Positions 1 through 64,000 of a stretch of DNA of 64,000 nt are shown piece after piece. The position numbers and the translations under genes are program-made. The notes below the pieces were generated by a model, which had not been told where the DNA came from, made no database searches, and worked only from the letters and a program-made list of their open reading frames with translations. This DNA comes from Geosiphon pyriformis uo1 (Eukaryota > Fungi > Glomeromycota): positions 310,001 through 374,000 of the forward strand of contig JAAOMT010000708.1 of NCBI GenBank assembly GCA_016748015.1. The letters are read 5' to 3'. The stretch's first letter is position 1. Each line of letters starts with the position of its first letter.

Positions 1-924
1 TATTAAAACTAAGTTTTATTTTTACATCAAACCATAAATTGTAAATAAGTTTTCAGATGTGAAAGTATTTACTTTTGGTTTAAATTCTGAGTATTTGGGT
101 GCTAATATTGTTTTAATTGTAAATAAATATTTAACTAAGCATATTTCTAAAGTTTCAGAAATTTTTAGTAAGCTTTTAATAATCTATTTATTATTTAAAA
201 ACAAACAATCAGTTTTTGTGTTAAAGTTATATGTAAATATATTTTTGAAAAAATATTTGAATTAAAACTGCTGTTATTAATTTTCTTATAGCTTATATAT
301 ACAATAAAAGTTTTTTTGTTATTTTAGATAATGATTTTAATAAAAATAATATTAAATATAGTGTTAGCTTTAAAAAATATGTAGATTTAGGTTTGGTTAA
401 TTTTTTAGTTAGTAGTTGATTTGTTAAGTTTTATATTTAGAAAAATTCTAAAGACATTAAGAAAACTATTAACTTTATTTTTATTTTGCCCAACTTGGTA
501 AATACATTAATTAACAAAAAAGTCACATATATAAATAAATTTTTTAATATTAATTACAATATAGTTTATATTATTGTTGGTTTTAGTGGACTTTTAAATC
601 CAGTTTTGAGATTATTTTACATACAAGCCAATAAAAATTGATGGAAATTTAATATTAAGAATGTTGGTAATATAAAATAAAATTTGTTTAAAATTTTAAT
701 ACTTAATAATATTATTATGTTTATTAATAATTTTGTTGTTGTAAAAAAATTTTAGAATATGAATAGAATATGAAATATTGTTTACAAAGTAGTTTGTTTT
801 TTAGTAAATAAGATACTTTTTAAATCTTGGTTTAAAACCTATATTAGTGTTTTTACAAAATCTTTATTTTATTTTTACAAATTATAAATTTTGATATCTA
901 AATTAATTAAAACATATTGTTTAG
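1..924 (+). pseudogene. Heavily decayed non-LTR retrotransposon (LINE-type) apurinic-like endonuclease (APE/EEP) region
   Basis: ORF 59-265 (KVFTFGLNSEYLGANIVLIVNKYLTKHISKVSEI) and the downstream frame read as a G>A/C>T-eroded APE domain: 'FVILDNDFN' (GGDFN motif), 'KTINFIF' (TIDxIF) and 'FFNINYN' (TDH motif). It is cut at 924 by the 3' end of element K. Confidence 0.65.
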
Positions 925-1878
925 TATTATTAGAAGTTTTTGGTTTTTTTGTTAAAAGTTGTTGTTATTTTTTTACTATTAATTTTTAATTATTGAAAGC
1001 TATTAAACTTCTAATAACTGAATTTATTTTCAAATTATTTTTTATAATTTAAACTGTTAAATTTATAAATAGAATAACCAATTCTGTATTAATTACTTAT
1101 ATAATTACTTTGTAATAAAAGTCAACTTTTTTCCAGAAATACTTGTCTAAAAGCTTATTAAAAGATGTAGTTACTTTGTTATAAAAATCAACTTTTCTAC
1201 AGAAATTTTGTCTATAAACTATTCTAATGTATTTTTTTTAAAAAAAAAAAATGTAAAAAAAAAATTTTGTTAAGAAATTGTTTTCTGTTTAAACTTAAAA
1301 TTACTAACAAATTACTGAAATTAGTAGCTAATTAATTTCAAAACATTGGTTAAAATTTGGAATATTTTAAGCAAAAATAATTATAAATTTGTTGTTTTCA
1401 ATGTAGTTTTTATTAGAATGATTTGTATAAATACTAAAGAAGATATTTTTAATAAAGATAAATTCTAGCTAAAATATATTTTCTTAAAAAAAAAAGCTCT
1501 TTTTTTATATAACTTATTATAATACTAATCTATGAACTTATACTTTTTTTTGCTATTATTTTATTAAATTAAAGATATATTTTGGCAAATTACAAGTTAT
1601 TTTTATGAACCATTTGGTATTTTGATAAATTATTAATTATTTTGACGAATTTTTACAAATTTCAGCAAATTATTTAAATATTATATAGTTTAAAGTATTA
1701 TGTAATTTAATTATTATAATCTGTGTATTATACAAATTAGATTATTAATTAAATAGTAATTCAGACAATTTAATAAAATAATAAGTAATAAATTAAAATA
1801 ATAATATATATTAATTAATGATAAAAATTATAAAAATATTTTTATGCTAAATAATATTTTAAATTTTTATTAATAACA
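925..1878 (-). repeat. 3' LTR of element K (D-family)
   Basis: Ends match the reverse complement of the D LTR (35647-36628). A PPT relic (revcomp gaagaggaaatta) lies immediately at 1879-1892. Confidence 0.8.
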
Positions 1879-4800
1879 TAATTTCCTCTTCAAAACTAAG
1901 CTTTATCGAAATTTAAATATTATTTATAATGTTTAGATAATAATTCAAAATTATCAAAGTAATTTAGTTTGAAAATTATTGAAATTTCAGTTTTATAAGC
2001 TTGTTAATATATTGAATTTTTATTGATTAAAGTATTAAATTTTGTAAAACATTTTCACAAATATTAAATAGATTATGAAGTCTAAAAGCTGTTTTAAATC
2101 TATAGTAAATATTTGTTAATTTAGTTGTTGTCTTGAATTTGTTGTATATTTGTTTTTGTATAATTTTGGAAATAAGATCAGTTGCTTTGAATTTTAATTT
2201 TCATTAATAGAGTGTTTTCTTAATATGAAAATACTAATAAATAAAAGTATATTCACTGTTTTTATTAAAATATAGTTGAAGTTTTTTTTGTGTTGTGGTT
2301 TTTAAAAAAATGTCAATAGAAATAAACAATAAGTTTTTTTTAAAGCTTGTTTTTAAAGTTCTGATAAATAACTTTCAGAATAACTTCTTGTGTTTTTTCT
2401 ATAAAAGTAATAACTCTAAGAATTGTTTACTACTAAAACTGTAGTTTTTTTTAGAGTATAATTAATTTGACTTCCATTAATTGTTATAAATAAATCAAAA
2501 AATGTTTTTAAAGCTAATATTAATTTTTAAGATATTTATTAAATATTTTAGGAAATAATCATTATAAAATTTTTAAATTAAAATATAAATTATAATATAA
2601 AATAAAATAATTTTTGGTATAATAGTTTTTATATATTTTTGTTAATTATTTTACTATTTTTGTTTAATGTTTTTGTGTTATTAACAAAAAATATAATTAA
2701 TAAAATTAAATATTTAGATTTGATTGTTGTTTTATTACAATTATTGGTTTTAAGTTTTGAAGAATATCTTTAAAGTTAATTAAAAAAATATATATATTAA
2801 TTTGTGGAATTAATTTAAAATTGGTTTTAAAATAATAATGTTTTAATTAATTTTTATATGCAATTTTTGTTAATATTTTGTTATCAAGTCTTAATTTATA
2901 TAATCTATTGCCTAGAACTTTGTAAATATAGAATGATTTATTTTATTTATAATCAAATTTTTTATTTTATTGTTTTTTAATCTTAATTTTGTATAAAAAA
3001 ACTTTATTTTCAACTTTAAATTTATTGGTAATAAGTAGTAATTTGTTGTTATGTCATTTTTTTGTTAAGCTTAAGAGTATTTAATATAAATGGCTGTAAT
3101 TTGGCATTTTTTTCTTAGTATGCTAAGAAAAATATAGACTATTTATTAAAGTGTTTTTTAGAAGCTTTTTTCTGTAATTGGTTGTACTAGATATGTAAAA
3201 TTAATTGGTAATATTGCTGTTTTTTTATAAATTAAATCAAATAATATGTGTTTTATAATATCCTGTTTTAGTGTTTTGTATACTAATAATATTAATAGAA
3301 TAAAAATATTTTATTTTTATTCAAAATTAGCTAAGACTTTGGTTAATGATTTACATAATGTTTAATTAAATTATTTTACAAACTTATTTGTTTATAAGTA
3401 ATAAAATGAAAAAAATAGTCATTAAATATTGAATTATTCACAAATTTTTTGTATTAAGTTGTTCACAAAATGTGTTATTTTATTAAATAAAAGTTTAATT
3501 AAACATTTGTGCTTATAAATAATGTTTTTATAAATAAAATTTGCTACCAATTTTGCATTTGTTTTTTGAATAATTTTGGGTTTAGATTATTTGGTAAAAT
3601 AATTTACTATAACTACAATATAACAGTTTTTTTGCTTAAGAGTAATATTTAAGTTTAAAAAAAAGATGTGTTTTATAATTTTGATAAAATTAAAAACTGT
3701 TTATAAAGTTTTTTCTTGAAAAATATTGCTATATATAATTCCAATTTCTAATTTATTTAATAAAATAATAAGATAATTATTAAGATTGTAAAATGTAATT
3801 TGAAACTTTTTTATTTTTTTAAAATATAAATATTTAGAATCAAAATTTTATGCTTTAGACAGATTTGTTTACTTAATTCAAAAATTTGTTGTGTAATAGT
3901 AGGTTTTAGGCAAGTGTATATTTTATGATATTTTCCAAAAGATGAAATAGTAATTAGTTGAAAAAGTCAAAAAATCTGGTAAAATTTATTCTGTCTATTA
4001 AGAACTATATTTATTAAGACTATAAATCGTTTAATTAAACCAAAATCTTGAGTTTTTTTGTTACATTTGCCTAATTGTTTTTTTTAATTAACTGATTATA
4101 AATTCAAAATATTGATTAAAAATAAATAAATAACTTAAATAATTTTTTCAGCATGCTCAAATTTTATAGTTTATTGATTTTATTTTGTAACATAATTGAA
4201 TATCTTTAATGTATTTTGTATTAATAACTTTTTCTTTAATATTAATTTTTTTGCTTGTCAATAATAATTATAAAGCAATTTGTATTATTGTTCTAATAGA
4301 ATTTTAAAAACAATTTTTAAATTGATTTTTGTTAAGAACTTTAATTAAAAAATTAAAGTATCTTTATTAGAATATTGTAAGTTATATCTTGTATTAATTT
4401 TATAAGTTTTTTTTGGTTTAATTCCTTGTTTATTGTTGTTAAAATATTTAAGTTGTAAAGTTAATTGGTTTTTGAGTAGGTAAATTGGTATTATTAATAA
4501 TTTTTTTTCTAATTCAGGTTTTTCAAATTTAATTTTGTATTTATTATTTTTAATGAGCAATAATATGCTAAAAACATAACAATTTAGATACTATTAATTA
4601 TTACAAGGCATAACATATTTTTTGTACAGTTAAATATTTATTTGTTTTTATTATTAAATTTGAGTTTTTTTAATTAAGTAGATATAACTTGTGATTTAAT
4701 AGTATACTTCTACTTTATTTTTATAGTTATATTCAGCAATTTCAAAAGTATATTTAATGTATTCTGCTTTTTTTATTTGTTTAATATCTTCTTGGGTGGT

Positions 4801-7125
4801 TTTATTGATTAATATCATAGCTAAATTATAGATTATTTTGGTATTATATAAGTAATAATAAAGTTTATTAAAGCACTATTATATACTGTATTAAAAAGAG
4901 TTATTTTTTTTATTTTTTTAGAAATTAATAAAACATATTAATAGATTTAATAGCATATTTTTTTTTATAGAAATGTTAATCCAGTTGTATTCTTCTGAAA
5001 GCAATTTTTCACATGTTAAACAGAGTGTTTAATCTTATTTTTTGCTTTTTTTGGGATATTTAAATCATTTTTTGTAGCAGGCTTTGCAGTAATAATAAGT
5101 GTGATGCTCATATTTTTTTGAATATAAATAAGCTTTCATAAATAAAAGTTTTTTTTTGTAGTTTTTGTATTTAAGTAGAATATATACCACTTTTTTTTTG
5201 GTTCTTGTTTAAAATAATTGGCAATATTCTAATTACTGGTCTTTTTGAAAATTTTTTGTTCAGGTTGTTAATTCAATTGAATAATAATTAAGTAACATAT
5301 AAGTTTTAATAATAAATAGTTCTTTTTTCTTTTTAAATTCTAATAAAAAAACTTTTTCTAAATGTTTTTTGAAAATACTACAAATAGCAGATATTCAAAT
5401 ATATTGTTCTTGATATAAAATCTTTAATTCTTGAGGTTTTCAATTTAAATTTGCATTAGTTTTGAAAAACCAATTGTTTTTGATTAAAACTTAATATTAA
5501 AGTACATTAATAATTAAAACTTTGACTAAAATAATAATTCTATCAATTACAAATAAAAAATTGTCAATTTTTTTAATTAAATTTTTTTTATATTATTAAC
5601 AATAACAATGACTGTTTAAGCTAACTTGTTAATAGTTTATTTAAACTATTGTATCAATTGGTAAATAATAATACTTTCAGAAAATCCACTATTTAAGATT
5701 AATCAAATTGTTTTTTTTTAACTTTGGCTTTAATATATATAATTGTAATTGCTTTTTGTTCTGTAACTGTTGTATTGTTAAACAAAAATAATAATTTATT
5801 TGTTTTAAATTCAAATAAGAATATGTTTAATAGATTGGCATTTTTAGCAATTTTGGCTAATAAAATAATATGGCTGTTGTTAAAAAAATTTGTCTTGTTA
5901 TTGCAACTTTATTTTCAAAAAGTACAGTTTGTTAAAAATTTTGTTCTTTGAATATTATTAGATAACTGGATTGAATATAATAGTGTATAAATTTTTGTTA
6001 TGAATTGTTTCAAAAAATTAATTAATTATTAATTCTGTTATTATTTATTAAAAAGCAGTTTTATTATATAAACTGGTTTTCTTGTAAGTATTTAGTACTA
6101 TTAAATTGGTAGTAGCTGTTAATATTGTTGAATCTGTAAAAGTTGTTAGTATTATTGCTGTACTGGCTGTAAAACCAGTTAATATTATTTGTTTTAATAT
6201 TAAAATTTAAGTGAATAATATACTAAAATCAGAAATTAATAATAAAATTGCTATAGTTAAAAATAAAGTTAATTATTTTTTTGTTGCTAATCTCTTTATA
6301 TCTTTCTGCAATTTTGTTTCTAATATCTTAAAATTTTATAATAATAACAGTTTTAAGATTAATTGTTGAATAATAATAGATAGTTATTTTGGTTATATTG
6401 TTGAAATGACTGATATTTCTGTTAGTTAGTAAAATAATTTTTAATTTTTTTGGTAAGTTAATCAATTTTTTTTTTAGCTGCTGAATTGGTTTTTTTAATA
6501 GTAAAATTACAAATTTGGTTTGATTGGCTTCTTTTATAGTTATTTTATATGTTTTGATATATTAATTAATAATAACTAAATTTTTTAGAATATGTGGATA
6601 AATTTTCTTGATAAATTTATTCTTTAATTCAGCATAAATTAATCCAAAATTTGTGTATTAAAGTAATAATTATTAGTTTTTAATTGGTAAATTTATTGAA
6701 AAAGTTTGTTGAACTTTTCAAAATAGATTATAACAAATTTACTAGGTTTTGTTTAATGTTTTAAAACCAATTTTAAAGAGTAATCAAAATGTTGATATTT
6801 GTAAATTGCTTAAAAAAAGCATCTTTAAATGTTTGTCAAGTTTTTGGTAATATTTCTAAATTTCAAACTATTTATCAACAGTTTTTTATAGAAAATAAAA
6901 AATTACTTTTATTATTTTTATTAAAGCCTATCTATTTGTATTTTCTGTTTTTTTAACTTTATTTATCCATTTTTATAGACTAGTTTTAGCATTTTTTCCA
7001 GTAAATTTAAAAATTTTTATGATATAAATAGTTGTTATTTTTTGTTAATTTATTTTTTTTACTTTTTAAGTCTTTTATATAATTACTTGGATTTTTTGTT
7101 AAATAATCAAAAAAATTAGTACTGA
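925..7125 (-). mobile_element. Element K: very degenerate D-family Ty3/Gypsy LTR retrotransposon, 5'-truncated by element A, with internal RT/RNaseH deletion
   Basis: The reverse complement is colinear with element D: gag (~6000-7125), protease (~5400-5800), Cys-rich region, dUTPase (~4030-4450), integrase core/C-terminus (~2700-3620), ORF3 (~1890-2560), PPT and LTR. Confidence 0.85.
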
Positions 7126-9053
7126 TGTTACTTGAGTAGAAAAACCGATCCAAAATTAGAAAAAATGTGACCAGAATGTGACATAATACAGAATAGCATG
7201 CAATAACATTGAATAATGTGTTATAACTTAGGATAGCACAAGATAATGCATTATAATGTAGAATAACACAGAATAACATGTAATAACACTAGATAACATG
7301 TTATAATAGAGGACAACACAAAATAACATGTAATATCACCAGATAATGTGTTATAACATAGGATAACTGAGAATAACGTAGAAGAACAAAGCAATAACAG
7401 AAATAACAAAAGCAATAGTTAGCAATAATGATGTTATGGTTTAAGAATTTAGCAAAAGAATCATAAAAATAATATAAACTATTCAATCATAATATAGTGC
7501 AATAATAATCTTAGAAAGGTAATAATTAACATAGTAGCAAAATACCATCTCGTGATAGTGGCAAGCACCAGTTCACAATAGTAGCAAACACCAGATTGAA
7601 ATATTAAAAAGAAAGTATTACAATGTGTTTTTTTGTAGAACTACAAACATATATATATACAGTAGCTTTAATCTTAAAAAAAGTCAATCAAGTAATAAAA
7701 ATCATAACTTATCAAGCAATAGATATAATTTATCCAACAAACTCCACTTTAAATTGTACTTTTAAATTAAATATCCCAAGAAACTTTTAAATCAAAAAGA
7801 AATGAAAAAGAATATTTAAAACTGAATTATCACAATCCCAAAATAGTAAGAAACTCACTTGTGTTAATTATTAAATAAAACTATCATTCATCAGCTGAAT
7901 CTCTTGAAAAAATAATCTCTGATCAAGATTATTCACATTGTTACTAATTAATAAAAGTTTTATTGTGAGAATTAAGAAAAGTGCTAAAGATCATTAACAT
8001 TTTGTGTTTTTAGATTAGAAAAACACATCAAACAATTGCAAAGATAGCTTCAGAGAAGACTGCAGACAGTGGGTAGATTTCAGCTCAGCCTCTGAGAAGG
8101 AGTACATAAACACACACAACAATCAGAAATTGAGAAATAACTTATATCACAACATTAAAGAAAAAGTCTTTAGTATAACAAGTAGCATTATTACACAAAT
8201 AAAATTAAGAAACTCATGAGAGACTGATTGCAATTAAAATGGAATATTGGCAATTAAATATACCAAGAAAACCATCTCATAACAACAAAACAATCAGAAG
8301 CAATCTTGTAAAACCAAAAGAATGTATAAAAGCAAGTAGTTGTAAAAGAAAAAAGATAGACAGATAGATATAAACCACTAAACAAGAAACAAATATCTAT
8401 CACCCCTCCTCATTTATTATATTTCTATATTCATCTTCTGAAATAAATTAATTATCAAAGAAATCAGAATTATGAATTCATGTTCTCAAACTGTGTGGGA
8501 TTTACATGAATTAACCATTGTTTCATACCTTTGTTTTAGGACAGATGCTTTTAGCATAACCATCTTAGACTATTAACAATTTGGACCAATCACTCTTGAT
8601 CATGGCAATTGATAATACTAATTTATCTTTTTCTTTTCTTTCTTTTCCTTTCTTTCTTATTTTCTTTTGTGGAACAGCAACATAGTAAAATTGACTGTCT
8701 AAGAATAGACTTTGTGATAGCCTGGTAAAAGAGTAAGGCTCCTCCTAAGTTTTGGATATTAATGTTATCTTGTTAGCTTATCAGAAGGGCAAAAAGACAC
8801 CACCAAATCCTAATGACTGCACTCATTAGCTCAAAGAAAAAAGCTCATATTTATGGAAGATGTTGCAATTAATAAAAAATGAACTCTGTGCCTTATAATC
8901 AAAAAACTCAATGGATAAATTCACATCTAAAAATAGACTTTTAGAGACTGATAATTGAGACTAAGCCAACAGAATTACGCAGAAGACACATCACTAATAA
9001 TTGAGAGCACCAAATGTTACTATCTCCATTACCCACCAAGTTTATCCATAACA
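7126..9053 (+). repeat. 5' LTR of element A (interrupted by solo LTR F)
   Basis: Starts TGTTAC, ends ATAACA before TTTGG. Aligns to 54460-55524 once 7432-8288 is removed. Confidence 0.9.
7432..8284 (+). repeat. Solo LTR F (G-family LTR)
   Basis: Homologous to the reverse complement of 26206-27059. Termini TGTTA...ATAACA. Flanks ATGA (7428-7431) and ACAA (8285-8288) both derive from ACGA. Confidence 0.9.
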
Positions 9054-9055
9054 TT

Positions 9056-9071
9056 TGGTGCTCCTTGTAAG
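9056..9071 (+). promoter_or_regulatory. tRNA primer-binding site of element A
   Basis: TGGTGCTCCTTGTAAG, 2 nt after the LTR end. TGG is complementary to tRNA CCA. Confidence 0.8.
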
Positions 9072-9114
9072 ATTATAAATCCACAGAGACAAAGCACCCC
9101 AAAAATACACAAAA

Positions 9115-12100
9115 GTGGTGACTATTGGAACAGTAGGAAAAGACCATTCTCCATATGGAAGAGCACTATTTCAATACTTTTGAAAAGACTTAAGAATACC
9201 AGCAGAAACTGCTTATACAGAAAGTGATTTTTGTAACTATATTAACACAAAAATTGACTGCTTATTAGGCTGCACAACCAACACAGGAAGACTGGGAAAA
9301 CAAATCCATTAAAGCTTATTAGAGTATTCAACAGTCACAACTACCCAAGCAATCACTGAAACTCTGTGCATAATCAATACAGACATTAAATATTACGTGG
9401 CAAAACAATTTCCTTAAGTACAACAATCAGTGGAATTTGATCCTGAGGAATACGAAGACAAATCCAATAACCCTGGAACTGCCCAAGTCAAGTCCACAGT
9501 CAACAAGAAACTAAGATTTTTTTCTCCAACAACCCCATTATACTATCAGACACCCCAAAGTAGAATTGTATTCAACCCACCTCTGGAAACCCAGTCAAAA
9601 ACACCACACACTTCTGGAAATTCATACCTTTAGAATCAACATAGTTGGACCAAATCATTAGGAAAATATGGATTGTTGTTTGGAAATCTCTCCCCAACAC
9701 TTAACAAAACAGACGAAAATACATTAACATGGGAACTACTGCCAACCCAACCATTGACCAAATCATCAACCACCCCCTCTAAAGAAACAGCTATCCTCCA
9801 GCCCATTGGGAAAATTAACAAAGAGAAACAACCAGAATTAGCACCAGAAGAACACTCTAGCACACAAACACTAAACCCCCTGGCATCAATTAGTAAGACT
9901 TCATCTACTCACCAAATTATGGCTTACTGAGATATCACCAAATTAGAGAAATTCTTTGGTGAAGAAGATGACACATATATATAGATCACAGAAGCTGAGA
10001 AAGCCATCACCACCAACAATTAGGATAATGATAGGACTATTTAAATGTTGCCATTCTTTCTGACTAGAACCATAGACTCATAATATCAAAGCCTTGCAGA
10101 GAAACCAACCAACTTTGCCATCTTTAAACTTGTCTTTCCACAATATTTTTGTGACCCCAACACTTTCATCAGATTACAAAATCAGTTCAGTATTATAAAA
10201 CAAAAAGACCATGAAGCAGTAATCACTTATCTTGAACAATTCAACCAAATTTTTTGTCAAATCCAGACCATTGAAAGGAATTACTACACTGTGGCACAAA
10301 TTTTTAACCAATTCATCAAAGGATTAAAAAGCAGTCTCCTTTGATTTGTAAGACCCCACCATCCAACAAACCTACAAAAAGCAGTTACTTTTGCTCATGA
10401 CTTTGAGTCAGCAAAACAAGAGACTAACCATACTCAAGCCATTAATCTGGCTATTAATAGAACATCTGATATCAACACAAAAATAATTCAATTAAGTGAG
10501 AAATTAATTCACAAAATTGAGAAATTTTTAGCTGGTACTGTAGGACCCTACCAACTACCACAACAAAAGGATAGTAATAATACCAGATACCAAAAACAAC
10601 AGAATTGCCAACAACAACAACAACCTTGAAGATCCAATTCCCGCAATTGTTACTATTGCTAGAAACCTGAACACATCATCCAGAACTGCCATAAGAAAGT
10701 AATGAACCAAAACCAAAGAAATCAATATTAGCACCCAAGATATTCTTAAAACATAATATTCCAATACCTTATGTCTCAATATCAACCACCTCAATACTCA
10801 CAACAAATGCAATATACCCAGCAATTACCTCAGACCTACTACCAGTCTTCAAAGCCAATGACTCAAGCAGCACTCCAGCACCAAAGCCTTGTTAATAGCC
10901 AACTTAGACATCATGTGATTGATTACAACCAAGGATGAAAGAACTCTAACAACAATCAGAGGCCAACTAACAGTGTACTATTACAATCCCTAAATTGTAG
11001 TAATGCCCTGTCTTAACCAGCACCAACCAGATATCCTAACCAAGCCTCATATTTTGGTCTCACTGAAAATCAGAATTTTTATAGTTCTACATCTTTAGAA
11101 AGGAAGGATGTAGAAGAGACTTCCACCCCTTTAAGGCGAAATCAAATCAACAATACTATTTTACTCACTATCATTACCAAAGACACCACCCTTGCTGCCA
11201 TATTTTCCTTTAACATTGACTACCTGAACACCACTAGCCTTTTCAGTGGAGCTGCTATTAATCAAGATAAACCAATTATGGCTTTGTACACCAATGCTAG
11301 AGTTGAGAACATAGATATTAAGTTAATTCTAGACAGTGGTTCAGCAGGCAGTATAATAACAAAACAACTCATGGATCAATTAGATTACCAAATAGATCAT
11401 GCTGCAACTGCTCGAATTATCACTGCAGATGGCAATATCAAGATTCTTATTGGAGAAATCGATAATTTTCTTTTCGAGATCAATGGAATCCAAATTCCTA
11501 TTAAAGTCCTGGTCATGGAAGCCACGCAATATCAAGCCCTCATTGGAAATGACTGGTTGGCCAAAGCCCATGCCACTCTTGACTGGAACACACAGGAATT
11601 ACAGATCACCTTTAATGAACAACATGCCCAAGTCCCGGCTATGTGCAAACACTTTCAAGTTCAAAGCTCAAAGGAACCACTAATTGAATTTGAAGACACA
11701 ACACTACCACCAACCATAGAAATTTATCAGGTTTTGTGGGCAGATGATTTCCGAACAGAGTTACTTCCACCACCAACTTGGGAAGAAAAAAAAAAGGGAA
11801 AAGCAGAAGAAAAACTATAATCAGCACTTGCAGGCTATTTTACCTCAATTCAAGAAAGTCAATGTTATCAAATCCTGAAATTAAACTGTATCAACTATGG
11901 GAAAAAGTTATTCTTCATGAGTGTATGTATAGAAGATAATGAAGAATGGCCAACCACCACAAAATACTATTGCAGACCATGCATAATGGAAAGATTTGGA
12001 AAACCGAAATGACAATGCAAATAGGACAGTACACCATGCCTTGCCTGTGACAAGATCCTGCCAGATAAAGAATTCTGAAATAATGTACCTGGCAGAGGAA

Positions 12101-14120
12101 GAACATGTGACAAAGTGTGTCAATATACCATCTTGATCAATGATTGGATATGAAAAGGAAACCCAATCAAGGATGCCTGAAGATGAGCACTCAATCGATT
12201 GGATGGTTATTTGCATGATAAGCACAAAATATGGAGAATGGTCAATGCCAAAGCCAGAGGTGCCACACTCAGCGAAATATGAGAAATCAAAGAAAATCTA
12301 TTTGTACCTGAATATGATAGATCCAATTATCTTATTAAAGATTTCTTTATGGATGACTCAGATGCATTTCAGGACCATTACCAAGAATTGGTCCTGACTT
12401 GAGAAAAACAAGAACAAAGACTAGCTGACTTAAATACCAAACTGTGTGATCATTGTTTAATTTCTTGTCATTTCCAGTACTGCGACAAATGTGATTTCAT
12501 GTTTAATCCACCTCCAAGAATACTGTTCTCAATCACTGAACTACTTGAGCTTGAAGAAGAAAAGAAATTGATCATCAAGAACACATTATTTCAAAATCCA
12601 ACTGAGGAGACCAAAACAGAACAGTATCTTACATATCCCGACCTATCCAAAGAACTAAAGCTAAAATGGTACAGTGACAATGAAGAAAAAATTTGCCCCA
12701 AAAAAGCACATGACACTAATGCTAGTTTTGACCTATAATACTCTGGACAATCATCCATCATTATAGCTTCACATTCCCTTGTAAAAATAAATCTTAAGAT
12801 AATGTTAGAAATTCCTATTAGTACAATGGTACAAGTTGTTTTTCAATCTAGTCTACCCAAGAAAAGAATCGACATAAAAGAAGGAATTATCAATGCTGGT
12901 TACACAGGAAACATTATTGTAATGTTACAGAACAATTCAGACCAATCCTACAAAATAAAATTACAAGAAAAGATTGCCCAAGCTATCTTCCTACTCCTAG
13001 TCAAAATACTCCAATTAACTCTAGTAACAACTCAAGTAGAATTAGGTCTCACTGCCTGAGGAATTAACAAGTTTGAATCAAGTAAAAGAGGAAATATACC
13101 AATCAACTTCATGAAAAAAGACAGTGACCAGGTAGAACTTATCTACACTGACACAGTCATCTCTATTTGTCCTTACCAATAATATCTCCTCAAGGTGAAT
13201 TGAAAGATCCAAGATCAAGCCCTGTTATTTGAAGTCAATCCTGAAATCTGTTCTCTAGCTGATGTTGCTAACTTATATCTACCAGCCAAAGCCCATAAAC
13301 ACTTCAAAATCCCTATCCACAATCCCACAGAAGATGTGATTGAAATCCCCAAAGGAATTCTCATTGGTTCCATCTCACCAAACATTCAACATCCTGAAAA
13401 ACTCCAGTTCATTCCAGATTTCACACAGCTATTCCTATTTTGTAACATCACCTTACAAGTATAAAATTTGCCAAAAGAAAGTTACTTGTTTACACCAGAG
13501 GAGATCCATAAATTAAATTTAGGAAACTTAAGTACCCTATAACAAATGCAATTTAAAGTCCTTTTGAATCAGTATGCCAATGTCTTTGTCAGCAAAAATG
13601 AGTTTGGATATACTGACATCGTAAAGCATCAGATTGATACAGGAGATGCTCGATCTATTAAACAACAAGCTTACTGAGTACTCTTATCTGGTGACAATCT
13701 TATCAAACAAAAAGTCCAATAAATGTTCAACAACGGCCTGATCAAAGAATCATTAAGCCCTTGGTCCTCCCCAGTAGTCTTGGTCATCAAGAAAAATAGA
13801 AAGATGCAATTCTGCATAGATTACCAAAAACTAAATAGTATTATGCAAGGAGATAGTTATTCCATTTCTCTTATCTAAGAAATTCTGGACAATTTAGGGA
13901 AAAAAAAATGGTTCTCGTTATTAAATTTAGCAAGTGGTTACTGGCAAGTTGAAATGAACCCCAAAGACAAAGAAAAAACAGTATTCACTACTCGAGATGG
14001 AAACTTTGAGTTTAACATAATGCCTTTTAGACTTTGTAATATTCCTGCCACATTCCAGCACTTTATGGATATTGTATATAAAGAAATCCTATGGAAATCA
14101 GTTGTAATATATCTAGATGA
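9115..14120 (+). pseudogene. Element A gag-protease-Cys domain-dUTPase-RT (N-part), many nonsense mutations
   Basis: Capsid-like region ~9920-10450, protease LILDSGSAGS (ORF 11278), dUTPase ASFDL/GIINAGYTG/IAQ (12660-13085), RT ending at YLDD 14109-14120. Confidence 0.9.
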
Positions 14121-14991
14121 TGTTACTCATAGAAATATAAGGAATATATATTAGCATAGTTATTAACCAATCAGAAATAGATGTAGTAAAATGTGGAATT
14201 CCAGGATTCCTCTCAGGAATTGCAGGATTCCAAGAATTACAGAATTCTCACAAAGAATTGCAGAATTCCAGAATTCCAGGATTCTTCTCAAAAGAATTGC
14301 AAAATTCCAGGAATCTCAGGATTTCTGTTGTGAAGAATTGAGAAATTGAGGAATCTCAATTATGTATATATAGCAGTAGGATTAGAAGCTAAAAAAACAA
14401 ACCTCTCAGTTTAGATTTCATCTAAACAACTTTCCAAACCACAAATAAATAACTGTTTGTTATTTCAAATCTGCTGCCACTATCAACATAAAGTGTTGAT
14501 AGTAATTGATACTTAACCACACTGGAACAATAGCTCTTGATCACAGCTATTGACAGAATACTAACTTGCAAATTGCTTTGGCTTATTTATTTTCTTTCTT
14601 TATTTTCTTTTCTTTTCTTTATTTTTTGCTTTGATTTTATTGTTGTTTACTAACTCTATTGAAAATTAACATGTGGGGTACTGACGTCTGGATAAACGTG
14701 ACTGGTAAAAGACCCAAAAATAAGAGTAGAACACTCGATTGAGGATAGCTTACCAGGAAGAATACTGGCCATCAAGCTGAGAAAGAAATTGACAAAACTG
14801 TGGTTTTGGGAAGCTACAGATAAAACTATTACCATTGAATTTCTGTCCATTATACAAAAAACTCAACCAAACCCTTTGGATACAGACTTTTTAAACACCA
14901 ACCTTCAGATCACTATCAACTGCAATTAGATTTGAGCACCAAGTTACAGGTTTATTATTTAATCCAACACCAAAAATAGTCACTTGTAACA
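14121..14991 (+). repeat. 5' LTR of element B
   Basis: TGTTAC...GTAACA, direct repeat of 40537-41406, with a GGAATTCCAG-type tandem array at ~14195-14360. Confidence 0.95.
14361..14374 (+). promoter_or_regulatory. Putative LTR TATA box (TATGTATATATAGC)
   Basis: The same motif occurs at the equivalent position in both B LTRs, both C LTRs and H, directly after the U3 repeat array. Confidence 0.55.
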
Positions 14992-15050
14992 TTTGGTGCT
15001 TCCTGTAAGATATAATTCTACAAAGAACCAACACCAACACAAATCTAAAA

Positions 15051-18000
15051 GTGGCAGAATTAGAAAACATAGAAGCAAACCATCTAGAATTTGCAAAATT
15101 CTTATTTTAACACTACTGTCAACATTTGGGATTAAATCACAACCACATATCAGTGAAATCAGCTTTCAATTTCTACATCAACGAAAGAATTGCCTATCTG
15201 TTAGGAACACCAGTAAATATTGAATTGGCAAGAGAAGTCTTTTATAGTGAATTAATTCAAAATACCAACCTGCCAACAAATCACAATTTTGCCTCCATCA
15301 TCATGAAAATCAACAAAGAAATTGAACACCACAAACAGCAAAGATACATCATTACTTACACAAGCAAAGGCAAAGAAAAACTACAAACACCAGCAGTAAT
15401 ACTCAAAAGAATACAACTACCTACTTGGAAGAAAACAAGAGTTGAGTCCCTAACTAATCCATCATACTACTATACACCTAGAAGTGCCATTAATATTATA
15501 TCTACTGGCACAGCCACATCAAACACGACATCAGCATTTGGATGATTTTCATTTCAAAGTAAACAAAGAAAAGCAGAGTTATTAGGACCATATGGCACAT
15601 ATTTTGAAGGATTTAACTCGTGATTATCAATGTCATCAGGACTCCGATCACCATCGCTTTCCCCAGATTTCAGAATTTCTGATCTATGGGAAGTAACGGA
15701 ATCAGAAGAAAAGGAAGAAGAAGAAACTAAAGATCAAGAATTCACTTACCAGAACCCAATTGCTGAAAACCTAGAATTTGAAACCCCGAATCTTCAAACC
15801 CAGCAAAATCTAAACCCAGAAAATCCAGAAATCAAAATTTCAAATATTCAGACACTGCCAACTCAGGATAATCAAAACTCTGATTTAATAAATCAACAAA
15901 ACTTACCTCCAGTAATCATCATCAATTAACCACTGATTAATCCAATAGCTGAACCCATACAACTGCCATTTCAACTACCACCCCAACAACCCATGCAACA
16001 ACAACCACTTCAATTACCATCACAACAACCCAACTTAGATCCAATGGCTTATCCACCAATTGCAAAACTTGACAATTTTACCAGCGAAGAGGACAACGCC
16101 CAAATATGGCTCAATGATGTTGAAAAAGCCATAGTGGCCAATAGATGGAACAACAGTAAAGCTCTTTAAGCGATTTCCTATTTTCTCAAAAATACTGCCA
16201 ACTCGTAGTATCAGAGCCTAGCCACCAAACCACAAATCTTCAATGAGTTCAAAACAGAATTCTTGAGATACTTTAGTAATAACAATAGTACCAATCACTT
16301 AACCAACACATTTACTACCATCAAACAAGGAGACACAGAAGCAGTTACTACTTACTTGGGACGCTTCCATAGAAATCTGCGCCAAATTCAGGCAATTCAA
16401 GCTGATTATTTTACAGCACCACAGATCTTGAATCAGTTCATTAGAGGCTTGTGCAGTAGCATTCTTCAGCAAGTATGTCCAATGCATTCAGTTGACCTTC
16501 CAACCACTGTCACCCACGCCAAAGATTTTGAAGCAGCTGAGCTAGAAGCCAATTACACCCAAGCTGTAAATTTAGTGATGAATGGATCATCTGACTTGAA
16601 TTCCAAACTAAAACAATTCAGTGATACAATTAATCAGAAACTAGAGGGATACTTAGTTGACAATTATGCAATCTATCAACCACCACAACGACGCAATAAT
16701 TCAAGAAACACGAATTGTTTCCAAAATCAGCCACATCCATCAACATTATCATCATCATCATTACCCAATCAGTTATGGCAGCCAGAAACATGTATTTGCC
16801 ACAACTGTGGTAAACAAAATCACATTAGAGCCAACTGTCAATTTTATAGCAATAATCCATGATCGGAAAATCAATATTAAAAACCCGATCACAGATTTTA
16901 GACTCAGAATCACTACTCAAATCAAGACCAATATTAAACCACTTACCTGCCAATGACGCAACAACCAATCTATCAACTGCCAGTATATTAACCTCCAATT
17001 TATCAATCACAGCCACTGGTAATTTATCAGCCACAGCCCCAAATAATTTATCAGCCCCAACAACCAATTCAAACACCACTCCAAAATCCCATTCAAATGA
17101 CATCAGGAAACCCAAGACCTAGAATCACTCAAAACTGGAGATTGGCGATGGTTGTTCATTAACTGATTCTCAGCTCTTTTTACTAACTATCAGGCTTTTG
17201 ACAGTGGAATTTGGGTACTGGTTCCACCCAAAACCCGAATTCCCAGAACTATTTAAGTTTCCTGGTTACCCCAAAAGATGCCATCACCAACAACTTGGAA
17301 TTCAACCCACCTCAAACAACACTCACCAACAATATTCCACCAGCAATGATCACCAAAAATGAATCTCTCACTGCCATCTTTCCTTTTGAATTGGAGGAAA
17401 CCATCAACCCACTTTTGTTCAGTAAAGCAGTACTTAAAGAGAAACCCATCACTGTGATGTACACTGATATGAAAGTTGATGGTCACTTCATCAAACTGAT
17501 TCTAGATAGTAGATCAGCTGACAGCATCATCACAAGACAACTCATGGATCAATTAGGTTGCCAAGTTGATTGTGCTGCCAGCACCAGGATTATTATAGCT
17601 GATGGAGTGACCAAAACACCCATTGGAGAGATTGATGATTTCCCCATAAAAGTCAATGGCATTATAGTACCAATCAAAGTACTTGTCATGGAAGCCACTC
17701 AATACCAAGCACTTGTTGGGAATGACTGGCTGTCCAAAACTAACGTGACTTTAGATTGAAACACCCAAGAGCTTCAGCTTAGCCAGAACAGTTGACACAC
17801 ACGGGTACCAGCCACGTGTGGCCACTTCAAGCCCATTACCACACCATCAACACCACTTATCAAATTTAAGAAAGAAAAAGTGAAACCCACTTGGGAAGCA
17901 TACCAAGTCTCGTGGGCCGACGTCGACCACAACAAACTGCTACCAATACTCGTCTGTGACAACAATAACAACAAAAAGGAAAAACAAAGAGAAGAACCTA

Positions 18001-19570
18001 CCTGGGAAGCCACCATCAACACTTGGACTGACAACAACCAAAGCAAGATGCCACCAATGCTAAATTGGAAAGAAAAAAACAAGAAAAAAGGGAAAGGAAG
18101 GAAAGAAAACATACTTGAAGAAACCACTACTGTAGAAGAAATAACTAGTGGCTGGGAAAGAGAATACTCATGTGAACCAATAAAAGAGCTGCCATATATA
18201 CCTCTCAAATGCAAGGACTGTGAGAAAAAACTGTCCTCAATGGGAACTTGGGTAGTGTCAGAAGAAGACTACTGGACGCGAACCCATTATTATTGCAAGC
18301 TCTGCCATAGAAAACAATATGGCTATCCAAAAAGACAAAGCAAGTGGAACAACGAATCATGTCTTGCTTGTGGCAAACAATTACTTGATAAAGGAATATG
18401 AAATGACATTCCTAGTTAAAGAGGAACATGCGACACTTTGTGCTAATACACAATCCTCATCAGTGACTAAGTAAGTCATGGTACACCCATCACAGCAGCA
18501 TGGCACTGAGCTATATCTTGCCTAGATGGCTATCCACATGACAAGGATGAGATCTGGCGAATGGCCAACACCAAAGTAGAAGGTGCTTTGCTCAGTGAAA
18601 TTCTGGAGATCAAGAATAACTCTCCAAAACCAACAGACATTGTTTTGGTTCTCAATCTAGATGCCTTTATCGACTTAGAAAACAGCCCAAAAGAATTTCA
18701 TGAACACTATCAGAATCTAGCACTCATAAAAGAAGAGCAAAAGCAATGCTTAGAAGAAATCAACACTTGATTATGTGACCACTGTTTGATTCCATATAAC
18801 TTCCAATTCTGTAATGATTGTGACCTTATCTACAATTCACCATCACACATAATCTACACAATCCCTGAAGAAAAAGAACCAATTAACAGCTGCACATTAG
18901 AATTGGAATCAAGTTCCAACTCCAATTCAAACTCCAACAAAGATGATAACAAAAATAATAGTTCCAGCTTCATTCAAAATGGCTATAACAATGACAATAA
19001 TTCCAACTCAAATTCAAACTCTGATTTAAACTATGAACAATATATCGCACTCCTTGACCTCACTAAGAAACAAGAACTGAAATGGTTCAGTGATAATGAT
19101 GAAGGTATTATGCCAGAATGTGCACATAATACTGATGCAGGATTTGATCTAAGATATTTAGGAAAAAACGTCATCAAATTGGAACCCTATTCACGCACTT
19201 ACATTGATTTGAAAATAGCACTGGAAATTTTAACAACAACAATAGTTCAATTAGCATCTAGGAGTAGTTTAACAAAAAAGAGAATAAACATCAAAGGAAG
19301 AATAATTAATACAGAATATATAGAAAATATCATTGCTATGCTACAAAATGACTCAGAAAAGACTTATGTTATAGAGCTAAATGAAAGGATAGCACAGGCA
19401 ATATTCCTGCCTCTGGTTAAAATAGCTCAGTTAGTGTCAGTGGGAAATAGGGAAGAATTAGGGATAACAGCAAGAGGGATACAGGAATTTGAATCAACAG
19501 GTAGAATAGATATACCAGTCAATATGGTAGAAAAAGAAATTATTGGCCAAGAAAAAATTATCTCAACCAG
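15051..19570 (+). pseudogene. Element B gag-protease-Cys domain-dUTPase
   Basis: Gag (ORF 16263, zinc knuckle CHNCGKQNHIRANC), protease LILDSRSADS, Cys-rich CKDC/YYCKLC/CLACG, dUTPase DAGFDL..ASRSSL..IAQ..RGIQEFESTG. Confidence 0.9.
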
Positions 19571-20092
19571 TATTATCAGACAAAATTAGAGATATCATTT
19601 AGCATAAAACTATCTCATAATTCCTATCATTAATTAGCATATATTATTGTTTCAAATTATCACTTATTATATTAGCAAAGAATGTCCGAAATTATCATTT
19701 AATTAATAATCCAAATTGTACACAACACAAATGTAACCTAATTGCGATGATTAATCATGCAATACCCCGAACTATGTAACATTCAAAAGTTTGCCAAAAT
19801 TTATAGAAATTCGCCGAAATAATTGATAGTTCACCAAAATATCTAATAGTTCGCAGAAATAACTTGTAGTTCGCTGTTATGGAATGGTTTTCTTGTTATA
19901 TTTAATTGCTGATATCCCGCTTTAATTGCAATCAGTCTTTCGTGAGTTCCTCAATTCTATTTGTGTGATAATGTCACTGTTACACTGAAGGCTTTTTTTT
20001 TACTGTTGCAATGTAAGTTATTCTTTAATTCTTGATTGTTGTGTGTGTTTATGTACTCCTTCTCAGAGGCTGAACTGAAATCTACCCACTGT

Positions 20093-20288
20093 NNNNNNNN
20101 NNNNNNNNNNNNNNNNNNNNNNNNNNNNNNNNNNNNNNNNNNNNNNNNNNNNNNNNNNNNNNNNNNNNNNNNNNNNNNNNNNNNNNNNNNNNNNNNNNNN
20201 NNNNNNNNNNNNNNNNNNNNNNNNNNNNNNNNNNNNNNNNNNNNNNNNNNNNNNNNNNNNNNNNNNNNNNNNNNNNNNNNNNNNNNNN
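20093..20288. other. Assembly gap (196 N)
   Basis: Run of N. A second gap lies at 22031-22050. Confidence 1.
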
Positions 20289-20809
20289 TCAGCTGTTTTA
20301 ATAGCTCTAGCTTCTGGCCATTTGGTGAGATAGTCCATGGCTACTGCAATATAATGGTTGTTTCTTGTTGTTATTGGTAAGGGTCCAACTAAATCAATTC
20401 TGATTCTGTCAAATGGCTGTCCAACTTTTATTGGTCTTAATAATTCCATTGTTTTTGCTCCTCCTCTTCGTTGGCATGGGTCACAATTTCTTATGTATTG
20501 GATTATGTCTGAGCTCATTTTTGGCCAATAGTAACGGCTAGTTGCACGTTGGATGGTTACTGTTTTTCCAAAGTGGCCTGAATGAATATCTGAGTGCATG
20601 TTAAATAAAATAGTTTCTTTTTCATCCGTGGTTATAACTCTTAATGAATTATCTGGATTTTGTCGATTCCGGTAATAAAGTATGTGATTTTGGATGAAAT
20701 AGTGTTTTGCTAATTTTTGGAGCTTAATTAGCTCTTTTACTGGCATTTTTTCGTCTATTTGTAGTGTTTCCAAGTATTGGCTGAGGTTTTTGTAAAGGTG
20801 GTTGTTCAT
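20289..20809 (-). CDS. Element G stand-alone integrase (N-terminal part, truncated by gap)
   Basis: Own ATG (MNNHLY), HHCC zinc finger (HSDIHSGH...CDPC), core start RIDLVGPL...DYLTKWPEA. Confidence 0.9.
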
Positions 20810-20838
20810 TGTTGTTGTGGCGGGTGAGTTGGTGATTT

Positions 20839-22029
20839 TTATGTGTGTCTCATTCTTGACAAACAGTCGGCATTAGCATTTTTGGTACCTTCTTTGTATT
20901 TGATAATATAATCGTATGGTGCTAACGTTTGTGACCATCTGGCGTATTTTCCTTTTAGCGCTTTCTTGTTATTTAACCAGACCAGACCTCTATGATCTGT
21001 TGTAATCTCAAAGGGTTGGTACCGTAAATATGTGTCAAAGTGAACACAACTCCAGACTACTGCTAAGCATTCAAGGTCATGTGCTGCGTAGTTTTGTTCT
21101 GCCGTACTGAGACTTCTGCTGGCATAAGCGATTACACGTTCTCTTCCATTATCATCTTTTTGTGACAGAATGGCTCCAAGTCCAGTTCCAGAGACATCTG
21201 TGGCCAAAATGAATTTCTTGTTGAAATTCAGATAGATCATTATTGGTGATTCAATGAGCTTTTGTCTAAAGTACTCAAAAGCTTTTTGTTGTGCTTCAGT
21301 CCATTCAAACTTCACATTTTTAGATAGTAGGTAATTAAGGAGTTTGGCAATGTTTGAAAAGTTTTCTACAAAGCGGCGGTAGTAAGATGCGAGTCCTAAA
21401 AAGCTTCTAACTTCTGAGACGTTTCGAGGTACTGGAAAATTTTTCACTTTGTTTATTTTTGATGGATCTGGTTTTATTCCATCTTTTCCAACTACATGTC
21501 CTAAAAATGCTAGCTCATTTTTCTCAAAGAAACATTTTTCTAGATTTAGTTTAAGTCCAGCGTGTCTCAATCTCTCAAAAACTTGTTGTAAATGTTGGAG
21601 ATGATCTGTGAATTTTGACAAGAAAACATTTGTATTATCCAAGTAGACAACAACGGATTGCCACAGGATTCTGGAGTAAATTACGTCCATTAGTCTTTGG
21701 AATGTCGCGGGAGTGTTTGTTAATCCAAATGGCATTACATTGAACTTATAATTGTCATTTTGTGTTGTGAATGCTGTTTTATGCCTGTCCTTTGGGTCCA
21801 TTTCCACTTGCCAGTACCCACTGGTCAAGTCCAGTGTAGAAAACCATTTTGCTCCTCCAAAAACGTCGAAGATTTCATCAATTAACGGTATTGGGTATGA
21901 GTCTTTGGTTGTTTTGCTGTTTAGTTTGCGATAGTCGACACAAAATCTAATTTTTCCGTTCTTTTTCCTTACTAAAACAACTGGTAAGGACCATGGGCTC
22001 ATTGATGGTTGTATTATTCCTTTTTCCAA
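20839..22029 (-). CDS. Element G reverse transcriptase + RNase H
   Basis: RFCVDYRKLN, LDLTSGYWQV, MPFGL, YLDN (YLDD with G>A), RNase H ATDVS..G..LSQ, LECLAVVW, TDH, NADCLSR then stop. Confidence 0.95.
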   Translation of the reverse strand: MEKGIIQPSMSPWSLPVVLVRKKNGKIRFCVDYRKLNSKTTKDSYPIPLIDEIFDVFGGAKWFSTLDLTSGYWQVEMDPKDRHKTAFTTQNDNYKFNVMPFGLTNTPATFQRLMDVIYSRILWQSVVVYLDNTNVFLSKFTDHLQHLQQVFERLRHAGLKLNLEKCFFEKNELAFLGHVVGKDGIKPDPSKINKVKNFPVPRNVSEVRSFLGLASYYRRFVENFSNIAKLLNYLLSKNVKFEWTEAQQKAFEYFRQKLIESPIMIYLNFNKKFILATDVSGTGLGAILSQKDDNGRERVIAYASRSLSTAEQNYAAHDLECLAVVWSCVHFDTYLRYQPFEITTDHRGLVWLNNKKALKGKYARWSQTLAPYDYIIKYKEGTKNANADCLSRMRHT

Positions 22030-22247
22030 CNNNNNNNNNNNNNNNNNNNNATAAAAAGGTTAGTAAGTCCTATGAGAAACTGTTGGCAAGTTTCTGAGTA
22101 GGGCTCAAATATTAGGTCTTTTTCTTTAATTGTCCTTTTTATTCTTATTTCTGATTTTCCATATGGTAGGAGCGTGATGGACTGCTCATTTTTAATTACT
22201 TCGCCTTTTTCCTTTATTGTTTCAGCGAAATTTGCTTCAATTCCTTT

Positions 22248-22645
22248 TCCTGTCGATCCGAAACCAAAAGTTCCTCTCATTGTTTGTGACAATTCCTCAC
22301 GATTTTCCACTGGCACGAATTTCCCAATTTTTACCAATGGTAGGAAAATTGCTTGTGCAATCTTTTCCTTAGATTCAATAGTATAAGGCTTTTCTGAATT
22401 GTTCTGTAGCAAAACCATCAAATTTCCAGTGTATCCGGAGTCAATTACTCCTCCTTGAATGCTTATTCCTTTTTTCGCGAGGCTTGATCGCGATGCCATT
22501 TGAACCATTATTCCTGGCAGAATTTCAACCACTATTTTTAGGTCGATTTTGGTGATGCTCCTGGGTGGTAATGTTGTGGATTGGTCTTCCGGATAATGTA
22601 GATCGAATCTGGCGTCGGTTGGATGAGCTCTTTCAGGTATTATTC
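22248..22645 (-). CDS. dut: dUTPase domain within the G polyprotein
   Basis: All five trimeric dUTPase motifs: DARFDL (motif 1, normally AGFDL), RSSLA, GVIDSGYTG, IAQ, RGTFGFGSTG. Confidence 0.95.
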
Positions 22646-22814
22646 CTAAGTGCCCGTTGTCGAAGTATTGGATGTCGGTCACCTGTTCTAGGTTGGTATA
22701 GGCTACAAATTTTTCTGACTCGGGACCGTCAGGTGAGTCTTGTTGATTTATTGATTGATTTTGAGACTGCTGATTCTCAATTTCCATTTTTCTTTCTAAG
22801 TCCCTTTCGTCTTG

Positions 22815-23410
22815 ACACTCTTCACAGCACTGACTTTGGCATGGGATGAGACAGTTTTCGCAGAGATAAGTGTTGATTTGGGCGAGGTATTGTTCTTGCT
22901 CTTGTCGAGTGGGGCATAGTTGTTGGTAGTAGTCCTGGAATTCGTCCACTGGGTCGAATATGTTGTAGCTGGCGACTTTGTCGGCTACTTCGGCTGACTC
23001 TTTCCAATGTCGTATTTCTTCGGCAGTTCCTCCTCTTACTTTGGCTTGTGCGGTGTTGTACAACTCGTCCTCGTCGTGTGGGTAGTACTGTAGTCTTTTT
23101 AACGCTCTGTTGAACGCTGCTTCAAACGGCGTTCCTCCTCTTACCCAGTCACAGATGAGGATCGTGTATTGGCAAGTTGCGTCACACATTCCTCCTCTGT
23201 CTGGTAAGTCATTCCAGTCACACCCTCTTGGTAACGGTTCTCCACAAGCGAGGCACGGTTCCTCATCTTATTTTCCGTGTCTTTCTGGATAACCATATTT
23301 TTCTTTGTTACAACGGTTACAATAGTAGTGGGTGGGGTTTCTTGGGTCTTCATCCGGTGTGCTGCACGCAGTCATAGACGAGAGTTTCTTCTTGCAAACC
23401 GAGCATTCTA
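22815..23410 (-). CDS. Cys-rich putative zinc-binding domain between protease and dUTPase (G)
   Basis: CSVC..YYCNRC..PCLACG..CDATC..CENCLIPCQSQCCEEC, conserved in A, B, C and D. One internal TGG>TAA stop. Confidence 0.75.
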
Positions 23411-23423
23411 GCTTTGGTCTGTG

Positions 23424-24266
23424 TCACTGGTGGTTTCTTCGTGAACTTACCTGGTTCCATTCGGATCTTTCTTCGCTGGTCCACGTTGGTACGGCTGGTA
23501 GTCTTGTTCTTTGGTCATCAGCCCAAGAGAGCTGATAGGTTTCGATGGCTGGTAGTACTGGATTTTCCTCAAATTCGAAGGTAGGTCTTTGGTTGGCACT
23601 GGGTTTTTGGAAGTGGCCACAGGTGGCTGGAATTTTGGCCTGGTGGCCATTATAATTGATCAGAAGCTCTTGGGTGGTCCAGTCTAGGGTGGCGTTGGCT
23701 TTTGTTAGCCAGTCATTCCCTACTAATACTTGATATTGTGTAGCATCCATTACTAATACTTTTGTAGGTATTACTATGCCGTTAATTTCGAAAGGGAATG
23801 AGTCAATTTCGCCATAAGGCAGCTTTGTACTTTCATCGGCTGTTATGATTTGGGACGTCGCGGCACGATCAACTTTGAAACCCAGTTGGTTTACTAGTTG
23901 AAGCGTTATGATGCTTCCAGCAGATCCGCTGTCTAAGATAAGTTTGATTGGGGTATTGTTTACAGTGGCTTCCGTATACATAGCAGTGATTGGGCGTTTT
24001 TTGTCCAATGCTGCTTCATTGAACATAGCCTTGTTTTCCTCTAATTCAAAAGGAAAAATAGCTGCGAGGCTGCTATCTTCGGTGGCAACTGCTGGTGGTA
24101 TTGTCTGGCTCAATTTGGAGGAATTTTTGGTTCTGTTTATGTTCCTACTATCATTGTTTCCGATGATCAGGTTTTCCGGTATATTAAGGTAAGTTTGTTG
24201 ATAATTTTGGTAGTTTGGATTGGTTTGCTGATTGGTTTCAGTGCAGTTTGGATTCCTCTGGACCAA
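23424..24266 (-). CDS. Element G aspartic protease region
   Basis: LILDSGSAGS catalytic motif and LVGNDWL, in frame with gag. Confidence 0.92.
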   Translation of the reverse strand: MVQRNPNCTETNQQTNPNYQNYQQTYLNIPENLIIGNNDSRNINRTKNSSKLSQTIPPAVATEDSSLAAIFPFELEENKAMFNEAALDKKRPITAMYTEATVNNTPIKLILDSGSAGSIITLQLVNQLGFKVDRAATSQIITADESTKLPYGEIDSFPFEINGIVIPTKVLVMDATQYQVLVGNDWLTKANATLDWTTQELLINYNGHQAKIPATCGHFQKPSANQRPTFEFEENPVLPAIETYQLSWADDQRTRLPAVPTWTSEERSEWNQVSSRRNHQ

Positions 24267-24278
24267 TGCATTCTGGTT

Positions 24279-26123
24279 CTACATGGGATGATTTCGGGCC
24301 TCGGGACGCCAATTCGGGTTGGCTATCATGGGCTGTTGCTGGTAAGCTCCTTGATTTTGATACGTAGTGGGATATTGGCGTGGTATTGGCGTGTACTGGT
24401 TTCTGGGCATTTGGGGTGGCGCGTAGTAATTATTTTCGCGTGCTTCCTGCATCATTCGCGTTCGACATTGACTAATCAAATGTCCTACGCGTTTGTAAAA
24501 ATGGCAGGCGCATGTTTCTGTTCTGAATTCCTGGCGCGACGGGCGATTATTTTGACTGTCGCTGACTTCCTGGCTGCGTCTTTGGAGTGGTTGGTATGTA
24601 TTTTTTCTCGGATCCAGGATGAGGTAACTTTCTATTTTCTTAAAGAGTTCCTCCCCTAATCGCATTACTCTTTTCTCTAATGTTTCTGTCTTATTTTCCT
24701 CTATTACCATGTTAACCATTTGACTATGATTAGCTTCTTTCTCAGCCGATTCAAGAGCTCTGGCGAGCGTAACGGCTTCTGGTAAGGAATTAGGGTGGGC
24801 AGGGCGTACTCTTCCTAAAATGCTGCTTTTTAATCCTCTAATAAACTGATTTAAAACCTGAGGATCAGTGTAGTATCCTTGTTCAATTGCTTCAATCTGA
24901 CGGCAAATTCGATTGAATCGAACAAGGTATTGGGTGACAGTTTCACCGGTATTTTGCTTGATAGTATTGAATTCGTTCTGTAATTGGATTACGGCGTTTG
25001 GGTCACTAAAATACTCCAGGAGTGCATTTTTAAATTCGGCGAAGCTCATGGGTTTTGTTTCCAGGCTTTGATACCACGAGTCGGCTGTGCCTTTCAAGAA
25101 GAAAGATAATGTTTGAATTGCTCTTTGGTTGTTCCAGTTATTTGCCTGGATGGCTTTTTGTGCTTCTCTGAGCCATGTGTGCACGTCTGTTTCTTCTTCC
25201 TCTTCTGAGAAATCTGTTAGTCTTGCAATGTATGGTGTGGTTATTTCGTTGCTGTTTTCTGCTGGTGGGTTTATTGGTCTAAGAGAAGGTGGGATGATAT
25301 TTCCTTGAGCGTTCCTAAAGGTGGCTTCCCTTATATCCGGTTCTTCCTCTTGATCACGAGTTTCTTGGTTTCTGGACTGGCTGCTTGTTCCAGTGACTGG
25401 TCTTGTGATTGTTTTTTCGCTGGTCTCTTTTTCGGATTCTGATTCAGACTCCTCTTCCCGGTTTTCAAACCCCGTTCTAAATTTTGGCTGAAAAAAAGGG
25501 TTTTGGAATAGTGATGAATATCCTCCTGTAATTGGTATGTCTCCCCAGTTACGTTGTTTAATTTTATCAATATAACTAGGAGTTCTTGGCATTTGTGGAG
25601 TTGATGTTGATGATGATGCAGCTCCTAATGGAATTTGTATCTTATTTTCTGGTGAAAAATGGTATGATTTATCTTCTGGTGAATAAATACGTTGTTTCTT
25701 TATTGATTGAGTGACAGTTTTCTTTGGCGTTTGAGCTGGTGTTTCTAGTTTTTGCTGGTTACTTTCCTGATTAGTTTCTAAATTTTCTTTGGTTTTGTTG
25801 GCGCGTTCCCTAGTGTTTCCTGTGGATATTGGAAAATTTTCGTTGGCATATTGCTCAATTTCTCGATGGATTTTGACAATAGTTGCGGCTATTACTGCTA
25901 CTTCTTTTGTAGTGTATTGTGATAATTCTCTATACAATCCAAGTTTTGCTTCGTGTGGTTCTTCTTCCTTTCCTATATGATGATTTATTCTGGCATTGAT
26001 ATAATAAGTGAGAGCAGATTTTGCTGGACAACACCCTTCTGGTAATCCAAGATCACTTTGATTTTGTGTGTAAATAGCACGGCAGAATTCAAGAACAGTA
26101 AGATTAGGGGTTTTTGTCGCCAC
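24279..26123 (-). CDS. gag: Element G Gag (N-terminal extension, capsid, zinc knuckle)
   Basis: 614-aa ORF from GTG. Retrotransposon capsid motifs (FLKGTADSWY; IKQNTGETVTQY; QFIRGL) and degenerate knuckle CHFYKRVGHLISQC. Confidence 0.9.
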   Translation of the reverse strand: MATKTPNLTVLEFCRAIYTQNQSDLGLPEGCCPAKSALTYYINARINHHIGKEEEPHEAKLGLYRELSQYTTKEVAVIAATIVKIHREIEQYANENFPISTGNTRERANKTKENLETNQESNQQKLETPAQTPKKTVTQSIKKQRIYSPEDKSYHFSPENKIQIPLGAASSSTSTPQMPRTPSYIDKIKQRNWGDIPITGGYSSLFQNPFFQPKFRTGFENREEESESESEKETSEKTITRPVTGTSSQSRNQETRDQEEEPDIREATFRNAQGNIIPPSLRPINPPAENSNEITTPYIARLTDFSEEEEETDVHTWLREAQKAIQANNWNNQRAIQTLSFFLKGTADSWYQSLETKPMSFAEFKNALLEYFSDPNAVIQLQNEFNTIKQNTGETVTQYLVRFNRICRQIEAIEQGYYTDPQVLNQFIRGLKSSILGRVRPAHPNSLPEAVTLARALESAEKEANHSQMVNMVIEENKTETLEKRVMRLGEELFKKIESYLILDPRKNTYQPLQRRSQEVSDSQNNRPSRQEFRTETCACHFYKRVGHLISQCRTRMMQEARENNYYAPPQMPRNQYTPIPRQYPTTYQNQGAYQQQPMIANPNWRPEARNHPM

Positions 26124-26205
26124 TTTTGTCTTTTCCTTTTTAGCAATGAATTATTGCTAATTATTATTTCCTTTTTGATTTTCTTTCCTCGTAGGGTTCA
26201 CCAAA

Positions 26206-27059
26206 TGTTACGGGATGGTTTTCTTGTTATATTTAATTGCTGATATCCCACTTTAATTGCAATTAGTCTTTCGTGAATTCCTCAATTCTATTTGTGTGAT
26301 AATGTCACTGTTACACTGAAGGCTTACTGTTGCGATGTAAGTTATTCTTTAATTCTTGATTGTTGTGTGTGTTTATGTACTCCTTCTCAGAGGCTGAACT
26401 GAAATCTACCCACTGTCTGGGGTCTTTTCTGAGGCTATCCTTGCAATTGCCTGATGTGTTTTTCTAATCTAGAAACACAGAATGTTAATGGTCTTTAGTG
26501 CTTTTCTAATTTTCACAATAAAGCTTTTATCAATTAGTAACAATGTGAATAATCTTGATCAAGGATTATTCTTCCAAGAGTTTCAGTTGATGAATGATAG
26601 TTTCATTCAATAAATAATACAAGTAAGTTTCTTAATACTTTGGGTTGTGATAGTTCAGTTTTAAATATTTCTTTTTGATTTTTAATGGTTTCTTGGGATA
26701 TTTAATTTGAAAGTATGATTTAAAGTGGTGTTTGTTGGATAAAATTGGATCTATTGCTTGATAATTTATGATTTTTATTACTTGATTTTTTTTTATTTCC
26801 CAATATTAAAACTACTGTATATATACATGTTTGTAGTTCTACGAGAAAATACTTTCTTTTTGATATTTCAACCTGGTGTTTGCTGCTATCACCAGTTGGT
26901 GTTGGCTGCTATTGTGAACTGGTGCTTGCCACTATCGCGAGATGGTGTTTGCTACTATGTTAATCATTACCTTTCTAAGATTATTACTGTGCTATATTAT
27001 GATTGAATAGTTTGTATTATTTTTATGATTCTTTTTTTCTAAATTCTTAAACTGTAACA
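26206..27059 (-). repeat. 5' LTR of element G
   Basis: TGTTAC...GTAACA. Its first ~210 bp match 19875-20092. Homologous to solo LTR F. Confidence 0.95.
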
Positions 27060-27786
27060 TCGCCAAAATGTATCTTTAGTTTAGTGAAATTGTAGAAAAT
27101 AGCAAAGTTCAAGTTTATAGAATAGTGTTATGACAAGTTGTATAAAAGAAAAGCTTCTCTCTTCGAGAAAATGTATCTTACTTTAGATTTATCTCTTAAA
27201 ACCATTCCTATACACACAAAAAGAAATAAATATCAAATAATTCAAAAAACCAAATTCTTTAATTATTATACTTAGAAAAACCCCCAAAAACCCAACTAAC
27301 ATTTCGAAATTGATTAGCTACCAATTTCAATAAACTGTTAGTGATTCCAGGCCTGGATAGAAAACGTTTCTCTTGACAAAAATTTTATTTCTTTTATATT
27401 TCTTTTATTTTTCTTTTCTTTTCTTATTATAATTATTAGGGTAGCCTACAGACGAGATTTCTGTAGAAGAGTTGACTTTCACAGCAAAGTAACTATACAT
27501 TTTAGTGAGCTTCCAGACGAGCAATTCCTGGGAAAGAGTTGATGTTTACTACAACGTAACTACATAAAGTAACTGGCAAGGAAATGGCCATTCCACTTAT
27601 AAGCCCAGCAGTTCAAATTATAGGAAATAATTTGAAGATAAATTCAGTTACTGGAGGTTCAACCACATCCAGAAAACATGAATTCACAATAGACAGACAT
27701 CAATAACATTTAAGAAAAGAGACCAAAAACCTCCGGTAATATTTGGTGCTCTCTCACGGAAACAATACAGCAAAAACAACTTCGAA

Positions 27787-30700
27787 GTGGCAACCACACC
27801 AGACACAACAACTCTAGAGTATTACCAATCAATTTACACCCACTGCAAGCAAAGATTCAACATTCCAGACAGAATTGAAGTTGTCAAGAAATCAGTATAC
27901 CAATACATTGAAAACCGTATCAACAATTATCTTTTTGGAAATTACAATATCTCAGAAGTTAGAAACAACTTTTACAATAATTTAGCACACTATTCACAGT
28001 TGGAAACTAAAGACCTTAATAGTGAAACACTTGCCACTTACTTTCACAAACTTAATTTTAACATTATCAAATACTGTGAAGAAACATATCCAGTGCAGTC
28101 TCAATACACTATTGATTTTGAATTGAAAACAGAAACAAGCAACAAAGGCAAAAACAAATTAAAGCAATATTCAAGAACCACCCCAAATACTCTAACACTA
28201 CCAAAAACAACTGCCAAACATTTACAAACACCTAAACAGGGAACCAGTTCAAAACTTCTACTTACTATCACACTTTTTCCAGCTTTACTTGCACAAGCAC
28301 AAACATCTAATTCACCCTTGAATTGATTTACAAGACCAGAAGATTTTACATCACTCAGAAGTCCCACCAGACAACAAAAACCCCTTCAAACTAGTTCCAA
28401 TCTTCTTGATTTTCTAGCTGAAAATCAAAGTGAACACTCTGAGACAGCAGCAAATGAAGAAAACAATTCCAAAATAACTGAAAAAGAATCAATAGACAGT
28501 GAAAACGAAGAAGACGAAATGACAACATACATTGCAAAAATTCCTGAATTCAATGGAGAAGATATTGAGACCAGTCCCCAAGAATGGCTCGACCAAGTTA
28601 CTAAAGCTGGAGATGCAAATGGATGGAATGCTGCCAAAATGTTAAGAACAATATCCTACTTTCTTAAAGAAACAGTAGGAGAATGGTTTGAAAACCTTGC
28701 TGTCCCATTCAATGATTGGAATGCTTTCAAAGCAGCCTTCCTTAAACAGTTCACTGACAATAATACCTCCATCACTCTTCACAATTATTTTCGAAATATC
28801 AAACAAGAACTCTCCGAATTTATTATAACTTATATTGGGAAATTCAACAAACTTCTCAGACGGATTCGCCAACTCGAAACAAACAATTATTATTCTGATG
28901 CTTAAATCTTGGATCAATTTATCACTGGTTTAAAAGATAAACTAATTAAAAAGGTTTGCCCACATGTGCCAGAAGATTTAAACTTTGCCATACAGCATGG
29001 GAAAAGATACGAAATGGCCATGGAAGAAGCCAATCATACAAAACTTGTAAATTTGGCAATTGGAGAAACCAGCTCAGCAGCTGAGAAAAAAATTGACCAA
29101 CTCACAAAAAAGGTCAAAAACTATTTTACCAACCAACAACAACAACAACCCCAAAGATATCAACCACCTCAAAGACGAAATCAAAATAACTTTGCACCAC
29201 TTTCCAACAACCAGCCCCAGAATTGCCATTACTGTGAAATTTCTGGCTACTGGAAAAGAGATTGCAGAAAGCTGCAACGAGACCAACAAAATAGAGGTAA
29301 TCAACGTTACTCTCCACCACAGCAATCTTATTATCAACCATCACCACCAGCTTACTATCCACCAAGACCCCAATACCAAAATAACTATTATCAGTCCACC
29401 CCACAACCAATCTAATAGCAATACCAACAACCACCCACCCAACATTATCAAGTACCTGCTCAAAGACTGATTACACAAAATCAATTTACACCACAAAACC
29501 AATACCAAGTAAACAACAATAGAATCAGTTCGAACAACCAATTGGTTCCCCGAAATACCACTCAAACAAGACCCAACCATTACCACACTCAACCCAGTTA
29601 TTTAACAATGCCAGAAGAACAGGATTTTCACCATACTGCACTCTTGGAAGGTAGAGCTGCAGCACAACAACAATGAAACCCTTCTCATAACCACACCACT
29701 ATTCCACCAGCCCGAATTGCTAAAAATGCCAATCTCTCTGATATCTTTCCTTTTGAATTTGAAGCAAATGAATCACCATTCTTGCTTAGCAATGCAGCGG
29801 CTAATGAGCAAAAAGCTGTCACTGCAATGTACACAGAAGCTGAAGTAGAAGGAAAGCCAATTTGCTTGATTCTAGACAGTGGATCTGCTGGAAGCATTAT
29901 TATCTACCAGTTAATACAACAGTTGAAAAGAAATGTCGACCGACCAGCTCAAACAGTAATCGTCACTACTGATGGCATGAAAAAGACCCCAGTAGAAGAA
30001 ATTGACAATTTTTTATTCACTCTTGATAGAATCACCATTCCAGTTAAAGTTCTTGTAATGGACGCACTCCAGTATCAAGCTCTCATCAGAAATAATTGGC
30101 TTCAAGAAGCCAATGCTAATCTGAATTGGGAAACACAAGAGTTAACAATCTCCTACCAAGGACAACACACCTGGGTACCTGCCATTTGTGGTACATTCAA
30201 CAAACGCTCTGAAAAAGCCCCAGCTTTTGAATTTGAACCGGAAGAAGAAAAACCAATAATCGAAACATTCATGGTTCTTGAATCAATGTCCAACTGGGCC
30301 AATGAAACAGAACAAGAACATTTCACTTTACACACTAAACCCAAAACCTCTGGATAGAATATACCTTACTCAAAACCCGAACCAAGAAAACAACGCCCCT
30401 ATATTCCCCTTAAATGTAAAGACTGTCACAAGAAACTATCATCAATGGGAGCCTGCATTTCGCCTGAAGAAGAATATGAAAATCATACTTGTTATTACTG
30501 CAAGGCTTGCCACAGAGAGTAATGGGGCCATCTAATAAAAAAAAGCAGAAAATGGGACAACACCTCTTGTTTGACTTGTGAAGAGATGCTACCAGAAGAA
30601 TGCAATTAGATTGATGTAGCAATGAGAGGAGACGTCTGTGATCAGACCTGCCAATATGCTTTATCAATTTCAGAAAAAGTAAAAAAAGGAACACCCTTTA

Positions 30701-33408
30701 ATGCAGCATACAATAGTGCTCTCAACAAACTTTATCACTACTCTCATGATGCCAAGATGATTTTTGACTTAGCAATGACATTAATTAATGGAGCTACCAA
30801 AGGAGATGTTCGTCAAATGAAGGAAGCAAAATACATTGAATACACTATGGAATTAGCTGAATTTGATTACAAAGATGAAGTAGAAGTCTACCACCAAATT
30901 GCAAGTCACACCTACCCGATCCAAGAAGCTCAAATTCAACGATTAGAGCAAATAAACATTAGGCTATATGAAGAATGCATTATGCCTTGCAATGAACAAT
31001 GGTGTTCTGAATGCTATGCTCTTAGTATCCCCTTGCCCAGCGAAAATGATGAGAATGAAATTGAATTCGGAGAACCTGAAGAAACGAAAGAAATTGAAAC
31101 AACACCCATCTACCTTATCGAAAATCAGCCTGCCTTACAACTTAAATACTTCAACAACAACGGACAAGGAATAAAACCCAAAAAAGCACACGAAATTGAT
31201 GCTGAATATGACCTAAAATATCCAGGCAAGGATACTTTTGTTCTCAAACCCAAATCTTTCACAAAAATCAATCTCAAAATTGCACTTGAAATTCTGCCAG
31301 GAGCAATAGTTCAAATCGCCTCCTGGTCCTCTCTGGCAAGCAAAGGAATCAATGTCAGAAGAGGAATAATTGATGCTGGATATACTGGAGACATAACAGT
31401 GATGCTTCAAAATGAAACTGACAAACCATTCAAGATCAAACATGCTGAAAAAATTGCCCAAGCTATTTACCTACTCTTAATCAACATTTCAGGTTTGCAA
31501 CTAGTCAATCAAAGAGAACAATTAGGAAAAAGTGATAGAGGAACCCAAGGTTTTGGTTCAACTGAACGATTCACAGTTCCAGTTAATATAGCTCTTAACA
31601 CACAGAATGAATCCCATCAGATTCTCAGACTTCCACAACCAATTACTATCTTACCCTTTGGAGAACATCCGGAAATCTACACCTGCCCAAAGTCAACAAC
31701 CACACAACAAATTTTTGAGTCCAATGAACAAGTCTGCTTGGAACATAATATTTCAATCCCAAATATTTATATTCCAGAAGGAACAAAAAAAGTCCGAGTT
31801 ACTTTTTACAACCCCAATAATTACCCCATAATCTTATTAAATAATTTAGAAATTGGAGTTATTTACAGTAATATATTTCAACAAAAATTATCCCAAATAG
31901 TTTCCGATTTCTCTGAAATTATTGGACATTCAATACCAAAAACCAACCCAAACCCCAGCTCCGAAAACTACCATGTTGTCATGAAAAAACTATCTCAAAT
32001 CAACATGGGACAACTTGAACCACAACAACAGACCCAGCTCAAAGAGCTAATTGCAGAATTTGCTGACATCTTCGCCAAAAACAACAATGACTTAGGAAGA
32101 ACTGATTTGGTTCAACACTAAATCTATACAGGAGATGCCAAACCAAGGTGACAACAAGCCTACCGAGTTGCCCCAGAAAGTCACCAATTTATCCAAGAAG
32201 AAGTATAACGGATGCTTAACAATGGGCTTATTCAACCATCAATGAGCCCATGGGCCTTACCTGTGGTCCTAGTTAAAAAGAAAAATAGAAAGATACGATT
32301 TTGTGTTGATTACTGACAACTCAACAATGTCACCATTGGGAATGCCTACCCTCTTCCCCAAATTGATGACATGTTGGATGTCCTTGGAAAGTCCAAATAC
32401 TTTTCAACATTAGATTTAGAGAGTGAATACTGGCAAGTTGCTATGGATTCCAAAGACTGCCCCAAAACAGCATTCACCACTCAAGAAGGAAATTACGAGT
32501 TCAATGTAATGCCTTTTGGATTATGCAATACACCAGCAACATTCTAAAGACTCATGGATGTTGTTTATAAAGGCCTCCTTTGGAAATCAGTAGTAGTTTA
32601 TCTCGATGACACTGATGTTTATTCACCATCTTTCGAGCTACATTTAATCCACCTGTGAGAAGTTTTTTAACAATTACGGAAAGCAGGATTGAAACTGAAC
32701 ATTGAAAAATGCTACTTCGGAAAAACAAGTTTAGCTTTTCTTGGTCACATTGTTAGCAAAGATGGAATTAAACCAGACCTCAGAAAAATCAGTACTGTCA
32801 AGAACTTCAAGACTCCACAAAATACCACAGAATTAAAAGGATTTATTAGATTAGCATCCTATTACTGAAAATTCATTAAAGGATTCTCAGAAATTGCAAA
32901 ACCCCTCAACCAGCTCACTACTAAAAATGTCGAATACAAATAGACAAAAGAACACCAAAATGCTTTCAAAATACTTAAGAAAAAACTCACAACAGCTCCA
33001 ATCCTCGCCTACCCAGATTTTAGCAACCGATTTTGGTTAGCAACTGATGCCTCTTATACTGCCTTTGGTGCCATCCTATCATAGTTAGATAACAATAGAA
33101 ATGAGCGAGTAATTGCTTATGCTAGTAGAACATTAAAGCCAGCCAAAAAGAACTACCCCACAACAGAATTAGAAACTGCAGCAGTAATCTGGGCCCTACA
33201 TCACTTCAACTTTTACCTCAGACCCAAAAAATTCGATATTATTATTGATAATATTGGACTTAAATGGCTTCAAAACAAAAACACCCAGCTGAACGCAAAA
33301 CAAATCCGATGGACAGGATTTTTAGCTAATTACCAATACATCGTACACCACAAACCAGGAAAACTCCACACCAACGTTGATTGTCTCTCAAGAATGAGGC
33401 AAGATTAG
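27787..33408 (+). pseudogene. Element D gag-protease-Cys-dUTPase-RT-RNaseH polyprotein (nonsense-interrupted)
   Basis: ORFs 27787, 28519, 28909, 29782 and 30622 share one frame. Motifs LILDSGSAGS, GIIDAGYTG/RGTQGFGST, YLDD at ~32540; ends DCLSRMRQD*. Confidence 0.92.
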
Positions 33409-33457
33409 AAAACAAAACCAACATCCATTTGAATTAACAGCATCAAAACAACAAACA

Positions 33458-34843
33458 ATGAATCCTGAAAACTACAACAATCTCAAACAATATTTGGAGA
33501 CATTAACAATCCCAACAGATTGGTTCTCAGACAAAAAACATTGGTTACAACAACAAACCAAACAATATTTTCTACACAACAACATTATCTATCATCGAAA
33601 TTTCAAAAACCCAACCAAACCACTCAAATTAATACAAAAACAGGAAAAAGAGACCATTTTATACAATATGCACTCAGATCCTTCATCAGCACACTTCGGA
33701 AAAGATAGCACCACCCAAAGAACACTAGAATACTACTTTTGGCCTCGAATGAGAAAAGACATTTATGAATATGTCGAATCTTGTGATAGTTATCAAAAAA
33801 GAGGAGGAACTCGCCCTACAAAACCTTTAAATCTAATCAAAGTTGAACAGCCTTTTGACAGAGTTGGTATCAATTTAGTCGGACCACTATCTATCACCAC
33901 TCAAGAAAACCATTATATTGCAGTAGCTGTAGACTATTTTACTAAATGGCCTGAAGCCAGAGCCATTCAATGAGCAGATGCAAAATCAGTAGCAAATTTC
34001 ATTTACGAAGACATCATTTATAGACATGGATGTCCAATTGAACTTTTATCTGATCAGAGAACACACTTTGTGAACAACCTGATACAAGAAATTTGTGAAC
34101 AATTCAGTGTCAAAAGACCTCTGTCTTTGCCCTACTATCCACAAACAAACAGACTTGTGGAACGTTTTAACAGAACATTGTGTGAGTCATTAACCAAAGT
34201 CTCAACCGATTTTGGGCAAGAATGAGATCTCTTTATTCCATCAGTGTTACTAGCATATAGGACATTAAAACAAGATACCATGAAACACACACCATTTGAT
34301 TTAACTTATGGAAGGACAGCAACGTTACCAATTAGTTTTACAGTAGAAACATACTCAGCACAACTGATTGATGAAAACAATTTCCAAGAAACACTTCAGC
34401 GAAGAGCCTACACTCTGCTTAGCACATTGGAAGGAAAACGACAAATAGCAGCCATCCATATTGAACACTCCCAAGCTCAACAAAAAGAATGGCATGATGA
34501 CAAATTGCCTTCAGTCACCAATAAATTCAAAATTGGAAACAAAGTTTTCTTACACAGAACTAAAGCTGAAAAACAATGAAGTGGAAAATTTGAAAATAAA
34601 TAGAATGGACCATTCTTTATCCATAAAGTCTTAGGCAATGGATCATACAAGCTAAGACTTGATGACAAAATCCTAGCAAAAGTTGCATATGGAGATTGTT
34701 TGAAACACTATCATTCCAGAAACAATCCTGAACCATTAATTCCACAAATTGGTACACATTCTCCTTTGATCAGTTCCGAAGATATTCCCCGAAACTTAAA
34801 ACCAATAGTTGTCATTGAACAACCTTTCAACCTAAACACTTAA
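33458..34843 (+). pseudogene. Element D stand-alone integrase
   Basis: ATG at 33458. HHCC, DDE core and GPF/SH3-like C-terminal module; no chromodomain seen. Confidence 0.9.
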
Positions 34844-34958
34844 TTTAATTTTACTAGTTATTCTCTTATAATTTAGAACAATCTCACAAAAACAAAACAA
34901 AAATAACATAAAAACCCATAAACCAAAAATAAAATTTTTTTTTTTTCAAGTGCTTATA

Positions 34959-35678
34959 ATGACTATTTCTCAAAACATTCAACAATTATCCCAAAAACTA
35001 ATGTTAGCTTTAAAAACAATACCTGAATTATCCATTACTATTACTGGAAACCACATAAATTATACTCAAACAGAAGTAGTTACAAATTTAGCCCCAAATT
35101 TACGAAAATATCACCCATATAAAAAGAACACAAGAAGTTATACTGGAATTTACCTGCCAGAACTTTTAAAGCTTGCTTTAAGAGAAAACCTAATGCTCAC
35201 TCCGATTAGTATCCCACCAAATACTACAAGTCAACAAAAACTTCAACTGTGTCTCAATGAGGAAAACACTGAATATTCTCCAATCTATAGATATTTTCAC
35301 ATTGGAAAAACACTCTACGAACGGAAACTGGAACTTACAACAGCAAACCTCACAAAAAAAGCTATTCAGAAACAACTCCACAACAAATTCAAGACAACAG
35401 CTGAATCAACAAACAGTCACTATAGGCTTAGAGCTGCTCTTAGACTTTATGACTTATTCCACACCTGTAAAAACGTACTACAAAACCCAATTTTTCAACC
35501 TTTGAAGATTCAATACATTGGAAAGCTTACAGAACTGAAATTTCAACAATTTTCAGACCAAATTTCTTCAATAATTTTGGATTATTATCTGGAAATAACA
35601 GACAGTACTTGGACTTCAATGGAGCTCAGTCTTGAGGAGGAGGTTATGTTACCAGACAAAATTAGAGATATCATTTAG
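34959..35678 (+). CDS. Element D accessory ORF3 (unknown function), intact, runs through the PPT into the 3' LTR
   Basis: Uninterrupted ~239-codon ORF. Decayed homologues sit at the same position in A, B, C, E, J and K. Confidence 0.75.
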   Translation: MTISQNIQQLSQKLMLALKTIPELSITITGNHINYTQTEVVTNLAPNLRKYHPYKKNTRSYTGIYLPELLKLALRENLMLTPISIPPNTTSQQKLQLCLNEENTEYSPIYRYFHIGKTLYERKLELTTANLTKKAIQKQLHNKFKTTAESTNSHYRLRAALRLYDLFHTCKNVLQNPIFQPLKIQYIGKLTELKFQQFSDQISSIILDYYLEITDSTWTSMELSLEEEVMLPDKIRDII

Positions 35679-36628
35679 CATGAAACTATCTCATAATTCC
35701 TATCATTAATTAGCATATATTATCATTTCAAATTATCACTTATTACATTAGCAAAGAATATCCAAAATTATCATTTAATTAATAACCCAAATTGTACACA
35801 ACACAAATGTAACCTAATTGCGATGATCAATCATGCAATACCCCGAACTATGTAACATTCAAAAGTTTGCCGAAATTTATAGAAATTTGCCAAAATAATT
35901 GATAGTTCACCAAAATATCTAATAGTTCACAGAAATAACTTGTAGTTTGCCGAAATGTATCTTTAGTTCAGCGAAATTGTAGAAAATAGTAAAGTTCAAG
36001 TTCATAGAATAGTGTTATAACAAGTTGTATAAAAGAAGAGCTTCTTTTTTCGAGAAAATGTATCTTACTTTAGATTTATCTCTTAAAACCATTCCTATAT
36101 ACACAAAAAGAAATAAATATCAAATAATTCAAAAAACCAAATTTTTTAATTATTGTACTTGGAAAAACCCCCAAAAACCCAATTAACATTTTGAAATTGA
36201 TTAGTTACCAATTTCAATAAACTATTAGTGACTCCAGGCCTGGATAGAAAACGTTTCTCTTGACAAAAATTTTATTTCTTTTATATTTCTTTTATTTTTC
36301 TTTTCTTTTCTTATTACAATCATTAGGGTAGCCTACAGACGAGATTCCTGTAGAAAAGTTGACTTTCACAGCAAAGTAACTATACATTTTAGTGAGCTTC
36401 CAAATGAGCAATTCCTGGGAAAGAGTTGACGTTTACTACAATGTAACTACATAAAGTAACTGGCAAGAAATTGGCCATTTCACTTATAAGCCCAGCAGTT
36501 CAAATTATAGGAGATAATTTGAAGATAAATTCAGTTACTGAAGGTTCAACTACATCCAGAAAACGTGAATTCACAACAGACAGGCATCAACAACATTTAA
36601 GAAAAGAGACCAAAAACCTCCGGTAACA
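35647..36628 (+). repeat. 3' LTR of element D
   Basis: TGTTACC...GGTAACA, direct repeat of 19571-19874 plus 27064-27741. Confidence 0.95.
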
Positions 36629-36632
36629 CTGG

Positions 36633-38395
36633 TCAAACAATTTTCATTTCACCATATAGCTGATACATGTTAGCAATAGAAAGGAGAAAGAAGAAGCAAG
36701 AACAGATTTTTGAAGCAGAAGCAACCCTTTGTGAATCAGAAAAAATTGGACTTATCAATCTACACATACCAGCCAAGAGCCATAACCATATCAAAATTCC
36801 CATCTACAATAACACCGGAAATATTGTAAAGATACTGGAAAAAACCACTCTTGGATATTTAACCACAGAAATTGAAGATTAAGCACCAAGCAGCATTCCA
36901 GATTTTCTACAGCTTTGTGAATATGTGGACATTACATCACAAATCATCTATGGACAAAACAAATGTTATCTGTTACAGCCAGAACAATTGAAACAGATGA
37001 ACATAAGAAATCTAGACCCACTTCAACAGATGCAACTAAAAATGTTACTCAATAATTTCAATGACATCTTTGCCAGTGAAAACAAATTTGGCAGAACTGA
37101 TATTATCCAGCATCAGATCAAGACTGGAGATGCAATGCCAATCAAACAGTGAGCATATAGGGTATCATCAGCCAGCCATGAAATCATTTGTTAAGAGATC
37201 AACCAAATGCTTGACAATGGGTTAATTCAGTCATCAATGAGCCTATGGTTGTCACCAGTAGTACTCATTTATAAGAAGAATGGAAAAATCCGATTTTGTG
37301 TAGACTACAAGAAACTCAATGGTGTAACTCATGGAGACAGCTATCCAACTTCACAAATACAAAAACTATTTAACGCTTTTGGTGGAAACAAATGGTTTTC
37401 AATGTTAGACTTGGATAGTAAGTACTGGCAAGTAGCCATAGATCCAGCCAACAAAGAAAAAATAGCGATCACTACAAAAGAGGGAAACTTTGAGTTTGAA
37501 GTTATGTCATTTGGCTTAACCAATGCTCCAGTTATATTCCAATGGCTAATGGAAATCATGTATACCGGCTTATTGTGGAAATCAGTAGTTGTATACTTGA
37601 ATGACACCAATGTGTTCTCAAAAACATTTGATGATCATCTATGTTATTTCTAACAAGTGTTCGAAAGACTACGATAAACAGAATTAAAATTGAATGCAAC
37701 AAAGTGTTTTTTTGGCAAAACAGAACTAAAATTCTTGGGACACATAGTTAGCAAAGACTGCATAAAAACAGATCCAGAGAAAATAGAGATAGTAAAGAAC
37801 TTTCCAATACCAACCAACGTAACTGAGCTGAAATCATTCTTGGGATTTGCAAACTATTATAGACACTTTATAAAAAACTTTTTAAAGATAGCACAACCAC
37901 TCAATAATCTTCAAACCAAAATGCAAAGTATGAATGGACTAAACCCAGCAAGAAGCATTTGACATCTTAAGAAAAAAGCTTATTCAAGCTCCAGTATTGA
38001 TCTATCCAGATCATAGTAAACCATTCATTATCACCACTAATGTATTAGGTTAAGCATTGGGAGCAGTACTATCTCAGAGAGGATTAGATGGAAGAGAACA
38101 TCCAGTCACATATGCCAACTGAGGTTTGACTCCAGCTGAAAAGAACTATAGAACACCAGAATTAGAACATCTAGTAATCTATTGGGCAGTTATGAAATAG
38201 AAAGAATACTTGAGTCAAAAGTTTGAGGTGTATACAGATCACAAAGAATTGACATCACTCCAAAAACAAAAATTTGGAGATGGAAGACAGTCAAGATGGA
38301 AAATGGCTCTTTTGATATACACTTATACTATACATTATAAAAAGGGAAAAGACAATGGAAATGCTAACAGTTTGTTGCGAATGAGACAAATCTAA
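36633..38395 (+). pseudogene. Element B dUTPase-like linker, RT and RNase H (continuation after D)
   Basis: RFCVDYKKLN, YLND, ends NANSLLRMRQI*. Confidence 0.9.
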
Positions 38396-38456
38396 GAACA
38401 TTTCAACCCAAAAATATAACAAAACCAAAACAATACTCACGAAAATATAACAAAAA

Positions 38457-39839
38457 ATGAACACACAAAAATATCAACAACTTCAACATTATATAAATAC
38501 TCAATAGTTTAAAGAGAAATTATCTCAACCAGAACAAAAAAGAATCAAACAACAATCCAAATATTTTATCACTCACCAAAATATACTTTATTGGAAAAAT
38601 AAAAAAGATTCAGATCAACCAACCAAAGTAATTACAAAACCAGAAAAGGAGATGATACTATTCAATATGCATTCAGACCCAACTGCAGGACATTTTTATA
38701 AAGAAGCAACCATAGAAAGAACCAGAAAGAGATACTATTAACCATCAATGTATTCAGACATCATCCAATATGTGCAAAATTGTGATGCTTGTCAAAGAAG
38801 AGAAAGAACAAGACCCAGCAAACCATTGAGACCAATCAAAGTGGGACAACCATTTGACCGTATTGAAATCAATTTAGTCAGACCATTAACAATTACCAAC
38901 AGAGGCAACAGATATATTGCAGTAGCCATAAACTATCTTACTAAATGGCCAGAAGCCAAAGCAATTCAAAAAGTGGATACAGAATCCGTTGCCAAATTTG
39001 TCCATCAAGATTTGATTTGTCAACATAGATGTTCAAAAGAACTATTATCAAACTAAGGAACCTATTTTGTGAATAGAACATTAGCAGAACTAAGCCAAAG
39101 ATTCGGAATTAAGAGACTACTATCATCACCATACCATCTACAAACCAATGAATTAGTTGAAAGATTTAATAGAACATTGTATGAAGCAATAGCAAAACTC
39201 AGCCAAAAAAACCAGGACAAATGGGATTTGTTTATACCATCAGTATTATTTGTTTATTGAACAATGAAGCAAGACACCACACAAGCAACATCATTTAAAT
39301 TAATATACAGTAGAACAGCAATATTACCAGTTGAGATAGAGGTTAACACATATCTAACTAAATCAATAACAGAAAAGAATTTTCAAGAAATATTGTTAAG
39401 AAAAACATATAACTTAATGGAAACATTGGAAAACAAACAAAGAAGAGCAGCTGATAATATACAAAAGTCACAAGAGAAACAGAAAGAAAGACATAATAAT
39501 TAATTACCAGACAAACCAGTTAAATTCAAGATTGGAGACAAAATACTTTTACATTGTACCAAAGTAGAAAAACAATAGAGTGGAAAATTCGACCCCAAAT
39601 GGGATGAACCATTTCACATAGAAAAAATTCTAGGGAATAGAGCTTACAAATTAAGACTGGATAACAAAATCTTAACCAAAGCAGCACATAGAGATCGACT
39701 GAAACCATATCACAACATCACACTACCATCCACCAGTAATATTCTACAATTAGGAGTACAGAAGATACTAGTCTAACCAGAGAAAATTCTACAAGATCTG
39801 AAACCAATCATCATCATTAACAACAACACATTAAATTAA
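38457..39839 (+). pseudogene. Element B stand-alone integrase
   Basis: ATG at 38457 (MNTQKY), CDACQRR, NYLTKWPEA, LVERFN. Confidence 0.88.
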
Positions 39840-39893
39840 TCTATCAAAAGAATATATAAAAACATGGTAGACGTGACAAGAAATAGCAGAAAA

Positions 39894-40523
39894 ATGGATA
39901 TTACAGATAACATCTACTCATTAGCATAACAACTTTTTCAATTGATTCAACATCAAGAGATGAAAATTATAATTAATCAACAAACCATCTGATATCAAGA
40001 CACTAGAAAGACATTACCACATAAAACACAGAAGAAAACAGAAAATACCATTGACAAAATCATTGTGAAAATAAAGTTAGCAATAAAAGAGTTGACAAAA
40101 GAGTTACTATACCAAAAGTTAACTAAAAAAACTTGGAATTGGTAGATACAACAATTTCCAAGAAACTATTGTTATTTTTACTTGGAACAACACGTGAATA
40201 TCCAGAATCTATATATGGATAAAACAAAGCAATTATTTGACACAAGAATACTACAACAATTAGAACATTTTGTGAGAAAGAACAACTTATTCACACAGGT
40301 CTGAGCCATATACCAAATACACACAGCATTTCAGGATCAACCAGAAATCTTACTTAACAAAGCAATAAATACGGTTACCAGTAATCAATTAGTAAAAATC
40401 ACCAATGCTCAATTTGAAGAATTACAGACTCAAATAACACAAGTAATTCTCGAAAATGAAATTCAGAAAATACTTCAAGAAGAGAAATTAACAGAGTTAG
40501 ATTTTGACAGAGCTCAAAATTAA
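39894..40523 (+). pseudogene. Element B ORF3
   Basis: MDITDNIYSLA...YCYFYL(G)Q...RAIY(R)IHTAF...DFDRAQN*, with the stop abutting the PPT. TATATAAA at 39853. Confidence 0.7.
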
Positions 40524-40536
40524 AAGGAGAGAATAA

Positions 40537-41406
40537 TGTTATTTATAGAAATATAAGAAATATATATTAGCATAGTTATTAATTAATCAGAAGTAGACAT
40601 AGTAAAATGTGGAATTCCAGTATTCTTCTCAGGAATTACAGGATTCCAGGAATTACAGAATTCTCACAAGAAATTGCAGAATTCCAGAATTCCAGGATTT
40701 TTCTCAAAGGAATTGCAGGATTCCAGAAATTTCAGGATTCCTGTTGTGAAGAATTGAGAAATTGAGGAATCTCAATTATGTATATATAGCAGTAGGATTA
40801 GAAGCTAAAAAGACAGACCTCTCAGTTTAGATTTTATCTAGACAACTTTCCAAACCACAAATAAATAACTGTTTGTTATCTCAAATCTGCTGCCATTATC
40901 AACACTTCATGTTGATAGTAATTGATACTTAACCATACTGGAACAATAGCTCTTGATCACAGCTATTGACAGAATACTAACTTGCAAATTGCCTTGGCTT
41001 ATTTCTTTTCTTTCTTTATTTTCTTTTCTTTTCTTTATTTCTTCTTTGATTTTATTGTTGTTTACTAACTCTATTGAGGATTAATGCACGGAGTACTAAC
41101 ATCTGAATAAACATAACTGGTAAAAGACCCAGAAATAAGGGTAGAACACTCAATTGAGGATAGCTTACCAGAAGGAATACTGGCCATCAAGTTGAGAAAG
41201 AAATTGACAAAACTGCGGTTTTGGAAAGCTATGAATAAAACTATTACCATTAAATCTCTGTTCATTATACAAAGAACTCAACCAAACCCTTTGAATACAG
41301 ACTTTTTAGACACCAATCTTCAGATCACTATCAACTGCAATTAGATTTGAGCACCAAGTTATGGGTTTATTATTTAATTTAACACCAGAAATAGTCACCT
41401 GTAACA
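40537..41406 (+). repeat. 3' LTR of element B
   Basis: Direct repeat of 14121-14991, preceded by the PPT. Confidence 0.95.
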
Positions 41407-41488
41407 ATGACACCAATGTCTTCTCTGAAACGTTTGACAATCATTTGCTTCATCTGTAACAAGTCTTCAAATGCTTTTGTAGTACTGG
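41407..41488 (+). pseudogene. 82-bp fragment of element A RT between insertions B and C
   Basis: Reads (D)TNVFSETFDNHLLHL*QVFKCFCSTG, which directly continues YLDD. Confidence 0.9.
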
Positions 41489-42374
41489 TATTACTCATAG
41501 AAAAAGAAAACAGATATAGAAAAATAGGAGGCCAATAGAAGAATAGTAGTTAGCACATGAGCATATTGCTCAGCAATATGGAGCAATGTCAGAAATCACA
41601 GCACATCACTCAGCAATGTGGAGCAATGTTAAGAAAATACAGCACATTGCTTGAGAAATTATAGCACATTGCTTGGAAATGTGAGCAATTTTATAGAATC
41701 CAAATTATGTATATATAGCGGTAGCATTAAAAGTAGAAAAGACAGACCTCTCAGTTTAGATTTGATCTAAGCAATCTTCCATTCACAAATATCAATAAAT
41801 AATTATTCACTATTTTAATCTACTCTCCACTATCAACACTTCATGTTAATAGTAAGTGATACTTAACCACATGAAAACAATAGCTCTTGATTATAGCTAT
41901 TAATGGGATATTAACTTGCAATTGCTTTCATTTATTTCTTTATTTTTTTCTTTTATTTTCTTTGTTTTGTCATTTCATTAGTTTTACTAAACTGATTAAA
42001 AATTAAATACTGAGTTATTGACATCAAGGATAGCCTGGTAAAAGACCCCAAAGAAAGGATATAGGAATTGAGAATTTAAGGATAGTTTACCAGAAGGACA
42101 TCTCTGTCAAGATTACCAGCCATCATGCTGAGAAAGAAATTTGATAGAATTGCGATTCCGGGAGGCTATGGAAAAGACAACACTTGAATCTCTGTTCATT
42201 ATACAAAGAACTCCACAACAAAACCTTCAGATATTGACACCAGAATACCAACCCAGCACCAAGTTACAGATTTGTTATTTGACTTAAGACTCCAAATAAT
42301 CATCTGTAACATTTGGTGCTTCCTGTGAGGTATAATCCTACAGAAAACCAGCACCAACTACACTCATCCCAAAA

Positions 42375-45300
42375 GTGGCAGAATCAAAAAGTATAGGAGC
42401 AAACCATTTAGGATTCGCAAAATCCTTATTTTAACATTACTGTTAACACTTAGGATTAAACCAAAATCATATATTAGCAAAATCAGCCTTTGATTTTTAT
42501 GTCAATGAGAGAATTGCATATTTGTTAGGAACACCAGTAAATACTGAATCAGCAAGAGAAACTTTTTACCATGAATTAATCCAAAACACCAGCCTACCAA
42601 CAAATTATAATTTTACATTCATCATTACTGAGATTAATAAAAAAATTAAACATCACACACAACAAAGATATCCAATCACTTATGCTAGTAAAGGCAAAGA
42701 AAAATTACAAATACTAGCAGTGACACCAAAACAAATACAACCACTCACTTGAAAGAAAACCAGAGTTGAATCACCAACAAATTCATCATACTACTATACA
42801 CCTGGAAGTGCCATCAACATCACATCAACAGGTGTGTTCACATTACACATGACATCAATCTTTGGACAATTTCTATTTCAGAGTAAACAAAAGAAAGAAG
42901 ATCTTTTAGGACCATACAGCATGTATTTTGAAAAATTTAAGTCCCGATCACCAATGCCATCAGGACTTCGATCTCCACCACTCCAACCAGATTTCAGAAC
43001 CACGAGTCCCTGAAAAATAATGAAATCGGAAGAAGAACAAGAAAAAAAGGAAGAAGAATCTGAAGATCAAAAATTTACTTACCAGAATCTGATCTCAGAG
43101 AACCCGAACATTAAAACTCCAAATTTTCAGACTTAGTAAAATCTAAATTTAGAAAATCCAGAAATTGAAACTCTGAATTTTCAAACACAGCCAAATCAGA
43201 ATGACCGAAACCCCAACTTAATTAATCAACAAAACTTACCTCTTGGAATCATTATTAATTAGCCACTAGCCAAACCCATATAACAGCCACCCCAACAACC
43301 ACTTCAACAAATTCATCAGCTGTCTGTATCGCAACAACAACAACAAATGGCATATGTACCAATCATAAAGCTCGATAAATTCACTGGCAAAGAAGATGAC
43401 ACCCAAGTCTGGCTGAATGATGTAGCTAAAGCAATTACAGCCAATAACTGGGATGATGATAGAGCCATGCAAGCAATCCTCTATTTTCTTCAAGACATTG
43501 CCAATGCATGGTACCAAAGTCTTACCACCAAACCCCAAAATTTTAATGAATTCAAAACCGAATTCTTGAGGTATTTTAGTAATAATAATAGCATCAACAA
43601 GTTAACCAACACCTTCACCACAATCAAACAAGAGAAAACTGAAGCAGTTACCACTTACTTGCGACAGTTCTACAGGAATCTATGCCAAATTCAAGCAATC
43701 CAAGCTGACTATTTTACAGCACCACAAATTCTAAACCAGTTTATCTGTGGGTTGTGTAGTAGCATCCTCCAATGCATACACCCAATACACCCACAAACTC
43801 TCCAGAACACAATTACCAATGCATGAGATTTCGAAGCAGCTAAACTAGAAGCCAATTATGCTCAAACTGTAAATCTGGTCATAAATGGATTATCTGAATT
43901 GAATTCCAAATTGAAACAATTCAGTGATTCAATTAATCAGAAATTGAAAAGATACTTAGCTAACAATTGCACAATATATCAACCACCACAATGACACAAT
44001 AATTCTGGAAACACAGATTGTTTTCAGAATCAGTCACATCCAACATCCTTGACCAATCAACAGTGGCAGCAGGAAACACGTATTTGCCACTATTGTGGTA
44101 GACAAGAACATTTGCAATTTGAATGTCAAAAAAGAATAAGTGACCAGAGATCAGTTAATCAGTATTGAAACTTTGATTGCCGACTACAAACTCAGAATTA
44201 CATCAGTAATCAATCAAACCCAGCTCTATATCAACAAGATTACTTACCTATGATGCAGCTGATATATCAAACACCAATGACGCAGCAATTATACTTACCT
44301 TCAGTCTATCAGCCTCCAACAGCAATTTATCAACTGCAGTTCTAACCCAATTATCAGCTGCAGTCTCAGGTAAATTATCCATTCCAACAACATCAAACAC
44401 TGCCACAGAACTTACCTCAAAACAGAACTCAAAGACCAAGATTAACACAGCAAAGCTGGAGATCATTGATGGCAGTCCATTAACTGATCCCCAGTTCCAT
44501 AGCACAACTATCAAGATCTCGACCATGGAATTCAGGCACTGGATATGCCCAAAACCCAAATTCCCAAAACTATTTAAGTTTTCTGGTTACCCCAAAAAAC
44601 GCCCCACCCAATAATCCGGAAACCAACCAAAAACAATCACTCACCAACAACATACCTTCAGCCACCATCACTAACAACGAATCATTAGCAGTGATCTTTC
44701 CATTTGAACTTGAAGAAATTATACCAGTCCCATTATTCAGTGGAGCCACTCTTAACACCAAACCAATCACCACTATGTACACTGATGCCAAAATCAATAG
44801 CCACTTCATCAAACTGATTCTAAATAGTGGATCAGCTGGCAGCATTATTACAAAGCAACTCATGAACCAATTAGGTCACTAAGTTGATCACGCTGCCAGT
44901 GCCAGAATCATAACTGCTGATGGAACAACCAAAACTCCCATTGGTGAGATTGATGACTTCCCTATAGAAGTTAACGGCATCATTGTATCAATCAAAGTAT
45001 TAGTCATAGAAGCCACCCAATACCAAGCACTTGTTAGTAATGATTAGTTATCTAAAACCAACACATTGCTTGATTGGAATATGCAGGAGCTTCAAATCAG
45101 CCAGAATGGATAATACACACATGTACCAGCCATGTATGGCCACTTTATAACCACCAACTTGACAGCACCACTCATAGAGTTCAAAGAAAAAAAAAAATCT
45201 ACCTGAGAAACTTATCAAGTATTCTGGGCTAACAAAGAACACAACAAGCTACTGCCAGTACCTTTGTGGGACAACAATAACAGGAAAGAAAAGAAAAGAG

Positions 45301-48300
45301 AAGAACTTATCTGGAACACTGACCAAAACTGAGAAACCTATAATGATCAGAATGAATTATCAACAATCTGGAAATGGGAAGAGAATAAAATAAAAGAAAA
45401 AGAGAAAGAGAAAAAAAAAAATTCTATACCAACCCCTATTCACCCTACATATACATACACAACACCACAATCAAGCTATCATTGTCCAAAACTCATATGT
45501 GTCAATTGTGACAAGAAATTGTTGTCAATGGGCGCATGTTATGGCGACAATGAGAAATACTCAACAGTAACCAAATTCTATTGCCACATGTGTGTCATAA
45601 AACACTTTGGATGTCCAAAACAAAAAGGGAAATGGGACAATAAATCATGCTTGGCTTGTGGTGAAACTCTTCTGGATGAAAGAAAGTGAAACGACATTCC
45701 TGGGCAAAGAGGAACGTGTGACAAATTGTGTCAATACATGATTCTTATAAGTGACTGGGTAAGAAAAAAAATGTCCATAGACACTGCCTGAAGATGAGCT
45801 GTCAAATGTCTAGACAGATGTTCACACGATAATGATGAAATCTGGTAAATAGCACTTGCCAAAATCGAAGGAGCAATCCCAGAAGAAATAAAAACAATCA
45901 AAGACAACTCACCTGAACCCATAGAACTTGACTGAAATTCAGAACCAGTCATAAATCTACTAGATCCAAAACAATTTCATAAATACTACCAGAAATTAGC
46001 ACCCACTAGAAAGGAATAAGAGCAATGGTTGGAAGAAATCAATACTTGACTATGTGACTATTGTTTAATTCTCTGTGACTTCCAATATTGTAATGAGTGT
46101 GACCTTATTTACAATTCACCACCACGCATGATCTACACAATTCCAAAGGAAAAAGAACCAATCAGCAGCTGCACATTGGAATTGGAATCAGTTTCCAATC
46201 CTGATTTAAACTCCGACAACAATGATGACGAAAATAATGATTCCAGTTCTGTTCAAAATGGCAATAACAATAACAACAATTCCAACTCAGATTCAAACTC
46301 CAATTCAAATTACGAACAATATATTGTGCTCTCTAATCTCACCAAAGAGCAGAAACTAAAATGTATTATGCCAGAACACATGCATGATACCAATGCAGGG
46401 TTTGATCTAAAATATCCAAAAAAAGATTCCATCAAATTAGAACCATATTCGTGCACTTGTATTGATCTGAAAATAGCACTGGAAATTCTAACAACAACAA
46501 TGGTTCAACTAGCATCCAAGAGTAGTTTAGTGAAAAAAAGAATTAACATTAGAGAAGAAATAATTGATGCAGGATATGTAGGAAATATTATTGCTATGCT
46601 ACAAAATGATTCAGAAAAGGCATATACCATAGATCCAAATGAAAAGATAACACAGGCAATATTCCTACCTCTGGTGAAAATAGCTCAATTAGTGTCAGTA
46701 AGAAACAAGAAGGAATTAGGGATTACAGCTAGAGGGATATAGGGATTTAGATCAATGAGTAGAATAGATATACCAGTCAATATAGCAAAGAAAGAAATTG
46801 TTGACAAAAGAGAAATTATCTCAACCCATCAAGCAATTTTCATTCCACCATATGACTAGTATATGTTAGCCATAAAAAAAGAAGTAAAGAATCAAGCTCA
46901 ATTGTTTAAAGCAGAAGCCACCATTTGTGAATCAGAAGAGATTGGACTCACCAATCTCTATATCTCAGCCAACAGCCCCAAAAATATTAAAATTCCCATT
47001 CATAACACAACTAGAAACATCATTAAAATACCAAAGGAAACTATCATTGGATATTTAACCACTGAAGTTGAGGATCAACCACCAAACCACATTTCAGATT
47101 TTCCACAACTGTATAGATATGTGGACATCACATCACAAATCATCTACAGACAAAGTAAATGCTATCTGCTTCAACCAGAACAATTGGAACAGATAAACAT
47201 GAAAAATTTAGACTCACTCCAACAGATGCAACTAAAGATGTTACTCAGCAACTTTAATGACATTTTTGCTAGTAAAAATAAATTTGGCCACACCAACATC
47301 ATCCAGCATCAAATCAAAACTGGAGATGCAATGCCAATTAAACAAAGAGCATACAGAATACCACCAGCTAGCCATAAAATCATTCATCAAGAAATCAATC
47401 AGATGCTTAACAATAGGCTAATTCAGCCATCAATGAGTTCATGGTTGTCATTAGTGGTACTAGTCCAGAAGAAGAATGGAAAAATTTGCTTTTGTATAAA
47501 TTACCAGAAATTAAATAGAGTAACCAAAAGAGACAGCTACCCAACTCTAAAGATTCAAGAACTATTCAACGCTTTTGGAGAAAACAAATGGTTCTCAACA
47601 TTGGATCTAGATAGTGACTACTGGCAAGTAGCCATGGATCCAGCTGACAAAAAAAAGACCACATTTACAACAAGAGAAAAGAATTTCAAATTTGAAGTCA
47701 TGCCATTTGGCTTGATGAACATTCCAACAACATTCCAACAGCTCATGAAAATTGTATATACTGGATTACTATGGAAATCAGTAGTCATATACTTAGACAA
47801 CACCAATATATTCTCAAAAACATTTAATGATCATCTGCATCACCTCTAGCAGGTGTTTAAAAGACTAAGAAAAGCCAGATTGAAACTAAATGCAACAAAG
47901 TGTTTCTTTGGAAAAACTGAACTCAAGTTTTTGGAACATGTTGTAAGCAAAAATAGTATCAAAACAAATCCAGATAAGATTGCAATAATAAAAAACTTTT
48001 TAGTACCAACAAACTTGCCAGAACTAAGGGCATTTTTGGGATTCGTAGACTATTATCACCACTTCATCAAGAACTTTTCCAAACTAGCTCAGCCACTTCA
48101 CCAGCTACAAACTAAGAATGTAAAATATGATGGACTAAAGCTTAACAAAAAGCATTCGACACATTGAGAAAAAAGCTTATTCAAGCTTCAGTATTAATGT
48201 ATTCAAACCACAGCAAACCATTTATCATCACTACGGATGCATCAGGTCAAGCATTGGGAGCAGTACTATCACAAAAAGGACCAGATGGAAGAAAAAATCC

Positions 48301-48592
48301 AGTAGCTTATGCCAGTAGAAGCTTAAGTCCAGCTGAAAAAAACTATGGAACTCCAGCACTGGAACACTTAGCAATCTATTGGGCAGTTATAAAATGGAGA
48401 AAATACTTGAGCCAAAAGTTTGAAATATACACGGATTACAAGGAACTGACTTCAATTCAGAAACAAAAATTTGCAAACAATTGCCATGCCAGATGAAAAA
48501 TAGAACTTTCACCATTTAACTATACAGTACATTATAAAAAAGGAAAAAATAATGGAAATGCTGACGGATTGTCATGAATGAGACAAATCTAA
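42375..48592 (+). pseudogene. Element C gag-pol (gag, PR, Cys domain, dUTPase, RT, RH)
   Basis: ORFs 43347, 44691, 46128 (NAGFDL, IIDAGYVG), 46863, 47853 and 48164 (TDASG). Confidence 0.9.
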
Positions 48593-48622
48593 AAACATTT
48601 CAACCCAAAAATATAATAAAAA

Positions 48623-49999
48623 ATAAATATACAAAAATACCAACAATTACAACATTATATAAAGACTCAATTGTTCAAGGAGAAATTATCTCAAAAAGAA
48701 CAAAGAAACATAAAACAACAATCCAAATATTTTATCAATCATCAAAATATACTTTACCAGAAAAACAAAAAAAATTCAGATCAACCAACCAGAGTAATTA
48801 CAGAACCAGAGAAAGAGACAATATTATTTAATATGCATTCAGATCCAACAACAGGGCATTTTTACAAAAAAGCAATTATGGAAAGAACCAGAAAAAGATA
48901 CTATTGGCCAGCAATATATCCAAATATTATCCAATATGTGCAAAATTGTGATGCTTGTCAGAGAAGAAAAAAAGCAAGACCAAGTGAACCATTAAGACCA
49001 ATCAAAGTGGGACAACCATTCGATTGCATTGAAATTGACTTAGTCAGACCATTAACAATTACCAGCAGAGGCAACAGATATATCACAATAGCCATAGACT
49101 ATCTCACCAAATGGCCAGAAGCAAAAGCCATTCAAAGAGCAGATGCAGAATCCATTGCCGAATTCATTCATCAAGATTTGATTTGTTGATATAGATGTCT
49201 AAAAGAACTATTATCAGATCAAGAAACTCACTTTGTAAACAGAACACTGGCAGAATTAAGTCAAAGATTTGGAATTAAAAGACCATTATTATCACCATAT
49301 CATCCACAAACCAATAGACTAGTTGAAAGATTCAATAAAACATTGTGTGAAGCAATTGCCAAAATCAGTCAAAAAAACCAAGACAAATGGGATTTGTTCA
49401 TACCATTAGTATTATTTGCTTATCAGACAATGAAGCAAGATACTACACAAGCAACACCATTTGAACTAGTATATGATAGAACAGCAACATTACCAGTTGA
49501 GATAAAAGTCAATACATATCCAACTGAACCAATAACAGAAGATAATTTTCAAGAAACATTGTTGAGAAAAACATATGACTTAATGGAAACACTAGAAGAC
49601 AGACAACAAAAAGCAGCTAACAACATACAAAAGTCACAAGAGAAACAAAAAGAGAGACATAATAACCAACTACCAAACAAACCAGTTAAATTCAAGATTG
49701 GAGACAAAGTACTTTTACATTGTACTAAAGCAGAAAAACAATGGAGTGGAAAATTTGACCCCAAATGGGACAGACCATTTCACATTGAAGAAATTTTTGG
49801 AAATGGAGCTTACAAATTAAGATGAAACAACAAAATTTTAGCCAAAGCAGCACATGGTAATTGATTGAAACAATATTACCAGATAGTATCATCATCTACC
49901 AATAACATTCCACAACTAGGAGTACAAAGAATACTAGTTCAACCAGATGAGATTCCACGAAATCTGGAACCAATCATAGTTATTGAACCAAACACATAA
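48623..49999 (+). pseudogene. Element C stand-alone integrase (ATG mutated to ATA)
   Basis: ORFs 48671 and 49343, with HHCC, IDLVRPL and KWDRPF..GNGAYKL. Confidence 0.88.
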
Positions 50000-50058
50000 A
50001 ATCAAACAATCAGAAAGTATATAAAGACACAGTATACATGACAAAAGCAATCAAGAAA

Positions 50059-50694
50059 ATGGAAATACCAGATTATATTCACACTATAGCTCAACAACTG
50101 TTTCAGGCCTTAAGTTAACAACAGTTAGACATGGAAATTATCATTAACAACCAAACAATTTGCTATTGAAACACTAAAAAAAAGACAAAGAACACACCAT
50201 ATTAGCGGGTACCAAAAAATGATAAAAACTGGTCAGATAACATAATAGAAAAAGTAAAGAACATATTTGGGAAAATACTTATTATAGCACCAACAGAAGA
50301 ACTTACAAAAAAGAATTAGAAGCAATGGACAGAACAACTTCCAATATCATACTGTTACTACCAGTTAGGTCGAAAGTTGAATATTCAGGAGTTGTATATC
50401 AACAAATTCAAGAGAATATTTAACCAAGACATAATACAACAAATTGAAGAATTTATTGGAAAGAAAACAAATTCAACACTACATGTTAGAACAATATACT
50501 GACTACACAACATATTTTGAAACTATTCAGAAATACTGTTACACTCTGACATGGAAATCATAACCATTAACCAATGGAGAAGAATAAACAATACACAAGT
50601 AAAAAACATGAGAAACAGAGTCAAACAAACAATACTTGAAAAAAAAGTATTAGAATTAATTCAAAACAAAGATTTTGACAGAGCTCAATATTAA
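50059..50694 (+). pseudogene. Element C ORF3
   Basis: Homologous to B ORF3, ends DFDRAQY* at the PPT. TATATAAA at 50018. Confidence 0.7.
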
Positions 50695-51530
50695 AAAGGA
50701 GGAGATAATATTACTCATAGAAAAAGAAAACAAATATAGAAAAATAGAAGACCAATAGGAGAATAGTAGTTAGCACGTGAGCACATTGCTCAGCAATGTG
50801 GAGCAATGTCAGAAATCACAGCATATCACTCAACAATGTGGAGCAATGTTAAGAAAATACAGCACATTGCTTGAGAAATTATAGCACATTGCTTGGGAAT
50901 ATGAGCAATTTTATAAAACCCAAATTATGTATATATAGTGGTAGCATTAGAAGTAAAAAAGACAGACCTCTTAGTTTAGATTTGATCTAAGCAACCTTTT
51001 ATTTACAAATATCAATAAATAATTATTTATCATCTTAATCTACTTTCTACTATCAACATGAAATGTTGATAGTAAGTGATACTTAACCACACGAGAACAA
51101 TAGCTCTTGATTACAGCTATTGATGGGATACTAACTTACAATTGCTTTTATTTATTTCTTTATTTTTTTCTTTTATTTTCTTTGTTTTGTCATTTTGTTG
51201 GTTTTACTAAACTGATTAAAAATTAAGTGCTGAGTTATTAACGTCAAGGATAGTCTGGTAAAAGACTCCAAAGGAAGGGTATAGAAATTGAGAATTTAAG
51301 GATAGCTTACTAGAAGGACATTTCTGTCAAGATTACCAGCCACCATGCTGAGAAAGAAATTTGATAGAATTGCTATTCTGGGAGGCTATGGAAAAGACAA
51401 CACTTGAATCTCTGTTCATTATACAAAGGACTCTACAAAAAATTTTCAGATATCAACACCAAAATACCAACCCAGCACCAAGTTACAGATTTGTTATTTG
51501 ACTTGAGACCCCCAATAATCATCTGTAACA

Positions 51531-52249
51531 CCAGATTAAAACTCAACTCCAATAAATGCTTCTTTGAAAAAACTGAGTTAAAGTTTTTAGGACATATAAT
51601 TGGCAAAGATGAAGTTAAACCCAATCCAGATAAGATCTGAAAAGTCAAGGATTTTCCAGCTCCAATCAACCTCAGAGAATTATGAGAATTTCTAGGATTG
51701 ACAGGCTATTATTATCAATTTGTCAAAGGTTTCTTGAACATTGCAAAACCACTCCATCATTTGTTGTCCAAATATGTACCATACTTGTGGAAGGAAGATC
51801 AACAGAAAGTATTTGACTATCTTAAGCAGTGTTTGATCACATCTCCCATTCTGATTTACTCAGATTTTACTAAATAGTTTATTGTCGCTACAAACATCTT
51901 GAAAAATGCTCTAGAAGCAGTATTATCTCAGATAGGACCAGACAATAGAGAACATCCAGTTGTCTACACCAGTCGTAGCATGAGCCCAGCAGAAAAAAAT
52001 TATAGCACAACAGATTTGGAATGCCTCACCATTTATTGGGCCATACAGACTTGAAAACATTACCTTAGTCAACCATTTGACTTATATACTGATCATAAAG
52101 GACTTATTTGGTTACTCAATAATCCACAATTAAAAGGAAAATATGTGAGATGGAGTACTTATCTGTAACAATTTCCACTCAAAGTCTATTACAAGAAAGA
52201 ATCCAAGAACACCAATGCCAACAGTTTGTCGAGGATGTCACAAACCTAA
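51531..52249 (+). pseudogene. Element A RT C-terminus and RNase H
   Basis: LKLNSNKCFFEKTELKFLGH..., ends NANSLSRMSQT*. Confidence 0.88.
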
Positions 52250-52259
52250 TTTCAAACCC

Positions 52260-53627
52260 ATGAACACACTCACTTATCAATGACTACATTAGTACTTATT
52301 GACACTACGTTTCAAGGAGATACTATCTTAACAAAAATAAAGTATCATATGAAAACAAGCCCAAAATTATTTTATTCAAGACAACCAACTATATCAATGA
52401 GAACGTTGAAACTGCTCCACCTCACAATGAGTTATAAAGAACAGTGAAAAGAAAACTATATTACATAATATGCATTTTGATCTAACCACAAAACACTTTA
52501 ACAAGGATGCTACCCTCAAAAGAACACTAAATTTATATTATTGGCCAACAATATACAAAAACATTTTCGAATACATGCTCAATTGTAACACATGTTAGTG
52601 AAAAGGAGGAGCAAGATCAAGAGAACCACTTCAACCCAATCCAGTTGGAAATTCATTTGATAGAATTGGGATCAATTTGGTTGGACCTCTCTCAATTACA
52701 TCCCAAAGAAATCACTATATTACTGTAGCTGTAGACTATCTTACAAAATGGCCAGAAGCCAGAGCAATCCAAGTGGCCAATGCCAAAACAGTAGCCAAAT
52801 TTGTGCATCAAGACTTAATTTGCCAACATGGATGCCTGAAAGAATTATTATCTGATTAGGGAACACATTTTGTTAATAATATGCTAACTGAACTAAGCTA
52901 ATAGTTTGGAATAAAACAACCCTTATTGTCACCATACCACCCACAAATGAACAGACTGGTAGAACAATTTAACTGAACACTGTGTGAAGCACTAGCAAAA
53001 ATAAGTCATAAAAACAAACAAGAATGGAACTTATTCATACCTTCTGTACTCTTTGCATACCAAACATTGAAACAAAATACAACTCAGTTCACATCCTTCA
53101 AACTAGTCTATGGAAGAAAAGCTACATTATTGATTGAACAAGTGATACTATCATACCCAACAAAAACAATCAATGAAAAAAATTTTGAAGCTACCTTATC
53201 CTGAAGAACGTACCAGCTAATGAAAACGTTGAAAGGCAATCAAAAAACAGCAGCTGACAATATTAGTCACACTCAAGAATGACAAAAAGAAAGACATAAT
53301 AACTGTCTACCAGAACAACCAATGGAATTCAAGATTGGAGACCAGATACTGTTACATCATACAAAAGTGGAGAAACAGTGGAGTAGAAAGTTTGACCCAA
53401 AGTGGGACAGTCTATTCCACATATACAAAGCATTAGGAAATGGAGCTTACAAATTACAATTGGAAAACAGGATTTTAAAGAAAATAGCACATGGAAATTG
53501 GTTAAAAATTTATCATGCAAAACAAGAATTATCGTCATCAGTACTTCAACTAGGAACACAAATTTCATTAATCAGACTAGAAGATATATCACAAGATCTG
53601 GAACCAATTATTGTCATCAAAACATAG
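52260..53627 (+). pseudogene. Element A stand-alone integrase
   Basis: ATG at 52260, VDYLTKWPEA, ORF 53322 SH3-like C-terminus. Confidence 0.85.
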
Positions 53628-53707
53628 ACAACATACAGCAAATTAAAGTGGGGAATTTAAATATATATAGCATCCAAAAAGCAGCAAGAAACAATAGAAA
53701 TTTCAAC

Positions 53708-54445
53708 ATAGATCTTTTAGATCAAATTTTAAAATTATCTAAACAATTATTTGAAACAATTCAAAAATTGACATCTCAAATAGAAATTATAATTGATAGA
53801 AAAAAAATAAGATATAGAGATAAGGAGAAAAAAGGGATGGGCAAAAGTTCAACTAGAATTAACCATTCCCATTCCTACACCCTGCCCAAAAAAAGAATTT
53901 TACAAAAAAGAATTAATTTGTCTCGGGCGGGACTTGAAGAAAGTGTGGAGGAATGAGAATTATTTTATAAAAGAAGATACTTGGTCCCCAAGCTAGAAGA
54001 AATAAAAGAAGTTTTAGCTTGTGGGACCAAACTCCCCAAAACAGGGGAGTGGACACCTGACAATGCCCAGGAATAGAAAAAAAGACTTCCTCCAGCATAT
54101 TAGTTCTACAAAATTGGTGAACAACTAAATTTGAAAACACTATATGGAAACCTCAGCCAGAAAACTTTCAACAAAGAAGCAATGCAACAAGTAGAAAAAT
54201 TTGTAGGAAGAAGCAACCTGACCCTATACTACAAAGCAGCATACTGATTATATGCTGCTTTCCAACATTGTCCAAATGTATTGTTGTATGGATCTATAAA
54301 AATGATAACAGTTAACAACATAGAACAAATTACTAATCGACAGTTTGAAGACTTACAAAAAACAATACTTGATGCAACCATTGAATATTACATAAACAAA
54401 GACATAGAAACAGATACATACAATTTCATAGGAGCTTAATACTAA
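53708..54445 (+). pseudogene. Element A ORF3
   Basis: (M)DLLDQILKLSKQLF...FYKIGEQL...KAAY(R)LYAAF..., ending at the PPT. Confidence 0.6.
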
Positions 54446-54459
54446 AAGAAGAGGGATAA

Positions 54460-55524
54460 TATTACCTGAGTAGAAAAACCGATCTGAAGTTAAAAAAAAC
54501 ATGACCAGAATGTGACATAATACAGAATAGCATACAATAATGTTGGATAATGCATTATAACTTAGGATAACACAGGATAATGCATTATAATATAGAATAA
54601 CACAGAATAACATGTAATAACACCAGATAATGTGTTATAATAGAGGACAACACAAAATAACATGTAATAACACCAGTGTTATAACATAGGATAACTGGGA
54701 ATAATGTAGAAAAACAAAGTAATAACAGAAATAAAAAAAGCAATAGTTAGCAATAACAAAACAATCAGAAGCAATCCTGTAAAACCAAAAGAATGTATAA
54801 AAGTAAGTAGTTGTAGAAGAAAAAAAACAGACAGATAGATATGAACTACTAGACAAGAAACAAATATCCATCACTCCTCCTCATTTATTATATTTTCATA
54901 TTCATCTTCTAAAATAAATCAATTATTAAAAAAATCAGAATCACGAATTCATGTTTTCAAACTGGGTGAGATTTATGTGAATTAACTATTGTTTCATATT
55001 TTTGTTTTAGGACAAATGCTCTTAATATAACCATCTTGGACTATTAATAATTTGGATTAATTGCTCTTGATCATGATGATTGATGATACTAATTTATCTT
55101 TTTCTTTTTTTTCTTTTTCTTTCTTTCTTATTTTCTTTTGTGGAGTGACAACATAGTAAAATTGGCTGTTTGGAAATAGACTTTGTGATAGCTTGGTAAA
55201 AGAGGAAAGCTCCTTCTAGGTTTTGGATATTAACGTTATTTTGTTAGCTTACCAGAAAGGCAAAAAAACACCACCAGACCCTAATAACTGTGCTTGTTAG
55301 CTTGGAGAAGAAAGCTCACATTTACAGAAGATATTGCAATCAACAAAAAATGAACTCTGTGTCTTATAATCAAAAAACTTAACAGGTAAATTCACATCCA
55401 AAAATAGATCTTCAAAGACTGATAATTGAGACTAAGCTAACAGAATTATGTGGAAGATACATTACCAATAATTGAGAGCACTAAATGCTACCATTTCTAT
55501 TACTCACCAAATTTACTTGTAATA
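54460..55524 (+). repeat. 3' LTR of element A
   Basis: Direct repeat of 7126-9053 minus F, preceded by PPT AAAAGAAGAGGG. Confidence 0.9.
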
Positions 55525-55920
55525 ATGTATATAGCTCAAAATACTACTCAACAATTTTACTGATATCTTTGCCAATAAAAATAAATTTGGCAAAACTAAT
55601 ATTATTTAGCATTAAATCAAAACTGAAGATATAATGCCAATCAAACAAAAAATATACAAAGTACTACCTGCCAGTCATAAAATTATTTAACAAGAAATCA
55701 ATTAAATGTTAGACAATGGGTTAATTCAATTATCAATGAGTTCATAATTATTACCAGTAGTATTTATTCAGAAAAAGAATAAAAAAATCTGTTTTTGTGT
55801 AAATTACAGAAAACTTAACAGTATTACTTGTAAAAACAACTATTCAACTTCATAGATTCAGAAATTATTCAATGTTTTTAAAGAGAAAAAATAGTTTTTA
55901 ATATTAAACTTAGATAATGA

Positions 55921-56857
55921 TATTACTTATAGAATATAGGAATTAAATATTAGTACATAAATTAGCTAATCAGAATAAATATAGTAAAAGTGGAATTCCA
56001 AGATTCCTCTTAGAGGAATTGCAGGATTCCAGAAATTTCAGGATTCTTGTATGAGAAATTGCAGGATTCCAGAATTCTAGAATTTCTCTTAAAAGAATTG
56101 CAAAATTCCAGAATTCTAGAATTCCTCTTAAAGGAATTGCAAAATTCCAGAAATTCCAGGATTCCTGGTATAAAAAATTGAAAAATTGAGGAATTTTAAT
56201 TATGTATATATAGCAGTAATATCAGAAGCTAGAAAATTAGTCAAGTAGACTCCCAAAGTCAATTAGATTCAAAATTAAGAAGACTGAGAGTCAGTAGAAC
56301 TTTTAGAGTCAATTAAACTCACAGGTCATAATTATTAAATACTCTTCTTTCAAAAAATAAAATACTATAACTTGAAGTAAAATTACTCCCATATTAATAA
56401 AATTATCCATTATCCTTAAATCCATGTTATTATCCACTACTTAACCTGCTGGCACAATAGCTCTTGATCATGGCTATTAACAGGACACTATTTCTTATTT
56501 TATTTTTTTTATTTTATTTTATTTTATTTTTTTTTGTTGTTTACTAAATTAATTAAAAGAGAAAAAGCACTAAATTATTGACGTCAAGGATTGTTTGGTA
56601 AAAAACCCCTGCAAATGGGTAGAGTATGTAAAGGAATTACAGATTACTTATCAGAGAAGTACTGGTCATCAAGCTGAAAAAAGAAATTGACAGAATTACA
56701 ATTCTGGAAAGCTATGGATAAACAACTATTGAATCTCTGTCTATTATACAAAAGACTCAACCAAAATCTTCAGAAACCAACACCCATCATTTATCAATTG
56801 AGCACCAAGTTATGGATTTGTTATTTAATTTGAGACCCCAAATAATCACCTGTAATA
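55921..56857 (+). repeat. Solo LTR H (B-related) inserted in E's RT LDLDSGY motif
   Basis: TATTAC...TGTAATA termini and the same GGAATT array as B. Flanks ATGA/GTGG. RT resumes at 56858. Confidence 0.88.
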
Positions 56858-58887
56858 GTGGTTACTAACAAGTAGCTATAAATTCAGCAGACAAAAAAAA
56901 AACAGTATTTATTACCAGAAAAAGAAATTTCGAATTTGATGTTATGCTATTTAGTTTAATCAATGCTTTAGCTACCTTCTAATAGCTTATGGAAATTATC
57001 TATACTGAATTATTATAAAAATCAGTAATAATCTACTTAAATAACACTAATATGTTCTTTAAGACATTTAACAATTATTTCCATTATTTCTAACAAGTAT
57101 TTGAAAGATTAAGAAGAGCTAGACTAAAATTGAATGTTATTAAATGCTTTTTTAAAAAAACTAAACTCAAGTTTTTGGAATATGTTGTAAGCAAAAATAA
57201 CATAAAAACAGATCCAAACAAGATTGAAATAATCAAAAACTTTTAGTATTAACAAATCTTACAGAATTAAGAGCATTTTTGAAATTTACTAAATACTATT
57301 ATTATTTTATCCAAAATTTCTCCAAACTGGCTCAACTATTTTACCAGTTTTAAGCAAAAAATATTAAATATAAATAGACTAAAACTCAGCAAAAAGCTTT
57401 TAACATCTTGAAAAAAAAGCTTATTTAAGCTTTAGTATTGATTTATTTGGATTACAATAAGTCATTTATCATTACTACTAATACATTTAACCAAGTATTG
57501 GGAGCTATATTGTCACAAAAAAGAGCCAACAAATAAAAACATTTAATGGCATATGCCAACCAAAATTTAAGTCCAGCTGAAAAGAATTATAGAATTTCAG
57601 CATTAGAACATTTAGCTATCTATTGGATTGTCATTAAATAAAAAAAATACTTAAACCAAAAATTTGATGTATATATAGATTACAAAGAATTGACATCAAT
57701 TCAGAAATAAAAATTTGGAAACAATTATTATACAAAATAAAAAATAAAATTATTATAAAAAAGGAAAAAAAAATAGAAATACTAATGATTTATTACAAAT
57801 AAAACAAATCTAAAAACATTTCAACTTAAAAATATAACAAAAAATAAACACACAAAAATATCAACAACTCTAATATTATATCAATACTCAATAGTTTAAG
57901 AAGAAATTATCTTAAAAAAAAACAAAACAACATAAAACAACAATTAAAATATTTTATCACTTATCAAAATATATTATATTAAAAAAACAGAAAAAATTCA
58001 GACTAACTACTTAGAGTAATCACAAAACCAGAGAAAAAAACTGTTCAATATACACTTAAATTTAACAGCAAGACATTTTCATAAAAAAACAACTATGAAA
58101 AGAATCAAAAAAAAATACTACTGGCCATTTATATATCCAGATATTATCTAATATATTTAAAATTGTAATGTTTATTAGAAAAAAAGAGAAACAAAATCCA
58201 GTAAACTACTAAAACCAATTAAAGTAGAACAACTATTTAATTGAATTAGAATTAACTTAGTTGGATTATTAACAATAATCAGGAAAGAGAATCAATTTAT
58301 AACAGTAATCATAAACTATCTTACAAAATAGCCAGAAGCAAAAACAATTCAAAGAACAGACACAGAATTTGTAGCCAAATTTATATACCAAAATTTGATT
58401 TGTTAATATAAATGTTCAAAAAAATTGTTATTAGACCAAAAAACTCACTTTGTGAATAAAACATTAATAAAATTAAGTCAAAGATTTAGAATTAAAAGAC
58501 CATTATTATTACTATATTATTCACAAACCAATGACTTAATTGAAAAGTTTGACAGAATATTGTATAAAGTAATAACCAAAATCAGTTAAGAAAACTAAGA
58601 TAAATAAGATTTGTTTATATTATCAATATTATTTGCTTATTAAACAATGAAACAAGATACTACATAAGCAATATCATTTGAATTAGTTTATGATAAAACA
58701 GCCATAATACCAGTTGAGATAGATATCAATACATATCTAACTAAACTAATAACAGAAACTAATTTCCAAGAAACATTGCTAAAAAGAATATATAACTTAA
58801 TAGAAACTTTAAAAAATAAAAAATAAAAAGCAGTTGATAATATACAAAAGTTACAAGCAAAACAAAAAACAACAACATAATAATCAG

Positions 58888-59825
58888 TGTTATCAGTAAA
58901 ATTTTAGCTATTAATTAGGTTGAAATTATCCTCATAATTCCTATTATTAATTAGCATATATTATTATCATTTTAATTAATAGTATTTAATCAAATTAGCA
59001 ATTATTATCATTTAATCAATAATCCGATTTGTACCATAGAAATTAAGATGATCAAATTACACAATACTTTGAACCATTTAACATAATCAAAATTCGCCGA
59101 AATTAATGAAAATTGGCCGAAATAATTAATAGTTCAGTGAAATAACTTGTAGTTTGCTGAAATGTATTTTTAGTTTACTAAAATTATAGCAAAAAGAAAA
59201 GTTCAAGTTCAAAGACTAGTATTACAACAAATTGTATAAAAAAAGAGCTATTTTCTTTAAAAAAATATATCTTCTCATAGTATCTTATCATAGTATTTTA
59301 CTTTAGATATCTTAATTAGAACAAATCACCTTTTACATATCTCAAATAAAAATTAAATATTTGAAAACCAAATTCTTTAAATTATTATACTTGAAATTCC
59401 CTCAAACACAACTAACATTTTGAAATTGATTAGCTACCAATTTCAGTAATCTGTTAATAACTTCAGACTTAGATAAAGAACGTTTCTCTTGATAAAATTC
59501 TATTTTTTTTACATTTTTTTTCTTTTTTTATCATAATCATTAAGGTAGCCTACAGACAAGATTCCTGTAAAAGAGTTAACTTTTACAGCAAAGTAACTAC
59601 ACATTTTTGTAAGCTTCTAGACAAGCAATTCCTGGAAAAAAGTTAATATTTACTACTGGCATAGAATTGGCCATTCTACTTATAAGCTTAGCAGTTCAAA
59701 TTATAAGAGATAATTTGAAAATAAATTCAGTTATTGGAGGTTCAACTGCTTTCAGAAAACGTGAAATTAACAACAGACAAACATTAACAACATTCAAAAA
59801 AAGAGACCAAAAACCTTTAATAACA
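58888..59825 (+). repeat. Solo LTR I (D-family) inserted in E's integrase
   Basis: TGTTA...TAACA, homologous to 35647-36628. Flanks TCAG/CCAG. Confidence 0.9.
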
Positions 59826-61628
59826 CCAGTTATCAGATAAACCAATCGAATTTAGGATTGAAAACAAAGTATTCTTATATTATATCAAAGAAAAAAAACA
59901 ATAGAATAGAAAATTTGACTCCAAATAAAACAGACTATTTCACATTAAAAAAATTTTAAAAAATAGAGTTTATAAATTAAGATAAAACAACAAAATCTTA
60001 GCTAAAGCAACACATAAAAATTAACTAAAATCATATTACAATATAGCATTATTATTTATCAATAATACTTCATAATTAAAAATACAATAAATACTAATCC
60101 AACCAAATAAGATTTCATAAGATCTAAAACTAATCATAATCATTAACACAAACATGTCAAATTAATTTACAAAAACAGTATATAAAAAACCAATAGATAT
60201 AACAAAAGCAAACAAAAAGATAGAAATTACTGACAATATTTACTCACTTAAACAACAACTATTACAACTTATTTAACATCAAAAATTAAGTCTAAAAGTT
60301 ATCATTAACAAACAAACTATCCAATATAAAAACAAAAAAATAATTCAAAAATTCCAAAAAAAAGAACAATATCTCAGATATTATATTTCTAAAAATCCAG
60401 TAAACAAAATAATAGGAAAAGTGGAAAAAATATTGGAAATTTCAAAGATAGTAATACCAAATAAAAAAATAATACTAAAAAATTAGAACCAATAAACACA
60501 ACAAATTCCCAAAAACTTTTGTTATTATTAGTTAGAACAAAAACTGAATATTTAAAACTTATATACAGATAAGACCAAAAGAATATTTAATATAACTATA
60601 TTACAACAAATTAAACAAGTTATAAAAAAAACAATTTATTCACATATGCAAAAGCCATCTACTAACTACAAATAAGATTTTAAGACTGACCAAAAATATT
60701 ACTACATCCAATAATAAATACAGTAACTATTAATCAATTGGAAAAATTAACTAATACTTAATTCAATAAATTGCAAACCAAAATTACAAAAGCAATTCTT
60801 GAGAAAGAAGTTATAAAGCTAATTCAAGAGAGAGATTTAAGAAATTTAAGAGATTTTAACAAAGCTTCATATTAAAAAGAAAGAATAATATTATTTATAA
60901 AAATTAGAAATTATAGACAGTAAAAAAAAAATTCCAGAATTCTTAAAAAATTGCAGGATTTCAAGATTTTTTTCAAGAAATTGCAGAATACCAGAATTTT
61001 TTTTAAAAGAATTAAAAAATTTCAAAGAATCTTATATAACATAAATTATGCATATATATAAAAAGTTTTAGAAGCAGAAAAAATATATTTAATAGAGTTT
61101 AAAACAATAATACCTCTTTTTTCAAAAGATAGTTTTCTATAATTTAAAATAAAATTACATTAATATTAATAAAATATTCAATTATCATTAAATCCATATT
61201 ATTATTACTTGATTAAAAAATTATTAATCTATTTTACACTATCAACATAGAGTGTTGATAGAATCTAATACTTAATTACATTGAACCATAGCTCTTAATT
61301 ACAGTTATTGACAGGATACTAATTTTTTTTTTTTTGTTTCATTTTTTTGTTGTTTACCAATTGATTAAAAAAATCAAATACAGAGTATTTGATATTAAGA
61401 ATAGTCTGGTAAAAAACCTGAAAACAAAAGTAGAAAACTTAAAAATAGCTTATCAAAAGAGCATAATTGCCAAAAAAAAAATTCACAGAAGAAATTATCA
61501 ATTAAATCTCTGTTTATTATATAAAAGCCTCAACCAAAATCTTTAAAAATTATCATCATTTTTAGCTATTAAACATCAAGTTATAGGTTTATTATTTGTT
61601 CTAACATCTTAAATAATTATTTGTAATA

Positions 61629-61796
61629 GTGTTTTGGTATTTTTTCTATAATAATTATTCTAGTGATAGCTATATAATTTACTTAATAACCTAATTGATT
61701 CATAAACTGATTTGTAATTATGTTGTCTGTTAATCTATTGTTAAGTATTAATTTAATGTTTATTTATCTTACTTTATTATTAATATATATTATCAT
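61629..61796 (-). pseudogene. Aspartic protease relic of an older element (host of E and J)
   Basis: The reverse complement reads ..INIKLILNNRLTDNIITNQFMNQLGY*VNYIAITRII.., an eroded IKLILDSGSAGSIIT.QLMDQLG. Confidence 0.75.
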
Positions 61797-64000
61797 TATT
61801 ATTAAAGATTTTTGATCTCTTTTTCTAAATGTTGTTGTTATTGTTTTGCTGTTTTAATTCCTAATTATTGAAAACTATTAAATCTTTAATAACTGAATTT
61901 ATTTTCAAATTATCTTTTATAATTTAAACTGCTAAGCTTATAAATAAAATAACCAATTTTGTGTTAGTTATTTGTATAATTACTTTGTAGTAAAAGTTAA
62001 TTCTTTCTTAAAAATTGTTTATCTAAAAGTTTATTAAAAATATGTAGTTATTTTGCTATGAAAGTTAATTTTTTTTCAGAAATTGTTCATCTAAAAGTTC
62101 ACTAAAAATATGTAGTTACTTTACTGTGAAAGTTAACTTTTCTACAGAAATTTTGTCTATAGACTATCCTAATATATATAAAAAGAAAAGTAAAAGAAAA
62201 TATAAAAAATATAAAAAAAAATTTTATTAAAAAAATTATTTTTTGTTCAGATTTGAAGTAATTAATAAATTACTGAAATTGGTAGTTAATTAATTTTAAA
62301 ATATTAGTTGAATTTTAAAAAATTCAAGTATAATAGTTAAAAAATTTGTGTTTTTAAAGTATTTTAATTTTTATTAAGTTGTAAATATAAATAAAATAAT
62401 TTTGAATAAGATTATTATTTTAAGATAAAATATATTTTTTCAAAAAGAAAAGCTTTTTTTTTTAAATTTATTGTAATACTAGTTTTTAAACTTATACTTT
62501 TTTTTTGCTAGTATTTTAATAAATTAAAAGTATATTTTGGTAAACTATAAGTTGTTTCTTTATACTATGAATTATTTTGGTAAATTAGTGAATTATTTTG
62601 CAAAATTCTATAAATTTTGGTAAATTCTTGACTATTATAAAGTTTAATATATTGTATAATTTGATTATCACAATTTGTGTATTATATAAATTGAGTTATT
62701 AATTAAATAGTAGTATTTAATAATTTAATTAAATAATAAGTGATAATTAATATAATGATATTATATGTTAATTAATAATAGGAATTATAAAATAATTTTT
62801 GTTACTTAATGGCTAAAATTCTATTAGTAACATAATTTTTTTCTTAAAACTAAGCTCCATTAAAGTCTAAATACTATCCATAATTTCTAGATAATAATCT
62901 AAAGTAATTTGGTTTGAAAATTGTTGAAATTTCAGTTTTGTAAATTTGCCAATATATTGAATTTTTATTGTTTAAAATATTGAATTTTGTAGAACATTTT
63001 CACAAGTATTGAACAAATTATAAAGTTTAAAAACTGTTTTAAGTTTGTAATAAGTATTTATTGATCTAGCTGTTATCTTAAATTCATTGTAGATTTGTTT
63101 TTGTATAGCTTCAGAAATGAGATTGATTGCTTCAAATTCCAGTTTTCATTAATATAGTGTTTTTTTAATTTAAAAGTATTAATAAATAAGAGTATATTTA
63201 CTGTTTTTATTAAGATATATTTTAAGTTTTTGTTGTATTGTGGTATTTAGAAAAATATTTATAGAATTAAACAGTAAGTTTTCTTTTAAAGCTTGTTTTA
63301 AAAATTTTGGTAAGTGATTTCTAGAATAATTTCTTGTATTTTTTCTATAAAAGTGATAATTTTAAGAATTATTTATTATTAAAGCTATAGTTTTTTTTTA
63401 AATGTAATTAATTTAACTTCTATTAATTATTATAGATAAATTAAAAAGTGTTTTCAAAGTTAATATTAATTTTTAGAATATTTGTTAAATGTTTTGGTAA
63501 ATAAATATTATAAAATTAAAAAAAAATAATAAAATTTGGTAAAAAATAAAAAAAAATTATTTTTGAATATAAAAGTTTTTTTTATATATATTTTTAATTT
63601 GGTTATTTTTTTTGTAGTTATTTTAAAAAAATTACTAATATAAATAATTTAAATATTCAGATTTAGTTATTATTTTATTACAACTATTGATTCTAAATTT
63701 TAAAGAATATTTTCAAGATTAATTAAGAAGAATGTATACTAATTTGTGAAATTAATAATTTAAGATTGATTCTAAAGTAATAATATTTTAATTAATCTTT
63801 ATGTACAACTTTTGCTAAAATTTCGTCATTAAATTTTAACTTATATAATTCATTGCTTAGAACTTTATAAATATAAAATATTCTATTTTATTTGTGATTA
63901 AATTTTCTATTTTACTATTTTTCAGCTTTAATTCTGTATAAAAAAACTTTATTTTCAATTTTAAATTTATTAAAAATTTATTGTCATGTTATTTTTTTGT
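61797..64000 (-). mobile_element. Element J: 3' end of a decayed D-family element (3' LTR 61797-62832, ORF3 ~62850-63490, integrase C-terminus)
   Basis: Colinear with 925-3060 and with the reverse complement of D 34480-36628. Confidence 0.85.

Follow-up and report, generated by a model that had tools for sequence, protein, structure and literature searches.

The retrotransposons stacked in the window, meaning the whole analysed stretch of 64,000 nucleotides, are flanked by four-base target-site duplications (TSDs) with an original CG centre in at least four of seven pairs, and their integrase probably has an intrinsic and strong, if perhaps not absolute, preference for NCGN targets. The duplication length, the four CG centres, the hypermutability of CpG and a CpG gradient are observed. 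In the mechanism that we propose, the integrase would cut four bases apart around a central CpG, which would be a stricter version of the flexible pyrimidine-purine (YR) step favoured by four-base integrases. The host would likely methylate the repeat after insertion, and each duplicated CG would then decay independently to TG, CA or TA. Young elements, being richest in CpG, would receive new copies about twice as often as their length predicts.

Elements of the window and their boundaries

The window, probably derived from a fungus of mycorrhizal type, contains a nested stack of non-chromodomain Ty3/gypsy retrotransposons with a dUTPase. Their closest named integrases are those of Geosiphon pyriformis (76-84% identical in the best 10 matches), and LTRs constitute 41.2% of the genome of this species (PMC11952901). 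The Ty3/gypsy gene order of gag, protease, reverse transcriptase (RT), RNase H and integrase was confirmed (PF03732, PF13650, PF00078, PF17917, PF17921), with the dUTPase (PF00692) located between protease and RT. The LTR pairs of elements A, B, C, D and G have TG...CA ends, with TTTGGTG after the 5' LTRs and a purine tract before the 3' LTRs.

The integrase of Ty3/gypsy elements is usually part of the Pol polyprotein. Here, a stop ends RT-RNase H in all 24 loci in which the RNase H end was found (60 loci given), as well as in the window copies G, B, D, A and C; an integrase outside Pol is a lineage trait and no reason to leave the Ty3/gypsy superfamily. Element G encodes gag, protease, dUTPase, RT-RNase H and a separate integrase ORF, which is interrupted by an assembly gap. 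Intact integrases of this clade come from such a stand-alone ORF, of about 400 residues. The integrase stops shortly, within a few tens of residues, after the GPY/F motif in 14 of 16 loci read, the other two being unreadable as far as the motif, and none of the 24 ORFs searched matched a chromodomain. The solved structures closest to the integrase family profile are the Ty3 and PFV integrases.

Element boundaries were set by self-alignment of LTR pairs and by host reading frames that rejoin after removal of the insert and four bases. All 19 four-base flanks of the original prediction are present exactly as given and directly adjoin the LTR ends (TG/TA...CA/TA) defined by self-alignment. They represent 12 insertion events, seven of them paired:

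921..924, unpaired flank of old minus-strand element J, TTAG; surrounding DNA 16% GC, without any remaining CpG, hence uninformative
7122..7125, unpaired left flank of A, CTGA
7126..55524, plus strand, element A; LTRs 7126-9053 and 54459-55524, 85.7% alike; hosts F, B and C
7428..7431, left TSD of solo LTR F, ATGA; A's uninterrupted second LTR has ACAA at the same site
7432..8284, plus strand, solo LTR F; G-like family, 89% to G's LTR; in A's 5' LTR
8285..8288, right TSD of F, ACAA; read together, the two copies attest a central C and G
14117..14120, left TSD of B, ATGA; in the YLDD motif of A's RT
14121..41406, plus strand, element B; LTRs 91.6% alike; contains D and G
19567..19570, left TSD of D, CCAG; empty site present in two contigs of sequencing run X1
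19571..36628, plus strand, element D; LTRs 94.7% alike; 5' LTR contains G
19871..19874, left TSD of G, TCGC; intact CG
19875..27059, minus strand, element G, the youngest; 97.2% LTR identity over 218 bp; CpG observed/expected 0.69
27060..27063, right TSD of G, TCGC; intact CG
36429..36432, ACGT in D's 3' LTR; another D-family LTR starts here in one run X1 contig, flank ACAT
36629..36632, right TSD of D, CTGG; C and G both attested
41407..41410, right TSD of B, ATGA; compatible with a CG origin, unproven
41485..41488, left TSD of C, CTGG; at the Gly of A's RT motif AGLKL
41489..51530, plus strand, element C; LTRs 91.8% alike
51531..51534, right TSD of C, CCAG; C and G both attested
55525..55528, unpaired right flank of A, ATGT; beginning of K's truncated pol
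55917..55920, left TSD of solo LTR H, ATGA
55921..56857, plus strand, solo LTR H; within RT of old element K
56858..56861, right TSD of H, GTGG
58884..58887, left TSD of solo LTR I, TCAG
58888..59825, plus strand, solo LTR I; D-like family; within the integrase of K
59826..59829, right TSD of I, CCAG; compatible with a CG origin, unproven
61629..61632, unpaired right flank of K, GTGT; decayed protease region
61793..61796, unpaired flank of old minus-strand element L, TCAT

CTGA and ATGT, listed as unpaired in the original prediction, do mismatch and flank the two LTRs of the single element A; since they also have different hosts, A has been rearranged. The two flanks of G enclose a gap of 196 N (20093-20288), despite which a single insertion is supported by the continuity of D's LTR across G.

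Duplication length and the central dinucleotide

In the four-base register all seven pairs differ by transitions only, whereas registers of three, five and six bases were rejected, each with at least one transversion in every pair; the proposed TSD length is thereby confirmed. An original CG centre is attested in four pairs: F, D and C carry TG in one copy and CA in the other, as would arise if two CG copies decayed separately, and both TCGC copies of the youngest element G retain CG, which is now present in only 2 of 14 paired flanks. The ancestral CG proposed for the mixed pairs and the intact CG of G are therefore borne out. For B and H (TG/TG) and I (CA/CA) a CG origin appears compatible, though unproven, so that the claim of CG centres in all insertions stands for four pairs; a rough mixture model with estimated decay rates permits a CG share of about 40-100%, with a lower end of 0.38-0.61 against YR alternatives. 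A fifth, independent junction falls on the ACGT in D's 3' LTR (row 36430>35647, letters AT, one run X1 contig).

The sample is small, comprising the 12 window events and this one junction. The count of 18 of 19 flanks with CG, TG or CA at the centre stands, but it reduces to 11 of 12 events, which has P ~1.4e-8 against the region's background of 15.7% and P=0.02-0.07 against a null of YR steps only. Patterns attesting both C and G occupy 63 of 3941 dinucleotide columns of the LTR pairs (1.6%), which gives P=2e-6 for four of seven pairs; with the null limited to YR columns (7.0%) P is 7e-4, and if targets are drawn from the coding DNA of G (CG 15% of YR) it is 0.012. Overall, the excess of CG centres over background has P about 2e-6 to 4e-5, and five of eight proven CG centres, with the run X1 junction added, have P=8e-5 to 0.003 under the YR-only null. 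Inspection of eight sites by eye showed no wider palindromic motif.

Later decay of CpG, also part of the original prediction, is seen in the LTR pairs, in which C before G differs in 82 of 129 columns (64%, the CpG class being ascertained upward) compared with 17-26% with other neighbours. All seven paired insertions and the extra junction sit inside other retrotransposons, and D holds 39% of the present CpGs within 17% of the older DNA. As an explanation of the nesting, CpG targeting would have a real but small effect, a bias of only about twofold.

Sister elements, relatives and alternative explanations

At B's site five sister elements have ACAA, ATAA, ATGA, ATGA and ATAA, and three of the five no longer have the G in the codon of the second catalytic Asp, as expected of a decaying CpG. 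H is possibly a true TG target because all five sisters have T at position 2 of its site. At I's site the sisters have TTAA, CCAA, CTGT, CAAA and CAAA, and I's LTR retains six CpGs; H and I could be genuine TG/CA targets. Just beyond the G-family LTR end, a 12-contig majority reads T then G centrally (agreement 0.46, weak) and a two-contig row reads ACAA; since the majority is T, not C, it fits a decayed CG and a TG/CA preference equally. Contigs aligned over 17.5 kb gave few junction rows, and over 59 bp pooled majorities only.

More distant relatives yielded the one-sided flanks GTAG (L086), CTAC (L121), CTGT (L125) and CCAG (L084, by eye); those of L077, L080, L102, L151 and others were dropped for want of definite LTR ends. 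The four retained flanks hint that the CG rule may be confined to the branch of the window elements. In the distant element L156 (36% identity), the duplication is CTGTG, 5 bp long. The D-family LTR-end motif had no match in metagenome contigs, self-alignment of the best 15 of 70 viral-contig loci yielded no host flanks, and self-alignment of those loci among L071-L158 of at least 2.5 kb (from 80 metagenome and 78 prokaryote-genome loci) yielded no family member with both outer flanks.

The strongest alternative is that the integrase needs only a flexible central YR step, with the CG excess produced by small numbers and CpG-rich young hosts. The distant-relative flanks are in line with this, as all four are YR-centred and none is CG, even though the LTRs of L121 and L125 are 98-99% alike, and so is the modest P of the 11 events given YR. 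Retroviruses with four-base duplications (PFV, MoMLV, PERV, XMRV) also prefer a central YR, enriched by 63% on average over random (PMC4422553). However, the proven CG centres are improbable under this explanation (P=7e-4 to 0.012), and none of the seven pairs is centred on TA, although roughly one YR step in three in the region is TA; we consider this explanation unlikely.

Somewhat less likely still is recognition of methylated CpG by the integrase, or by a partner from the host, that would steer insertions to silenced repeats and away from genes. The location of all paired insertions and the extra junction in retrotransposons, in DNA with a signature of CpG decay, would suit such a preference. 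CpG methylation reportedly affects retroviral integration in vitro, in work published by Kitamura in 1992. CG methylation in Rhizophagus irregularis covers most families of transposons but is missing from most genes (10.1101/2021.03.30.436303). The window, however, is composed of repeats throughout, so that gene avoidance is not visible in it, and the integrase of intact relatives ends without a chromodomain. The side polarity of decay expected from deamination of the target C in a single-strand gap is absent among the mixed pairs (left CA/right TG in one of three), and the CG-centred target of Ginger1 needs no methylation argument. A broader scenario is equally doubtful, in which a fungal Ty3/gypsy lineage with a chromodomain-free, separately encoded integrase would read methylated CpG directly and the silencing mark would become a landing signal. 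New copies would then accumulate in the youngest silenced ones and leave genes untouched, and these insertions would expand the LTR content of Geosiphon-like genomes until the targets are lost to deamination.

Chance, or boundaries picked to fit, is very improbable and largely refuted: boundaries were first chosen by eye in degraded AT-rich DNA and one pair spans an assembly gap, but they were fixed independently by LTR alignment and frame rejoining, and only the four-base register is free of transversions (P about 1e-8).

Relation to known integrases and their targets

An intrinsic NCGN preference would have several consequences. It would connect LTR retrotransposons of a fungal lineage with Ginger1 through the target rule in addition to the integrase motif, and bears on the question of which Gypsy lineage is nearest to Ginger1. 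Mismatched TG/CA flanks escape tools that demand identical TSDs, and each insertion carries its own record of CpG decay in the two TSD copies. With a CpG bias, so compact and independently encoded an integrase would offer a simple system for base readout at the central step and the role of methylation and, if methylation is read, a chromodomain-free route to silenced-DNA targeting.

Several known systems share parts of this pattern. Drosophila gypsy-group elements also make 4-bp TSDs, which are sequence-specific and palindromic, but their targets ATAT, TATA/TRYA and CGCG (ZAM subgroup) have TA, AT/RY or GC at the centre, not CG (PMC3276498, PMC5408687). The retroviruses place their YR step at the exact centre, as here, but in the available text the enrichment is mild and not reported as CG-specific, unlike that of the window elements (PMC4422553). 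The portions available of the Ylt1 literature (PMC3248453, PMC5014426) and of that on DAM-bearing elements contain nothing on target centres. The YPYY-bearing Ty3/gypsy lineages (Athila/Tat, Cer1, Gypsy-1_RO, DGLT-A1; PMC2836005) share the non-chromodomain layout and, by eye, a YPYY-like motif; a CG-centred rule for these lineages was not found in the literature searched.

The closest parallel is Ginger1, in which 112 Hydra elements have the TSD CCGG (75%) or CCGT/ACGG (24%) (PMC2836005; Bao, Kapitonov, Jurka 2010). A CG-centred target is therefore not new in itself, although in the literature searched we found no such habit in retrotransposons. Ginger1 has a Gypsy-type integrase with YPYY, H2C2, DDE and GPY/F motifs, TGTNR ends, inverted repeats of 40-270 bp at its termini and, lacking RT, only a transposase (PMC2836005). 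A Ginger1-like rule would agree with the integrase sequences, which appear to have its YPYY-like motif: the pattern Y..L...P...Y/F....Y precedes the zinc finger in D and most relatives (by eye). As a lead only, GIN1, a gene derived from Ginger1, heads the named Atlas clusters matched to the related integrase P0199. The target CCGG is consistent with D and C, whereas F and G differ from it in the outer bases, at which any of A, C, G or T occurs in the window elements. The window elements resemble Ginger1 in the 4-bp TSD with a CG centre (four of seven pairs), in the TGTNR ends and in the Gypsy-type integrase, but, unlike this cut-and-paste transposon of animals with inverted repeats and without gag or RT, they have direct LTRs, gag, protease, dUTPase and RT.

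Centres of the target-site duplications

The 19 four-base flanks that the original prediction had assigned to LTR ends were all confirmed as stated; they represent 12 insertion events, with both copies of the target-site duplication (TSD) present for seven. Four bases is the sole register without transversions in all seven pairs, and removal of the insert plus four bases restores the host reading frames, e.g., YLDD at B and AGLKL at C. When paired LTRs are compared, 82 of 129 columns with C before G show a difference, vs. 17-26% before other bases; the comparison ascertains the CpG class upward, and C-to-T outside CpG is also frequent. Such an excess is what CpG methylation would be expected to leave. 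The paired centres are as follows.

Centres of the seven paired TSDs (A, B, C, D, G and K, LTR retrotransposons; F, H and I, solo LTRs)
F, inside A: TG/CA; A's uninterrupted LTR has CA there
D, inside B: CA/TG
C, inside A: TG/CA
G, inside D: CG/CG
B, inside A: TG/TG; in three of five sister elements the second Asp codon has base A in place of its G, compatible with what a CpG would give
H, inside K: TG/TG; T in five of five sister elements, so that TG may have been the original target
I, inside K: CA/CA; TA, CA, TG, AA and AA in five sister elements

The claim that every insertion is centred on CpG thus stands for F, D, C and G, where both C and G are attested, while "every" is unproven, B, H and I being ambiguous. 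Taking as background rate the CG-attesting patterns in LTR-pair columns (63 of 3941), four of seven pairs gives P=2e-6 vs. all columns and P=7e-4 vs. pyrimidine-purine (YR) columns only; with G's coding DNA as the target pool, the values are P=4e-5 (all steps) and 0.012 (YR only). The five single flanks read TG (three), CA and TA, the lone TA-centred one sitting in DNA stripped of CpG. A rough mixture model, whose decay rates are our own estimates, gives a CG share of 0.77-1.0; its lower bound lies at 0.38-0.61 vs. YR alternatives and at about 0.8 vs. background.

Evidence from other contigs

Sequencing run X1 contains window DNA and may be the window's source, and therefore adds extra copies rather than an independent sample. 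A single X1 contig follows D's LTR to 36430 plus two letters and then enters an LTR start; the flank is ACAT, where the window reads ACGT. Counting this junction, proven CG rises to five of eight (YR-only P=8e-5 to 0.003). At the G-family LTR end, a 59-bp stretch aligned with 288 contigs, 19 of them partial; 12 of these 19, when pooled, gave the majority letters G-T-G-T with an agreement of only 0.46, and among the rows listed a two-contig row reads ACAA. These flanks would fit decayed CG and, equally, a TG/CA preference. Among 80 metagenome loci of relatives, three 3' flanks (GTAG, CTAC, CTGT) were placed by aligning to PBS-adjacent LTR ends and a fourth (CCAG) by eye; all four of these one-sided flanks, on contigs that are possibly collapsed repeats, are YR-centred and none is CG-centred, which counts against the generality of a CG rule. 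Within the window, the CG-centred pattern is real and surpasses background as well as what a plain YR rule would give.

Nesting, methylation and target choice

Nested LTR retrotransposons make up nearly the entire 64-kb window (GC 30.7%, CpG 0.30 of expectation). Its ORFs show the Ty3/gypsy domain order of gag, aspartic protease, dUTPase, reverse transcriptase (RT), RNase H and integrase; named relatives of the RT are from Dentiscutata and Rhizophagus (49-56% identity), and the best 10 integrase matches are all labelled Geosiphon pyriformis (76-84%), so that the host is most probably G. pyriformis or a close relative. LTRs reportedly make up 41.2% of the G. pyriformis genome (PMC11952901). The dUTPase domain lies between protease and RT in four elements (18771-19589, 22014-23267, 30610-32121, 46050-46742) and had no match in the relatives' loci L071-L153, many of which stop short of the corresponding region. 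In G (20872-20839) and in L071-L151, integrase has an ORF and a Met to itself, following the stop that ends RT-RNase H; this was seen in 24 of 24 loci with an RNase H end found (60 given), at spacings of -125 to +547 nt, and with the same layout in five window copies. The contigs that bear the Gypsy-type integrases of L151, L152, L153 and L156 are assigned to prokaryotic MAGs and are probably contamination of eukaryotic origin; L156, itself nested, shows a 5-bp CTGTG duplication. One contig of run X2, 2908 nt long, tracks G at 22969-27060 on the + strand, opposite gag-pol, and leaves out several stretches bounded by GT...AG whose donors are of fungal type (e.g., 23202>23325, 24340>24507, 25660>25813), as would be expected if the G family were transcribed antisense and spliced; the run type is guessed as DNA.

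At the base of the nest lie J, K and L, which are old and eroded towards AT (15-21% GC). Old DNA at 1-7125 and 59826-64000 is eroded to the same 15-21% GC by C-to-T and G-to-A changes in every context, beyond CpG alone. LTR identity is 85.7% in A, 91.6% in B, 91.8% in C, 94.7% in D and 97.2% (over 218 bp) in G, and CpG per kb goes up in younger elements (J 0.5, A 4.0, C 4.9, B 6.2, D 10.9, G 25.8). The RT gene of A was hit twice (14117-14120 and 41407-41488): B went exactly into its catalytic YLDD motif, and C entered just 78 bases beyond. A keeps both LTRs despite flanks (7122-7125, 55525-55528) that do not match and a host that differs between the two sides, which suggests that copies recombined or that adjacent DNA was deleted, and its LTR-based age may be unreliable.

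An intrinsic NCGN preference is probably the best reading of the target sites. Retroviral integrases with 4-bp TSDs prefer the central step to be a flexible YR (PMC4422553), and the nearest solved structures to the family profile are the Ty3 and PFV integrases; the integrase of this lineage may have narrowed YR to CG through base readout. No chromodomain was found on the integrase. Work by Kitamura in 1992 is said to concern CpG methylation and retroviral integration. Methyl-CpG sensing in target choice is unproven, and the window decides it neither way, because it lacks genes for contrast and the decay of the TSD CG has no polarity.

The proposal that CpG preference explains the nesting holds in part: a plain preference would give young elements an advantage of about 1.5- to 2.3-fold, since D has 39% of the CpGs now present on 17% of the length, and B and C together have 67% on 43%. 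It is insufficient alone, since unmethylated genes retain CpGs and would be favoured too; a study of R. irregularis reports weak methylation at 60.3% of CpGs and low methylation in most genes (10.1101/2021.03.30.436303).

Comparison with known systems

Reported targets of the Drosophila gypsy group, namely ATAT and TATA/TRYA (PMC3276498, Table 4) and CGCG (PMC5408687), are in no case CG-centred. Our literature search, which covered subscription journals and Repbase reports thinly, found nothing on CG-centred TSDs in LTR retrotransposons and, within the same coverage, nothing on TSDs of Glomeromycotina gypsy elements. Ginger1 DNA transposons are described with 4-bp TSDs of CCGG (75%) or CCGT/ACGG (24%) and with TGTNR ends, and as having the YPYY motif in common with a few Gypsy groups, Gypsy-1_RO among them (PMC2836005); the window integrases carry a YPYY-like pattern, as judged by eye. 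For the related integrase P0199, the top named Atlas cluster is GIN1 (0.95), level with other integrase clusters. The CG-centred target rule is best read as already known from Ginger1 and, as far as our search reached, new among LTR retrotransposons.
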